NCBI GenBank assembly: GCA_963666485.2
Contig: CAXXUO010000003.1
Coordinates: forward strand, 64,001-128,000
Direction: 5' to 3'
DNA length: 64,000 bases
Source: Syntrophorhabdaceae bacterium
GTDB lineage: Bacteria; Desulfobacterota; Syntrophorhabdia; Syntrophorhabdales; Syntrophorhabdaceae
Shown here in pieces: positions 1-64,000 of this stretch; the stretch's first letter is position 1; each line of letters starts with the position of its first letter. The notes beneath the pieces are model-generated. The model made no database searches. It was not told where the DNA came from and saw only the letters and a list, made by a program, of their open reading frames with translations. The position numbers were made by a program, and so were the translations under genes.

Positions 1-1
1 G

Positions 2-217
2 GTCAAAACTCACCTGAGTCTCTCCCACAAGCCCGAGCTGAAAGGCGTCCCTAAAGGATGGCGACTGCCCGTCCGCGACGTCCTCGTTTTCACCGGCGCC
101 AAATTCCTCTGTCCCGTCACCGGCGCAATCTCCCTCATGCCGGGTACCAGTTCAGATCCGGCGTTCAGAAGGATAGATGTGGATGTAGAAACCGGGAAGG
201 TGAAGGGGTTGTTCTAA
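2..217 (+). CDS. fhs: Formate--tetrahydrofolate ligase, 3' end only
   Basis: Manual translation [27 protein letters not shown]...[29 protein letters not shown] matches the FTHFS C-terminus. Confidence 0.9.
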
Positions 218-224
218 AAAAATA

Positions 225-529
225 GTTCAAAGTTCAAAGTTCAAAGTTCAAAGAAAAGACGGTTCCACGTTCCAGGTTCCACGCTAAAAAACAAACATTT
301 CGTCATCCCGGTGCTTGACACCGGGGGTGACGATGGGAGGACCACTGAGTCGGGTGCGGTTGGACGCAAAGACGCTGGATTCCCGCTTTCGCGGGAATGA
401 CGATAGGAGAGAATACTTACGATGAAGGTTTTTTACGACTTACGTTTAAAGCCCGGGACGATGGCTGTTATTTTTTTCGTGGAACGTGGAACCGTCTTTT
501 CTTTGAACTTTGAACTTTGAACTTTGAAC
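225..529. repeat. Heptamer-armed intergenic cassette 1: 50-bp perfect inverted repeat enclosing REP hairpins
   Basis: 225-274 (GTTCAAA)x4-GAAAAGACGGTTCCACGTTCCA is the exact reverse complement of 480-529; CGTC palindromes at 301-332 and 375-402 (ATTCCC-N8-GGGAAT). Confidence 0.95.
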
Positions 530-541
530 CTTTTTCCCGTC

Positions 542-3500
542 TTAATCGAATTCAATACGATAATATATCGCCCCGCCCGTCTGATTCCCCACCGTACTCT
601 CAACATCAAGCCTCTTTGTCAGCCTGTACCGCAAGGAGAACACGTTCTCTCCGCCCGATATGGAACGCCCGATACTAACGTACAGTTTTGGCGAAATATA
701 CCTGCCGATCTTGACGATGGAGTCGGCTGCGCCGGTGGTCTGCTGCCGGGTACTGGCGACGTCCACGTCGAACCCAAGGGCCCTTTGAATCTCTGTCGCC
801 TTGCCGCCGGTGAGAAGGCCGCTCGCGGCCTTGGCGAGAAGGGCCGTGTCCGCTTGACCGCCCTGACCGCCCGGCCTCCCGAGGACGATGAAACTCAATG
901 TGTCCATGTCCGTCATGGAGGGGCGTGAATAGAGGCTTATGTTAGGTTTTTCCGCGTTTCCCGTGACGAGCACCCCGGCGGCGACGTTGCCTTTCTCGGG
1001 GTCGCGGACCCATCTGACCGCCAGGATGTTGAGGTTGGCATCCTTCACCGGGCCGTTAAAGGAAATGGCGCCCCTCTGGATATTGAGCTTCGCGCCATAG
1101 GCGTCGTACTTGCCCTCTACCGTGGTGATCGTTCCGCGCGCCCTGATATCCTCGGGGCCGGACATTGAAATGTCCACCGTACCCCCGAGGCGCGTGTCGA
1201 TGCCGTATGCCTTTACTGCCACCTTCTCTCCCATCCTGACCGCGACAAGAAGATCGAGCGCGAAGGGAAAACCGGACCGCCGTCTCTCCTCCTCTCCTAC
1301 GATGACGACATCACGGCTCGGCTTGATCATATTTTCCTTACGCTCCTCCTTGACCAATGCCTCAGGTATGAGCACAGAGCCTCTCACCGTAACTTTTTTT
1401 GTATTCCCCCTTACGGTGATATCGGGGCTGACAAGTGTGTTCAACTCCGGAAGGTTGATCGCCTGGAATCGGTCGCCTTTTACTGTCGCCTCAAATGATT
1501 CGATCTCGCCGCGGGAATGGCGGGCATCACCCGTGATCGTGACCTGTCCCTGCCCGGACCGCGCGGTGAGCGACGTGATGGTGATCAGGTTGTTATTGAA
1601 CGCGATATCGGCATTGACATCCTTGAGGTCCATGCCGGCGGCCGGCAGATACGCGCTCGCGCGTCTCAGGTTCAGCTTGCCGTTAAGCCGCGGGTCGCCC
1701 GCGGTGCCCGTCGCGGTTATATCGAATCCGAGCTGTCCTCTCGTTTCCTGCGCCATCCCGGGGAAGAAGGCGGTGATGAGGCCCCGCTCATTGACCTCGC
1801 CATGCGCGTTGACAAGGATCGGACCTGCTTTATCCATGACCAGCGGCACGCGGGCGGGCAGGGGCAGTTTGACGTCGGCGCGGGCTGAGCCGAATTGTCC
1901 GAGGGCAATCCTGGTGCTGCCGGTGAGCGAAGAATTCTCCCAGCTTATGGAAAGATTTGCCTCTCTGACCGGCGCAGTAACCTCACCCTTGCTGGAGCGC
2001 CACGAAAAAGATCCGTCCGCCAGGCTTGTACTACCGGTGAGCTTGAACCGTTCCTCCGGCAGAAACATGCCATCGATACTGCCGGAAAGAAAACCTTTAA
2101 GGCCTGCAGCGGTAGTACCCGATTTCGGCCCAAACGTCGCAAGGTCGAGCCTCGACCATTCGGCACGGAACGTGCCCCGGCGGGGCATTTCGAACCGGAC
2201 AGGCTCTTTCGACACGGCGGAAGCGGTGAACCGGCCTCCATTCCCGGGGTCGATGCTCAGGGCTGCATTGAACCCTGTCTTATCCCAGGTTAACCTCCCG
2301 TCGATCGATCCGATCCGAAAGGCGTTCCACGCCATTCTCGATCCCCGGGCGGTCATCTCGCCTGCGGCTTCATTGTCGCGCCATCGGACCCACCCTTGCG
2401 CTAAGACGCTGCCTGTGGTTTTGGGGACGAACTTTGATACATCATCTATCCTCACCAGCCATGTCACGCGTTCCTGCACAGTGCCGTGCGCATTGAGGGT
2501 GAATCCATTACCCCTCGCGGAAAATGTGTTGATCCTTATCGATTCACCCGCGAAATTTGCATCGATGTCGGCGGTAAGCGGTCTTTTTTGAAAGGTGCTG
2601 TTATATACAGTGGCCTTTACGGACCCTTCACCCGGTCCTTTGCCGGGCATCACATACCTGCCGCTTAGGCGAAAATTGATATTTCCGGAGAGGCCCGGCC
2701 GTATTCGTGCCGGGTCAAGGCCACTGCCGGCAACCTCGGCCGACAGTATACCGGGAGCGCGTTCAAAGCGAGCAAGGCCGCTCAGGGCGCCTCCCGCTAT
2801 CTTCGCTCCGAGGTCTTTGAGCTCAATGATCTCTTTCGTCCCGATAATGTTCCCGCGAGCGGCCATACCCTTCCCGTCGGACGACCCGTCAGTAAGGGAA
2901 AAACCTCCCCGGAATTCACTTACAGTCCCGGCGACCTTGAAATCCCCCGACAGGGAGGTATTCTGCGGAATCTCCGGTGCGAGGTTAAGTTTCGTCATTA
3001 TGCCCGATATGTCGAATGCCGGCTCGCTGCCGGTGAGGTCGATCATTGCCTGTGCGTCGATGGTCCCCCGTTTGTCCGCCTTGATGAGACGCGCTTTTGT
3101 GATACGTACAGCCTGGCGTTCGAGGCCGAGCCGGCAATCAAATCTGATCCGTTCCTTCTTTCCGGCAAATGCCGCGATGGTGACGGGCCCGGCCACCTGT
3201 TCTTTTCCGCGCGATGAAGGCAGGTTCACACTAACGGCGATATTGTCGAATCCGGCCGTTTTCTTAGGGAGTGCGGCATGAAGCTTGCCGTGAAGCCGCG
3301 GGCTTATGAGGTCGAGAATAAAGACGCCGCTTATGTCTGCCTGAGGGCTTTTTACGTTCAGTTGATCACAATAAAGCATTCCCCCTATGAAGACAAAACC
3401 GGCCCCGACCGCGTCCACCGAAGTAGCGGAGCCATCGGCAGACGTATATGCCAGGTTCTTTATCGTCATCCTGCTTATCGAAGCCTGAAAGATCGAGATC

Positions 3501-3871
3501 CATCGCGGCAGCCGCGGAAGACTGAGGTCGACCGGCTTCCGCTCTTTTTTCGTGCCGGTTACTTGTACCCCGGTGAGTTCAAGGCTGTCTACGGACAGTC
3601 TTCCAACGATCATCAAGACAGGATGCCATTTCAGGTCGGCCGATTCGGCAGTCACCGTGTTTCCGGCCGCACTTAGCTGCAATCCTTCAATGTGGATGCG
3701 GTAACCGATCCGCCCGGCCAGGTTTTTGTAGGTAAATGCACCGGGAGCGGCTCTGTGAATCATCCTGACGACGAGGGATGTCCCGGTTTCCGTATACAGG
3801 GCGAATACGAGCGAAGAGAGCGCCGCCAGGAAGACGGACAATGCTGTATACAGGACGATACGGTGTCTCAT
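542..3871 (-). CDS. tamB: Translocation and assembly module TamB
   Basis: N-terminal membrane anchor, long beta-rich body, C-terminal DUF490-like region ending YRIEFD; directly downstream of tamA. Confidence 0.88.
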   Translation of the reverse strand: MRHRIVLYTALSVFLAALSSLVFALYTETGTSLVVRMIHRAAPGAFTYKNLAGRIGYRIHIEGLQLSAAGNTVTAESADLKWHPVLMIVGRLSVDSLELTGVQVTGTKKERKPVDLSLPRLPRWISIFQASISRMTIKNLAYTSADGSATSVDAVGAGFVFIGGMLYCDQLNVKSPQADISGVFILDLISPRLHGKLHAALPKKTAGFDNIAVSVNLPSSRGKEQVAGPVTIAAFAGKKERIRFDCRLGLERQAVRITKARLIKADKRGTIDAQAMIDLTGSEPAFDISGIMTKLNLAPEIPQNTSLSGDFKVAGTVSEFRGGFSLTDGSSDGKGMAARGNIIGTKEIIELKDLGAKIAGGALSGLARFERAPGILSAEVAGSGLDPARIRPGLSGNINFRLSGRYVMPGKGPGEGSVKATVYNSTFQKRPLTADIDANFAGESIRINTFSARGNGFTLNAHGTVQERVTWLVRIDDVSKFVPKTTGSVLAQGWVRWRDNEAAGEMTARGSRMAWNAFRIGSIDGRLTWDKTGFNAALSIDPGNGGRFTASAVSKEPVRFEMPRRGTFRAEWSRLDLATFGPKSGTTAAGLKGFLSGSIDGMFLPEERFKLTGSTSLADGSFSWRSSKGEVTAPVREANLSISWENSSLTGSTRIALGQFGSARADVKLPLPARVPLVMDKAGPILVNAHGEVNERGLITAFFPGMAQETRGQLGFDITATGTAGDPRLNGKLNLRRASAYLPAAGMDLKDVNADIAFNNNLITITSLTARSGQGQVTITGDARHSRGEIESFEATVKGDRFQAINLPELNTLVSPDITVRGNTKKVTVRGSVLIPEALVKEERKENMIKPSRDVVIVGEEERRRSGFPFALDLLVAVRMGEKVAVKAYGIDTRLGGTVDISMSGPEDIRARGTITTVEGKYDAYGAKLNIQRGAISFNGPVKDANLNILAVRWVRDPEKGNVAAGVLVTGNAEKPNISLYSRPSMTDMDTLSFIVLGRPGGQGGQADTALLAKAASGLLTGGKATEIQRALGFDVDVASTRQQTTGAADSIVKIGRYISPKLYVSIGRSISGGENVFSLRYRLTKRLDVESTVGNQTGGAIYYRIEFD

Positions 3872-5658
3872 AGACCAAACCCGATGGAAATGTGGACCCT
3901 GAAATCGGGTCTTGGTTGGTCTATCTGCCGGGCAATGTCGAGCCTGATGGGCCCGATCGGGCTGTAATACCGCCCGCCGATCCCGGCCCCCTGTGCGAGT
4001 TCTACCTGACTGAAGTCGTTGAACGCGTTGCCTGCGTCATAGAACACGGCAAGTCCCCAATCCTTGCCGATTGCCTTTTCAAGTTCGATGCTGCCGGCAA
4101 ACATGTTCTTGCCGCCGATCACATTCCCCTCACTGTCGGTCGGCCCGAGCGACCTGTATGCATACCCGCGGACGCTTTTGTCTCCGCCCGCAAAGAAACG
4201 CAGTGCTATCGGCAGTTCGGTGTCCTTCTCATTCTGTGCCGTCGCACCGATCTTTGCCCGTGTCAGCAACGATAATCCCGCGGGCAGGGGAATTACGACC
4301 CCGCCGTCACAGATCACCTGGAGAAAACCCGTCGTCGATCCCAGGGCCTGGTGCGTTCCCTTTATTTCCAGAAGGTAACGGTAACCTTGCCGGGGACGGA
4401 CCATGTTATCGTAATGTATTGCCGTGAGCCGGATACCGGGCATGACGGAGAAACTGTTCGTATGGTCGTCTCCGACATCCGAATTCTCCCTGAGCAGCTG
4501 AAGAAAGATCGACCCGGTCCCGAACTTGCCGTAAGACCGCGCCCTCTCGTATTCCGCTTGTGCCGTCTCGCTGAAATAGTTCGGGATCCCGTTTCCGTAA
4601 TAATTCGGGGTATTCCGGTAATCCTCCCTTTTCAGGTTGACGCTTATTGCCGAAAAACTCCGTATGTCCTTAGGGTGGGGCATCGTGTACCGCGCCCCCG
4701 CAAACAGAAGCGGAGTACTGATATCGAACTGCGACTCGAACTTGTGCGACGTCTTCATGAAGTTGACATCCTCGTATTTGAACGTCCCCCTCGGCCCCGT
4801 GTCAGTCTCGAACCCGACGCCCATCCTGAGCCGCTTCGGCTTTGACTCCTCGAGCCGGACCTCGACCGGCACCGCATGATCAACCGCCTTATCCTTGTCG
4901 GCATAGATCATCACTGAGCGAAAGCGGTCCGCATTGTTAAGGTTTTTCTGGCTCTCCCCGATCTTCTGGTCCGAAAACACATCCCCCGGCTTGAAATCGA
5001 TAAATCGCCCCAGGAAAGCCGGGCCATAGTTTAGTGCACCCGAAAAAGTGATTGGCCCGAAATAGTATTTCTCCCCCGTCTCCAGCACCAACCGGACCCT
5101 CGCCGAGTGTTCTTCTTTAACGATCCGTATCTCGTGTTTCACATAATCCGCATCGAGATACCCCAGTTCCACAGCCTTCGCCCGCAGCGCATTCTTCGCT
5201 TTCTCGTAAACGTCCTCATCGAGCCGTGCCCCCTTCGTCACGGGAAACGCCCGCACCAACGCCTCGAGTTTCGACTCATTCTTCCCGGCTCCCTGTATCC
5301 CGACCGCAACCTCAGCAACCCTGACCGGCTCCCCGGGATCTATCACAACATTAAGCTCATACGTCCCGTCACCGGCAATCCCTGACGAGACCGAAACCTT
5401 CGCGCCATAATACCCAAACGGCTCCAGCGCCATCGCCGCCTTGCCCGGCACCTGTTTCTCAAAATGCTCCAGCCATTTCTCATTGACCACACCCCCCGAA
5501 ACAAGCCCCTCCGGGAGCGCCAGCGCAATTCTCACATTATCCAATTCCCGTCCGCTTACCCCCTCGATATGCACGCGCACCGGCTGATCCCTCTGCGCCG
5601 AAAGGCAAAGCGGCGCCAGCATAAATATCAGCAACCAGCAAGCGATAACCTTAACCAT
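3868..5658 (-). CDS. tamA: Autotransporter assembly factor TamA (Omp85 family)
   Basis: POTRA domains, RFFAGGDKSVRGY motif, SPIGPIRLDIA C-terminus. Start moved to ATG 5658 because the ORF-track N-terminus is translated heptamer repeat. Confidence 0.9.
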   Translation of the reverse strand: MVKVIACWLLIFMLAPLCLSAQRDQPVRVHIEGVSGRELDNVRIALALPEGLVSGGVVNEKWLEHFEKQVPGKAAMALEPFGYYGAKVSVSSGIAGDGTYELNVVIDPGEPVRVAEVAVGIQGAGKNESKLEALVRAFPVTKGARLDEDVYEKAKNALRAKAVELGYLDADYVKHEIRIVKEEHSARVRLVLETGEKYYFGPITFSGALNYGPAFLGRFIDFKPGDVFSDQKIGESQKNLNNADRFRSVMIYADKDKAVDHAVPVEVRLEESKPKRLRMGVGFETDTGPRGTFKYEDVNFMKTSHKFESQFDISTPLLFAGARYTMPHPKDIRSFSAISVNLKREDYRNTPNYYGNGIPNYFSETAQAEYERARSYGKFGTGSIFLQLLRENSDVGDDHTNSFSVMPGIRLTAIHYDNMVRPRQGYRYLLEIKGTHQALGSTTGFLQVICDGGVVIPLPAGLSLLTRAKIGATAQNEKDTELPIALRFFAGGDKSVRGYAYRSLGPTDSEGNVIGGKNMFAGSIELEKAIGKDWGLAVFYDAGNAFNDFSQVELAQGAGIGGRYYSPIGPIRLDIARQIDQPRPDFRVHISIGFGL

Positions 5659-5690
5659 ACATTCTTTATTTTTCACTATTAGCCATTTAC

Positions 5691-5748
5691 CGTTCCGTTT
5701 TCGCGTTTTTCCCGGTGAACGTTGAACTTTGAACGTGGGACCGTCTTT
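5691..5748. repeat. Unpaired heptamer array (TGAACGT/TGAACTT) with GTCTTT boundary
   Basis: GTGAACGTTGAACTTTGAACGTGGGACCGTCTTT resembles the right arm of cassette 1. Confidence 0.7.
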
Positions 5749-6422
5749 ATAATTATATTTGGATTGCATCCCCCGGCGCTACCTCGCCACCCGTAAATGC
5801 CCGCCAAACAAGTTAATAGCATAATTTCTAATGTATTATTGTATTTTTGGTTTGCCGGATACGGGATTACCCAATGTTCATTGTTGCAGTAAGATTCCGT
5901 TTTCTAAATATGGTATTCAATACCATGCTCCATATTTGTTTGGCTACACATTTCTAAAACATTTGACAACATGTCCTTGGCATGTCGGCTGCGTTTGTCA
6001 CATTACAAAAATTGAATAACTATCTGTAATGCCCTAACTCTGACCAGGATTGTACCTCGAATATTTGGCATTTGCGGGCCTGCATTCTCATGTTTATATG
6101 GAGTACTTTGTCCTAAGTCTCGCTTTGGCGCATAAACGCAGCCAAATCCTGTGATGGCACGCAACCTCCCAGGGGGCGATCAGGACTGAATAGAATAAGA
6201 ATGCGCAGTTTCACCAACAATTCCTCAGCAATCGGATCCAATCCCCTGAAGAAATGGTAATCGATGCGGCGTTTGGATTCTGTCGCTCGACCGTTGAAAC
6301 TGATGTAGCGGAAAGTTGCAAAGGATGTCGTTGGTTTGAAGATAGCCCTCTATTTTGTCCGAAGGGCCGGATTGATTTTGTTGTGCTGCGGTCGTAGATT
6401 CACCTTACCAAGGAGGTGCGAG

Positions 6423-6848
6423 ATGAAACTCCAGATCGGTAATTTATTTGCAGTAATGTTGGTGATTGCGGGAATGATCCTCTTGTGCCCGGGACAAGCA
6501 TTAACCGCAAGTACCGAAGAGGATCTGGCTGAAAGGATTTCGGTGCAGGAAGCTTATCAGCAGGTTAAATCGGGTAAAGCCATTCTGATATGCGCCTACG
6601 AAGAAGAACAAGCATGCAAGGACATTATGCTCGATGGGGCGATCACTCTCAAAGCTTTTGAAGAAAAACTGCCTGAGCTCAAGAAAGACCAGCCGATCAT
6701 TTTTTATTGCGGGTGACCAAATGAAGCGACTTCTGCCGGTCAGGCAGTCAAATACACAAAAATGGGATATACCAATGTCAAGGCCCTGAAGGGCGGTGTT
6801 AAGGCCTGGAAAAATTCGGGATATAAATTAATAAACAAGGACTTCTGA
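6423..6848 (+). CDS. Secreted rhodanese-like (seleno)protein with in-frame UGA (CxU)
   Basis: AGGAGG RBS, signal peptide, ...IIFYCG-UGA-PNEATSAGQAVKYTKMGYTNVKALKGGVKAWKNSGY completes the rhodanese fold; SECIS-like hairpin follows the UGA. Confidence 0.85.
6728..6749 (+). promoter_or_regulatory. Candidate bacterial SECIS element
   Basis: GAC(TTC)TGCC-GGTCA-GGCAGTC hairpin; G-initiated apical loop 21 nt after UGA 6714-6716. Confidence 0.7.
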
Positions 6849-6921
6849 AAAGGACTCGCACAAAAGGTGTCGCCGCCATGTATTGGCTGCATATTTTTGT
6901 TTCCATCCGGTCGGGTTGCAT

Positions 6922-6968
6922 TTGACATTTCTGTCGTTTATGATATTCTTAAATTATGAAAGTCATAA
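6922..6968 (+). promoter_or_regulatory. Sigma70 promoter and palindromic operator of the TA operon
   Basis: TTGACA-16-TATTCT with extended -10 TG; TTATGA-aag-TCATAA inverted repeat at 6954-6968. Confidence 0.65.
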
Positions 6969-6998
6969 ATTAATACAGTATTTTGCAGGAGGTAAAAG

Positions 6999-7283
6999 GT
7001 GTCTTTAGTTAAAGTAAAAAGACATGCACAAATAACGCTTCCGAACGACATCAGGAAAAAGTTTAAAATCGTGGAAGGTGATTACTTGGAGATCGAAGAG
7101 CACAACAACGAATTAATATTAAGGCCGGTGAAGGTAATTCATACGGATGACGCCTATTTCCATACGAGAGAATGGCAGGCTGGTGAAGCAGAGGCAGACA
7201 AGGATATTACCACGGGCAGCGTAATTGGTCCCTTTGACAACATCAAGGACGCCTTAAAGGCCCTTAAGACCGACAAGGTATGA
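6999..7283 (+). CDS. AbrB/MazE-family antitoxin
   Basis: VKVKRHAQITLPNDIRKKFKIVEGDYLEI swapped-hairpin motif; GGAGG RBS; ATGA overlap with toxin. Confidence 0.88.
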   Translation: MSLVKVKRHAQITLPNDIRKKFKIVEGDYLEIEEHNNELILRPVKVIHTDDAYFHTREWQAGEAEADKDITTGSVIGPFDNIKDALKALKTDKV

Positions 7284-7537
7284 AACTGGCCTTTACCAGG
7301 ACTTTTGTCCGGGATTACCGGAAATTGCCCCGGGATACCCAAGAACAGACGGATAAGCAATTAGAACTTTTACTGTCTGATCCGAGGCATCCGTCTTTAA
7401 ATTTTAAAAAAATGCAAGACCCGAGAGATATCTGGGAATGCAGGGTCAACGCTTCGTACCGTATCACGCTTCACATTGCAGAAGATATCTACGTTTTAAG
7501 AAAAGTTGGCACGCATGATCTGTTGAGAAATCCGTAA
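7280..7537 (+). CDS. Type II toxin, RelE/ParE superfamily (YafQ-like)
   Basis: 85 aa; FVRDYRKL...HPSL...WECRVNASYRI...VGTHD. Confidence 0.85.
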   Translation: MKLAFTRTFVRDYRKLPRDTQEQTDKQLELLLSDPRHPSLNFKKMQDPRDIWECRVNASYRITLHIAEDIYVLRKVGTHDLLRNP

Positions 7538-7545
7538 TCCAAATG

Positions 7546-7890
7546 GTTCCAGGTTCCACGTTCCAAGTTCCAGGTTAAAAAAACCGACGCGAAGATTTTC
7601 ATCTGACAGGACACATTGAGAAAATTAAATGAGGTGACCAGCGCCACATTCTGTTGGGCCGGCGTTGTATTGAACTCAGTTTAATCGTCTTCCCTTCGCG
7701 CACTTGCCGTCATCCCGGCCTCCGAGCCGGGACCCAAGGTTTTGTTTTTATTACTATTTGTGGTGTCGAAGTTTTGAAAAGGTTCAAGAAGAAAAACCTT
7801 GGGTCCCGGGTCAAGCCCGGGAAGACGGTGAGAGTGAGGGTGTACCGCTTTTCTTTTTCACTTTTTGCGTTTCGCGTTTTACGTTTTACG
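7546..7890. repeat. Intergenic cassette: GTTCCAN array, inverted type-1 REP pair, TTTTACG array
   Basis: GTTCCAN x4 at 7546-7573; REP 7708-7743 and inverted REP 7793-7827 share the GACCCAAGGTTTT tail; heptamers at 7863-7890. Confidence 0.9.
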
Positions 7891-7964
7891 GCTTCTCAAC
7901 CCGGGTCCCAGGACCCAAAAGCCGCAGTTTATGTGGAAATCATTTGGATTCTGGTTTATCCTAA

Positions 7965-8762
7965 ATGATCCGCACGATGAAAATAATGAAGAACAATATG
8001 CCCTGGACCATCAATGTGAATGGGCCGTACCATATGGTCCGTGAGCGGATTCAGCTGATCAAGAAGCTTGATGTCGGGGTGGAGATCTATTTCCATAACG
8101 AGATCGGCGAGGTGAGCGAACGGGACGTGGAGGAGACGGGGAAGGTGCTGCGGGGCGAGGGAATCGCTTGCACGCTGCATGCGCCGTTCATGGATCTGAG
8201 CCCCGGGGGTATCGATAAGGATGTGAGGAGAATAACCACGGATAAGCTGAAAAGGGCCGTGACGTTCGCCAACCGGCTCGGTGCGCTGGGCGTGGTGTGC
8301 CATCCGGGGTATGACAGGTGGCGGTTCGGGGAGAATGTCGACCTGTGGCTCAAGGGGAGTATCGAGACATGGAACGAGGTCCTTGCTGTCGCGGGGGAGA
8401 GGCTTCCGATCATGGTGGAAAACATATTCGAGGAAGAACCGGACACTCTGTACGAGCTTTTACGTCATTTTGACGGTAAAAATATGTATTTCTGCTTTGA
8501 TTCCGGTCATTTTAATTTATTTACTAAAGTATCACTTGAGAAATGGATGTCAATGCTGGGAAATAAAATACGAGAGATGCATCTTCACGATAATTACGGG
8601 ACGCGGGACGATCATATGCCGATCGGGCAGGGGTCGTTTCCGTTCAGGGAATTGAAGACATTTCTGAAGGCGCATCGGGAAAGCCTTATAGTGACGGCCG
8701 AGGTCCATGATGAGGCCGATGCGGCGCTGGCGGTAAAAAACCTAAAGGAGTACGTGGCTTAA
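7965..8762 (+). CDS. Sugar phosphate isomerase/epimerase / AP endonuclease 2-family TIM-barrel protein
   Basis: LHAPF, HPG, VEN, CFDSGH, HLHDN..DDH metal-binding motifs; exact start uncertain. Confidence 0.85.
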   Translation: MIRTMKIMKNNMPWTINVNGPYHMVRERIQLIKKLDVGVEIYFHNEIGEVSERDVEETGKVLRGEGIACTLHAPFMDLSPGGIDKDVRRITTDKLKRAVTFANRLGALGVVCHPGYDRWRFGENVDLWLKGSIETWNEVLAVAGERLPIMVENIFEEEPDTLYELLRHFDGKNMYFCFDSGHFNLFTKVSLEKWMSMLGNKIREMHLHDNYGTRDDHMPIGQGSFPFRELKTFLKAHRESLIVTAEVHDEADAALAVKNLKEYVA

Positions 8763-8763
8763 G

Positions 8764-11751
8764 ATGGCTCACAGGATAGAGATATCGTACAAGGAAGGTC
8801 TCCTGGACGTCCCGGGGGAGAAACTGAAACGCCGGATCAAATCGGACCTGGGCCTTCAGGTGGAAAAAGTTCATGTTGTCGAGGTGTACACGATCGACGC
8901 GGACCTCAGCGACGAGACCTTGAGCGTTTTGAGCAATGAGGCGTTCGTGGACCCGGTCATTCAGAAGGGGCTTCTCAACCAGGCGACGGATGGGGAAGGG
9001 GATTGGGTTGTCGAGGTTGGCTATAAGCCGGGTGTTACGGACAACGTCGGCCGTACCGCGAAGGAAGTCGTCGAGGCGATGGCGGGCCGGGAATTCACGG
9101 AGGACGAGGCGGTCTATAACTCGCGGATGTACTTCCTGAAAGGCGCGATCACCGAAGATGACGTGCATAACATTGCCGTCGATATCCTTGCAAACGTCCT
9201 GATCAACCGCTACGCCATGAAATCCATTGTGCAGTACAAGGCGGACGGCGGGATGGGTGTCTTCGTGCCCAAGGTTGCCATTACCGCCGAACCGGTTGTG
9301 GAGCGGATCGATATCGGGTCGATGACCATCGATGAATTAATGCTTATGAACCGGGAGAGGACGTGGGCCCTGTCCCGGGACGAACTGCTCGTTATACAGG
9401 GTTATTACGCCGATCCCGCGGTCGTTGCCGCGAGGCAGACTGTCGGGCTCGACGGCCGGCCGACGGATGTGGAGATCGAAGCCCTCGCCCAGACCTGGTC
9501 GGAGCATTGCAAGCACAAGATATTCAACGCCCTCATCGAATATGAAGAGGACGGGAACACGGAGATCGTCGACAGCGTCTTCCAGACGTATGTGAAGGGT
9601 TCGACCGACGAGATCCGCCGGAAGAAGGGAAAACAGGATTTCTGCCTGTCCGTGTTCAAGGACAACGCCGGGGTGATCAAGTTCAACCGCCGCAACAACC
9701 TGGCCTTCAAGATGGAAACGCATAATACTCCGTCCGCACTCGACCCGTACGGCGGGGCGTTGACGGGCATTGTCGGCGTCAACCGGGACCCGTTCGGGAC
9801 GGGCAAGGGCGCCAAACTGTCCTTCAACATGGACATTTTCTGCTTTGCGGCGCCCGACCATAAAGGGACGATACCGCCGCGGCTTCTCCACCCCAAGAGG
9901 GTGCTGGAGGGGGTCCGCGAGGGTGTCGAACACGGCGGGAACAAGAGCGGCATACCGACGATCAACGGTTCCCTTGTCTTCGACGAGAATTATCTCGGGA
10001 AGCCGCTCGTTTTCTGCGGCACCTGCGGCATCATGCCGGTCACGATACGGGGCGAGGCGTCGTATCTCAAGCAAGCGAATGTCGGGGACCATATCGTCAT
10101 GGTCGGCGGCAGGATAGGGAAGGACGGCATCCATGGCGCCACTTTTTCGTCCGAGGAGCTTTCCGAGGTTTCCCCTACGAGCGCGGTCCAGATAGGTGAC
10201 CCCATCACCCAGAAGCGTATGACGGATTTCCTGCTCATCGCCAGGGATAAAGGATTATACAGTTCCATAACCGACAACGGCGCCGGAGGGCTTTCCTCAT
10301 CGGTCGGTGAGATGGCTGAAGACACGAACGGGTGCGTCATGAACCTCGAAAGGGCACCCCTCAAATATCACGGGCTCTCCCCCTGGGAGATACTCCTGTC
10401 CGAGGCGCAGGAGCGCATGACCGTGGCCGTGCCGCCAGAAAAACTGCAGGAATTCATGCGGTTATCACACAAAATGAACGTCCTGTCGACCGTCCTCGGT
10501 GAATTTACCGATTCCGGGCGTTTCCATGTGCTCTACAACGGCAAGACCGTGGGGTACCTCGACATGGAATTCCTCCATAACGGCCTGCCGAGAATGAACC
10601 TCAAGGCACGCTGGGAGCGCAGGATCGTGGACGAAGAGCCCCTGCCGGAACCGAAGGATTACGCCGCGGCCCTGACATCTGTCCTTGGCCGCTGGAACGT
10701 CTGCAGCAAGGAATACGTCGTTCGCCAGTACGACCACGAAGTCCAGGGCTCGAGCGTGATCAAACCGCTCACCGGCAAATACAATGACGGCCCGACAGAC
10801 GCAGGCGTCGTTGCCCCCGACCTGGGAAGTAACACGGGGGTGGTTGTCAGCCACGGGATTTGCCCCAAGTACAGCCGTTTCGACACCTACAACATGGTCG
10901 CATGCGCCATAGACGAGGCCGTCCGCAATAACATCGCGACAGGCGGTTCCCTGAAAAGAATGGCCCTTCTCGACAACTTCTGCTGGTCCGACCCCATCGA
11001 ATCCGAGCGCAACCCGGAAGGCGCCTACAAGCTCGCGCAGCTCGTCCGCGCGAACAGGGCGCTTTACGATTACACGACCCTCTTCGGGACCCCGTGTATC
11101 TCCGGTAAAGACAGCATGAAGAACGACTATATGCACAACGAGATCAAGATATCCGTCCCCCAGACGGTACTCGTGTCGTGTATTTCGGTGATAGATGACG
11201 TACATAATACCGTGACAATGGACATGAAGGAAGACGGGGACCTGATCGTCGTTGTCGGCAAAACATACGCCGAACTGGGCGGCAGCGAGTACTTCGCAGA
11301 GTTCAAGCGATTTGGCAACATTGCACCGCAAGTACACGGAAATATTGCTAAAAAGACGTTTCAAGCTATGGAAAAAGCCATACGGTCCGGCATCATAAGA
11401 TCCTGTCACGACATCTCCGACGGCGGCCTCGGCTGCTGCCTCGCGGAAAGCGCATTTGCGGGGGATGTGGGGGTGGAGGTGGATCTCAATGCGGTACCGA
11501 GTGAAGGGGTTTTCAGGGATGATATGCTGCTATTCTCGGAGTCGGCGAGCAGGTTCGTGGCTACGGTACGGGAAGGGGATCTGGCAGTTTTTGAAAAGAT
11601 CTTTAAGTCAGTGCCGTTTGGGGTAATTGGAAAAGTGCGTTCCGAAAAAGCCCTGAGGATCGTTGGACTGCGGGGAGATGTGATTATTGATACCGATATC
11701 AATTATCTCAAGAAGGCGTGGCAGGAGCCTTTCAAGAGGATTTTTGGGTAG
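8764..11751 (+). CDS. purL: Phosphoribosylformylglycinamidine synthase PurL (N-terminal PurS-like region, no glutaminase domain)
   Basis: AQTWSEHCKHK, ETHNTPS, DNGAGGLSS, ISGKDS, HDISDGGL motifs. Confidence 0.95.
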   Translation: MAHRIEISYKEGLLDVPGEKLKRRIKSDLGLQVEKVHVVEVYTIDADLSDETLSVLSNEAFVDPVIQKGLLNQATDGEGDWVVEVGYKPGVTDNVGRTAKEVVEAMAGREFTEDEAVYNSRMYFLKGAITEDDVHNIAVDILANVLINRYAMKSIVQYKADGGMGVFVPKVAITAEPVVERIDIGSMTIDELMLMNRERTWALSRDELLVIQGYYADPAVVAARQTVGLDGRPTDVEIEALAQTWSEHCKHKIFNALIEYEEDGNTEIVDSVFQTYVKGSTDEIRRKKGKQDFCLSVFKDNAGVIKFNRRNNLAFKMETHNTPSALDPYGGALTGIVGVNRDPFGTGKGAKLSFNMDIFCFAAPDHKGTIPPRLLHPKRVLEGVREGVEHGGNKSGIPTINGSLVFDENYLGKPLVFCGTCGIMPVTIRGEASYLKQANVGDHIVMVGGRIGKDGIHGATFSSEELSEVSPTSAVQIGDPITQKRMTDFLLIARDKGLYSSITDNGAGGLSSSVGEMAEDTNGCVMNLERAPLKYHGLSPWEILLSEAQERMTVAVPPEKLQEFMRLSHKMNVLSTVLGEFTDSGRFHVLYNGKTVGYLDMEFLHNGLPRMNLKARWERRIVDEEPLPEPKDYAAALTSVLGRWNVCSKEYVVRQYDHEVQGSSVIKPLTGKYNDGPTDAGVVAPDLGSNTGVVVSHGICPKYSRFDTYNMVACAIDEAVRNNIATGGSLKRMALLDNFCWSDPIESERNPEGAYKLAQLVRANRALYDYTTLFGTPCISGKDSMKNDYMHNEIKISVPQTVLVSCISVIDDVHNTVTMDMKEDGDLIVVVGKTYAELGGSEYFAEFKRFGNIAPQVHGNIAKKTFQAMEKAIRSGIIRSCHDISDGGLGCCLAESAFAGDVGVEVDLNAVPSEGVFRDDMLLFSESASRFVATVREGDLAVFEKIFKSVPFGVIGKVRSEKALRIVGLRGDVIIDTDINYLKKAWQEPFKRIFG

Positions 11752-11758
11752 TTCTTTT

Positions 11759-11786
11759 CGTAAAACGTAAAACGCAAGATGTAAGA
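11759..11786. repeat. Heptamer array CGTAAAA/CGCAAGA
   Basis: Starts 7 nt after the purL stop; 11759-11775 is the exact reverse complement of 7874-7890. Confidence 0.9.
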
Positions 11787-11997
11787 AGTGGCGCAAGAAG
11801 TAGCGGAACTCCCCACATCACTCGTCATCCCATAACTCTCGCCGTCATCCCATAGCTCTCGCCGTCATCCCGGGCTTGACCCGGGACCCAAGGTTTTAAT
11901 ATAATTTTACGCACCAAACACGGCATCTCGCGCACCCGTGTGATCAGATCACCTAGTTATTTCAAATCCACTAATAAAATAGCTTGAGAAAAAAATC

Positions 11998-12303
11998 ATG
12001 GATAAGCACCCATGCGTTTATATTTTGACCAATAAGAAGAACGGCACCTTGTACGTTGGTGTAACCTCGAACCTGGCTAAACGTATATGGCAGCATAAAA
12101 ACCGTTTAATCGATGGTTTCACCAAAGATTACGCTCTTGACATGCTGGTCTGGTTTGAAGTGCACGATGCAATGGAATCGGCAATCCTAAGAGAGAAAAG
12201 GATTAAAAGATGGCGCAGGAACTGGAAGTTGGAACTGGTTAACAAGTTGAATCCCTATTGGCATGATCTATATGATGAGTTGGTTACAGAATCAAAAAAA
12301 TGA
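11998..12303 (+). CDS. Short GIY-YIG nuclease family protein
   Basis: CVYILTNKKNGTLYVGVTSNLAKRIWQHK...AILREKRIKRWRRNWKLELV...NPYWHDL. Confidence 0.92.
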   Translation: MDKHPCVYILTNKKNGTLYVGVTSNLAKRIWQHKNRLIDGFTKDYALDMLVWFEVHDAMESAILREKRIKRWRRNWKLELVNKLNPYWHDLYDELVTESKK

Positions 12304-12338
12304 AAAAAAGCAAAACCTTGGGTCCCGGGTCAAGCCCG

Positions 12339-12642
12339 GGATGACGGCGAGGGCGAAGGATGACGGCGAGGGCGAAGGATGACGGCGAGGGCGAAGGATG
12401 ACGGCGAGGGCGAAGGATGACGGCGAGAGCGAAGGATGACGGCGAGGGCGAAGGATGACGGCGAGGGCGAAGGATGACGGCGAGGGCGAAGGATGACGGC
12501 GAGGGCGAAGGATGACGGGGAGAGCGAAGGATGACGGGGAGGGCGAAGGATGGCGGGGAGAGTGAAGGATGGCGGGGAGAGTGAAGGATGGCGGGGAGAG
12601 TGAAGGATGGCGGGGAGAGTGAAGGATGGCGGGGAGAGTGAA
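12339..12642. repeat. Tandem array, 16 x 19 bp (GGATGACGGCGAGGGCGAA grading to GGATGGCGGGGAGAGTGAA)
   Basis: Units counted at exact 19-nt period; no spacers. Confidence 0.97.
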
Positions 12643-12906
12643 GCGATGATAACGGGTTGGATGGGATGGCGGCGAGAGTTATGGGATGACGGGCAGGTTG
12701 GCTGGGATGACGGATAAAGAAAAAGATGGCAGATAGATAGGGCGGGAATGATGGGCAAAGGATGAAGTTGGAATGCCGGGGAAAAGGCAGAACCTGGATC
12801 CCGGTGTCAAGCACCGGGATGACGAGGGGGGGTCAATTGTAGGGTGGCTAATAATGGAATAAATAAACCGGAGACAATGCAATATCTCCGGTTTTAGAGT
12901 TTTTTC

Positions 12907-12938
12907 AACGTAGAACCTAGAACGTAGAACCTAGAACG
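12907..12938. repeat. Heptamer array AACGTAG/AACCTAG
   Basis: Four alternating units ending about 6 nt from the panD stop. Confidence 0.9.
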
Positions 12939-12943
12939 TTTTT

Positions 12944-13321
12944 TTAATTCACCGCCTGCAGCAGCTGCGTCTTGATCCTGTTCGCCCCGTCCACGTACAC
13001 CTTGGCGGGTTTGAATTTTTCAAGCTCTTTCTCATCAAATGTTGCGTAAGTAGCTATTATGATTATGTCACCCTTGCGTGCTTTGTGCGCGGCGGCGCCG
13101 TTTATACATATCACGCCGGATCCTTTGTCCCCTTTTATCGCGTATGTGGTGAAGCGCTCACCGGATGTGACGTTGTAAATGTCAACCTGCTCATATGGGA
13201 TGATGTTCGCGTTGTCCATGAGATTTGAGTCTATGGTAATGCTTCCCTCGTAGTCAAGGTTGCTGTCGGTTACCGTGGCTCTGTGGATCTTGCCCTTCAT
13301 CATGGTCCTTCTCATTGTCAT
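12944..13321 (-). CDS. panD: Aspartate 1-decarboxylase
   Basis: KIHRATVT...YEGSITID cleavage site; NGAAA. Confidence 0.97.
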
Positions 13322-14163
13322 GCCTCCGTTAAGATTGTGTTATCTATGAGTCTTGTTTTCCCTATGCGGCACGCTATCGCAATGACGGCTTTTTTGCCAA
13401 CTCGCGAGATATCCTCGAGCGTCGTAGCGTCACATATGTCTATATATTCGACGTTAATGCCATCTTCCTTCTGAAGCATGTCATTGACCGTCTTTTTGAT
13501 CGCCCCGGTGTCGTGCTCTCCGGCCTTGAACATTTCCTCGGCTTTTTTTAGCGATGCGCTGATGGCCAGGGCTTTTCTTCTTTCCTCGGCGCTGAGGTAG
13601 GTGTTCCGCGAACTCATCGCAAGGCCGTCGGCTTCGCGGATGGTCGGGTGGGGAACTATTTTCACGTCCTGGTTGAGGTCCCGGACCATGCGTTCAATGA
13701 CGGTGAGCTGCTGGTAATCTTTCTGTCCGAATACTGCGTAGTGCGGCTTGACTATATTGAAGAGCTTCGTGACGACCGTCGCGACCCCGGTGAAATGGCC
13801 GGCCCGGGTCTTGCCGCAGAGGTGGTCTTCAAGCTTTTTGACCTCGACGTACGTGGAGAAGTCTTTTTCGTACATCTGCCCGTCATCGGGGTAGAAGATG
13901 ATGTCCGTATTTTCCTGCTCAAGGAGCTGGGAATCGCGTTCAAAATCGCGGGGATAGCGGGAGAGGTCCTCGCTGGGGCCGAACTGTATCGGGTTGACGA
14001 AGATGCTGACGACGACCACGTCCGAGATCTTCCTCGCGGCCCTGACGAGCGCCAGATGTCCTTCGTGAAGGTAGCCCATCGTCGGGACGAAGCCTATCGT
14101 TTTGCTCTTTCTGAGCTCGTCGGCGGTGCGCTGCATTTCGGAGACGGTTCGTATGATCTTCAT
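13318..14163 (-). CDS. panC: Pantoate--beta-alanine ligase
   Basis: [29 protein letters not shown]. Confidence 0.97.
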
Positions 14164-14164
14164 A

Positions 14165-14959
14165 TTAATGAAATGACTGGCTGTCGTCCGGGAAATCCCC
14201 CGATGCGACGTCGCTTATGTACTCCTTGACCGCGTTGGTTATATCTTCAGTAAGGTTCCTGTACTGTTTGACGAACTTCGGGCGGAAGCTCCCGAGAAGG
14301 CCGAGGACGTCGTGTATGACAAGGACCTGCCCGTCGCAGTCGGGCCCCGCCCCGATGCCTATCGTCGGGATGGTGAGCATCTCGGTTATCTCTTTGGCGA
14401 GTTGTCTTGGCACGCATTCGAGAACGACCATGAATGCCCCGGCCGCCTCGATGGCCCGTGCGTCCGCGATGAGCTTCTCGACATCTTTTCCCTTACCCTG
14501 GACCTTGTACCCGCCCATACGGTGAATGGACTGCGGTGTGAGGCCGATGTGGGCGCACACGGGGATGTCTATATCAACTATTGCTTTTATCGTATCGTGC
14601 ATGTTGACGCCGCCTTCGAGCTTGACAGCCTCGGCGCCGCTTTCTTTGAACATCCTGCCGGCATTGCGTTTTGCCTGTTCAATGCTTTCCTGGTAGGACA
14701 TGAAGGGCATATCTATGATCACGAGGGCTTTTTTAACGCCGCGTGCGACTGCCCGTGTGTGGTGGATCATTTCATCGACCGTGACCGGGATCGTGTTCTG
14801 ATATCCCAGAACGACCGGGCCCAAGGAATCCCCGACGAGGACCGTATCGATCCCCGCATCATCCATTATTTTGGCCGTCGGATGATCGTACGCAGTGAGC
14901 ATGGCGATCTTCCTCTGACCTTTCATGCCCCTGAGTATCGGTACGGTGACTTTACTCAT
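14165..14959 (-). CDS. panB: 3-methyl-2-oxobutanoate hydroxymethyltransferase
   Basis: LTAYD, LVGDS, VKLEGG, HIGLTPQ, GIGAG. Confidence 0.97.
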
Positions 14960-14976
14960 ATGTACAACCTCTAAAA

Positions 14977-15009
14977 TAAAAAAGCTTTCCAGACCATGTC
15001 CAGAAAGCT
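14977..15009 (-). terminator. Intrinsic terminator/attenuator in the panB leader
   Basis: AGCUUUCUGGAC-AUG-GUCUGGAAAGCU stem followed by a U tract, upstream of the panB RBS. Confidence 0.8.
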
Positions 15010-15025
15010 AGCGATTGTCACTTCG

Positions 15026-15069
15026 AGCCTTCCGTCTCGGTCCAGTTTGGATCCAAGCGGCATCCGGCT
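15026..15069 (-). ncRNA. pan RNA motif (cis-regulatory hairpin)
   Basis: CCG-CUUGG-A-UCCA-aac-UGGA-CCGAG-A-CGG hairpin with two bulged A, closed by AGCC/GGCU, upstream of panBCD. Confidence 0.75.
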
Positions 15070-15154
15070 AATATAAAACAACCAATCCAAATAAAAGTCA
15101 ATATTTAATTCTAAAAAGCTAAAACTTCTTTAAGCCGTCAAGATAAGGGCGCTT

Positions 15155-15349
15155 TTACGCACCCTTATTCTTGTATTCATCGTACCTCAGCATCATGATG
15201 AAGGCCTCTTCGTCGTCGAGGAACTCATCATAGCTCAATTCCTTTATAACCTGGCTCGAGCCGCAGTTCGGGCAGAACAGTTCAGGCACTTCGCCGTCCA
15301 GAAAGGAGTATCCGCACAATTTACAGATATATTCGTCAGGTATTCTCAA
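15155..15349 (-). CDS. Small zinc-ribbon/rubredoxin-like protein
   Basis: AGGAGG RBS with TTG start; CKLC...CPNC; acidic tail. Confidence 0.7.
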   Translation of the reverse strand: MRIPDEYICKLCGYSFLDGEVPELFCPNCGSSQVIKELSYDEFLDDEEAFIMMLRYDEYKNKGA

Positions 15350-15419
15350 TGTTGCCTCCTATGCTACACCCACATAATATACTTATAGGGGAAATTTCTC
15401 AATGACAATCTTGGGCCGG

Positions 15420-16073
15420 TCAAAAGAATTCGTTGATGATCATCTGGAAGTTTTTCTGGATCACGTCCCGGCCGCGTATCGCGTCGCCGTGTCCCGGGAG
15501 AAGGTACTCAATGTCGAGGGCCGCGAGCTTGGCGATGCTGCGGGCGAGTTGTTCGATATTGCCGCCCGGCAGGTCGGTCCTGCCGACCCCCATGTAGAAG
15601 AGGGTGTCACCCGATATGAGGAGCTTCTTTTCTTCGCAGTAAAGGCACAGCGACCCCGGGGAATGACCGGGCGTCTCGATGACCTTGAACCGGGTATCGC
15701 CAATCGCCAGGTCGCCCTCGGTGAGGTAAAAAGAATAGGGCTTCCGGGGCAGTGCGCACCCGGTCATGAGGTACAGTTCCTTGCCCCCGTTGTTGCAGAA
15801 GTCGTATTCCGTCCTGCCGATCGCCCGCATCGTTTGTTCATCGAATGCCTCGGCCGCCTCGATGTGGTCGGGATGGGAATGGGTGCCGATGACGAGCTTC
15901 ACCAACTCGATATTCTTGCCGTCACGGGCCATGCCGTTCATGACATTGCCCAGGAAATTCTTGTGGCCCGGGTCGATGAGGGTCGGTACCGGCCCGTCTA
16001 TGAATACTGTGTTGCAGTTGTTGGCCTCATACGATGTCCACGGGTAAAGATAAATATTATCAAGGACTTTCAT
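15420..16073 (-). CDS. MBL-fold metallo-hydrolase
   Basis: THSHPDH, TPGHSPG, SGD, PGHG. Confidence 0.92.
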   Translation of the reverse strand: MKVLDNIYLYPWTSYEANNCNTVFIDGPVPTLIDPGHKNFLGNVMNGMARDGKNIELVKLVIGTHSHPDHIEAAEAFDEQTMRAIGRTEYDFCNNGGKELYLMTGCALPRKPYSFYLTEGDLAIGDTRFKVIETPGHSPGSLCLYCEEKKLLISGDTLFYMGVGRTDLPGGNIEQLARSIAKLAALDIEYLLPGHGDAIRGRDVIQKNFQMIINEFF

Positions 16074-17074
16074 TGTGCCTCCTGTTGAATGAGCAGGGCA
16101 TCGCTGTCAATCTCCCGCATGTCGAACGAAAAGCTCCTGTCGGCCCCGTCATGGATGCCGATCGTTGCGCTGGGCGGTACATCCTTTCCGTAACGGGCGA
16201 GTATCAGGGCCGATGTCAGGAATGTTCCCTCGTCGGGCGTTAAGGCTTTCAAAACGCCGAGCGGTCCCCGGAAGCTTACCGGTTCGAGGCGGATGTAGGG
16301 GTTGCCGGCAAATGCGGCGAGCTGTTCATTTTCGCGCTCGTTGCGCGCGACGATCAGTTTCGCGGTCGGCGATACCCTGAAATGGCGCCCGATGGTCAGA
16401 AGTTCGATGTCTTTCGTCGTATAGTCAGGGTCGGTCGCCATAAGGTTCTTCAGTTTTATCGAGAAAATGGGGTCCGTGAGAAGGCAGCCGCCCCCCGGCA
16501 GTTCGAACTCCTTGAGCTTATATTTCTCAACGAGTTCATATTGCACGTGCCGTCCCCGTCCCGCGTGGTTAAGCAGCTTCTCCCGGTCCAGGATCCCTTC
16601 CTGTTCGGGTATACTCGGCGGGAAAAGCTTCGCCGAGAGCGGCCGGACGATCAAGCCCTTCAATTCGCTGCGCTTCTCGATCAGTTCGATCGTATTGCGC
16701 CGCTGGGACATCGGTCTTTGCCCCAAAACCTCGCCCGTGACCACGAAGGACGCGCCGACATCCGGCATCATCTCCCGTGTCAGGTTCAGCATATATATCC
16801 TGCAGTCGATGCACGGGTTCATGTTTTTTCCATACCCGTACCGGGGATTCTTCACGATCTCGATGTAATCCTCCCCCTTGTCCCGGGAGATCATCTCGAT
16901 ACCGAGTTCTTTCGCCGTCTGTACAGCCCTGTGGCCGCGCAGTTTGTCCCGTTTGCTCGCAAACATAGACGAAAAATGAAGCCCGATAACCTCGATCCCC
17001 TGTTCGAGGATCAATTTCGTAGCAACCGCGGAATCGAGTCCGCCGGAAATGAGGGAGATAGCTTTCTTGTTCAT
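16070..17074 (-). CDS. PP-loop tRNA thiouridylase-like protein (ThiI/MnmA-related)
   Basis: SGGLDS PP-loop, NPCIDC, GEVLGQRPMSQ, GGCLLT. Confidence 0.8.
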   Translation of the reverse strand: MNKKAISLISGGLDSAVATKLILEQGIEVIGLHFSSMFASKRDKLRGHRAVQTAKELGIEMISRDKGEDYIEIVKNPRYGYGKNMNPCIDCRIYMLNLTREMMPDVGASFVVTGEVLGQRPMSQRRNTIELIEKRSELKGLIVRPLSAKLFPPSIPEQEGILDREKLLNHAGRGRHVQYELVEKYKLKEFELPGGGCLLTDPIFSIKLKNLMATDPDYTTKDIELLTIGRHFRVSPTAKLIVARNERENEQLAAFAGNPYIRLEPVSFRGPLGVLKALTPDEGTFLTSALILARYGKDVPPSATIGIHDGADRSFSFDMREIDSDALLIQQEAQ

Positions 17075-17081
17075 TTTAAAT

Positions 17082-17301
17082 CAGTAAGGAGTGAGGAGTA
17101 AGGAGTAAGGAGAAAAAGACCAACGATAGGTCGTCATCCCGGTTTACCGGGATCCAGTGTCTTTTCTTTTCACTTTCAACATAGGAAATAAAGTAAAGAC
17201 GCTGGATTCCGGCGCAAAAGCCGCCGGAATGACGGGGTGAGTTGTTCCTATGCTCTAATCCTCATTATTTCTTCAAACTCCTTACTCCTTACTCCTTACT
17301 G
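17082..17301. repeat. Heptamer-armed cassette (AGTAAGG/CCTTACT arms) enclosing an inverted type-2 REP pair
   Basis: Arms 17082-17112 and 17277-17301; REPs 17132-17164 and 17195-17234 with TCCAG(T/C)GTCTTT tails. Confidence 0.93.
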
Positions 17302-17304
17302 TCT

Positions 17305-18516
17305 TTACTGCATCTCCTCCGGTGTTCTCTCGTCAAGCGTTACGAGACTGATCCCTGAGTCAGGGCCGGGCAGGGGTTCAACGGGACTGGTGAGCGTGAA
17401 GCTTCCGCTCTCTATCCAGCCCTTCAGGGCGGAGGCGATCTCGCGGGCCTTCGCATAACTCGAGATGGGGAAGGTAGGTACTTCCTTGCCTTTGACGGTT
17501 ATCTTGCCTGACTTCAATTGCGCATACGTGACCTCACACAGGCTGCCCGGTATGCGCTGGGGATAATCGTGGGAATAATCAACCACCTGGGCGTAAAAAT
17601 CTTCATCCGCCCGGGAGGTGAAAAATGCCATCTCTTCGTCGAGGATGGGAATGGGGATGCCGAGACCGACGAACATGGTCGCACCGTACCCGAGGAAGCT
17701 GGCTCCCCGCAGGTAGTCCCCGGACATCTTCTTGGCGTCTCCGATAACGGCCAGGGTCCCGGCGCCGCCCTTCGGCAGCCCTTCGGGAGTGCGCGGGCCG
17801 CACGGGCTGTGCTGCGTTCCCTGCCAGGCCACATACCCGATGCCGCCTCCCAGGAATATCCGCGTGCCGATCCCGATCGTCCGGTACTTGGGGTCTTTAA
17901 GGAGCGGCGACAACTGTCCCGCGCTCGAGTAGTTCGCGCTTCCCAGGTTTGGCTTGATCACGCCCATGTATGTATGAATGACACGGTTGGAAACGTTCAC
18001 CCCGACATTGTAGTTCTGGTAGCTGTTCCGGGGGCTGTATATATATGCCTCGTTGACCGTTTCCTTGTTGATGTACGTCTCTATCTTCTTCCGCGGGTAG
18101 CAGTCCGTCCCGTACGCGGTCGCTTCGAGCCTTATGGCCTTGCCGCTGACAAATTCCTCGATGACGTGTCCTCCGCCGTACTTGAAGGTACCGGGATAGA
18201 CCGTGTTCCGCGGGTCGGTGTCCGGCATTGCCGTCGCGCCTATGTAGATATCGACGGCTGCGACGCCGGTATATGCAGGGACATCATTGAGATAGCACCT
18301 GCCGCCCCCGATCTTGATCCTCGGTTTGGAGTGGCCTAAGTTCATGAACATACCGCTTGAGCACATGGGCCCGAACGTCCCTGTCGTCACGACGTCGATC
18401 TGCTGGGCCGCCTTCTTCGTCCCGTTCTTCTTCACGACATCGATCATCTCTTCAGCTGTGACGACAACAACCTTGCCCTTCTTAATCTTCTCATTGATCT
18501 CAGCGATAGTCTTCAA
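17305..18516 (-). CDS. Homocysteine biosynthesis protein (DUF39, aspartate-semialdehyde sulfurtransferase family)
   Basis: DVVTTGTFGPMCSSG, GTDCYP, RNSYQNY; start reassigned to TTG 18516 after GGAGG. Confidence 0.88.
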   Translation of the reverse strand: MKTIAEINEKIKKGKVVVVTAEEMIDVVKKNGTKKAAQQIDVVTTGTFGPMCSSGMFMNLGHSKPRIKIGGGRCYLNDVPAYTGVAAVDIYIGATAMPDTDPRNTVYPGTFKYGGGHVIEEFVSGKAIRLEATAYGTDCYPRKKIETYINKETVNEAYIYSPRNSYQNYNVGVNVSNRVIHTYMGVIKPNLGSANYSSAGQLSPLLKDPKYRTIGIGTRIFLGGGIGYVAWQGTQHSPCGPRTPEGLPKGGAGTLAVIGDAKKMSGDYLRGASFLGYGATMFVGLGIPIPILDEEMAFFTSRADEDFYAQVVDYSHDYPQRIPGSLCEVTYAQLKSGKITVKGKEVPTFPISSYAKAREIASALKGWIESGSFTLTSPVEPLPGPDSGISLVTLDERTPEEMQ

Positions 18517-18607
18517 CTTTTCCTCCGGATGGCTTTTAAGACTAATTACGGTGCGATAGTATACACTAAAACGCGGCGAAAAAAAATTAACTTGGATAAT
18601 GATAAAT

Positions 18608-18730
18608 CGTAAAACGCAAGACGCAAGACGTGAGATGTTAAGGATAGTTCCCGGTTCTGAGTCGGATAGGAGTAATCGCGACACAGGAAAGGAGTCTTTC
18701 ACTTCTTGCGTCTTGCGTTTTACGGTCTTT
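18608..18730. repeat. Heptamer-armed cassette, 21-bp perfect IR
   Basis: CGTAAAACGCAAGACGCAAGA 18608-18628 / 18704-18724; 18701-18730 is identical to 40446-40475. Confidence 0.93.
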
Positions 18731-19415
18731 AGTCGATTGTCACGTTAAACTTTATCTCCGCCTCGGAGCGGCGGCTGTATATGGGGTTCAAAGGTTGGTT
18801 TTGATCCAGGATGATATCGATCCGTTCGTCGACGAGGGATGCGGGCTCGATGTGGTCGTATTTATCGTGGATGATGGTCACGCCGGCTAAATCTGCGAGG
18901 TACTTTTCCGCGATGCGCAGGCCTGTACCGAAACAGACGCAGGGGGTTTTGATGATGGCGGGGATCTGATCCGGTTTTACGGCCATGTAGTCAGTTTCCC
19001 GCAGGAGCTTTCCCCCGGATACGTGGTAGAGGGCAAGGAATACCTCCGATTTCTTGGCGTCAATGAGGGGGCACAGGTACGACCCTTCCCGGTCGATCAG
19101 GGGGAAGGCGAGGGCGTCGAGGGTAGGGATGCCGCGTATCGGGGTCCCGATCGCGGCGCGGATCCCCTTGCAGAATGAAAGGCCGACGCGTATCCCGGTG
19201 AATGACCCCGGGCCGAGGGTGACCCGGAGCTCGGTTATGTCCTTGAGGGTTGTTCCGTTGGCAGCGAGAATTCCTTCGATATTTTCCGGCAATATCTGGG
19301 AGGGTGAGCGCAATTCCTTTATACGCCTCTCATCTGCGGGCCCGTCCGGGCCTGCGAGGGCGATGTTCAGGAGATCCATCGAATTGTCGATGGCGAGTAT
19401 GTGCCTATTTGCCAT
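18729..19415 (-). CDS. tsaB: tRNA threonylcarbamoyladenosine biosynthesis protein TsaB
   Basis: ILAIDNS, GPGSFTGIRVG, IDAKKSEVF; start at ATG 19415. Confidence 0.93.
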   Translation of the reverse strand: MANRHILAIDNSMDLLNIALAGPDGPADERRIKELRSPSQILPENIEGILAANGTTLKDITELRVTLGPGSFTGIRVGLSFCKGIRAAIGTPIRGIPTLDALAFPLIDREGSYLCPLIDAKKSEVFLALYHVSGGKLLRETDYMAVKPDQIPAIIKTPCVCFGTGLRIAEKYLADLAGVTIIHDKYDHIEPASLVDERIDIILDQNQPLNPIYSRRSEAEIKFNVTID

Positions 19416-20487
19416 GGAAATACTTGCTGAAATCGAATATCCGGTCGAAATCGTTGTAAAAGGCAAAGACCATGATGAGGAGCAGGATGACGAGCCCCAC
19501 TGTCTGGGCGATCTCCTGGGTCTTCTGCGGTATCCTCCGACGTATTATGATCTCGATCGCGTTGAAAAGAATATGCCCGCCGTCGAGAACCGGGATGGGT
19601 AGGAGGTTGATCACGCCGAGGTTGATGCTGATGAGCGCAAAGAAGAGGACGAAATCCCCGAATCCTTTCTTTGCCCGCTTGCTCGCCTCCTGGAAGATCA
19701 GGACGGGGCCGCCGATGTTCTTCGGTGATATGCTGCCCTGGATGATCTTTATCACCCCGACGACGGTGATGCGCGAGTATTCCCAGGTCATGTACAATGA
19801 CAGGGGGACGGCCTTGATCGGCGACTGTCGTTTCTTGATCACTTCGTCAGACCGTTCTATGCCGAGCACTCTGCGGGTGAACGGTTCGCCAAAGATATCC
19901 TTTTCCTGTATTACTGTCGGTTTGACGGTAAATTCCATCGGTGCGCCATTGCGGTCGACGGTTACCTTTACCGTGTCCGCCTGTATTTTTTCGAGGCTGG
20001 ATGCGATATCGAGGAATTCCCCGACGTCCTTGCCGTCTATCTTGGTTATCACGTCGTCTTTCTGGATGCCTGCGGCCTGTGCGGGCATGTTCGGGGCAAC
20101 CTTCCCGACGCGTGCGGACGGCACGTTATAGCCTATGATCGAGACGAAATAGAATACGACGAGGGCCAGCAGGACGTTAAAGAGCGGGCCGGCCACTGCG
20201 ACAAGTATCCTGACGTACGGCGGCTTATGAGAGAAGGAGCGCGCTTTGTCTTCTTGAGCCACTTCCTCATCCGGTGATTCGCCGAGCAGCTTGACGTAAC
20301 CGCCCATAGGGACGATGGAGATGGCGTATTCCGTTTCGCCCTTCACCCACTTCACGAGCTTTTTGCCGAACCCTATCGAAAATGTGAGGACCTTGATATT
20401 GAAGATCCTTGCCACCATGAAATGCCCGAACTCATGCACCAGTATCAAAAGCGCAAGTGCGATCAGGAAATACAAAAAAGAGATCAT
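19405..20487 (-). CDS. rseP: RIP metalloprotease RseP
   Basis: HEFGH, PDZ domain, NLLPIPVLDGG. Confidence 0.96.
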   Translation of the reverse strand: MISFLYFLIALALLILVHEFGHFMVARIFNIKVLTFSIGFGKKLVKWVKGETEYAISIVPMGGYVKLLGESPDEEVAQEDKARSFSHKPPYVRILVAVAGPLFNVLLALVVFYFVSIIGYNVPSARVGKVAPNMPAQAAGIQKDDVITKIDGKDVGEFLDIASSLEKIQADTVKVTVDRNGAPMEFTVKPTVIQEKDIFGEPFTRRVLGIERSDEVIKKRQSPIKAVPLSLYMTWEYSRITVVGVIKIIQGSISPKNIGGPVLIFQEASKRAKKGFGDFVLFFALISINLGVINLLPIPVLDGGHILFNAIEIIIRRRIPQKTQEIAQTVGLVILLLIMVFAFYNDFDRIFDFSKYFHGK

Positions 20488-21644
20488 AATTTTTTTCGTC
20501 CTGTTCCAGTTATTTTAGTCATTGCCGTGCTGCGTGTCCACGATATGATACCACGAATCGTTTCGAGGTTGTCGACTATCGGATGGCCGGGGCCGTCCGC
20601 CAGCGTTTCCCCGACGACACGGGGGATATCCGTGAACTTGATCCTGCCTTCGATAAAAGCCTGAGCGGCGACCTCATTCGAGACATTGAACGCGATCATG
20701 GCGCCGTCACCTGCCTCGAGGGCCTCATACGCAAGCCGTATCGAGGGAAACCGCTTAAGGTCGGGCGGATGGAATGTCAGCTTCAGGACCCCGTCAAGCT
20801 TGAGGGGCGAAAAGGGCAGTAGAGCGCGCTGTTCACCGTAGAGCGCGTACGCGATCGGGATCTTCATGTCCGGGCTCGCCATGTACGCGAAAAACGAATT
20901 ATCCGTGAATTCGACGATGCCGTGAACGATGCTTTCCGGGTGAACCAGGGTTTTGATCTTTGCCGGTTCGAGGTCAAAGAGCCATCGTGCCTCTATGATC
21001 TCGAGACCTTTGTTCATGAGCGTCGCGGAGTCGAGCGTTATCTTCCGTCCCATCTTCCAGGTGGGATGGTTCATGGCATCGGACACCTCGACGTTCTCCA
21101 GTGCTTTTTTCGTATGCTTCCTGAAGGGACCCCCGGACGCGGTCAGTATGATGGACCTCACCTCGCCGTGATCGATACCTTTCAAAAGTTGGTATACTGC
21201 TGAATGTTCGCTGTCGACCGGGATGAGTTCGCTGCCGGTTTGTGCGATTATCCTCCTGATCATCCGTCCGCCCATGACAAGGCTTTCCTTGTTGGCAAGG
21301 GCAAGCGTTTTTCCCGAATTAAGCGCTTCGATCGTCGGCTCGAGGCCAATGGAGCCGGGCAGGGCGTTGACAACGATGTCAACATCACTCCGGATCATCT
21401 CCTTCATGCCTTCGATGCCCGTGAAAAGCCGGGCGCCCTTGAGATCCGCCCTGCCGCTGAGCGCACCGTCAAAAAGGCAGACATTTTTCGGCCCGAAAAG
21501 GTGTACCTGTTCATTGAGAAGATCTATATTGCTCGCGCAGGCGAGGCCATGAACTTCAAAGGATGCAGGGTCGTTGGCGATGACGCTGAGCGTCGATGTG
21601 CCGATGGAGCCTGTTGAGCCGAGTATGAGGACCTTCTTTTTCAT
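20484..21644 (-). CDS. dxr: 1-deoxy-D-xylulose 5-phosphate reductoisomerase
   Basis: LGSTGSIG, LANKES, PVDSEH, HPTWKMG, NKGLE. Confidence 0.97.
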   Translation of the reverse strand: MKKKVLILGSTGSIGTSTLSVIANDPASFEVHGLACASNIDLLNEQVHLFGPKNVCLFDGALSGRADLKGARLFTGIEGMKEMIRSDVDIVVNALPGSIGLEPTIEALNSGKTLALANKESLVMGGRMIRRIIAQTGSELIPVDSEHSAVYQLLKGIDHGEVRSIILTASGGPFRKHTKKALENVEVSDAMNHPTWKMGRKITLDSATLMNKGLEIIEARWLFDLEPAKIKTLVHPESIVHGIVEFTDNSFFAYMASPDMKIPIAYALYGEQRALLPFSPLKLDGVLKLTFHPPDLKRFPSIRLAYEALEAGDGAMIAFNVSNEVAAQAFIEGRIKFTDIPRVVGETLADGPGHPIVDNLETIRGIISWTRSTAMTKITGTGRKKL

Positions 21645-21648
21645 CGTG

Positions 21649-22443
21649 TCATCGCGTCCATAAAATGCAGGAATAGAGAAACGGGGCCGTAAAGATGAAG
21701 CTGTCGATACGGTCCAGCATGCCGCCGTGTCCGGGGATGAGGCCGGACGAGTCCTTTATCTTGAAAACCCGTTTGCAGGCGGACTCCATGAGGTCTCCCG
21801 CCTGGCCCAGGATGCCGGCCGCTATCCCGATGCCAATCGCGGCACCCAGGTCGAAGCCGAGCCATGTGTGGAACGCCCCAATAATAACAACGGAGCCAAG
21901 AGCGGAGCCGGCGAGGCCCTCGACCGTTTTTTTGGGGCTTATCTGGGGGGCGAGCCGGTGTTTCCCGAAAGTTTTCCCGATGAAATAGGCAAAGGTGTCG
22001 CTTGCCCATATAGAAAGGAGAAGTATGAACGGGAAGAGGGTGTTCTCCTTCTTGAGCAGGTACAGGTAAAAGAACGGGACGAGAACGAACATATTGCCGA
22101 AAAGTATGACTGCCGCCTGCAGCGTTATCTCGCGATTGGCCGCGTCGACAGGGGTTTTCCTGTCGAAGGTTTTTATAAGGATCATCACAACGATGGAGGC
22201 CATGGCCCAGAGGGGATAGTACTGGTAGTGCCCCTTATAAAGAGGGATGGCCCCGGCAATGACGAGGACTGCCACGAGGACCTTCATCGGTACATCCGCC
22301 AGGGCAGCCGCTTCGTTGACGGCAATGATGCCGACTATGAGAAGGAGAATGAGAAGCCAGTCAGCCGGCAGGAAGTAAAAGAGAAGGGCAACGACCGGAG
22401 CCAGGCACATGCCCGTAATGACCCGTTTCTTCAGTTCTCCCAA
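21649..22443 (-). CDS. cdsA: Phosphatidate cytidylyltransferase
   Basis: SPKKTVEG, KDSSGLIPGHGGMLDRIDS. Confidence 0.96.
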   Translation of the reverse strand: MGELKKRVITGMCLAPVVALLFYFLPADWLLILLLIVGIIAVNEAAALADVPMKVLVAVLVIAGAIPLYKGHYQYYPLWAMASIVVMILIKTFDRKTPVDAANREITLQAAVILFGNMFVLVPFFYLYLLKKENTLFPFILLLSIWASDTFAYFIGKTFGKHRLAPQISPKKTVEGLAGSALGSVVIIGAFHTWLGFDLGAAIGIGIAAGILGQAGDLMESACKRVFKIKDSSGLIPGHGGMLDRIDSFIFTAPFLYSCILWTR

Positions 22444-23166
22444 TTAAAATTCCTTTATATTTCCGAACCTTCGCTCGCGCTTTGCAAATTCTTTCAAGGC
22501 ATCGAGGAATGCCTCTTTACGAAAGTCCGGCCAGAGAATGTCCGTGACGTAGATCTCTGTATACGCGATCTGCCAGAGGAGGAAATTGGATACCCGCATC
22601 TCGCCGCTCGTGCGTATGAGAAGATCGGGATCGGGTATGTCCGGGGCGTAAAGATATTTCTGCAAAGTCCGTTCATCTATGCGTTTGATGCGCCCGTTCT
22701 TTACGTCTTCCGATATCAACTGTACGGCGTGGACGATCTCCTTGCGGCCGCTGTAGCTCAGTGCGATGGTCAGGACCACGTTGTTGTTGCGCGACGTTTC
22801 CTTGATAACATGATCAAACTGGGCCTGCAAAGCCTTCGAGAAATCTTTCTTTTCCCCGATGATGTTGAAACGGACCCCGTTTTTCATCATAAAAGGGAGT
22901 TCGTTCTCGAGATAGAGGCCGAGGAGGTACATGAGGGTCTTGACCTCTTCTTTCGGGCGGGACCAGTTTTCCTTGGAGAATGCATACAGGGTGAGGTAAG
23001 GGATGCCGAATTCGGCGCACGCTTCGGTGATGTCCCGTACGGAATCGATCCCTACCCTGTGACCTTCAGCCCTTTTGAGTTTCTGTTTTTTCGCCCACCT
23101 CCCGTTTCCATCCATAATGATGGCGACATGGGTGGGCAGTCTGTCGGGAACAGTTTTTTTCATCAA
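22444..23166 (-). CDS. uppS: Undecaprenyl diphosphate synthase
   Basis: IMDGNGRWA, FSKENWSRP, RTSGEMRVSNFLLWQ. Confidence 0.97.
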   Translation of the reverse strand: MMKKTVPDRLPTHVAIIMDGNGRWAKKQKLKRAEGHRVGIDSVRDITEACAEFGIPYLTLYAFSKENWSRPKEEVKTLMYLLGLYLENELPFMMKNGVRFNIIGEKKDFSKALQAQFDHVIKETSRNNNVVLTIALSYSGRKEIVHAVQLISEDVKNGRIKRIDERTLQKYLYAPDIPDPDLLIRTSGEMRVSNFLLWQIAYTEIYVTDILWPDFRKEAFLDALKEFAKRERRFGNIKEF

Positions 23167-23173
23167 TTGCCGC

Positions 23174-23731
23174 TTATATAGAAAGGATCTCTTTTTCTTT
23201 TTCGGAAAAAGATTTTTCTGCCATCTCTATATACTTATCGGTCATTTTCTGGACATCATCCTGTTTCTTCTTGAGGTCGTCCTGGGAGATGGCCTTGTCT
23301 TTTTCCAGTTTTTTCAGCTTTTCGTTAATGTCCCGCCTGACGTTTCTCATGGCAACACGGGTGCCCTCGAGCATCTTGCTCCCGAGTTTCGTCAGTTCCT
23401 TGCGTCTCTCTTCGGTAAGCTTGGGAAAGGAAAGGCGTATCTGTTTCCCGTCGTTCATGGGGTTCACGCCGAGGTCCGATTTCTGAATGGCCTTCTCGAT
23501 CTCGCCGATCACGGTGTTGTCCCACGGCTGTATCGTGAGCGTCCGTGAATCCGGGGCGCCGATGGTGGCCACCTGGTTCAAGGGGGTAGGTTGTTTGTAA
23601 TAATCTATCTTGATATCTTCGAGCAGGGAGACCGACGCAACACCGGTGCGGAGCTTGGAGAAATCCTTTTTCAGAGCGGAAAGGGATTTCTTCAGTTTAT
23701 CTTCGAGTTCGTTCATAACATCGGTGCTCAT
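23174..23731 (-). CDS. frr: Ribosome recycling factor
   Basis: LRTG, IQPWD, LTEERRKEL; synteny. Confidence 0.97.
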   Translation of the reverse strand: MSTDVMNELEDKLKKSLSALKKDFSKLRTGVASVSLLEDIKIDYYKQPTPLNQVATIGAPDSRTLTIQPWDNTVIGEIEKAIQKSDLGVNPMNDGKQIRLSFPKLTEERRKELTKLGSKMLEGTRVAMRNVRRDINEKLKKLEKDKAISQDDLKKKQDDVQKMTDKYIEMAEKSFSEKEKEILSI

Positions 23732-23735
23732 ACGG

Positions 23736-24443
23736 CTACCTCCTCACTATTGTACCTATGGTCTCACCGAGGACTGCTTTTTTAAGATTTTCCCGTACGC
23801 GAATATTGAATACGGCGATCGGGATGTTGTTCTCTTTACAGAGAGTAATGGCAGTAAGGTCCATAACCTGGAGGTCTCTGGCTATCACTTCGCCGTAGGT
23901 GATCTCCGGGTAGAAAATGGCGTCATTGTGGACCTCGGGGTCTTTGTCATACACACCGTCGACCTTGGTCGCCTTCATGACGATGTCCGCCTTCGTTTCG
24001 ACGGCCCTGAGTGCCGCGGCCGTGTCCGTCGTAAAATACGGGTTTCCCGTGCCGCACGCGAAGATGACTATCGTGCCGCCGCTTAAATGACCGATCGCCT
24101 TTGCATGATTGTACGGTTCGGCGATCTTTTCCAGGTTAAGCGACGTCTGTACAACGGCAGGCGCCCCGATCTTGTTCAGCGTGTCCGCAAGAACGAGCGC
24201 GTTTATCACGGTGGCGACCATACCGATATAATCGCCGGTCACCCTGTCGACGCCTTCTTTTTCGCCCTTTTTCCCCCGGTATATATTGCCGCCGCCGAGG
24301 ACGATACCGACCTCGACACCAAGGTTGCGGATCCCGCGGATCTCCTGTGCGATCTCGTAAACGGTGGCATGGTCGATACCGTGCCCGGCGCTGCCCTGGA
24401 GGACCTCGCCACTCAATTTGAGGAGAATCCTCTTGTATTTCAT
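23736..24443 (-). CDS. pyrH: UMP kinase
   Basis: LLKLSGE, GGGNIYRG, FTTDTAAALRA. Confidence 0.97.
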   Translation of the reverse strand: MKYKRILLKLSGEVLQGSAGHGIDHATVYEIAQEIRGIRNLGVEVGIVLGGGNIYRGKKGEKEGVDRVTGDYIGMVATVINALVLADTLNKIGAPAVVQTSLNLEKIAEPYNHAKAIGHLSGGTIVIFACGTGNPYFTTDTAAALRAVETKADIVMKATKVDGVYDKDPEVHNDAIFYPEITYGEVIARDLQVMDLTAITLCKENNIPIAVFNIRVRENLKKAVLGETIGTIVRR

Positions 24444-24444
24444 C

Positions 24445-25050
24445 CTAGTCCTGAAGCGTCTCGCCCAGCTGGAACCTTACGAAACGGTTGATGACTATCT
24501 TCTCGCCCGTCTTCACGAGGAGCTCTTCAAGAAGGTCCTTGACGGTAAGATCGGGATTCTTGATGAAGGTCTGCTCGACGAGGCATACTTCCTGGTAGAA
24601 TTTTTCCAGTTTGCCTTCCGCGATCTTCTCGATGATCTTTTCCGGCTTGCCGGATTCAAGGGCCTGGTTCCTGTAAATGGCCTTTTCCCTTTCGATATGT
24701 TCCGCGGGTATGTCTTCGCGCTTGACATACAGCGGGTTCGCCGCCGTTATCTGCATAGCGACGTCTTTTACGAAGTTCTGAAACCCGTCCGTTTTCGCGA
24801 CGAAATCGGTCTCGCAGTTGATCTCGACCATTGCGCCGACCTTGCCGCCCGTGTGTATGTATGCCGAAATCGACCCTTCCGACGCCACGCGGCCCATTCT
24901 TTTCGCCATCTTGGCAAGGCCCTTCTCGCGAAGGAAGTCGACTGCCTTTTCCATATCCCCGTTCGTATGTTTCAAGGCCTCTTTACAATCCATGAGGCCG
25001 ACGCCGGTCTTTTCACGTAATTTTTTTACCGTATCAGCAGTGATATCCAT
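24445..25050 (-). CDS. tsf: Elongation factor Ts (short form)
   Basis: LREKTGVGLMDCK, EINCETDFVA. Confidence 0.97.
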   Translation of the reverse strand: MDITADTVKKLREKTGVGLMDCKEALKHTNGDMEKAVDFLREKGLAKMAKRMGRVASEGSISAYIHTGGKVGAMVEINCETDFVAKTDGFQNFVKDVAMQITAANPLYVKREDIPAEHIEREKAIYRNQALESGKPEKIIEKIAEGKLEKFYQEVCLVEQTFIKNPDLTVKDLLEELLVKTGEKIVINRFVRFQLGETLQD

Positions 25051-25070
25051 GATAATTCCTCCTGTAGCTG

Positions 25071-25859
25071 TTATGCTTCGTACTCGTCGTATTTTTCTTC
25101 TTCCAGTACGCTTTCATCGACAAAGGGCTTCAGATCTTCAGCCGGCCCTTCGTCCTTGGCCTGAAATTCCTCGACATACAGGGCTTTTCCTTCCATGACC
25201 GCATCTGCGATCCTGGCCGTGATGAGCTTGATCGCACGGATGGCGTCGTCATTACCCGGGATGACAAGGTCAATGTCATCGGGGTCACAGTTCGTATCGA
25301 CGATGCCGATCGTGGGAATGCCGAGCTTCTTCGCCTCGTTGACGGCGATGTATTCTTTCTTGGGATCAACGACATAGATCGCTCCGGGGAGCCTTTCCAT
25401 ACCCTTGATGCCGCCGATGTTCTTCTCGAGTTTCTCGATCTCTTTTTCGATGCCGATCGCTTCTTTTTTCGGGAGCACTTTATAAATGTCGCCTTGCTTC
25501 AATTCTTCGTACTTCCGCAGGCGATCGATGCTCTTTTCGATGGTCTGGAAGTTTGTCATCGTCCCGCCGAGCCACCTGTTGTTGACGTAAAAGGCCCCGC
25601 AGCGGCCCGCCTCTTCACGGATGGCTTCCTGCGCCTGTTTCTTGGTCCCGACGAACAGGATGTACTCATTGCGGGATGCCACTTCCTTCACGAAATTGTA
25701 CGCTTCCTTGAACATCTTGAGCGTCTTCTGAAGGTCGATGATGTAGATGCCGTTGCGGGCGCCGAAAATGTAGGGTTTCATCTTCGGGTTCCATCTCTTG
25801 GTCTGGTGACCGAAGTGAACGCCAGCTTCCAGCAATTGTTTGATGGTGAGATTAGACAT
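25071..25859 (-). CDS. rpsB: 30S ribosomal protein S2
   Basis: [27 protein letters not shown]. Confidence 0.98.
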
Positions 25860-25869
25860 GTATCCTCCT

Positions 25870-25945
25870 GGTTTTTATCCTCCGCCTTTCGCACTTTACA
25901 GCCAGGCAGTTTCCTGCACCCCGGCAATAATTGAAAGGCGTGCGA
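25870..25945 (-). promoter_or_regulatory. Probable rpsB (S2) autoregulatory leader structure
   Basis: CGCCUUUC/GAAAGGCG stem, internal GGGGU and GCAG-GAAA-CUGC hairpin directly upstream of the RBS. Confidence 0.6.
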
Positions 25946-26016
25946 ATTTAATGAGTTTCTAAAATATCATATAATTACAGATGTTTCAATAAAAAATAGG
26001 CAGAAAAGGGCATTGT

Positions 26017-26217
26017 CGTTCTACGTTCTACGTTCTACGTTCTACGGTAAAAATAGATACTTGTATAGCTATGGAGACTGGTATGTGGCAAGTCAAATTC
26101 CGTCATCCCGATATAGATTTTTCATAGTCGACCTGAGTTTGCCGCCCTGTTACTTGTCGTTAACGTAGAACGTAGAACGTCTTTTCCCGTTTCCCGTCTT
26201 GCGTCTTGCCTTTTACG
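26017..26217. repeat. Heptamer-armed cassette with a double right arm
   Basis: CGTTCTA x4 (26017-26046) pairs with 26163-26179; second in-phase array TTTCCCG/TCTTGCG/TTTTACG at 26183-26217; half REP CGTCATCCCG at 26101. Confidence 0.9.
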
Positions 26218-27769
26218 GACTATCGCAGTACGGTGCTATGTCGCGGACGATGGCCTGGAGGTATTTCTTGCCGGCGAGTTCAAGGGAGTTCAGACTGATC
26301 TCAGTGTCGAAGTCGGTCCCGTCGAGGCGTCTGTGCGTCCAGCGGAAGAACCGGCCTGCGCCGTCGAGTGCGTTGTTCATGAGCTTCAGCGCCTTCTCGC
26401 GGGAGTCGGTGCCGTCGGGCTGGAGCGGCGGAGAGAGCTCAAAAGGTGATTTTCCGAGTATCTCTTCTTTCGTGCCACCGAACATCTCGAGCGCCCTTCG
26501 GTTGCAGTCTATGAACGAATAGCCGTCCACGAGGAAGATTGCGTCAATGGCGTTGTCAAAGATCGCATGGAACCTCATCTCGCTGTCTCTGAGCGCGTCA
26601 CCCGCCAGGCGGCGGTCCGTGATGTCCCGGATATACGCCAGGGTCAGCTGTTCACCGCGGAAAGTTATGCCTGTGGCGGAAACCTCAATGTAGACGACAC
26701 TGCCGTCCTTGCGTATGCCCTTTGCCTCGTATTTATCGGGGACATCCTCCCCGTTTTGTCTTTTTTGATTTATCAGCCGGACCCTCTCGAAATCGTCGGG
26801 ATGGATCGTTACCTGGTGCGTTTTGCCTGTGATCTCATCCGGCGAATCGTATCCAAAGATCTGGCAGAAGCGCTGGTTGACGTACAGATGGACATTTCCC
26901 CGCACTATGGCGACCCCGTCGTTCGAATTCTCGATCGCGGTCCGGTACCTTTCTTCGGATTCCCTGAGCTTTTCCTCGGCCTCTTTTTGCTCGGTGACGT
27001 CCCTGACCGATTGAATGACCCCTGTCATCCTGCCGTCGATATCGTATATCGGGCTTGCCTTGGCCCAGATATACGTGAGTTTCCCCCGGATCGTCAGGGG
27101 CTCTATGGGTTCGGCGACCAGCCGGTCCATTTCCTTGGTGATAAAGGAATATCTTTTCTCGGCGTCCCTGTCGGGCCGCAGGACAAAGTCAGCGAGCAGC
27201 GGCTGCCGCCGGCCGTAGAACGGTATCGAGTATTCCCGGTCGGCCTTGCCGAGTATTTTGACCGCTTTTATGCCGGTTAATTCCTCCATGGCCTTGTTCC
27301 ATGCAATGACCCGGCCCTCCGTATCGATCGCGAAAGTTGCATCGGGAAGGAAGTTGATGATGTCCATGAGGCGGCGTTCCGAATCGACCAGAGCGTCCTT
27401 GATCTTTTTCTGCTCCGTGATGTCCTGTATCACCGTCAGGATGTTTCTTTCCCCGCCGTAGGAATGCTTTATAATGCTGATGACCGCGTGAAAAACGCGG
27501 CCGTCCTTGCGTTTCAGATCGACCATGTAATCCCTGAGCGCGTCCTTGTTCCTGACATGCTCGAGCATGAGCTTCCTGTCCCCGGGGGTTGCATAGAACG
27601 CCTCGACATTGAGCGTCGCCATTTCTTTCCGCGTATAGCCGGTAATCCGTTGAAGCATCGAGTTGTATGCGATGATCGTGCCATCGAGGGTGGTAATGCA
27701 TATCCCAACGGGGATATTTTCGAAGATCGTGCGATAGCGGTCTTCTTTTATGGGATCGTTCTCGGTCAT
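26213..27769 (-). CDS. Multi-PAS/PAC sensor protein without output domain (possibly truncated)
   Basis: Four PAS-PAC repeats ending QDIT/RDVT/RDIT/RDI; stop lies inside the heptamer arm. Confidence 0.8.
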   Translation of the reverse strand: MTENDPIKEDRYRTIFENIPVGICITTLDGTIIAYNSMLQRITGYTRKEMATLNVEAFYATPGDRKLMLEHVRNKDALRDYMVDLKRKDGRVFHAVISIIKHSYGGERNILTVIQDITEQKKIKDALVDSERRLMDIINFLPDATFAIDTEGRVIAWNKAMEELTGIKAVKILGKADREYSIPFYGRRQPLLADFVLRPDRDAEKRYSFITKEMDRLVAEPIEPLTIRGKLTYIWAKASPIYDIDGRMTGVIQSVRDVTEQKEAEEKLRESEERYRTAIENSNDGVAIVRGNVHLYVNQRFCQIFGYDSPDEITGKTHQVTIHPDDFERVRLINQKRQNGEDVPDKYEAKGIRKDGSVVYIEVSATGITFRGEQLTLAYIRDITDRRLAGDALRDSEMRFHAIFDNAIDAIFLVDGYSFIDCNRRALEMFGGTKEEILGKSPFELSPPLQPDGTDSREKALKLMNNALDGAGRFFRWTHRRLDGTDFDTEISLNSLELAGKKYLQAIVRDIAPYCDSP

Positions 27770-27910
27770 AAAATACTTATATCACTACTATAGCACTATT
27801 TATCTGTTGATTCAGCCATGAAATTATCGGTGGACCGCATAGAGCAGGTTACCTTGAAATTACGGGACATTATATGGTATGTTGACGGAAAAATAAACAG
27901 GAGGACCTTT

Positions 27911-28039
27911 ATGCCGTCTCTGTCCAAGAAAACCGAATTGAAGAGAAAGAGAAAGAAAGCTGCCCAGAACCCCAGGAGAAAGAAGGTGCAGTCGAAGGCC
28001 TCCACCCCGGCATTTCCCGTACACGTCGATAAGGAATGA
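27911..28039 (+). CDS. Small basic protein (42 aa)
   Basis: AGGAGG RBS, ATG 27911, K/R-rich, ATGA overlap with the radical SAM gene. Confidence 0.6.
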   Translation: MPSLSKKTELKRKRKKAAQNPRRKKVQSKASTPAFPVHVDKE

Positions 28040-29193
28040 GTGAACGCCCCCTGAGATACGAGATAGGGCCGATACGGCCGCCGAACGAAGCGTACAGCCT
28101 TCTCGTCAGGTTCACGAGAAACTGTACATGGAATAAATGTCTTTTTTGCCAGACCTATAAAGGGAAGCGTTTCGAGAAACGGTCCCTGCCAGAGATCAAA
28201 TCTGATATAGATACGATCAAGGCGATCCAGGACGACATCAAGCAGCTGTCCTGGAAAAAAGGCTTCGGCGGAAAGATCACGGACGCCCTGGTCGAAGGCG
28301 TGTTCGACAGCCACATCATTAACGAAGGCTATAAGTCCGTGGCTGTGTGGATGTATTTCGGGTGCAGGAATGTTTTCATCCAGGATGCAAATTCCCTCGC
28401 AATGAAGCCCGATGTCTTTATCGAATCGTTGAAATATCTCAAAGAGGCTTTCCCCACGATCGATCGCGTCACGAGTTATGCCAGGGCGCGCACCATAGCC
28501 CGGAGCGTCTCCCCGGAAAACCTGAAAAAAATGAAGGAGGCCGGTCTCACCCGGCTTCACGTCGGCCTTGAATCGGGAAACGAGGAACTCTTACAGTATA
28601 TGAACAAGGGTGCGACACGGGACGATCACGTACTCTGCGGCAAAAAGGTCAAGGAAGCTGGCATTGAATTATCGGAATACGTCGTTCTCGGTCTGGGTGG
28701 AAGAAAATGGTGGAAACAGCACGCGCTCGACACCGCGGGCCTTCTCAACACGATCGACCCCGATTTCATACGGTTCCGGACGCTCAAGGTGCTCAGGACC
28801 ATGCCGCTCTATCAAAAACTGGAAGACAAGGATTTTCTTCTCCCCGACGAAGAGGACATTCTCAGGGAGGAACGCCTCCTCATTGAAAACCTCACCGATA
28901 TAACAAGCTACGTAAAAAGCGATCACATACTCAACCTGCTCGAGGAGATCGACGGCAGGCTGCCTTCCGACAAACAGAGGTTTCTCGCCACCATAGACCG
29001 CTATTTCAGCCTGTCCGAGGAGCAAAGGCTCATATTCAGGTTCGGCAGGCGGTCCGGTATCTACCGTAAGCTCGATGAACTGAACGACGACCTTACATCC
29101 TTCCGCATAAAGAAATCAATACGGGAAATGGAAGAGAAGGAGCCGGGAAGCGTGGAGAAGACGATCTCGCTGCTGCTCGAGAACTACATCTAA
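28036..29193 (+). CDS. Radical SAM protein
   Basis: CTWNKCLFC (CxxxCxxC); GPIRPPNEA; GLESG. Confidence 0.92.
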   Translation: MSERPLRYEIGPIRPPNEAYSLLVRFTRNCTWNKCLFCQTYKGKRFEKRSLPEIKSDIDTIKAIQDDIKQLSWKKGFGGKITDALVEGVFDSHIINEGYKSVAVWMYFGCRNVFIQDANSLAMKPDVFIESLKYLKEAFPTIDRVTSYARARTIARSVSPENLKKMKEAGLTRLHVGLESGNEELLQYMNKGATRDDHVLCGKKVKEAGIELSEYVVLGLGGRKWWKQHALDTAGLLNTIDPDFIRFRTLKVLRTMPLYQKLEDKDFLLPDEEDILREERLLIENLTDITSYVKSDHILNLLEEIDGRLPSDKQRFLATIDRYFSLSEEQRLIFRFGRRSGIYRKLDELNDDLTSFRIKKSIREMEEKEPGSVEKTISLLLENYI

Positions 29194-29205
29194 AGATCAA
29201 TAAAT

Positions 29206-30062
29206 TCGTCATTCCGGCTTGCCGGAATCCAGTGTCTTTTCTTTTAAAACCGACATTACGGAGACACCGAAATGGCGAAGCAACCCTGTGTCTATATCCT
29301 CGCCAGTAAGAGAAATGGAACCCTTTATACCGGAGTAACCTCTAATCTAAGAAAGCGTATATGGGAACATAAGAATGATCAGATCGAAGGATTTACCAGG
29401 AAATATAAGGTCCATATCCTGGTATGGTACGAGATCCACGAGACAATGGAATCGGCGATTACCAAGGAAAAAGGAATCAAGAACTCGGGACGGCAAATGA
29501 AAATAGACCTGATAGAGGCATTCAATCCATACTGGAATGATCTCTATTTGGGTATCATCTGAAGTTTGAGTGTTAATTTATTATGAAAGAAAGAACAAAA
29601 GACACTGGATTCCGGCAAGCCGGAATGACGATTGGTGTATTCGTGGAAAGTATTTTCCCAAAGTGTTGAAAGTTGAACCCTTCCTACCGCCGTCATTCCG
29701 CCGGCTTTTGCGGCGGAATCCAGTGTCTTTAAGGTTTTTAGTAACCGGTCGGTAAAGACGTGTTAGCACAAAGAAAGAACAAAAGACACTGGATTCCGGC
29801 AAGCCGGAATGACGACTGATGGCCGGTAGATATTTGCTATCACTAAGAAAGAACAAAAGACACTGGATTCGGGAATGACGACTGGTGTATCCATGGAAAG
29901 TATTTTCCCAAAGCGTTGAAGGTTGAACCATTCCTACCACCGTCATTCCGCCGGCTTTTGCGGCGGAATCCAGTGTCTTTAAGGTTTTTAGTAAACGGCC
30001 GGTAAATGTGTGCTAACACAAAGAAAGGACAAACATCGGATTCCGGCAAGCTGGAATCACGG
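29206..30062. mobile_element. REP-flanked GIY-YIG element 2 followed by a BIME-like REP mosaic
   Basis: 35-bp perfect IR 29206-29240/29597-29631; further REPs near 29691, 29780, 29857, 29941, 30038; about 250-bp tandem duplication. Mobility is inferred. Confidence 0.7.
29272..29562 (+). CDS. Short GIY-YIG nuclease family protein (paralog of 11998-12303)
   Basis: CVYILASKRNGTLYTGVTSNLRKRIWEHK...NPYWNDL. Confidence 0.92.
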   Translation: MAKQPCVYILASKRNGTLYTGVTSNLRKRIWEHKNDQIEGFTRKYKVHILVWYEIHETMESAITKEKGIKNSGRQMKIDLIEAFNPYWNDLYLGII

Positions 30063-30076
30063 AGCGGGCAGGCATC

Positions 30077-31571
30077 TCACTTTTTGCCATCCTCATAGTA
30101 CGCTTCTATGGAATTTACCAGCCCCGGAATATCCGACCTCTTGGCTTCAATGTCGACCTTGATCCCGGCCTTCACCAGGGTTTCGGTGGTTACGGGGCCT
30201 ATCGATGCGACGATGCCGTGCTTTAATATGTCCTTTCCGTACAGCATGATGAAATTGTTTGCGGTCGAAGAGCTTGTGAAGGTGAATATGTCGATATCGG
30301 ATGGAGGGGGTTCGACTAATGCGGGGATCTCGGCACGGTAGATAGGGATGACGGTGCACGTGCCGCCGTTTTTTCTTATGTAATCTACGATCACGTCGCG
30401 GGCCTGCTCGGCCCGGGGTACAAGAAAAGTTTTGTCTGCGACGCCGAACTTCTCGAGGGCGGCGACAATGCCTTCAGAGGTAAATTCCTGCGGGACAATG
30501 TCGGCGTTGATGCCGTACACGTTAAGGTGGGCGGCTGTCGCGGAACCTATGGCGATGACCGTGATGCCGCTCAAGATGCGCGCATCTTTCCCCGACCCGC
30601 GCATGTGGGCGAAGAAGATAGAGACGGCATTGACGCTGGTGAAGATAAGCGCATTGTAGGACCGCAGTTTGTCGACGGCGGTGCGCAGCCGCGTGTTGGG
30701 CACGATGGGCTCGATGTCGATCGTCGGGATGAAGACGGGTTCCGCTCCCCTGTCGAGGAGCAGTTCGCCGAATCTCTGCGACTGGTGCCGGGAGCGGGTG
30801 ACGGCGATCTTCTTTCCAAAAAGCGTCTTTCGCTCAAACCAGCTGAGCTCATCGCGGAGCGCGATGACATCGCCCACGACAATAATGCCGGGAGGGGTGA
30901 TCTTCGATGCACGGACCTTTTCCGGCAGCGTCGAGAGTGTGGCGGTCACGACCCTCTGATTGGCAAGGGTCCCCGAACGAATCACACAGGCCGGGGTATC
31001 AGGGTCTTTACCTTCGTCGATGAGCCTCTTGGCGATCTTGGCAAGATTTTTCATACCCATGAGGAATACCAGGGTATCGGGTCCCTGCGCCAGCTCGTGC
31101 CAGCGAATGGTCGACGACTCTTTCTTTTCATCCTCGTGACCTGTTATGAATGCGACGGTTGACGCATGGTCGCGATGGGTAAGGGGGATCCCGGCGTACG
31201 CAGGGACCGATATCGCCGACGTGATGCCGGGGACTATCTCGAAGGGAATACCTTTTTTTGCAAGATACTGGGCCTCTTCTCCTCCACGGCCGAAGATGAA
31301 CGGGTCTCCGCCCTTGAGTCGGACGACGGTGGTATTGCCGGACGCCTTTTCAGCGAGGAGCGAATTTATCTCCCGCTGCGGCAATTCATGCCGTGACGCC
31401 TTTTTTCCGGCATATATGACCTCGGCACCGGCCCGTACAAACTCCAGCAACCCTTTATTGACGAGGTTGTCGTAAATTATCACGTCACCCCCGGCGGATG
31501 AGCTCGAGGCCTTTTACCGTGATCAGTTTCATATCGCCCGGCCCGGCGCCTACCAGATAAACTTTTCCCAT
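30077..31571 (-). pseudogene. cobA: Uroporphyrinogen-III C-methyltransferase/synthase (CobA-HemD fusion) with a 1-nt frameshift
   Basis: ATG 31571 gives MGKVYLVGAGPGD...LIRRG*; the rest (VIIYDNL...LKGGDPFIFGRGGEE...HemD) is offset by one extra base in C5 at 31488-31492. May be a sequencing error. Confidence 0.8.
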
Positions 31572-31640
31572 GCACTATTATACGGTCCGTGGGCCGGCAA
31601 GTTCAAAGGATAAATGAAAAGAAGCGGGCTTTTTTCTTCC

Positions 31641-31669
31641 TTGAAAAGAGGTTTCCAGTTTTATAGTAT
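31641..31669 (+). promoter_or_regulatory. Putative sigma70 promoter
   Basis: TTGAAA-17-TAGTAT (overlapping TATAGT). Confidence 0.45.
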
Positions 31670-31883
31670 TGAGACATATTCCGACGGGAGCAACCTTAAG
31701 ATATAAGGGGTCGAAACTGCTATCATGCATGTACATTTATAGTGTTGCTCGGTATCATGCCTTGGCCGTAGCATAAAGAGCCCCGGGGATAAACAGGTGT
31801 ACCGCCGGGCACGCCGCGTTCGTAACGCTTCATGACGGACCCGGCGCCTGATCGATATGTGGATATCACAACGGGAGGAAGGG

Positions 31884-34800
31884 ATGCCCAGGAAACTTTT
31901 TGTACTTTTTTGGATGGCCGCTTCATGGCTTATTCTTGCGGGGAACGCCGGTGCCGCCTCGGTCGAGCTTTTTTCGCCGGAAGGCACGGTCAAGGATGTA
32001 CGCCAGGTCACCGCGCGTTTCAGCGACCAGATGGTGGCGTTCGGAGACCCGCGCCCGGCTGACCCTTTCGATATTCAGTGCCCCGTGAAAGGCAGTGGGC
32101 GCTGGATCGACGGCAGGAACTGGTCGTATGATTTTGAAAGCAACCTGCCGGCGGGTGTCTCGTGTGCTTTTTCCTTGAAACCGGGCATAAAGTCCCTCTC
32201 CGGGGCCCCTCTCAAGGGCAAACGGGCGTTTTCCTTCAATACCGGTGGTCCGCACGTCCGCATGACGGAGCCCTATGAAGGCGACCAGGTAGAGGAAAAC
32301 CAGGCGTTCCTGTTCCGGTTGGACGCCCCGGCGACGGATGCCTCCGTGATCAAGAATGTTTCGTGCTCGATCGAAGGTGTGCGCGAACGCGTCGGTATCA
32401 GGCTCTTTACAGGGGCCGAGCGGTCTGATGTGTTGAAAGCCGCGCGGCTTTCGAAGAAGGAACAGGAAAATTCCGTTGTCTTCCAGTGCCGGCAGGCATT
32501 TCCCCCCAAGGCAAAGGTCAAGATCGTATGGGGCAAGGGGGTCATGGCGAAAAGCGGAATGGTCACCACGGAGCCCCAGGTCCTGGAATTCAAGGCGCGC
32601 GGGCCTTTCACCGCGCGATTTTATTGTATGAAGGAAAAGCCGACAGGCGGGTGCATTCCTTTAAGCCCGATCCGGCTCGCCTTTTCCTCACCCGTATTGA
32701 AGAAAGCTGCCGAAAGGATCACAGTTACTGCAGGAAACAGGACATGGAAGGCTAAGGCATATACGCGCGGCGAGACCGAGGTGGAATACCTCGTCTTCGA
32801 CGGTCCGTTCCCGGAAAGGAGCACACTCACTATAAACATCCCGGCGGATATGAAAGATTTTTCGGGGCGCACCCTTTCCAATGCAAGTAAATTTCCGCTC
32901 GCCGTGAAAACGGACAGGTATCCGGCCCTTGCGAAATTTCCCGAAAAATTCGGGGTTATAGAATCGAAGGAAGGTGCCCTGCTGCCGGTTACGGTCCGCA
33001 ATATCGAGGAGGAGATAAAGACCTGGCTCGACAGGACTGATCAGGACACGCCGGGGCGCGAGCAAGCGGCGCCTGCGCCGAAAACCGGCGATAATAAATC
33101 CGCTGCCGGCAGACCGGCGGCGGATGCGCCCCAGGCGGCACAGGGTAATATTTTCAAGACAGCGGCGGGCAGTGAACAGGCCGTCATAGAATGGCTCTTC
33201 AAGCTTGACAATACCCCGCGGGAACGGTCGGTGCTGAAAGGGGCGAAGAGCGCCAGGGGTTTTTCACTTCCCAAACCGGGAGGTTCCAAAGAATTCGAGG
33301 TGATCGGGATACCCCTTCATGAGCCCGGTTTCTATGTTGTCGAGATCGAGAGCCTCATGCTGGGAACGCGGCTTTTGAAAAACCCGGCACCGGTCTACGT
33401 TCCGACGGGAGCGCTTGTGACAAATATGGCTGCCCATCTCAAGTGGGGCAGGGCATCGTCGCTTGTGTTTGTCACGGCCCTCGATACCGGTTCGCCGGTG
33501 CCCGATGCAGCGGTCACTTTAAGGGACTGCCGGGGCGGGACTATCTGGCAGGGGAGCACCGATCGGGACGGCATCGCCCATATTAACAAGACCTTGCCGA
33601 AAGACCTGCCGGAATGCAAGCATCCGAAGCAGGAAGAAGGCCTGTATTATGATTCTTCGCGAATCCTCTCGGACATAAGGAACGGTCTCTTTGTTTTCGC
33701 GCGCAAGGGCAGCGATATGACCTTCACGCATTCGAACTGGAACGACGGGATCGAATCATGGCGTTTCAACCTGCCGGAGAATTATGGCGAACGTACAGAC
33801 CCTGTCATGGCGCACACAGTGTTTGACAGGACGCTGCTCCGCGCGGGCGAAACCGTTCATATGAAACATTTTACCCGGGTCCGCACTATGGCGGGACTTT
33901 CATTCCCGGCAAACCAGGCCAATTTTAAAGAAGTGGTGATCGCACACGTGGGCAGCAACGAGAAATATGCCCTGCCGATAACGTGGAAACCAAACGGCAC
34001 TGCCGAGAACAGCTGGAAGATACCCGAGACGGCAAAGCTCGGGACATACGAGGTCTATTTCCGCCAGGGCCCGAAATCCGACGGGTACGAGCAGCGGCAG
34101 AGAGCCGGGTCGTTCCGGGTCGAGGAATTCAGGGTTCCCCTCATGCGGGGCTTTATCCGGGGGCCGAAGGAACCGGCCATCAATCCCGGCTCGATCAATT
34201 TTGACATAGATCTGAGATACCTCTCGGGGGGCGGTGCCGCCGACCACGCGGTGAAGGTCCGTGCCGAGATCGAACCGAAGGAAATATCATTCCCCGCCTG
34301 GGACAACTTTTATTTTTCTACCGGGTCCGTAAAGCCGGGCATCGAGGCCGAGGCAGAGGAACGATACGACGAGGACGAGGATACCGGAGAGGATGTGCCG
34401 GCGCGTCGGGGCAGGCGCGACGGGGCCGTACGGCTCAAGACCATCGAGATGAACCTCGACAGGCAGGGGGCGGCGCGGGCGGCCTTCCGGGACCTGCCGA
34501 AGGGCGACACGCCGAGGGATATCTTCACTGAACTGGAATTCAGGGACCCGAATGGCGAAATCCAGACATCGTCCACGCGAATTCCGCTTTATACTTCGGC
34601 CGTTCATGTCGGAATTTCTTCGAGCCATGAACATACGAAGGACAATCTGAAATACCAGGTAGCAGTGGTCGATCTGCAGGGAAGACCGGTCCCCAATGCC
34701 GCAGTGAAAACGAAACTTTTCAAACGCGCGACATATTCCCACAGGCGCAGGATAACAGGCGGGTTCTATGCCTTCGAGCATGTGACCGAGAGGAAGGAGA

Positions 34801-37634
34801 TCGGGCAGCACTGCACGGGCAGAACCACCGAAAACGGAATACTGTATTGCGAAGGGAAGGCCCCGGAAACAGGGGAGATCATCATAGAGGCGCAGGCAGC
34901 TGATCCATCCGGGAATATCGCTTTTGCGAAACGGAATATCACCATCTACGGCAAAGAAGACTGGTTCGAGGCCCGCAACGATGACCGCATGGATCTCATA
35001 CCTGTACGCCGTTCTGTCGAACCGGGTGAGACGATGAGCTTCCAGGTCAAAATGCCGTTCAGGGAGGCCACGGCCCTCATCACCATAGAGCGCGAGGGGA
35101 TCATGGACGCATATGTCAAGACGGTCACGCGGGAGAACCCCGTGGTCGAGGTCCCCGTAAAAAACAATTACGTTCCGAACGTCTTTGTCTCCGCCCTCGT
35201 TGTACGGGGCAGGGTGGCAGGTTCCAAACCAACAGCCATGTTCGACCCGGGGAAGCCTGCCTACAAGCTGGGGATCACCGAGGTGAAGGTGGGCTGGAAG
35301 CCTCACGCCATGAAGGTAAAGGTCACGACGGATAAAAAGGTGTATGCCGTCAGGCAGCCGGTCAAGGCCCACATCGCGGTACGAAAGCACGATGGAGGTG
35401 CTCCGGGGAAGGGCTCCGAGGTGACAGTCGCCGTCGTCGACGAGGGACTGCTCGAGCTCAAGCCGAATACAAGCTGGGCCCTCCTCGAGGCCATGATGCG
35501 CGAGAAGCCGTACGAGATCTCAACGGCGACGTCGCAGATGATGGTGGTCGGCAAGCGGCATTTCGGGCGCAAGGCCCTGCCGCATGGCGGCGGAGGCGGA
35601 AAACAGCTTACCCGGGAACTCTTCGATACCCTGATATACTGGAAGAGCACCGTTCCTCTCAATGATGACGGCGAAGCGGACGTGACATTCAATTTGAACG
35701 ACTCGCTGACCTCTTTTCGCGTTGTGGCGATCGCGGCATCGGGAGCGGAATTGTTCGGTACCGGCGAGGAAAGCATCAGGACAACTCAGGACCTCATGCT
35801 GATCTCGGGCCTGCCGCCGGTCGTCCGGGAGGGTGACAGGTTTGCCGCAGGTTTCACGGTACGCAACACGTCCGACCATGATATGAATGTCGTGGCCGCG
35901 CTGAAGACCACCGACGGCATGGCGGGAACACCTTTTCAGACTGTATCTCTCGCTATTCCGGCGGGACAGGCAAAGGATGCCCTGTGGCAGGTGACCGTGC
36001 CCACCGGGATAACAAAGATCGGGTACGAGGTATCGGTGCAAGATCAGGCAAACGCCCGCGATACGATCAAGGTGTCCCAGAAGGTCGTGCCGGCGGTACC
36101 CTTGAGAGTGTTCCAGGCAACCCTGGCGCAGATCGCCGATACCCTGAAGATGGAGGTCGAGAGGCCGAAGGACGCCGTCCCGGGCCGCGGCGGGATATCC
36201 GTCGGGATGCAGGGCAAGATATCGGAGGGGCTGCAGGGTGTTGTGGATTATATGCGGCGTTATCCCTACGTCTGTCTCGAACAGAAGACGTCGAAGGCCG
36301 TTGCCCTGAAGGACCGCGAGATGTGGAAGGAGATCATGGCGACAATGCCGGCGTACCTCGATCATGACGGGCTCGCAAAATATTTCCCGCTCATGCTGCG
36401 GGGAAGCGATACCCTGACCACATATCTCCTTTTTATAAGCAAAGAGGCAGGGTATGATCTGCCCGATGATATACGCGGCAAAATGATAAAGGGATTGAAA
36501 GGTTTTGTCGAAGGGAAGGTTGTCAGGTATTCATCGCTCAAGACAGCAGACCTGTCGATTCGGAAGATCGCGGCGCTTGCCGCCCTTGCGCACTACAAAG
36601 AGAGCACGAAAGAACTGCTGACGACGATTGACGTTCAGCCAAACCTCTGGCCGACATCGGCGGTCCTGGACTGGATCGAGGTTCTGCGGCATACGCAGGG
36701 CATTCCCGACCGGGACAACAAGCTGAAAGCTGCTTCCAACATTCTACGGAGCCGGCTTAACCTCCAGGGAACAACGATGACTATTTCGACGGAATCAACG
36801 GACCTGCTCTACTGGCTCATGGTGTCGACGGACCTCAACGCGGCAAGGATATTGACGGCCTCCATGGATTTCGATACATGGCGGGAGGATGTCCCCCGCA
36901 TCGCCCGCGGCCTGGCGGGAAGAATGAAGAGGGGCCACTGGGATACGACGACGGCAAATGCGTGGGGGACGATCGCTATGGATAAGTTCTCCAGGAAATA
37001 TGAGGCAGTGCCGGTTTCGGGTACGTCCTCCGTATCACTGGCGAAAAAACAGGAGACGATAGCGTGGGGTGACAAAGGAAAGGGAGGCAGCGTCATGCTC
37101 CCGTGGCCGGACGGGAAAAGTACGCTGAAGGTCGACCATCGGGGCAAGGGCAGGCCGTGGGTAACCGTTCAGAGCATCGCTGCTATACCGCTTAAGACGC
37201 CTCTCTCATCCGGCTACACGATAAAGAAGACGGTGACGGCGGTTGAAAGAAAGTCACCCGACGCCTGGACACGGGGAGATGTGATGCGGGTCAGGCTCGA
37301 AATTAACGCCCAATCCGACATGACGTGGGTTGTCGTCAGCGACCCGATCCCGGCAGGTTCGGCGATCCTGGGAACAGGGCTTGGCCAGGATTCCAGGCTT
37401 CTGTCAAAACAGGGAAATCAGAGAGGCTGGGCGTGGGAGGCGTACCGGGAAAGGTCTTTCGAGGCATTGAGGGTCTATTACGAATTTGTGCCCAAGGGGA
37501 CCTGGACGGTCGAATACTCCATCCGACTCAATAATGACGGGGTCTTCAACATGCCCGAGACCCGCGTTGAAGCGCTCTACGCGCCGGAAATGTTTGGCGA
37601 GGTCCCGAACAGAACGGTCGAGATAAAAAAATAG
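31884..37634 (+). CDS. Bacterial alpha-2-macroglobulin family protein
   Basis: Signal peptide, MG domains, thioester motif YPYVCLEQ, adjacent pbpC; start at ATG 31884 after GGGAGG. Confidence 0.95.
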   Translation: MPRKLFVLFWMAASWLILAGNAGAASVELFSPEGTVKDVRQVTARFSDQMVAFGDPRPADPFDIQCPVKGSGRWIDGRNWSYDFESNLPAGVSCAFSLKPGIKSLSGAPLKGKRAFSFNTGGPHVRMTEPYEGDQVEENQAFLFRLDAPATDASVIKNVSCSIEGVRERVGIRLFTGAERSDVLKAARLSKKEQENSVVFQCRQAFPPKAKVKIVWGKGVMAKSGMVTTEPQVLEFKARGPFTARFYCMKEKPTGGCIPLSPIRLAFSSPVLKKAAERITVTAGNRTWKAKAYTRGETEVEYLVFDGPFPERSTLTINIPADMKDFSGRTLSNASKFPLAVKTDRYPALAKFPEKFGVIESKEGALLPVTVRNIEEEIKTWLDRTDQDTPGREQAAPAPKTGDNKSAAGRPAADAPQAAQGNIFKTAAGSEQAVIEWLFKLDNTPRERSVLKGAKSARGFSLPKPGGSKEFEVIGIPLHEPGFYVVEIESLMLGTRLLKNPAPVYVPTGALVTNMAAHLKWGRASSLVFVTALDTGSPVPDAAVTLRDCRGGTIWQGSTDRDGIAHINKTLPKDLPECKHPKQEEGLYYDSSRILSDIRNGLFVFARKGSDMTFTHSNWNDGIESWRFNLPENYGERTDPVMAHTVFDRTLLRAGETVHMKHFTRVRTMAGLSFPANQANFKEVVIAHVGSNEKYALPITWKPNGTAENSWKIPETAKLGTYEVYFRQGPKSDGYEQRQRAGSFRVEEFRVPLMRGFIRGPKEPAINPGSINFDIDLRYLSGGGAADHAVKVRAEIEPKEISFPAWDNFYFSTGSVKPGIEAEAEERYDEDEDTGEDVPARRGRRDGAVRLKTIEMNLDRQGAARAAFRDLPKGDTPRDIFTELEFRDPNGEIQTSSTRIPLYTSAVHVGISSSHEHTKDNLKYQVAVVDLQGRPVPNAAVKTKLFKRATYSHRRRITGGFYAFEHVTERKEIGQHCTGRTTENGILYCEGKAPETGEIIIEAQAADPSGNIAFAKRNITIYGKEDWFEARNDDRMDLIPVRRSVEPGETMSFQVKMPFREATALITIEREGIMDAYVKTVTRENPVVEVPVKNNYVPNVFVSALVVRGRVAGSKPTAMFDPGKPAYKLGITEVKVGWKPHAMKVKVTTDKKVYAVRQPVKAHIAVRKHDGGAPGKGSEVTVAVVDEGLLELKPNTSWALLEAMMREKPYEISTATSQMMVVGKRHFGRKALPHGGGGGKQLTRELFDTLIYWKSTVPLNDDGEADVTFNLNDSLTSFRVVAIAASGAELFGTGEESIRTTQDLMLISGLPPVVREGDRFAAGFTVRNTSDHDMNVVAALKTTDGMAGTPFQTVSLAIPAGQAKDALWQVTVPTGITKIGYEVSVQDQANARDTIKVSQKVVPAVPLRVFQATLAQIADTLKMEVERPKDAVPGRGGISVGMQGKISEGLQGVVDYMRRYPYVCLEQKTSKAVALKDREMWKEIMATMPAYLDHDGLAKYFPLMLRGSDTLTTYLLFISKEAGYDLPDDIRGKMIKGLKGFVEGKVVRYSSLKTADLSIRKIAALAALAHYKESTKELLTTIDVQPNLWPTSAVLDWIEVLRHTQGIPDRDNKLKAASNILRSRLNLQGTTMTISTESTDLLYWLMVSTDLNAARILTASMDFDTWREDVPRIARGLAGRMKRGHWDTTTANAWGTIAMDKFSRKYEAVPVSGTSSVSLAKKQETIAWGDKGKGGSVMLPWPDGKSTLKVDHRGKGRPWVTVQSIAAIPLKTPLSSGYTIKKTVTAVERKSPDAWTRGDVMRVRLEINAQSDMTWVVVSDPIPAGSAILGTGLGQDSRLLSKQGNQRGWAWEAYRERSFEALRVYYEFVPKGTWTVEYSIRLNNDGVFNMPETRVEALYAPEMFGEVPNRTVEIKK

Positions 37635-37645
37635 GACCGGTTTTT

Positions 37646-39802
37646 TTGAGACACCCGAAGAAGTCTCATGTAATTATTTGTTCAGTCATCATATTTTTCG
37701 CAGCATGTGCCGCGTTCGCGGGGGGCGTTATCGTTGTTTCACGGTCGGTGAAAGGGATAACGGTCCCGCCGTTTCGTGATGTCAGGGGGTCGTATAAAGC
37801 CTCCGACGTCGTGTTGTTCGACAGGAATAAAGAGATAATACACACACTGAGAACGGACAACTCGGGCAGGAGGCTTGACTGGGCCGGCCTTACCGATGTC
37901 TCAGCCTCCTTTCTCAAGACCGTCATCCTGGGCGAGGACCGGCGGTTCTACAGCCATCACGGCATCGATCCGGGGGCTTTTATCGCAGCGCTCTACCGCA
38001 ACGCCTTTCCGGGAAGACCCCGCGGGGCGAGCACCATCTCGATGCAGGTCGCATCGATCCTCGACACGAACTTAAAACCGGCCAAAGGCCGCCGGAACGT
38101 CAGTCAAAAGTGGCGCCAGGTGCTGGCCGCGATCGCCCTTGAAAAGGCCTGGACAAAAGCGGAGATACTCGAGGCATATATCAATCTGGTGTATTACCGG
38201 GGTGAACTCCAGGGCGTCAGGGCCGCGTCGAGGGGCTTATTTGGCAAGGAACCATCGGGGATAACGCAGTCGGAATCGCTGATCCTTGCCTCCCTCATTG
38301 CGTCGCCAAATGCCCCGTACGAAAAGGTGGCAGAAAGGTCACTGAGGCTCAGTCGGGTCGTGGGCATCGATAGCGACCGGGAAGATATTTATCGTAAAAG
38401 CCGGGAAACCCTGGCATCCGCCTATCGCATAGGGACCGATGTCTCGCTCGCGCCGCACGTCGCCAGGATGCTCCTTACGCCGGGACGCGACAAGGTCATT
38501 TCGACGATTGACGGCAGGGTCCAGAGGTTTGCCCTCGAAAGCCTGAAAAGCAACCTCGCTGCGTTGAAGGAAAGGCATGTATCGGATGGGGCCGTCCTCG
38601 TGGTTGACAATGCGACGGGTGAGGTCCTGGCATACGTGGGAAATGGCGCCGGTACATCGAGCGCGGTGTGGATCGACGGGGTGAAAGCCCGGCGGCAGGC
38701 CGGTTCGACGCTGAAACCATTCCTGTACGAGCTCGCCATCGAAAAAAAATACCTGACCGCCGCATCACTGCTTGAGGATACCCCGGTTGCCATCGCCACG
38801 CCAACGGGCCTTTACGTACCGCAAAATTATGACAATCAGTTCCGGGGCACCGTCAGCGCACGTACCGCGCTCGCTTCTTCCCTGAACGTGCCTGCGGTCA
38901 AGGCCCTCCTTGTTGCCGGCCTTTCGCCGTTTGTCGAAAGGTTAAGAAGCATCGGGTTCCACAGTATTAGCGAGGAGCCAGAATTTTACGGGTATTCTCT
39001 CGCGCTCGGCTCCGCGGATGTCGAGCTCTACGAACTTGTGAATGCCTACCGGTGCCTGGCACGGGGAGGCCTGAGCTCGGCGCTCAGACTGACCTTCGAG
39101 GGCAAGCCTCGCACGGGGGAGCGCATCATGGATGACAAGGCATCGTTCATCGTCGCGCAGATACTCTCGGACAGGGAATCACGGGCAATGACGTTCGGCC
39201 TCGAGAACCCCCTGTCGACGCGTTTCTGGACGGCTGTAAAAACCGGTACGAGCAAGGATATGCGCGACAACTGGTGTATTGGTTTTTCGGCGCGGTACAC
39301 CGTCGGTGTCTGGGTCGGTAACTTTTCCGGGGAACCGATGCGGGATGTGAGCGGGATAAGCGGGGCAGCCCCGATATGGCTCGAGATAATGAATTTCCTT
39401 CACGCTTCGAAGCCATCCCGTGCACCAAAGGCCCCTTCCGGGGTCGTCAGGGCGCGCATAGATTTTGAGAAGAATGTAGAGATGCCCCGTGAAGAGCTGT
39501 TTCTTGCCGGGACAGAGCCGTCCTCCAGGGTGAAGGCAGATACGGCCTATGGCCGGGCACGCATTGTCTATCCGCAGGAAGGTACCCTTATAACGATCGA
39601 CCCCGATATTCCCGCGTCACTTCAGCGCGTCGGTATGCGCTTCGAGCCGGGCGGCAGGAGGTTCAGGTGGATGATCAACGGCAGCGACGCAGGAGCTGAT
39701 GCCCCCGTTTTCCTTTGGGAGCCGAAGCCCGGTTCATACACCGCGACCATTGTCGACCAGAACGGAAAAGTGATGGATTCGGTTGGTTTCGTGGTCCGGT
39801 AA
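37646..39802 (+). CDS. pbpC: Penicillin-binding protein 1C
   Basis: EDRRFYSHHGID, GASTISMQ, GSTLKPF, SLN, KTGTS. Confidence 0.95.
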   Translation: MRHPKKSHVIICSVIIFFAACAAFAGGVIVVSRSVKGITVPPFRDVRGSYKASDVVLFDRNKEIIHTLRTDNSGRRLDWAGLTDVSASFLKTVILGEDRRFYSHHGIDPGAFIAALYRNAFPGRPRGASTISMQVASILDTNLKPAKGRRNVSQKWRQVLAAIALEKAWTKAEILEAYINLVYYRGELQGVRAASRGLFGKEPSGITQSESLILASLIASPNAPYEKVAERSLRLSRVVGIDSDREDIYRKSRETLASAYRIGTDVSLAPHVARMLLTPGRDKVISTIDGRVQRFALESLKSNLAALKERHVSDGAVLVVDNATGEVLAYVGNGAGTSSAVWIDGVKARRQAGSTLKPFLYELAIEKKYLTAASLLEDTPVAIATPTGLYVPQNYDNQFRGTVSARTALASSLNVPAVKALLVAGLSPFVERLRSIGFHSISEEPEFYGYSLALGSADVELYELVNAYRCLARGGLSSALRLTFEGKPRTGERIMDDKASFIVAQILSDRESRAMTFGLENPLSTRFWTAVKTGTSKDMRDNWCIGFSARYTVGVWVGNFSGEPMRDVSGISGAAPIWLEIMNFLHASKPSRAPKAPSGVVRARIDFEKNVEMPREELFLAGTEPSSRVKADTAYGRARIVYPQEGTLITIDPDIPASLQRVGMRFEPGGRRFRWMINGSDAGADAPVFLWEPKPGSYTATIVDQNGKVMDSVGFVVR

Positions 39803-39857
39803 AAAAGCAGCCTGACCTGTTTCCCCTTTTATTTCAGGATGTCCCGATAAATTTCGC

Positions 39858-39886
39858 TTGACACGTTTTTTGTATGGGAATAAGAT
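39858..39886 (+). promoter_or_regulatory. Sigma70 promoter of the cold-shock gene
   Basis: TTGACA-17-TAAGAT. Confidence 0.7.
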
Positions 39887-39935
39887 TGCTGTAAAGGTAA
39901 CTCATTTTATCAAAAAAATAAGGGGGTTACGCAGT

Positions 39936-40139
39936 ATGCCGCAGGGAAAAGTCAAATGGTTCAACGATTCAAAGGGGTATGGTTTTATCGAGCAGGAAGG
40001 TGGCGAAGACGTTTTTGTTCATTTCTCGGCTGTACAGCAGGATGGGTTCAAATCATTGAAAACGGGGGAAAAAGTCGAATTTGAGATAGTAAAGGGACCG
40101 AAGGGCCCCCAGGCAGCCAATGTAGTAAAAGCGGAATAG
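39936..40139 (+). CDS. Cold-shock protein (CspA family)
   Basis: [22 protein letters not shown]; start at ATG 39936. Confidence 0.96.
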
Positions 40140-40474
40140 AAGACCGTAAAACGCAAGACGCAAGAAGTAAGATGTTAGATGTCTGTCGTCATTCCCGACC
40201 CTAAATCAGGTCCGCCTCAGTTCGTAAATCCCGCGAAGAGACAATGTCGCAATTACCCCAATCCGAGTAAGGGGACGTCCTTAACGAGTAAGGGGACGTC
40301 CTTAAGAAAGTAAGTAACCTTATCCCTCGATCAATTTAAACTTCTTGCCCAGCTACCGGATAATCAATTCTGTGATAATTGCCCTACGACCGACTCTAAT
40401 ATTTTGACTTTTCTTACTTTCTTAAGGACGTCCCCTCGATCCTTTACTTCTTGCGTCTTGCGTTTTACGGTCTT
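40140..40474. repeat. Heptamer-armed cassette (31-bp perfect IR) with nested GGGGACGTCC inverted/tandem repeats
   Basis: 40140-40170/40444-40474; 21-mer x2 at 40264-40305; 24-bp IR 40291-40314/40413-40436; REP remnant at 40187. Confidence 0.93.
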
Positions 40475-41213
40475 TGCTCTTCGCTTCATCCCACAACTTG
40501 TCCATTTCCTCAAGAGTGGCTGAGCGAATGTCTGTATTTTCCTCGATATAACTGAAGCGCTTAATGAACTTGTTCGTGGTTGCCCTGAGCGCATCTTCGG
40601 GGTCCACGGAGAAAAAGCGCGCAATATTGACAATTGTAAAGAGCAGGTCACCTATTTCCTCGCGAACATGTTCCTGATTGCCTGAGGCTTCGGCACCGCG
40701 TAATTCGGCGATCTCCTCCTCCATCTTTTCGTAGACATCATCGATTTTTTGCCAGTCGAAACCGACCTTCGCGGCCCTCTTCGTTATCACGTATGCTCTC
40801 AAGAGTGCCGGCATGGTCGGGGGAATATGAGAGAGAAGGGTGTATTTTTCGTCCTTCTCCTTTTGTTTCAGTTCCTCCCATTTTTCCTCGATCGGCCCGC
40901 CGAGGTCTTTGTTCTCAAAAACATGGGGATGCCGGTGGTACATTTTGCGGTAGACGTTCTCTATGATGTCTTTGATGTCGAAGGCGTTCCGTTCCTGGCA
41001 TATCTGCGCAATGAACACGATATGGAAGAGAAGGTCCCCCAGTTCCTCCTTGAGTTCCGGCAGGTCTTCTTTTTCAATAGCCTCTATTATCTCGTACACC
41101 TCTTCAAGCATGAACGTCTTGAAAGCCGCTATCTTTTGCTTGCGGTCCCACGGGCACCCCTTGTCACTGCGCAGGGTTTCCATGAGTTTGACGAGCTTAT
41201 CGAAGGCTTCCAT
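40422..41213 (-). CDS. mazG: Nucleoside triphosphate pyrophosphohydrolase MazG
   Basis: GCPWD, EELGDLL, RHPHVF, GFDW; C-terminal ~17 aa are repeat-derived. Confidence 0.95.
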   Translation of the reverse strand: MEAFDKLVKLMETLRSDKGCPWDRKQKIAAFKTFMLEEVYEIIEAIEKEDLPELKEELGDLLFHIVFIAQICQERNAFDIKDIIENVYRKMYHRHPHVFENKDLGGPIEEKWEELKQKEKDEKYTLLSHIPPTMPALLRAYVITKRAAKVGFDWQKIDDVYEKMEEEIAELRGAEASGNQEHVREEIGDLLFTIVNIARFFSVDPEDALRATTNKFIKRFSYIEENTDIRSATLEEMDKLWDEAKSKDRKTQDARSKGSRGRP

Positions 41214-42473
41214 TTACCTGCCCCCGCTTGAACGGGCGGCATCGATCCTGTTCATTATGATGTCTGCGGTCTCTTCCATGACGTGTGTTTGTTGAGAAAC
41301 TATTTCCCTGCCGGCGGTCTGGGTGGAGCTATAAAAGCCTTTATCCCCGAGCAGGCTGACTATGACGTTGTGTATTTCACGGCCCGACCGTACGAGGAAA
41401 CCGGCTTTCTTGTCGAGGATTGCCTCAGCGATATCACGGAAGGTGTCCGTAAAAGGGCCGAACAGGACGGGCGTGCCGACAAAGAGGGGTTCGAGCATAT
41501 TCTGGCCGCCGTACGGTGCGAGCGACCCGCCAACGAAGGCCACGGAACTGTGGCCATAAATCCCCTGGAGGTCGCCGACAGTATCCACGATAACGATCTC
41601 AGCACCGCTGCCGGTGCCACCCTTTATCCGGGAGTACCGGGCGGTGCTGTATTTTTTTGACAGGTCTGTCTCAATGTCTTCCGCGAGGTGAAGCTCGCGG
41701 GGAGCTATGTAATACCTGGATGACGGAAAAGTCTTTTTTAAGAGATCTATGGCGGAATAAACCTCTTCAAGCTCCTTTTCCTTAACGCTTCCGAACGTGA
41801 TGATCGTTTCGTTGTCCGCCTTATCGTGAAGGCCTTCGACGGCAGGCCGGTAATACTTGACGTTTCCGGTAACAAAGATGTTACGGGGGGCCATACCGAT
41901 CGATATGAACCTGTCCCGGTGCTCTTTCGACTGGGCTATCACACTGTCCATCGAGGCAAATACCGACCTCATAAAAAGAGATAACCTCTGATATGTCTTC
42001 AGGGTCCTGTCGGATATTCGCCCGTTTACCATGATAAAAGGGATACTTCTCTTTCGGGCCTCCCACACGAGGTTGGGCCAGATCTCGGTCTCCACGACAA
42101 TGATCGAGGAAGGCTTACAACGATCGAGGAACCGGCAAACCGAGAAATGAAGGTCGAAAGGAAGGGTCTCGCACATGAGCTCATAACCCTGTGCCGTTTT
42201 TTTCTTCAACATTTCCTCGGCATAGTATGTATTGGTGGTAATAAGGAAACGGGACAGACCTCCGGCCGATGACAGGTAGTCCGCGAGATTGCGGGCGATC
42301 ACAGCCTCGCCGATCGACGCACCATGGATCATGACGGACCCGGCGGGGATATTGTCGCCCCGGGGCATAAGTCTGCGCCGGAAGTTGGGCTTCATCTTGG
42401 CATTCGTGAGTCCGACGAGAACGAGAAAGGGCAGGGCGCACAGGGTAAAGATGTTGTAGATCAATTTCCACAT
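41214..42473 (-). CDS. waaA: Kdo transferase
   Basis: HGASIGE, ETEIWPN, NGRIS, VGGS...GGQNMLEP. Confidence 0.93.
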   Translation of the reverse strand: MWKLIYNIFTLCALPFLVLVGLTNAKMKPNFRRRLMPRGDNIPAGSVMIHGASIGEAVIARNLADYLSSAGGLSRFLITTNTYYAEEMLKKKTAQGYELMCETLPFDLHFSVCRFLDRCKPSSIIVVETEIWPNLVWEARKRSIPFIMVNGRISDRTLKTYQRLSLFMRSVFASMDSVIAQSKEHRDRFISIGMAPRNIFVTGNVKYYRPAVEGLHDKADNETIITFGSVKEKELEEVYSAIDLLKKTFPSSRYYIAPRELHLAEDIETDLSKKYSTARYSRIKGGTGSGAEIVIVDTVGDLQGIYGHSSVAFVGGSLAPYGGQNMLEPLFVGTPVLFGPFTDTFRDIAEAILDKKAGFLVRSGREIHNVIVSLLGDKGFYSSTQTAGREIVSQQTHVMEETADIIMNRIDAARSSGGR

Positions 42474-43122
42474 GCGATCTTTTCCGCCTTCTCGGTTAAA
42501 TTGATCAGGGTTTTCTCGAGTTCGATCCGTTTATTCTCTATTTCATCGGAGGGTAATCCCGGGCTGATCTCTATAGGGTCGCCCCAGACAAAGACAACCC
42601 GCGAAAAGGGATAGGGGAATATAAAACGGTCCCAGGATTGAAAAGTTTTTTTTTAGATGCCCCGTAGCTTACGGGGAGGAGGCGTTTGCGGGAGAGTCGC
42701 GCAAGTTCCACGATGCCTTTTTTCACCTCGAACCGGGGTCCTTTCGGACCGTCCGGGGTTATTGCGACATCTATGTTGTCACGAAGATCGTGGAGGATCT
42801 CCCTCAGTGATGAGACGCTGCCTTTTCTGTATGAGCCTCTCACGGTGCCGATCCCGAAGAACCCAACCACCCGGGCGATAAGTTCCCCGTCACGATGGCG
42901 GCTTATGAGGACTTTGCCGCCTCCGCCCTTTTTCGCGAAAGGCATCATGAGGAGCCTGCTGTGCCAAAAACAGACGATGTAGTTGAACCGGTTACCCCAT
43001 CTGTCGTCAGGAGGCCGGTTGATATGCGTAATGCGCAGGGTCAGCCTGAGCACTGACAAGAAACTGAAAACGAGGGGAGGAACTATAGAGACCAGCAAAA
43101 AAGATTTTATCTTTTTCTTCAT
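42461..43122 (-). CDS. DUF374 / lysophospholipid acyltransferase-family protein, split by a -1 frameshift at A9
   Basis: FWHSRL, SRHRDGE, TPDGPKGP in frame 0; SWDRFIFPYPFSRVVFVWGDP... continues in the -1 frame to TGA 42461. Confidence 0.82.
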
Positions 43123-44876
43123 ACGCGCTTTTTCCCCAGGGGAATGACCTTCTTGCGGGCACCCTCCTTGAACTGGAGCTCGTAAAGTCTTTTGTACGGC
43201 CCGTCCTGATCGATCAGTTCCGAGTGGTTGCCTTCCTGTACAATACCGCCTTTGTCGATGACAATTATACGGTGCGCGTTAATGATCGTCGAAAGCCTGT
43301 GAGCAATGATGATCGTGGTCCTGCCTTTCATCAGGTTCTCAAGGGCTTTCTGTACCTCGATCTCGGATTGGGCATCAAGGGAACTTGTCGCCTCATCGAG
43401 GATCAAGATCGGTGCGTTCTTGTATAGTGCGCGGGCAATCGCAATACGCTGTTTCTGCCCCCCCGAGAGGCGCGTCCCTTTTTCTCCGACGATCGTATCG
43501 TAACCCTTCGGCATCTTCATGATAAAATCGTGGGCAAACGCCATGCGGGCCGCTTCGAGCAACCTGTCCTCAACGGGCTCGACGCCGTACGCTATGTTGC
43601 TGCGGATCGTGTCATTGAAAAGGATAACATCCTGGGTCACGAGCGCAACGCTTGTTCGCAAGGAGTCGAGGGTGACGTCGCGGATATCGATGCCGTCCAC
43701 CGTTATCCGGCCTTTCGTGGCGTCATAGAAACGGGGGATAAGGTTTACCAGTGTGGTCTTGCCGGCACCGCTTTTCCCGACAACGGCAATGACATCATTC
43801 TTTCCGATGCTGAGATTGACATTGTTGAGGACCATTTTGTCGTCGTATCTGAAAGAGACATCCTCGAACGTTATTCTTCCCTCTACCGCGCCCAGTTCGC
43901 CGGCCTCGGATTTTTCCTGGACCTCAGGCTGCCGGTCGATCACCTCGAAAACCCTCTGAGCTGCCGCAAGGCCCTGCTGGACATTGTGGTTTTCCTTGTT
44001 GAGTTTTTTGATTGGCTCATAAAGCATGATGAGGGCAGCCATGAACGAAAACAGCGTGCCGGGCGTCGATTTACCGATCATGACCTGGTAGCCGCCATAC
44101 CAGATAATGACCGCAATGGCTATACCGCCGATGAGCTCCATGACCGGGTGTGAGAGTGCCCGGACCCTTATGCGCTTCATCATGATTCTGAAAAGGCCTT
44201 CATTTACCCCGGCAAACCTGTTATTTTCATATTTTTCCATCGAGAACGCCTTGACTATCCTCTGTCCGGTTATCGTCTCATGGAGGAAACTGGTCAGGCG
44301 GGCAAGGTACTGCTGGATGTTCAGGCCTATCTTTCTCAGCCTCTTTCCGAAGCTTACGATGGGGTATATAGAAAACGGAAGGATTATAAACGCGATAAGC
44401 GTCAATTTCCATTCCATCCTGAAGGCGACGATGATAAGGCCGATTATCGTGAATATGTCATTCAGGACCGCAGCCACGGAATCTGAGACGGTACTCTGCA
44501 CCAGCGCTACGTCGTTGATAACGCGGCTGATGTTCGAGCCCGTCGGGGTTTTATCAAAGTATGAAAGCGGCTGTTTCTGCATGTTAAAAAAAACGAGGTT
44601 CCGGATATCGGTCACGACCCTTTGCCCGACGTACCCGATGAAATAAGCCTGGAGGTATTCGAAAATACCCTTGGTGAGAAAGAGAAGGATAACGATCGCC
44701 GGCATGATATAGAGCTTCGTCATATCTTTTTCGAAAAAGATGCTGTCAAGGACGGGCTTCACAAGATAGGCGCTTAAGCTTTTCGACCCTGAACACAGGG
44801 CCATAAAGATCATTGCAAGGACCAGTTTGGCTTTATAGGGGTATGAAAATCTAAGAAGTCTGAGATAAAGGTTCAT
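43119..44876 (-). CDS. msbA: Lipid A export ABC transporter MsbA
   Basis: TMD plus GKSGAGKT, LSGGQKQR, ILDEATS; lipid A operon. Confidence 0.92.
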   Translation of the reverse strand: MNLYLRLLRFSYPYKAKLVLAMIFMALCSGSKSLSAYLVKPVLDSIFFEKDMTKLYIMPAIVILLFLTKGIFEYLQAYFIGYVGQRVVTDIRNLVFFNMQKQPLSYFDKTPTGSNISRVINDVALVQSTVSDSVAAVLNDIFTIIGLIIVAFRMEWKLTLIAFIILPFSIYPIVSFGKRLRKIGLNIQQYLARLTSFLHETITGQRIVKAFSMEKYENNRFAGVNEGLFRIMMKRIRVRALSHPVMELIGGIAIAVIIWYGGYQVMIGKSTPGTLFSFMAALIMLYEPIKKLNKENHNVQQGLAAAQRVFEVIDRQPEVQEKSEAGELGAVEGRITFEDVSFRYDDKMVLNNVNLSIGKNDVIAVVGKSGAGKTTLVNLIPRFYDATKGRITVDGIDIRDVTLDSLRTSVALVTQDVILFNDTIRSNIAYGVEPVEDRLLEAARMAFAHDFIMKMPKGYDTIVGEKGTRLSGGQKQRIAIARALYKNAPILILDEATSSLDAQSEIEVQKALENLMKGRTTIIIAHRLSTIINAHRIIVIDKGGIVQEGNHSELIDQDGPYKRLYELQFKEGARKKVIPLGKKRV

Positions 44877-46014
44877 TACCCTGTTCTTTCTCAAGAAATG
44901 AGATCACGCATCCCGCGGCCAGCCCGTAGGAATCAGGCACCTTCAGCATGTCAATAATAGGACCAAGTTTCCCGGCAATGTCGTGTCTTCCTTTATCTAT
45001 CATAGAAAGCGCTGTATTTGCAACGGATTCGGCGTTCAGACGCTGAATGAACTCCGGGAAAACCTCCTCTCCGGCGATGATGTTGGGCAGGCCTATATGG
45101 TCCACGCTGACTATCACGCGGGCAATGAGATACGATAACCAGGATATCCGGTAGATGATGATCGTCGGCGCTTTCAACAGGGCCGCTTCCAGCGTGGCAC
45201 TGCCCGAAGCTATGATAGCGGCGTCACAGTATGCCAGTGCATTGTATGCTCCTCCCCTGATCGGCACTATCCCGGGATTTTCATGGAGAAGCGATGCAAA
45301 TTCCGATTCATGAACACTGTCGGCAACCGGCATGACGATCGTGATGTCCGGCCGCGTGCGCCGTATCCTGGAAGCCACCTCCGAGAGGACGGGAATATGC
45401 CGTCGTATCTCATTTCGCCTGCTTCCGGGCATGATTGTGAGAACGGGGACGCCGGGCGCGGCCTTGATGGTTTCCAGGAATTCTTCTTTTGACAGGGACG
45501 GCATCACAGTATGTGCAAAAGGGTGCCCGATGTACGTTGCTGAAATGCCTTCCCTGTCGTAGAGTTTCTGTTCAAAAGGAAGGATGCAGATCACTTTATT
45601 GACGTATTCTTTGATCTGTTTGAGGCGGCCCTTTTTCCAGGCCCAAACCTGGGGGGGTATGAAGTAGATGACCGGTATGCCGAGCGACCGGGCAAAGCGG
45701 GCGATCCTCATGTTGAACCCCGGAAAATCCACGAGGACAACAACATCCGGCCGATCTGTTCGCAGGTGCTTTTTCACTTCGTCGAATGCGTGCCGTATGT
45801 GGCCCATATGGGACAGGACCTCGCTCAAGCCCGTGACCGAAATGTCCCGGTAATCGTGGACGATACGGACGCCAAGGGCGTCGAGCCGCTCGGAACCCAT
45901 GGCAGATAGGGTGAAATTATTGGATTTTCTAAGAGATTCTGTGAGATGGCAGGCGTGGATTTCGCCGGATAATTCCCCGGTTGATATAAAGATCTTTTTA
46001 GTGATGTGCGGCAC
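44851..46014 (-). CDS. lpxB: Lipid-A-disaccharide synthase
   Basis: GELSG, VDFPGFN, PQVWAW, PGSR, SGSATLE; start likely GTG 46014. Confidence 0.95.
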   Translation of the reverse strand: MPHITKKIFISTGELSGEIHACHLTESLRKSNNFTLSAMGSERLDALGVRIVHDYRDISVTGLSEVLSHMGHIRHAFDEVKKHLRTDRPDVVVLVDFPGFNMRIARFARSLGIPVIYFIPPQVWAWKKGRLKQIKEYVNKVICILPFEQKLYDREGISATYIGHPFAHTVMPSLSKEEFLETIKAAPGVPVLTIMPGSRRNEIRRHIPVLSEVASRIRRTRPDITIVMPVADSVHESEFASLLHENPGIVPIRGGAYNALAYCDAAIIASGSATLEAALLKAPTIIIYRISWLSYLIARVIVSVDHIGLPNIIAGEEVFPEFIQRLNAESVANTALSMIDKGRHDIAGKLGPIIDMLKVPDSYGLAAGCVISFLEKEQGNEPLSQTS

Positions 46015-46933
46015 CCTGTTTTTCGGCAATATAGTTTCGGATACGCATAGCAAGTTCAAGCGCGTTGAGGCCGTCCTTACCGCTGACGCTCGGCGTACCG
46101 GTGCCGCCAGCAGCCGTCACGAACTGGAGGAGTTCATCCTTCACGGGGTCCATCTGGTCGCAGGTGTACTCATCAATGGTAAGTTGAGCATCCCCGCTGT
46201 TTGTCACCGTGACGAGTTTGCCCTGCATCAGGTCGACGAAAAATGTCTGTTTTTCTTCGTAAATTGTTATCGATCTCTCACGGTGGGCGGCTGCGCGGCT
46301 TGCCATGAGACTGGCGACGCATCCGTCGGAGAATTCAACGCGTGCGTTTACCGTGTCGTAGAGCTCTGAGACAAAACAGATCCCCTGTGCAGACACATTT
46401 TTTACCTCTGCATGGACCAGAGACAGCACAAGGTCGAGATCGTGTATCATAAGATCGAGAACGACATCGACATCCGTGGAACGGCCTGTAAAAGGGCTGA
46501 TCCTCCGTGCCTCGATAAGGACCGGTTTTGAAACATGAGGAAGGGCGCGGGTAAGGGCGGGATTCAATCGTTCAAGATGGCCCACCTGGAGCACGAGACC
46601 TTTCTTTCGTGCCAGGTCGACAAGGTCGCGGGCCTCTTCGGGGGACACGGTTATCGGCTTTTCGAGAAATACATGTACGCCGCGTTCAAGGCATTGGCGC
46701 GCAATGCTATAATGGGATTCGGTCGGTGTAGCAATGACGGCACACGAAGCCCCGTTGATAACGTCGGCATGATCGGGAAACACCGGAACGTCGTATTGCG
46801 TGCCGTATTCCCGTGCCCGCGCTTCATCGATATCGCAGATCCCGGTAACGGTGATCCCGTCGAATGTACAGAGTTTGTTCAAATGTATCCGGCCCATGTG
46901 ACCGAGGCCTATCACTGCTACACTTACCGGCAT
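45998..46933 (-). CDS. Gfo/Idh/MocA oxidoreductase (GnnA-like)
   Basis: GLGHMG, EKP, VGHLER, DLMIHD; lies between lpxA and lpxB. Confidence 0.85.
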   Translation of the reverse strand: MPVSVAVIGLGHMGRIHLNKLCTFDGITVTGICDIDEARAREYGTQYDVPVFPDHADVINGASCAVIATPTESHYSIARQCLERGVHVFLEKPITVSPEEARDLVDLARKKGLVLQVGHLERLNPALTRALPHVSKPVLIEARRISPFTGRSTDVDVVLDLMIHDLDLVLSLVHAEVKNVSAQGICFVSELYDTVNARVEFSDGCVASLMASRAAAHRERSITIYEEKQTFFVDLMQGKLVTVTNSGDAQLTIDEYTCDQMDPVKDELLQFVTAAGGTGTPSVSGKDGLNALELAMRIRNYIAEKQGAAHH

Positions 46934-47691
46934 ATTCCCCTCGTCGACGTTTCGATAAAATCTAAAAGATAGCCTATATTGTCGCCGTCGAGTTCATCAC
47001 GGATAATCTTGAGAGAGGTCTTCAGGGGCAGGGCGGACCTGAAGAGTATTCTGTACGCCCTTTTCAGCTTGGTTATCTCTTCCTTCGAAAAATTACGCCT
47101 CTCCAATCCGACGAGGTTAAGGCCATATAGTTTCGCCCTGTCACCCGCTGCTATTACAAAGGGAGGGACATCTTTGGGGATCCCCGTCAGGCCGCTGATG
47201 AATGCATATTTACCGACCCGGCAGAATTGGTGCACGGCACATAAGCCGCTGAAGATGACGAAATCTGCGACCTCGACGTGACCGGCAAGCGTTGCCCCGT
47301 TTGCCATGATAATGTTCGAGCCGACCTGGCAGTCATGGGCAATATGCGCATAGGCCATAATGAAGTTATTATCGCCGACCCTTGTTATCCCGCCCCCTTT
47401 TGTGGTACCGCGGTTGACTGTCACGTATTCCTTGATCGTATTGTTGTTGCCGATAACGACCTGCGTCGGTTCGAATTTGTACCCGATATCCTGGGGTGGT
47501 CCGCCTATCGATGCAAAGGGACTTATGGTGCAATTCTCCCCGATCGTGGTGTTCCCCTGTATCACGACATGGCTTCCGATCCGGCATCCCTTGCTTATGC
47601 GGGCGCCCGCCTCGATGACGCTATAGGGACCTACCTCAACATCTGGCGCTATCTCAGTATTCTTATCGATAATAGCTGTTGAATGTATCAC
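46924..47691 (-). CDS. lpxA: UDP-N-acetylglucosamine acyltransferase
   Basis: Hexapeptide repeats, HIAHDC, GLNLVGL. Confidence 0.96.
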   Translation of the reverse strand: MIHSTAIIDKNTEIAPDVEVGPYSVIEAGARISKGCRIGSHVVIQGNTTIGENCTISPFASIGGPPQDIGYKFEPTQVVIGNNNTIKEYVTVNRGTTKGGGITRVGDNNFIMAYAHIAHDCQVGSNIIMANGATLAGHVEVADFVIFSGLCAVHQFCRVGKYAFISGLTGIPKDVPPFVIAAGDRAKLYGLNLVGLERRNFSKEEITKLKRAYRILFRSALPLKTSLKIIRDELDGDNIGYLLDFIETSTRGICR

Positions 47692-47705
47692 GTTTCTAAG
47701 CTCCT

Positions 47706-48134
47706 TTATTCCTGTTTCAGCATGGCCATTATACGTGCCTCTGCCACGACATCTTTCTCCACGTAGGCCTTTGCGTCGAATACCCAGATCTCCCGCCTGT
47801 GCTTCACCACCTCGACGACGAATCTCAGCTGGTCACCGGGGATCACGGGTTTGCGAAAGCGTGCTCCGTCTATTCCTGTGAAAAAGACCGAACCTTTCAT
47901 ACCGGGGAACGATTTGAAAGCCAGTACACCACCCGCCTGCGCCATGGCCTCCAGGATAAGGACGCCGGGCATGATGGGCCTGCCGGGGAAATGGCCTTGA
48001 AAAAAAGGCTCATTCAGGGTGACATTCTTTATTGCTACGATCCTTTTCGCCTCTTCGAGTTCGAGCACTCTGTCGACCAGAAGGAATGGATATTTATGAG
48101 GCAGCAGGTCCAGGATCTCGTTTATGTCAATCAT
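47706..48134 (-). CDS. fabZ: 3-hydroxyacyl-ACP dehydratase
   Basis: [29 protein letters not shown]. Confidence 0.97.
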
Positions 48135-49161
48135 CGGTGTCCTCCGCAGGCAGTTTTTTCTCGATCTCTTTGATCCTCTCAAACAGGTCGGGAAGTCTCT
48201 TGATATAGATCTGAAGCTTCATCCATTCTTTGTGGGGCATGTGGGGTGTGCCCCAGATGATGGAACCGGCCGGGACATCTTTCGTTATACCTGTTCCACC
48301 CCCCGCCATGACGCCATCCCCGATCGTGACATGGTCCCGTACCCCTGCCTGTCCGGCGAGGACCACGTTGTTCCCTATGCGTGAACTGCCGGCGATCCCG
48401 ACCTGTGAAACGATTATCGAATTCTGGCCAATGGTCACATTGTGGGCGATCTGGACCAGATTGTCGATCTTCGTCCCCTTGCCAATAACGGTCTTTTCCA
48501 GTGAGGCCCGATCTATCGCCGTGTTTGCGCCTATCTCCACATCGTCCTCGATAATAACCGAGCCGAGCTGGGGTATCTTGGCGTGCTTCGCCCCGTCCCA
48601 GGTATAGCCGAACCCGTCTCCGGCTATGACCGTATTTGCGTGGATTATGACATTTCGACCGATCGTCGTATCACGGTATATGGTGACATGCGGGTAAATA
48701 ATGCTGCCTTGTCCTATAGTAACGTTCGGGCCGATATAAACGAAAGGGTAGATAGTGGCGTCGTCATCGATCCGAACCTTGTCCTCTATGAACGCAAACG
48801 CCCCCACTGAAGCGCTCGGGGCAATGACGGCCCCTTTGCTGACCGAGGCGAGGGGATGTATCCCCGGTTTAACAGGGGAACTTTGCTCAAACATACCTGC
48901 AACAGAGATATATGCCAGTTCGGGATTGTCAACGATGACAATGTTTTTGACCGCCCCGACATCGGCAAGAGGAGTTTTCTTGCCGATGATAAGGGCGGAA
49001 GCCTTGCATTCGGGGATAGACTTTATGTAGCTGGCATGCGTGAGGAAGGTAATCTCTCCCTCAACCGCGCTCTGAATACCCGCGATCCCGCCGATCGGGA
49101 TATCTCCGTCACCGATCAGATCCCCCTTGACCGAGGCAGCGATATCCTTAAGCGTGATCAT
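48127..49161 (-). CDS. lpxD: UDP-3-O-acylglucosamine N-acyltransferase
   Basis: [17 protein letters not shown]. Confidence 0.96.
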
Positions 49162-49697
49162 TATCTGATGGGTTTCTTTTTCGCAGACTCGTTAAAAAGA
49201 GTGATAACCCTGTTCGTAATATCGATCGATGGGGTAGCGAAAAGGATGCCTGCCTGGCTTTTCTCAAGGATCAGCGTGTATTTCTCTTTTTCGCCCAGGG
49301 CCTTCACAACCTCTTCGACCTGTTTCAAGACCTTCTGAGTGAATTCCATGTCTTTTTGCTGCAGCTCGGCCTGGTAATCATTGTAAAGCCTTTGATAATC
49401 CTTGAGCTTTGCCTGGTAGTCTTTTTCTTTCTGGGCCCGCGCCTCCGGTGTTATTGTGGCGCCCTGTTTTTCAACAGCATCTTTCAATCTCTGGAGTTCC
49501 GCCTGTTTACTGTCGAGTGAGCCTTTCAGCCTTTCAGCTTCCTTTGTCAATGAGCCGCGGATCTGTTTACCGGGTTCCGATTCAAGCATTACTTTTTGCA
49601 GGTCTATATAGGCGATACCGATCGCTGATTGGCTTTTCGCTGCAAGCGGTGTGAGCAGGATCATCACGACAAAAAAGATTGTAAAACAATGTTTCAT
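49161..49697 (-). CDS. skp: OmpH/Skp periplasmic chaperone
   Basis: Signal peptide, IAYIDLQKV, coiled coil, DIT; between bamA and lpxD. Confidence 0.92.
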
Positions 49698-49709
49698 AAA
49701 GCCTCCTTA

Positions 49710-51959
49710 CTAATATTGGGTGCCGATCGTAAAATCGAAAAGACTTTTCCTCTCCCCTTCCTGGGGATTGAGGTTCCAGCCGTATTCCAGGCGGATGGGG
49801 CCCATGGGAGAGAACCAGCGCAGGCCAATACCGCCGGTGGTCCTCATCCTGAGGCTGTTCCAACTGTCAAAGCCGGCACCTGTATCAAAGAAGATGACAC
49901 CTTTGACGCTCGCTGGTTTATAGATGGGAAAGATCCATTCGAAATTAAAGAACATTTGATTCTTCGCGCCGATGGGCTCGCCATTTTCATCTGTCGGGCC
50001 GGCTTCACCATAACGGAAGCCGCGGATAGAGTTAATGCCGCCGACATAAAATTTCTCAGTAATAGGAACCTCGCGGCCACTATATGCCGTAATACTACCA
50101 AGAGTTCCCTTGGCAAAGAACGCGCTGTCCATGAATTTGATAGGAAAATATCTTCCATAATAGGCCGTACTGCTGACAAAATAGGCATCACCGCCCAATA
50201 TGCCACCGGCAGTTTCCACGCTTATACCAGTATTAAACCCTTTTGACGGATCCTGGATATTATCGATGGTGTTTTGATTAAGGGCGAACGTTAAACTGCT
50301 CGTAAGGGTGGTACCTTCCTGCGCCTTGATATATGTGCTTGCATCAGGACTTATGTTTTCTACATCCACATTTTCGAGGCGGTACCTGACGCTGGTCCTG
50401 ACGGTATCGGTCAGCGGCTTGATAAGGGAAATATTGCCGCCGGTCCTCATATAATCGTACGTATCCATATACCGCTTGAAATTATAAAGGCTTGTCCCCA
50501 TGTCCATCTTTTTGTCAAATATGTATGGTTCCAGATACGTCAATCTGAACTCATTGGTGTAACCGCTCAAACCTGCATAGAGCGAAACTTTCCTGCCGGT
50601 CCCGAAGAAATTATCTTCCGATATGGAACCTGAGACGATCACCTTGTCCACCGTACTGTAACCTGCGCCGACACTGAAGGTTCCGGTTGGCTTTTCCTCG
50701 ACGTTCAGGTCTACATTCACTTTTTGCGGGTCGTCGGTCTTAACGATCTTGAAATCGGTATCTTTGAAAAATGTTGTATTTTTTAACTTTTTCTTGCTGT
50801 CTTTGATACCGGTGATAGAGAACCGGTCTCCTTCCGCAAATTTCAGTTCACGCCTGATGACCTTGTCACGGGTCCGCTTGTTCCCGACAATATTGATGCG
50901 GTTAAAGTAGACTTCCTGGTTTTTCGTTACGTTGAACGTGGCATTGACGATATGGTTCTGGTCGTCGATCATTGTCATCGGGGAAACTTCGGCAAATGCG
51001 TACCCCTTATCCTGGTACATATCCGTGATTGTCAGGACATCTTCATAAAAAATCGTGCTTCTGAACGTGTCGCCCGGCTTTGTTTTTATCCGCTTGAGCA
51101 ATTCTTCCTGGGGGATTATGATGTCGCCGGCAAATTCGATCGTACCTACTTTATGAATGACGCCTTCTTCAATTGCGGTTGTAATAGTTATGCTTTTGCC
51201 GTCCTTGGATAGCGCAACTTCGGGTACGCCCACCTTGACCTTGGTATATCCCTTGTCATGATAAAATGCCTCAATATTTCTGCGGTCGGAATTCAGTGTG
51301 TCTTCATCCAGTATGCCGGAACCTGTAAACCAGGAAAGCCACCCTTTTTCCTTGGTCTGCATAAAGCCTCTTAACGTGCTGTCTTTAAAATGCTCATTTC
51401 CGGTAAAAGTGATCTTCCTGACGTAGGACTGTTGCGGTTCATCTATAACGAAAGTTACGGTCGCATCATACTTCTCGCCGTAGTCGATATTGTACGTGAT
51501 CCTGGCAGCATAGTATCCCTTGCTGGAATACAACTTCCTGATCTCATCCATGCTTTCCTTGACCTTCTCGATGTTGAGAACGGTCCCGGTCTTTATTTTT
51601 ACCTTGTCGATAACATCGTCCGTTTTGATCTTTTTATTCCCGGACACCAGGATGGACTTTACGGGAGGCCTCTCGATAACGACAAACGTTATAATCTTTC
51701 CTTTGTCGGAGTCCTTGATGTCGATCTGGACATCGCTGAAAAAGCCGGTCCTGTAAATACTCTTCATGTCCTCACGGATTTTGTCAAGGTTGTACGCGTC
51801 GCCTTCTTTCGTCTTGATATTATTTGTAATGACAGCGGTATCGACGCGCTCATTGCCCGTAACTTCGACCTTGGCGACCCGTTCAGATTCCTGGGCGACA
51901 ATTATGGCAGGAAGGCACAAAATCAACAGCAATATGATGAGGCTCTTCAATTTTCCCAT
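49710..51959 (-). CDS. bamA: Outer membrane protein assembly factor BamA
   Basis: Five POTRA domains, FYVGGINSIRGF, SPMGPIRLEYG. Confidence 0.96.
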   Translation of the reverse strand: MGKLKSLIILLLILCLPAIIVAQESERVAKVEVTGNERVDTAVITNNIKTKEGDAYNLDKIREDMKSIYRTGFFSDVQIDIKDSDKGKIITFVVIERPPVKSILVSGNKKIKTDDVIDKVKIKTGTVLNIEKVKESMDEIRKLYSSKGYYAARITYNIDYGEKYDATVTFVIDEPQQSYVRKITFTGNEHFKDSTLRGFMQTKEKGWLSWFTGSGILDEDTLNSDRRNIEAFYHDKGYTKVKVGVPEVALSKDGKSITITTAIEEGVIHKVGTIEFAGDIIIPQEELLKRIKTKPGDTFRSTIFYEDVLTITDMYQDKGYAFAEVSPMTMIDDQNHIVNATFNVTKNQEVYFNRINIVGNKRTRDKVIRRELKFAEGDRFSITGIKDSKKKLKNTTFFKDTDFKIVKTDDPQKVNVDLNVEEKPTGTFSVGAGYSTVDKVIVSGSISEDNFFGTGRKVSLYAGLSGYTNEFRLTYLEPYIFDKKMDMGTSLYNFKRYMDTYDYMRTGGNISLIKPLTDTVRTSVRYRLENVDVENISPDASTYIKAQEGTTLTSSLTFALNQNTIDNIQDPSKGFNTGISVETAGGILGGDAYFVSSTAYYGRYFPIKFMDSAFFAKGTLGSITAYSGREVPITEKFYVGGINSIRGFRYGEAGPTDENGEPIGAKNQMFFNFEWIFPIYKPASVKGVIFFDTGAGFDSWNSLRMRTTGGIGLRWFSPMGPIRLEYGWNLNPQEGERKSLFDFTIGTQY

Positions 51960-52014
51960 ATGATTGCAAAATTACCAAATAAACGCCTGTTTTGTAAAGG
52001 TAAAAAATTAATAA

Positions 52015-52500
52015 ATGCTACAGGCTGGAATTGGCCACGGGGAATATGGTAATTTCAGCGAAATTATGTTCCTTTTCCCTGCATGGATCCTTTTTGCCGG
52101 CGCAGTGCTTGTCCTGACTGCGGGAGCGCTGAAGGCGGGACGGGCAACTCTGTGGATTATTTCTTTTTTGGCCGCGTTGAGCTCCGTAATGACCTTGTTT
52201 CCTTTCCTGTTTTTCAGCCAACCCCGGAGTGTCGGGTATTTCCGGGACCTCCTGGTGTTCCGGATAGAACTTGTCACGTGCGCTGCCGCCTTTTGCCTGT
52301 CTGCGGCCGCAGCGGGGTTTATCGGCTGGCTAGCCGCGAATTACCGGGAGACCGGACTTCACCGGGTCTTCGCTTTGTTGCTGTTTGGAATGACCTTTGC
52401 CACCGCCAGTATATTTGCCGCCAACCCGGCTTCGATGGTGCTCTGCTCAGCCCTCACCGTGGCGGTATTGGTCTTTTTGAGGAAGGAAATCCGGAACTGA
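52015..52500 (+). CDS. Hypothetical membrane protein
   Basis: Several hydrophobic segments; fills the gap between bamA and nth; start may be 52066. Confidence 0.65.
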   Translation: MLQAGIGHGEYGNFSEIMFLFPAWILFAGAVLVLTAGALKAGRATLWIISFLAALSSVMTLFPFLFFSQPRSVGYFRDLLVFRIELVTCAAAFCLSAAAAGFIGWLAANYRETGLHRVFALLLFGMTFATASIFAANPASMVLCSALTVAVLVFLRKEIRN

Positions 52501-52501
52501 T

Positions 52502-52611
52502 CGTTCTGCGTTCTGCGTTCTACGTTCTACGTTTCCGATACATAAATTGTTTTCTATGGTACAAGATTCACAATTTTTTAACCTGGAACGCAGAACGTAG
52601 AACGCAGAACG
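52502..52611. repeat. Minimal heptamer-armed cassette (CGTTCTR / YAGAACG)
   Basis: Arms 52502-52536 and 52584-52611 between two convergent stop codons. Confidence 0.92.
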
Positions 52612-52616
52612 TTTTT

Positions 52617-53279
52617 TTATCTTGACCGCTCCACCCCTCTTTTTTCGCACATACCTTCAAGCGGGCAGATGCTGCATTTCGGGGACAGGGGGGTGCAAAT
52701 CCTTTTACCAAACGTGACAAGGAGAGCATTGTATATTATCCAGTACTTCCGGGGCAATTTTTTTCGCAATTCCTCTTCGGTCTGGTGAGGGTTCTTTGTC
52801 GATACGACGCCGAGCCGGTTTGAGATCCTGTGGACATGCGTGTCGACGCAGATGCCGGGTTTTCCGTACCCTTCGGTGACCACGAGGTTGGCCGTTTTTC
52901 GCCCCACTCCCCTGATCTTGATCAACTCCTCTATCGTGTCAGGGACGATGCCGCCGTATGAATTAATTATTTCAGCTGCGACCTCTTTGAGGCCCTTCGC
53001 CTTGTTCCTGTAAAAACCAACCGGGTAGATGAGTTTTTCCAGTTCCGCGACCGGCATGTCGATGAGGTCCTGCGGACTTTTAATGCGCGGCATGAGGGCG
53101 GTCATCACCTTCTCGGTAGTCTCGTCCTTTGTTCTCAGGCTAAGGAGCGTACCCACAAGGATCACAAAAGGATCTCTTTTTGTATCGCGGGAAAGCCGCG
53201 TAATAACCGGGGCTGCCTCCTCAGGAAACAACTCCGTCAGTATTGTCATCATTTTATGGAAGGAAAAATTTGATTTCAT
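52617..53279 (-). CDS. nth: Endonuclease III
   Basis: HhH GVGRKTA, VDTHVHR, C-x6-C-x2-C-x5-C Fe-S motif. Confidence 0.95.
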   Translation of the reverse strand: MKSNFSFHKMMTILTELFPEEAAPVITRLSRDTKRDPFVILVGTLLSLRTKDETTEKVMTALMPRIKSPQDLIDMPVAELEKLIYPVGFYRNKAKGLKEVAAEIINSYGGIVPDTIEELIKIRGVGRKTANLVVTEGYGKPGICVDTHVHRISNRLGVVSTKNPHQTEEELRKKLPRKYWIIYNALLVTFGKRICTPLSPKCSICPLEGMCEKRGVERSR

Positions 53280-53731
53280 GGCTTATTACCCATACCCATT
53301 ACTTCCTTTATCCACATCTTCATCTCATCCGCATGGGAGCCTTCCCAGTATACCCTCCGGCAGGACGGGCAAACCTTGAAGGCGTCGTGATGATGATAAA
53401 TATACTCTGGAACGAGAGGCTCTATCTCGTCTTTCGTCGCGGTGACCAGGCAAACGTTGCATTCGATGCATCGTGTCATTAATTCCCTAATGTTTACATA
53501 TGGTTGAATATGATCTCTTATCTCCATGATCTGTTCGTGAGGGTCGTTGCTGTGGATCAGGACGACCCCGGGGCGGCCTGTATGTGAAGTTTTCTTCGTG
53601 AAAATGGTGGATTCCCCGCTTCCGGCAACCTGTACCGCATCTTCACCCTGCCGTATGTAAGGGGCGTCAAGCCCGAGCATCCGCAGGTAGCGGGCCAGTT
53701 TGCCGAGCATTACGTCACATATAAATATCAT
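53276..53731 (-). CDS. Mut7-C RNase-domain (PIN + Zn ribbon) protein
   Basis: DVMLGKLARYLRMLG, RCIECN, CPSCRRVYWEGSH. Confidence 0.9.
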   Translation of the reverse strand: MIFICDVMLGKLARYLRMLGLDAPYIRQGEDAVQVAGSGESTIFTKKTSHTGRPGVVLIHSNDPHEQIMEIRDHIQPYVNIRELMTRCIECNVCLVTATKDEIEPLVPEYIYHHHDAFKVCPSCRRVYWEGSHADEMKMWIKEVMGMGNKP

Positions 53732-54984
53732 CTTTTTACGAGATCGCGCGCAATTTCGCCGGCCTTTGCCATGATCTCGTCTTCACCGGGAACGATGCGG
53801 TTCTCCATGACAACCTCACCGTTGCAAATGACGGTATCCACAGCTGAGCCGTTCGTTGCGTACACCATGTCGGAGTAGAGTTCGAAATTGGGAACGAACT
53901 CGGGCCTGTCGAGGTCGATAAGTATAATGTCGGGGCTGGAACCCTCTTCGATGGACCATCTGCCCAGGCGGAAAATGTCTGCAGCCGTTTGTGTCGCCAT
54001 CCCGAAAGTTTGCCGGGCGGGCAGCATCGTCGGGTCGGACGAGGAGAATTTGGCGAGCAATGATGCGAATTTCATTGTCTCGAGGATATCCAGGTGATTG
54101 TTCGACGCGCACCCGTCTGTTCCGAAACAGTACGGGATCCCGGCCTTCTGGACGAGGCGGTGCGGGAATATCTTTTCGACGGCAAGCTTCAGGTTCGAAA
54201 CGGGAACATGGACGAGCCTGGCGCCCCGCCTCCCCAGGACAGCTGTGTCGTTCTCGTCGAGCATGCAGCCGTGGCACCCTATGAAGCGCCCGGACAGGAT
54301 GCCCAGAGAATCGAGGAACGCCGTCGGCGAAACGCCGTATGTTTTGCGGCTAAAAACGGACTCGTTCTCGGTCTCGGCGAGATGCATATGAATAAGGATA
54401 TCATTTTCGGCTGAAAAATCGCGCATCCACTCAAGGCTTTGACGGGAGACAGTGTATATTGCATGCGGCCCGAACGTGAATGTCGCGTAGGGAGCGTATT
54501 CACCCGACACGGCGTGAAGATCGCGATTGATGGCGATCTGTTCGGCGCCTTTGGCGTTGTCGAACATATCGATGAAGACCGCGCTGATAAATCCCCGCAC
54601 TTTCGCGTCCCTGACCGCCCGCGCGGTGGCTTCCCAGTGCCAGTACATATCATTGAAAACGGTGACCCCGTTCTTGATCATCTCGAGACAGGCAAGACGC
54701 GCCCCCCAGTATACATCCTCGGCCGTCAGCTTCGCTTCCAGCACCCATATTTTTTCCTCGAGCCAGGCCTTGAGCGGCATATCATCGGCGAATCCCCGGA
54801 AAAGCGTCATTGCCGCGTGCGTGTGCCCGTTGATAAGGGAGGGCAGGGCAGCCTTGTTGCTGCCGTTTATGATCTTGTCGGCACGCCGTGAGGATGCAGG
54901 CGTTATTTCCCGTATCGTACCGTTCTCTATGAATATATCGGTAATGGACCCGTCAAGGAGGACATCTTTTATAAGGATGTTCAC
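53728..54984 (-). CDS. mtaD: 5'-methylthioadenosine/S-adenosylhomocysteine deaminase-like amidohydrolase
   Basis: HTH, PHAIY, HLAET, GTDGCASNN; coupled to an MTAP-family gene. Confidence 0.8.
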   Translation of the reverse strand: MNILIKDVLLDGSITDIFIENGTIREITPASSRRADKIINGSNKAALPSLINGHTHAAMTLFRGFADDMPLKAWLEEKIWVLEAKLTAEDVYWGARLACLEMIKNGVTVFNDMYWHWEATARAVRDAKVRGFISAVFIDMFDNAKGAEQIAINRDLHAVSGEYAPYATFTFGPHAIYTVSRQSLEWMRDFSAENDILIHMHLAETENESVFSRKTYGVSPTAFLDSLGILSGRFIGCHGCMLDENDTAVLGRRGARLVHVPVSNLKLAVEKIFPHRLVQKAGIPYCFGTDGCASNNHLDILETMKFASLLAKFSSSDPTMLPARQTFGMATQTAADIFRLGRWSIEEGSSPDIILIDLDRPEFVPNFELYSDMVYATNGSAVDTVICNGEVVMENRIVPGEDEIMAKAGEIARDLVKR

Positions 54985-55676
54985 GCGGCCATCCTGCCTA
55001 TGAATGTGTCAAGTATACTTTCGATCGTCCGGGTGTTGTTCCGGACATTGGCCATTATTTCGTCCATTGTAAGCGGTACGTTATGTATCCCGTGGCAATA
55101 ATTGTCGACCGAGCATATGCTGGCATAGGGCAGTTCCCGTTCCATCGCAAGCGTCGCCTCCGAGGCGAGGGTCATGCCGACAATATCACCAAAGTTTTTC
55201 AGTATTTTTATCTCGGCCCGCGTTTCCAGCCGCGGCCCGATGGTCTGGACATAGATACCGCCCATCCTGACAGAGTTCGTATGTATCGCGCATATGCCAT
55301 GAACATCCCGGGCAAACGCCTCGTCCATCGCCGGGACCATGAAACGGGCCTCGTCATCGAAAAATGTTTCGACGTGCCACGGGCAGACGAAGTCATCAGG
55401 GACTACGAGGGTGCCCGGACTGATCTCTTCTTTCAGGCTGCCCACGGAATTGATTGCCAGAATTTTCTGCACCCCGAGGTCGTTGAGGGCTGTAACGTTG
55501 GCCTTGTGATTGATCCTGTGCGGAGGCAGGCAGGGATTGCCATGCCGCTGCAGGAACACCGCATTGTCAGATCTTTTCAATGCAACGGTACCGAACCGCG
55601 TAGACACCGTGACATCGCGCCATTCGTTAAAGTTTGCGGTGTTGAGAAGGGAGGTGCCGCCAATGATTGCGATCAT
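54981..55676 (-). CDS. MTAP-family purine nucleoside phosphorylase (MTA/MTI phosphorylase)
   Basis: IIGGT, RHG, GPRLETRAE, VGMT, VDNY. Confidence 0.88.
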   Translation of the reverse strand: MIAIIGGTSLLNTANFNEWRDVTVSTRFGTVALKRSDNAVFLQRHGNPCLPPHRINHKANVTALNDLGVQKILAINSVGSLKEEISPGTLVVPDDFVCPWHVETFFDDEARFMVPAMDEAFARDVHGICAIHTNSVRMGGIYVQTIGPRLETRAEIKILKNFGDIVGMTLASEATLAMERELPYASICSVDNYCHGIHNVPLTMDEIMANVRNNTRTIESILDTFIGRMAA

Positions 55677-55720
55677 AATTTAATGTTTGTACAGGGAATG
55701 GGGGGATGAGTCAATAGAAA

Positions 55721-55764
55721 ACAGAACGGCGTACGGCTAACGGCTAACGGCTAACGGCGAGCGG
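55721..55764. repeat. Unpaired heptamer array (ACGGCTA)
   Basis: ACGGCGT-ACGGCTA-ACGGCTA-ACGGCTA-ACGGCGA. Confidence 0.8.
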
Positions 55765-55838
55765 ATGGTTGTTTCGGGAAATTCTAAAGGATATGGTCGG
55801 CCGGGCTGGATATTTGCCGATATCTGATAAAAAAACCG

Positions 55839-57917
<2,079 letters not shown>

Positions 57918-58036
57918 TTACCCCACTATCTCACAGAGCTGAACTATGCCCGGTTTTACCGTACGAATATATAAAGCATTCCCGCCCTTTGCCGATAACA
58001 GTTACAGGCAAGTGCGCGGGGCAAGAGATCTGGGCG

Positions 58037-60076
58037 ATGAACGATGAACGGATGGACATGGGCTGTTTGCGTGGTTTTTACTTCAAGGTACTATCCTGCC
58101 TTTTTTTGACTTTCATTCTGGCATTTTCGGCTTATTCCGCGGAAGATCCTAAGTCCGGGAAACCGGACAGCCTCGCCGGACTCCCTATCGAGGAGTTGAT
58201 GGGGATCGACGTGTCTACAGTCCTCGGCGCGTCGCGGTACGAGCAGCGCATATCAGACGCACCGGCACCTATCAATATAGTAACGTCAGACGATATCAAG
58301 AGGTACGGATACCGCACCATGGCGGACTTGCTGAACAGCGTGCCCGGCCTGTACGTGACATATGACAGAAATTACAACTATCTCGGGTCGGGCGGATTTC
58401 TGCGGCAGGGTGACTACAACACGAGGATGCTGCTGCTTGTCGACGGTCACAGGATGAACAACAACATTTATGACACGGCCACTATCGGGCGGGAATTCAT
58501 CATAGACCTCGACCTCGTGGAGCGGGTCGAGATAATCCACGGCCCGGGATCGTCAGTCTATGGAAGCAACGCCTTCTTCGGCGTCATCAACGTGATAACG
58601 AAGACAGCATCACATATCAAGGGGCTGGAAATATCCGGTGAGGTCGCAAGTTTCGATACGGACAAAGAAAGAATAAGTTTTGGCCATAAATTCGGGAACG
58701 GGCTGGAAATGCTCCTTTCCGGTACCCGGTACCGCAGCAAGGGGCAGAATTTCTATTACAAGGAATTCAATCAGCCGGAGACGAATGCGGGCCGTTCAGA
58801 AAATAATGATCTCGAGAAATATTCTTCCTTCTTTGCCAACATAAAATACGCGGGATTCAGCATGCAGGGCGCATACGGCAGCCGGAGCAAAACGGTCCCC
58901 ACGGGCGCGTGGGGGACCGTGTTTAACGACGACCGCACGGAAACGACCGACGCGCAGGGCTATATCGATCTGAAGTACCAGAAGAAATTCGAAAATGCGC
59001 ATGAGCTGACAATGCGGGTTTTTTACGATTACTACCGCTATGATGGAAAATATCTTTTCGATTATCCTCCGGTCACCATGAACAAGGACCTGGCGGTGGG
59101 AAAATGGTGGGGCGCCGAAGGGCATTACACGGCACGTATAGCCGGAAAGCACACGGTGATAGGCGGCGTAGAGTACCGCGACAATTTTCTCCAGCATCAG
59201 AAAAATTATGATGAAAGCCCGTACGGTCTCTATCTTGACGAAAAAGGGTCATCGTACAGTATCGGCACGTATGCCCAGGGCGAATTCGTCCTCGGCGATA
59301 CGCTGCTTTTCAATGCCGGTCTCCGGTATGATTATTACAAAAATTTCAATGGCAATCTGAGCCCCAGGCTTGCCCTTATCTACACCCCTTTTGAAAAAAC
59401 AACTATCAAGCTCATCTACGGTGAAGCGTACCGCGTACCGAACATGTACGAGCTTTATTACACAGACGGGAATATCACCCAGAAAGCGAACCCGGCACTC
59501 GATCCCGAGACGATCCGGACATACCAGTTGGTCGTCGAGAAGTATATAAAGGATTATCGCCTTGCAATGACGGGATTCTACTATGACGTCGATAACCTTA
59601 TCAGTCTCCAGACGGACAGCGATGGTCTCCTGGTGTTCCGCAACACGTCACGGGCCGAAGGAAAAGGCGCCCGTTTCGAGATCGAGAAAAAATGGCCTGT
59701 GGGGATCGGGGGCAGATTTTCCTATTCCTACCAGGATGTGTCCAGCAGCGACGCATCTGTAAATTTCAGAAATTATCCCCGGCACCTGGCCAAGTTGAAT
59801 ATGTTCGGCCCCCTGATCAAGGACTGGCTCAGCACGGGCCTGGAATTCCTGTATGCAAGTCCCCAGCAGAATCTCAATTCCACCTGGGACGGGGGATACA
59901 CAACGATAAACGTGACGTTTCTGAGTGAAAAGATCTTTGGTCACCTGGACCTGTCTTTCAGCATTTATAACATTCTCGACAAGTCATACAGCAATCCGGG
60001 TTCCCGCGAACACCTGCAGAGCGACATTGGCCAGGACGGCAGGACGTTCAGGCTCAAAGCCACATACCGGTTCTGA
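58037..60076 (+). CDS. TonB-dependent receptor
   Basis: Plug motifs LLLVDG and VERVEIIHGPGSSVYGSNAFFGVINVIT; C-terminal YRF; start uncertain. Confidence 0.92.
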   Translation: MNDERMDMGCLRGFYFKVLSCLFLTFILAFSAYSAEDPKSGKPDSLAGLPIEELMGIDVSTVLGASRYEQRISDAPAPINIVTSDDIKRYGYRTMADLLNSVPGLYVTYDRNYNYLGSGGFLRQGDYNTRMLLLVDGHRMNNNIYDTATIGREFIIDLDLVERVEIIHGPGSSVYGSNAFFGVINVITKTASHIKGLEISGEVASFDTDKERISFGHKFGNGLEMLLSGTRYRSKGQNFYYKEFNQPETNAGRSENNDLEKYSSFFANIKYAGFSMQGAYGSRSKTVPTGAWGTVFNDDRTETTDAQGYIDLKYQKKFENAHELTMRVFYDYYRYDGKYLFDYPPVTMNKDLAVGKWWGAEGHYTARIAGKHTVIGGVEYRDNFLQHQKNYDESPYGLYLDEKGSSYSIGTYAQGEFVLGDTLLFNAGLRYDYYKNFNGNLSPRLALIYTPFEKTTIKLIYGEAYRVPNMYELYYTDGNITQKANPALDPETIRTYQLVVEKYIKDYRLAMTGFYYDVDNLISLQTDSDGLLVFRNTSRAEGKGARFEIEKKWPVGIGGRFSYSYQDVSSSDASVNFRNYPRHLAKLNMFGPLIKDWLSTGLEFLYASPQQNLNSTWDGGYTTINVTFLSEKIFGHLDLSFSIYNILDKSYSNPGSREHLQSDIGQDGRTFRLKATYRF

Positions 60077-60078
60077 GA

Positions 60079-60609
60079 ATGAAGATATTCGTCATTACTC
60101 TCATGATAGCGGGTTTCATCCTCCATCTGCCGATGTATGGAGAACCGAAAGAGTTTGACGAGTACGAGGTCAAAGCCGCCTTTCTCGGTAATTTCCTGAA
60201 ATTCATCGATTGGCCGAAGAAAGACCGCGAGGGCAGCAATTACCGGATCTGTATCTACGGGTCCGATCCTTTCGGCCAATATACCGAAAACATAGAGACA
60301 ACAAAGATACGGGGAAAACCCGTCCAGGTGAAAAGGCTCAGTGCGCTGAAGGCAGTCAACGAGTGCAGCGTACTCTTCATATCATCGTCTGAGAGACGGC
60401 GGGTCAGCTCGGTTCTTGACGCGGTCCGGGACCTCGATGTTGTCACTGTCGGCGACACGGAAGGGTACGCCAAGCAGGGCGTGATGTTCAATTTTTATAT
60501 CGAGGCGAGCAAGGTAAAGTTTGAGATCAATCTCGCATCGATAAAGAGGTCCAGGATATATGTGAGTTCCCAGCTGCTAAAGCTCGGAAGGATGGTCGAG
60601 CATGAGTAG
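60079..60609 (+). CDS. YfiR-family periplasmic regulator
   Basis: EYEVKAAFLGNFLKFIDWP, KFEINL, SSQLLKL. Confidence 0.9.
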   Translation: MKIFVITLMIAGFILHLPMYGEPKEFDEYEVKAAFLGNFLKFIDWPKKDREGSNYRICIYGSDPFGQYTENIETTKIRGKPVQVKRLSALKAVNECSVLFISSSERRRVSSVLDAVRDLDVVTVGDTEGYAKQGVMFNFYIEASKVKFEINLASIKRSRIYVSSQLLKLGRMVEHE

Positions 60610-62980
60610 AAGACGGACCATTGCAGCACCGAAGGATATTTTCCGCGATCTTTCGCTGAAAGGGAAGCTCATCATCATTTTCGTCATCTCGATCATGGTG
60701 ATCCTCGGGATGATGGGGACGATCATCACCATAAACGAGATCTATTCCGCCCGGAAAATATTCATTTCAGATTCCGAGGGCATCATGCGGACTGTTGGAA
60801 CGAACAGTGCCGCGGCCCTGATGTTTCAAAACAGGAAAGACGCCGAGGACACGATCAGGGTGCTGCGTGTTTTTCCCGATGTGAAGCACGCGTCGGTCAC
60901 CAGTATGGACGGCGGCTTTTATGCCGAATATAATCGCGACGATGCGTACACTGGACCGCCGGCGGACCGCCGGCCGAAAACCGGCCACACTTTCTCCACC
61001 TCCGAGGCGCAGTTTGCTCAGGCCATCCTCCTCGACAATGAACAGGTCGGGAAGATCTATCTTGTCCGCGACCTGACGAGATTCTACAGTAGTCTCTATA
61101 AGAACGTCGGCATCGTCATGTTCGCTATATTTGCCTCCCTGATCATCGGGTACCTGCTTTCCATATATTTTCAGCGCGTGATCAGAGACCCGATAACCGA
61201 GCTCCTTGGTACGATGAGGACGGTCACAGCAGAGAAAAGATACGGCCTGAGGGCCGACATTACGGGAAAGGATGAGATCGGGGAACTGGCGCACGGTTTC
61301 AACGAGATGCTTGAAAAGATCGAGGAGCGTGACGCGGAGCTGATCGGGCATCGGCAGCACCTCGAAGAGATCGTGAGAAAAAGGACGGGGGAACTGATCA
61401 GGGTCAACGAGGACCTTACCCACGAACTGGAAGAACGCAGGAAATTCGAAAGGGCACTCCAGGAATCGGAGGAGAGATACCGTGCAATTTTCCAGAATAC
61501 GGGCAACGCGAGCGTGATCATCGAAGAGAACGGGATAATATCGCTTGCCAACGAAGAATTCTCCAGACTCACCGGATATGAACTGGACGCGGTTGTTGGC
61601 AAGCTGCCGTGGACCGCATTCACCCACCCGGACCACGTCGACCGCATGGTTGAATACCACGCATTGAGAAGGATGGGCCGCGAAGTGCCTTCGAAGTATG
61701 CCTTCAGGCTCCTGCACAAATCGGGCAGGGTCCTGGATGTCCATGTCACCGTTGGGATTCTGCCCGGGTCACTCAGGAGCATTGCATCTATAGTCGACCT
61801 CACCGAATCGAAGGCGCTCGAGGAGCAGCTCCTGCAGTCTCAAAAAATGGAAGCGGTCGGCCAGCTCGCTGCGGGGGTGGCGCACGATTTCAATAATATC
61901 CTGACCGCCATCATTGGCTACGGAAACCTGCTTCAGCTCCGGTTCGGCCAGGACACACCGGAGCGGACGTATGCCGATTCCATCCTCGGCGCCGCCGAGC
62001 GGGCTGCTTCACTCACCCAGGGACTTCTTGCATATGGCAGGAAGCAGGTCATTGCCCCGAAGAATATCGACCTCAATGTGTCGATCAGGAGCATGGAAGG
62101 CCTTCTTCGCAGAATGATCGGGGAGGATATTGACCTGAGGTGCATGTACGCGGACCATGACATACCTGTGCTTGCCGACTCCGGCCAGATAGGCCAGGTG
62201 GTCATGAACCTCGGGACAAATGCCCGGGACGCCATGCCGCACGGGGGTGTGCTGACTATGAGCACATCTACTATTATGGTTGAGAAAGACCGGGGGACCG
62301 AACCGGGGATGGCACCGGGTCCTTATGCCCTCCTCAAAGTGAGCGATGTAGGGCAGGGGATGACGAAGGAGGTTGCCGAACGCATCTTCGAGCCCTTTTT
62401 TACCACGAAGGGGATGGGCAAGAGTACGGGACTCGGTCTTTCGATCGTGTACGGCATCGTGAGCCAGCACTCCGGGCACATACATGTTCAAAGCGAACCC
62501 GGTAAAGGGACTGTCTTTTCGATCTATTTTCCCCTTATCGATCCCGGTCCGCTCGACGTGGTGGATGAAAAAGCCGAGCCTCCGACGGAGGTTGGCCGGG
62601 GACGGGAGACAATCCTCATTGCCGAGGACGACGAAACGGTCAGGAAATACATGACGACCGTCCTGAGTGAATTCGGCTATATCGTCATAGAGGCGCCGGA
62701 CGGCGAAGATGCCTTGAAAATATTTGAGACACGCAAGGATGATATCGACCTGTTGCTCCTCGACGTCGTCATGCCGAGGATGAACGGAAAGGTGGTCTAT
62801 GACAATGCGCGGAAATTGAGGCCCGGTGTCAGGACGATCTTTATGAGCGGTTATACGGCCGATATCATTCACAAGAAAGGCCTGAAAGAAGAAGGGATAA
62901 ACTTTATTTCCAAACCCGTCGTCATCAAGGAACTGCTCGGCAGGATCAGGTCCGTCCTTGACGATGTCCCGCAAGACTGA
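60602..62980 (+). CDS. Hybrid sensor histidine kinase (periplasmic CHASE8-like, HAMP, PAS, HisKA, HATPase, REC)
   Basis: AAALMF, DEIGELA, AHDFNN, FEPFFTTK, GLGLS, LLDVVMP. Confidence 0.92.
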   Translation: MSRRRTIAAPKDIFRDLSLKGKLIIIFVISIMVILGMMGTIITINEIYSARKIFISDSEGIMRTVGTNSAAALMFQNRKDAEDTIRVLRVFPDVKHASVTSMDGGFYAEYNRDDAYTGPPADRRPKTGHTFSTSEAQFAQAILLDNEQVGKIYLVRDLTRFYSSLYKNVGIVMFAIFASLIIGYLLSIYFQRVIRDPITELLGTMRTVTAEKRYGLRADITGKDEIGELAHGFNEMLEKIEERDAELIGHRQHLEEIVRKRTGELIRVNEDLTHELEERRKFERALQESEERYRAIFQNTGNASVIIEENGIISLANEEFSRLTGYELDAVVGKLPWTAFTHPDHVDRMVEYHALRRMGREVPSKYAFRLLHKSGRVLDVHVTVGILPGSLRSIASIVDLTESKALEEQLLQSQKMEAVGQLAAGVAHDFNNILTAIIGYGNLLQLRFGQDTPERTYADSILGAAERAASLTQGLLAYGRKQVIAPKNIDLNVSIRSMEGLLRRMIGEDIDLRCMYADHDIPVLADSGQIGQVVMNLGTNARDAMPHGGVLTMSTSTIMVEKDRGTEPGMAPGPYALLKVSDVGQGMTKEVAERIFEPFFTTKGMGKSTGLGLSIVYGIVSQHSGHIHVQSEPGKGTVFSIYFPLIDPGPLDVVDEKAEPPTEVGRGRETILIAEDDETVRKYMTTVLSEFGYIVIEAPDGEDALKIFETRKDDIDLLLLDVVMPRMNGKVVYDNARKLRPGVRTIFMSGYTADIIHKKGLKEEGINFISKPVVIKELLGRIRSVLDDVPQD

Positions 62981-63062
62981 CCGCCCGGGCAAGCGGCAGG
63001 GCAGCCGGAAGAAATGACCGTGCGATAGCGCGTTGCCAGACCGGGCTCGAGGCAAAATTGTC

Positions 63063-63091
63063 TTGACAAACAAGGCGTATGATTATAATTT
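63063..63091 (+). promoter_or_regulatory. Putative sigma70 promoter of secD
   Basis: TTGACA followed by TATAAT (15-nt spacer) or TAATTT (17-nt spacer). Confidence 0.45.
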
Positions 63092-63145
63092 GGTTGTACT
63101 TTTTGAGCATTTAGTTTATCGAATCCACCCGAATGAGGTTAATAC

Positions 63146-64000
63146 GTGATCAAATCACTAAAATTGAGATTTATTCTCATTCTTGTATTTCTCGTTGTAT
63201 CGATAGTCTTTTGCCTGCCTAACATCGTTGATTTAGAAGGGATCTGGAAAAAATACCTTCCGAGCGACAAGATCCATCTTGGGTTGGACTTAAAAGGCGG
63301 CATGCACCTGCTTCTCGAACTCGATACGGCCAAGCTCATGGACAATATCGTGGAGCGGAAGACGAACAGCCTTAAGGATGCGATGATATCCGACGGCGTC
63401 AGGTTCCTCGGCATCGACAGGAAAGGAAGCAGCATTCTCGTCACGATACGGCCGGACCAGAAAGAGAAGCTGTTCAATGTGGTGGGTACGAAATTTGCCG
63501 ATCTCAAGGCGGGCACCCCGAGGACTGAAGGGGACCTGATGCACATCGATTTCCTTATTCCTGACAAAGACCTTGCCTCGATCAAAGATAATGCCGTGAA
63601 CCAGGCCCTCGAGACGATACGGAACAGGATAGACCAGTTTGGCGTCTCCGAGCCCGTCATTATCAAACAGGGTGAAAACCAGATACTGGTCCAGCTTCCG
63701 GGCATCAAGGACCCGCAAAGGGCCCTCGAACTTATCGGCAAGACCGCTCAGCTCGAATTCAAGCTTGTCGATGACGCGGCGACAGCCAGCGGCGGCACCG
63801 GTCCCATTCCGGCCGACGAGGAGGTCCTGAAGATACGGTCAAAGAACAGGGAGACCGGGGTAGAGACCACCGCACCCATCGTCCTCAAGAAGCAGCCGCT
63901 TCTCACAGGGGAGTTGCTCACGGACGCCAGGGTGCACATGGGCGGCAGGGATATCGGCAGCGAAATATCGGTGGGCCTCGAGTTCAACTCGGAAGGCGCG
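63146..64000 (+). CDS. secD: Protein translocase subunit SecD, 5' part
   Basis: Manual translation from GTG 63146: IHLGLDLKGGMHLLLE...IRNRIDQFGVSEP...ILVQLPG; runs off the window. Confidence 0.95.
   Translation, partial: MIKSLKLRFILILVFLVVSIVFCLPNIVDLEGIWKKYLPSDKIHLGLDLKGGMHLLLELDTAKLMDNIVERKTNSLKDAMISDGVRFLGIDRKGSSILVTIRPDQKEKLFNVVGTKFADLKAGTPRTEGDLMHIDFLIPDKDLASIKDNAVNQALETIRNRIDQFGVSEPVIIKQGENQILVQLPGIKDPQRALELIGKTAQLEFKLVDDAATASGGTGPIPADEEVLKIRSKNRETGVETTAPIVLKKQPLLTGELLTDARVHMGGRDIGSEISVGLEFNSEGA

Follow-up and report, generated by a model that had tools for sequence, protein, structure and literature searches.

Two putative Ssn-type GIY-YIG nuclease genes, each between inverted CGTC-tagged hairpins of its own subtype, in a Syntrophorhabdaceae genome

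The window analysed here is a stretch of 64,000 nucleotides from a Syntrophorhabdaceae bacterium (assembly GCA_963666485.2, contig CAXXUO010000003.1, positions 64,001 to 128,000). It carries two small GIY-YIG genes, ssn1 and ssn2, each enclosed by an inverted pair of CGTC-tagged hairpins, and each pair belongs to its own subtype, type 1 at ssn1 and type 2 at ssn2, as the original prediction from the sequence had described. The flanking hairpins were located by inverted-repeat and tagged-hairpin searches and by DNA folding.

11863..11897, plus strand: left hairpin of ssn1, type 1 (CGTCA-TCCCGGG-CTTGA-CCCGGGA-CCCAAGGTTTT)
11998..12303, plus strand: ssn1, gene for a 101-aa single-domain GIY-YIG protein, putatively Ssn-type (PF01541)
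12312..12346, minus strand: right hairpin of ssn1, type 1, inverted
29207..29240, plus strand: left hairpin of ssn2, type 2 (CGTC-ATTCCGGC-TT-GCCGGAAT-CCAGTGTCTTTT)
29272..29562, plus strand: ssn2, gene for a 96-aa single-domain GIY-YIG protein, putatively Ssn-type (PF01541)
29597..29630, minus strand: right hairpin of ssn2, type 2, inverted

The Pfam GIY-YIG domain PF01541 was the only domain above the cut-off in either product, covering residues 5-78 with E values of 4.4e-16 (101 aa) and 3.7e-17 (96 aa), and the two proteins are 58% identical. In an alignment that includes both, Tyr8, Tyr19, Arg29, His33, Glu66 and Asn85 are invariant across 10 aligned relatives. Three of these residues, Y8, Y19 and E66, lie at a constant two-residue offset from Y6, Y17 and E64 of Neisseria meningitidis SsnA, where mutations abolished cutting (PMC11893778), and from this offset we infer that they are equivalent. 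A search of PDB sequences with Ssn1 found no solved relative, its sole matches, to WD40 proteins, being spurious; in NCBIfam the GIY-YIG-containing families that came up were all sub-threshold, and none supplied a specific name.

At both loci the CGTC tags point outward and the tails inward. The inverted arms are 94% complementary at ssn1 (11850-11897 and 12312-12359, with a hairpin unit proper of 35 nt) and 97% complementary at ssn2 (29206-29243 and 29594-29631, unit proper 34 nt). All four flanking sequences folded into 7-bp DNA hairpins with z values from −1.4 to −2.0, which are modest given their short length.

The arrangement has a published counterpart. According to the main text of Chenal et al. 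(2025, Nat Commun 16:2388, PMC11893778), the Ssn family consists of site-specific single-stranded-DNA nucleases that bind a class of hairpins, NTS/SRM, having the tag CGTCAT and the tail CCAG, and that cut just 5′ of the hairpin. The Neisseria and Wolbachia enzymes bound the hairpin only as single-stranded DNA and cut it a few nucleotides upstream, the cut of the Neisseria enzyme probably lying at about position −3. The activity described there is single-strand cutting and not transposition. The original prediction that CGTC-class hairpins have a minimal GIY-YIG enzyme as their cognate partner is supported, and its suggestion that this link might be new is not, because the same paper already contains the link, the repeat-gene-repeat layout and the analogy with IS200/IS605-RAYT/REP systems; the main contribution here is thus one more genome with a system already known. 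The present units share with the published one (SsnA, cd10448) the single GIY-YIG domain of about 95-100 aa with its conserved Tyr/Tyr/Glu, the CGTCAT tag 5′ and CCAG-type tail 3′ of the hairpin, the inverted repeat-gene-repeat order, and hundreds of copies per genome, some of which are exactly the Neisseria NTS consensus. They differ in that three intact paralogues and a fourth, frameshifted one occur together here, every one with a hairpin subtype to itself, and in that the host is an anaerobe from a phylum other than that of Neisseria. Another difference concerns the published degenerate SRM motif, HGTCWYN(0-2)YYVSBRHN(0-5)WNVSBRGN(0-2)RNCYNB, which matched both flanks of the third intact paralogue (contig C1, about 77105-77395) but had no match beside the frameshifted copy, ssn1 or ssn2. 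Both window subtypes escape it because of the 2-nt loop (TT) and one tail base (tail CCCAAGG); the ssn1 and ssn2 hairpins otherwise have the tag, palindrome core and tail of the class.

The assignment to the Ssn type fits the domain, the residue offset and the hairpin class. At a probability of roughly 0.57, we take ssn1 and ssn2 to be Ssn-type genes lying inside inverted hairpins of their own subtype, whose products are predicted to bind the hairpin as single-stranded DNA and to cut just 5′ of the tag. That the nuclease also has a role in spreading the repeats is something we only infer.

The window contains further hairpins of the class, including the three gene-less pairs and the single copy that had been predicted.

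301..402, no strand assigned: gene-less doublet, its right copy (375-402, minus strand) being the exact published Neisseria NTS consensus
7708..7827, no strand assigned: gene-less doublet with type-1-like tails, its right copy having the tag variant CGTCTT (repeat and hairpin search)
12794..12824, minus strand: single hairpin of another subtype (ATCCCGGTG/CTTGA), fitting the published SRM motif (inverted-repeat search)
17132..17234, no strand assigned: gene-less doublet with type-2-like tails (repeat and hairpin search)
29691..29814, no strand assigned: gene-less inverted doublet with two different end subtypes (ATTCCGCCG/GCTTTTG and type 2; hairpin and pair search)
29941..30061, no strand assigned: second doublet, its right hairpin degenerate (repeat and hairpin search)

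At least eight copies similar to the 29691..29814 doublet (75-80% identity) occur elsewhere in the genome, and the doublet that follows it belongs to a tandem duplication of 250 bp (29622-29783 versus 29872-30033, 91%). Genome-wide, there are about 325 perfect hairpins with a CGTCA tag, and the exact Neisseria NTS consensus is found at 13 places in the genome and one in the window. A pattern of tag, stem and tail gave 273 matches compared with 0 for the reversed pattern, and the SRM motif gave 141 compared with 19-26 in five Markov-1 simulated genomes; these controls rule out chance or low complexity as the source of the repeats. Of the 41 genomes compared, this one has the most copies.

The predicted resemblance to RAYT/REPIN systems was borne out by the spacing of the hairpins. 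Among 174 neighbouring pairs no more than 3 kb apart, 103 have their tags outward, and 91 of these 103 are doublets spaced 79-200 bp; eight tag-outward pairs are spaced by more than 200 bp. Of the genome's five short GIY-YIG genes, four lie between tag-outward pairs. A single-copy gene between inverted hairpins, a conserved 5′ tetranucleotide tag, and gene-less inverted doublets scattered through intergenic DNA are all features of REP/REPIN-RAYT systems. Here, however, the tag is CGTC rather than GTAG, and the gene encodes a hydrolytic GIY-YIG enzyme rather than an HUH Y1 (IS200/IS605-related) transposase. The RAYT domain PF01797, the presence of which between the same repeats would have spoken against the predicted partnership, had no match at E≤0.1 in this genome of 99% completeness. 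The ssn units contain no transposase domain of the kind expected in a classical insertion sequence. We considered whether the gene-less doublets arose from gene units by internal deletion and rejected this: similarity to the gene units ends 50-58 bp from the terminus and coding remnants are absent, so the doublets are not recent products of deletion.

On the outer side of the ssn1 hairpins lie tandem arrays in which part of the hairpin is repeated.

11823..11862, plus strand: two 20-nt tandem 'half-hairpin' units (CGTCATCC plus spacer), directly 5′ of the left ssn1 hairpin
12347..12700, minus strand: tandem array of 19-nt units, 16 register copies, each with the tag CGTCATCC (GGATGACG on the plus strand)

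The two upstream units pair as an inverted repeat with 12661-12691. Within the downstream array the units beside the hairpin are homogeneous and those farther out are diverged. Arrays of this kind, with units of 19-21 nt that combine the tag with the first bases of the stem and a spacer particular to the locus, accompany 14 of the 325 hairpins and are one-sided, lying on the 5′ (cut) side. Those beside the frameshifted paralogue use the CGTCTT tag variant of that unit, and 22 such array runs were found in 93 Ssn loci of other genomes. They appear to be undescribed in the main text of PMC11893778, since the word 'tandem' occurs 0 times there.

The prediction of hairpin enrichment around homologues was also upheld. 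Of 12 strong homologues from related genomes, 10 have one hairpin or more and 6 have hairpins on both sides, as against 0 of 10 for weak, non-Ssn GIY-YIG matches. Among the best 80 loci from other phyla, hairpins were present on both sides in 46, on one side in 23 and on neither in 11; hairpins at the other-phyla loci numbered 132 in 35.4 kb close to the gene and 73 in 160 kb farther off. The left and right stems are the same in 26 of the 46 loci, whereas shuffling gave 5.2 on average (maximum 12 in 2000 shuffles). Neisseria was absent among these best 80 loci.

The comparison of empty and filled sites, which had also been proposed, yielded a partial answer. Where ssn2 would be expected, the congener G007 has a gap of 49 bp; at the ssn1 locus, G003 has a gap of 112 bp whose sole feature is a terminator-like hairpin; in G011 the neighbouring gene at the ssn1 locus is 90% identical and the Ssn beside it only 66%. 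G007 has a unit 77% identical to the ssn2 unit at a different locus, downstream of a gene that, from the look of its C-terminal translation, may encode UvrA, and at that position the present genome (G000) has only a gene-less doublet. Both window loci are thus empty in some congeners, but the flanks of the empty sites (G007, G002 and G003) are only about 80% identical to those of filled ones, too diverged for exact junctions, target sites or the direction of gain or loss to be read, and no target duplications were recovered from this comparison. In a quick tree of 96 columns, the three intact paralogues were not grouped and ssn2 paired with the G007 copy (SH-aLRT 91), in a topology where most forks are unsupported and the starred branches are compatible with a single origin of the paralogues.

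One explanation for the distribution of the hairpins is that another enzyme, an IS110-family recombinase or an unrecognised transposase, moves them and that Ssn merely recognises them. IS110 elements target repeated palindromes. An IS110-family element of 1218 bp (PF01548 and PF02371) occurs in the genome as four complete copies and a fragment, all of them abutting a hairpin, and two of the eight widely spaced tag-outward pairs enclose it, so that a transposase flanked by the same repeats, which the original prediction had named as evidence against itself, does formally exist. The four copies, however, are inserted at one fixed position in the hairpin tail (AAAACCTTG, the element, then GATCCCGG...); in two of the four, the 220 bp displayed on the opposite side contain no partner hairpin, and in one the adjoining hairpin is of a different subtype. 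The element thus interrupts tails rather than being bracketed by hairpins, for which reason we regard the hairpin as a landing site of IS110 and not as its end, and IS110 neither as the mobiliser of the hairpins nor as their partner gene. With the RAYT domain missing from the genome as well, we consider movement by another enzyme very improbable.

The mechanism originally proposed was true RAYT-like transposition, in which Ssn would excise and reinsert single-stranded units bounded by hairpins. GIY-YIG enzymes hydrolyse DNA and do so without the covalent intermediate by which HUH transposases rejoin strands, so that strand transfer of the transposase type is unlikely. The layout of a gene between inverted repeats and the predominance of compact tag-outward doublets would suit such transposition, as would the fact that the enzyme class acts on single-stranded hairpins with a 5′ tag (PMC11893778). 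The same inverted layout, however, leaves one cleavable (forward) hairpin per strand, and a strand would therefore not be cut at both ends, unlike in IS200/IS605; neither target duplications nor exact junctions were recovered from the diverged flanks. We think that this mechanism is very improbable. Alternatively, Ssn might have a domesticated host function only, such as restriction of single-stranded DNA or control of recombination, with the hairpins kept by selection, perhaps also for a 3′-end or terminator-like role between convergent genes, and the nuclease having no part in their spread. Modulation of transformation in Neisseria is the only biological role demonstrated for any Ssn, and mobility is not among the demonstrated ones (main text of PMC11893778, which also cites dRS3 in Neisseria as the target of a phage recombinase). 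No later literature on Ssn mobility was found beyond that paper, the supplements of which may list this lineage or its subtypes. At both window units the neighbouring genes converge, purSL/panD at one and a radical-SAM gene/cobA-hemD at the other, as might be expected of a domesticated function, and hairpins persist in congeners in which an Ssn-type gene was not found with this query (45 in G009, of 97% completeness, 33 in G008, 26 in G019 and 58 in G034), so that copy number is not strictly dependent on a resident gene. Against this stand a hairpin copy number that ranges from 1 to 273 within one genus (20 genomes, tag, stem and tail pattern), the empty orthologous sites, the same type of unit at different loci in G000 and G007, homologues in other phyla whose similarity (55-65%) equals that seen within the genus, and the frameshift in one paralogue, which together resemble the turnover of a selfish element. 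Domestication as the whole explanation seems to us rather unlikely.

We tentatively favour the view that the gene and its hairpins form a selfish or semi-domesticated element. Host repair or copying that follows cutting by Ssn, in a homing or template-switch style, would let the hairpins and gene units multiply and turn over. A bolder possibility, distinctly short of an even chance, is that Ssn units spread themselves without a transposase. Repeated cutting of single-stranded DNA 5′ of a hairpin, followed by host copying or repair, could give rise to new hairpin copies; gene units might be swapped between hairpin-bearing sites; and each of the coexisting paralogues would maintain its own hairpin subtype. 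Such a genome may serve as a natural experiment, having Ssn paralogues with distinct hairpin subtypes side by side, the top copy numbers of the 41 genomes, empty sites in congeners and arrays on the cut side. Under either view, these one-sided half-hairpin arrays could be scars of repeated cut-and-repair.

Upstream of the tag there is also a G-poor stretch, about 13 nt long. On the self-spreading reading it may mark either where the element really ends on its outer side or where these orthologues cut. The outer edges of the arrays and of a 100-bp tandem repeat fall at this stretch.

The original prediction placed two short GIY-YIG genes inside inverted pairs of CGTC-tagged hairpins, with further hairpins away from any such gene, and all of these features were found:

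11998-12303, ssn1 ORF, 101 aa
11863-11897 and 12312-12346, hairpins flanking ssn1, CGTCA-TCCCGGG-CTTGA-CCCGGGA-CCCAAGGTTTT
29272-29562, ssn2 ORF, 96 aa
29207-29240 and 29597-29630, hairpins flanking ssn2, CGTC-ATTCCGGC-TT-GCCGGAAT-CCAGTGTCTTTT
7708/7827, 17132/17234 and 301/402, gene-less hairpin pairs
ending at 12824, single hairpin copy

Both proteins, which are 58% identical, match the Pfam GIY-YIG domain (PF01541) over residues 5-78, and the domain search showed no further domain in either. The gene ssn1 lies between purSL and panD, and ssn2 between a radical-SAM gene and cobA/hemD. Around each ORF the CGTC tags point outward and the tails inward; the extended arms are 94% (ssn1) and 97% (ssn2) complementary, and a 7-bp DNA hairpin fold is predicted for all four flanking repeats.

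The proposed link between a GIY-YIG nuclease and CGTC hairpins proved correct but not new, since it had been published (Chenal et al. 2025, PMC11893778); its novelty is therefore low. In that paper, the Neisseria meningitidis protein SsnA is a 94-aa single-domain GIY-YIG protein (cd10448) that binds its hairpin repeat, NTS, in ssDNA form only, cleaving a few nucleotides upstream. NTS is defined there as CGTCATTCCCGCGMAVGCGGGAATCYRG, extending dRS3. Motifs are reported nearby in 71% of homologues and on both sides in 42%, the NTS-ssnA-NTS arrangement is called "identical to" insertion sequences, and the analogy to IS200/IS605-RAYT/REP is already drawn. We file the window units as putative members of this Ssn/SRM system, with SsnA compared by its published description, because the hairpins share the tag, palindrome core and CCAG-type tail of the published repeats, because exact copies of the Neisseria consensus occur (13 genome-wide), and because the catalytic Tyr/Tyr/Glu residues do not vary among 10 aligned relatives. 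The one exact copy in the window lies at 375-402 (minus strand). The published degenerate motif misses the hairpins flanking ssn1 and ssn2 but matches those of a third paralogue.

The window corresponds to C3:64001-128000 of a 3.77-Mb genome that is 99% complete. Genome-wide there are 325 perfect CGTCA-tagged hairpins, of at least six or seven stem/loop/tail subtypes. The tag, stem and tail pattern gave 273 matches in the whole genome versus 0 for a reversed control, and the published SRM motif 141 versus 19-26 in five simulated genomes. Tags point outward in 103 of the 174 pairs of neighbouring hairpins lying within 3 kb, and because 91 of these 103 are spaced 79-200 bp we regard the 91 as REPIN/MITE-like doublets. 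The two ends of a doublet often differ in subtype (same subtype in only 22 of 95). Four of the five short GIY-YIG genes in the genome lie between hairpins of their own subtype; the fifth belongs to a distant type and lacks hairpins. Besides ssn1 and ssn2, the bracketed genes are:

C1 ~77105-77395, third ssn paralogue, intact, hairpin loop GAAG
C3:61759-62061 (unit C3:61625-62099), Ssn copy ~2 kb upstream of the window, one frameshift after GTLYVGV

Both hairpins of the frameshifted copy carry a CGTCTT tag variant (22 copies in the genome). No RAYT (PF01797) was found in the 99%-complete genome; the original prediction had named a RAYT flanked by the same repeats as counting against it.

The predicted enrichment of hairpins on both sides of homologues was also borne out. 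Across 40 related genomes, a tagged hairpin lies within 700 bp at 10 of 12 strong-homologue loci, with a tag-outward pair at 6; tagged hairpins were found at none of 10 weak, non-Ssn GIY-YIG loci of related genomes. In a wider set of 80 loci from Pseudomonadota, Chloroflexota, Planctomycetota, Thermodesulfobacteriota and others, hairpins flank the gene on both sides in 46, on one side in 23 and on neither in 11, and their density is 132 in 35.4 kb near the gene versus 73 in 160 kb further off. The left and right stems are the same in 26 of the 46 two-sided loci, versus 5.2 expected from shuffling.

Strict dependence of the repeat on the gene is another matter. Congeners without an Ssn-type gene by this query (G009, G008, G019, G034) carry 26-58 hairpins; the median count in the genus is 28 in genomes that have the gene (n=8) and 16 in those that do not (n=11), a descriptive comparison of related genomes; and doublets overlap gene units only over the terminal 50-58 bp. 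All three observations count against such dependence. Judging from published orthologues, Ssn most likely binds its own hairpin in single-stranded DNA, cutting on the 5' side of the tag. The units may be selfish or semi-domesticated elements that would spread via host repair or copying. One could instead envision RAYT-like cut-and-paste by Ssn, which is unlikely because GIY-YIG enzymes hydrolyse DNA and each strand of a unit offers just one cleavable hairpin.

Of the eight tag-outward pairs with a spacing >200 bp, two enclose an IS110-family element, which was considered as an alternative mover. The genome holds one fragment and four full copies (1218 bp, PF01548 and PF02371), all four outside the window:

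C8:113526-114743
C3:257721-258938
C2:600276-601493
C5:4914-6130

The idea that the hairpin forms an end of this element was rejected. The element interrupts the tail of Ssn-type hairpins at a fixed point, a partner hairpin within 220 bp on the other side is absent in two of the four copies, and the abutting hairpin in one copy is of a different subtype. The hairpin is therefore the landing site of the IS110-family element and not its end.

Tandem arrays with a 19-21-nt period adjoin 14 of the 325 hairpins, immediately 5' of the tag; each unit contains the tag, the first bases of the stem and a locus-specific spacer. In the window they occur at:

12347-12700, half-hairpin array
11823-11862, two inverted units

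The 20-nt arrays beside the frameshifted paralogue bear its own CGTCTT variant. Beyond this genome, 93 Ssn loci from several phyla contain 22 runs of similar arrays (periods 17-26 nt); the word "tandem" is absent from the main text of PMC11893778. Across all 325 hairpins there is a G-poor, C-rich stretch at −13 to −1 from CGTC (G frequency 0.04-0.15). Its position matches the outer edge of the arrays and, at the third paralogue, the edge of a 100-bp tandem repeat present three times. That the G-poor stretch ends where the arrays end suggests that the element reaches ~13 nt beyond the tag. The arrays themselves are possibly repair scars on the cut side. Each tandem copy of this triple repeat (C1:77350-77650) combines the final ~45 bp of the third ssn, its right hairpin and a further 11 nt past the tag.

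Within the genus, 20 genomes have between 1 and 273 copies of the pattern, the present genome being highest. The original prediction looked to empty and filled sites in relatives; empty sites were found, and the comparison gave no readable exact insertion junctions. The ssn2 locus is a 49-bp gap in G007, and the ssn1 locus in G003 is a 112-bp gap with a terminator-like hairpin only. A 77%-identical unit with the ssn2 hairpin type lies elsewhere in G007, downstream of a gene that we take, by eye from its C-terminal translation, to resemble UvrA; at that site the present genome carries just a gene-less doublet. At the purSL-panD locus of G011 (C86), an Ssn with a different hairpin subtype is only 66% identical, versus 90% for the neighbouring PurL segment, which points to either unit replacement or very fast divergence. 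Homologues from other phyla show the degree of similarity (55-65%) that is seen inside the genus. By sequence comparison, the copy-number range, empty loci, unit at another locus, G011 divergence and cross-phylum similarity argue for probable turnover of the units. So does a quick tree of poor resolution, in which the three intact paralogues did not group and ssn2 paired with the G007 copy.

Short tandem arrays of 7-nt units (GTTCAAA, GGAGTAA, CGCAAGA, CGTTCTA and others) were seen just after the stop codons on either side of intergenic gaps between convergent genes, as inverted pairs that often enclose hairpin doublets:

219-274/480-535
11759-11791 and 12901-12946
17082-17115/17268-17301
40140-40170/40444-40474
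52509-52550/52570-52611

Complementarity within a pair reaches 100% over 31 nt, and similar arrays are present in the relatives G011 and G002.
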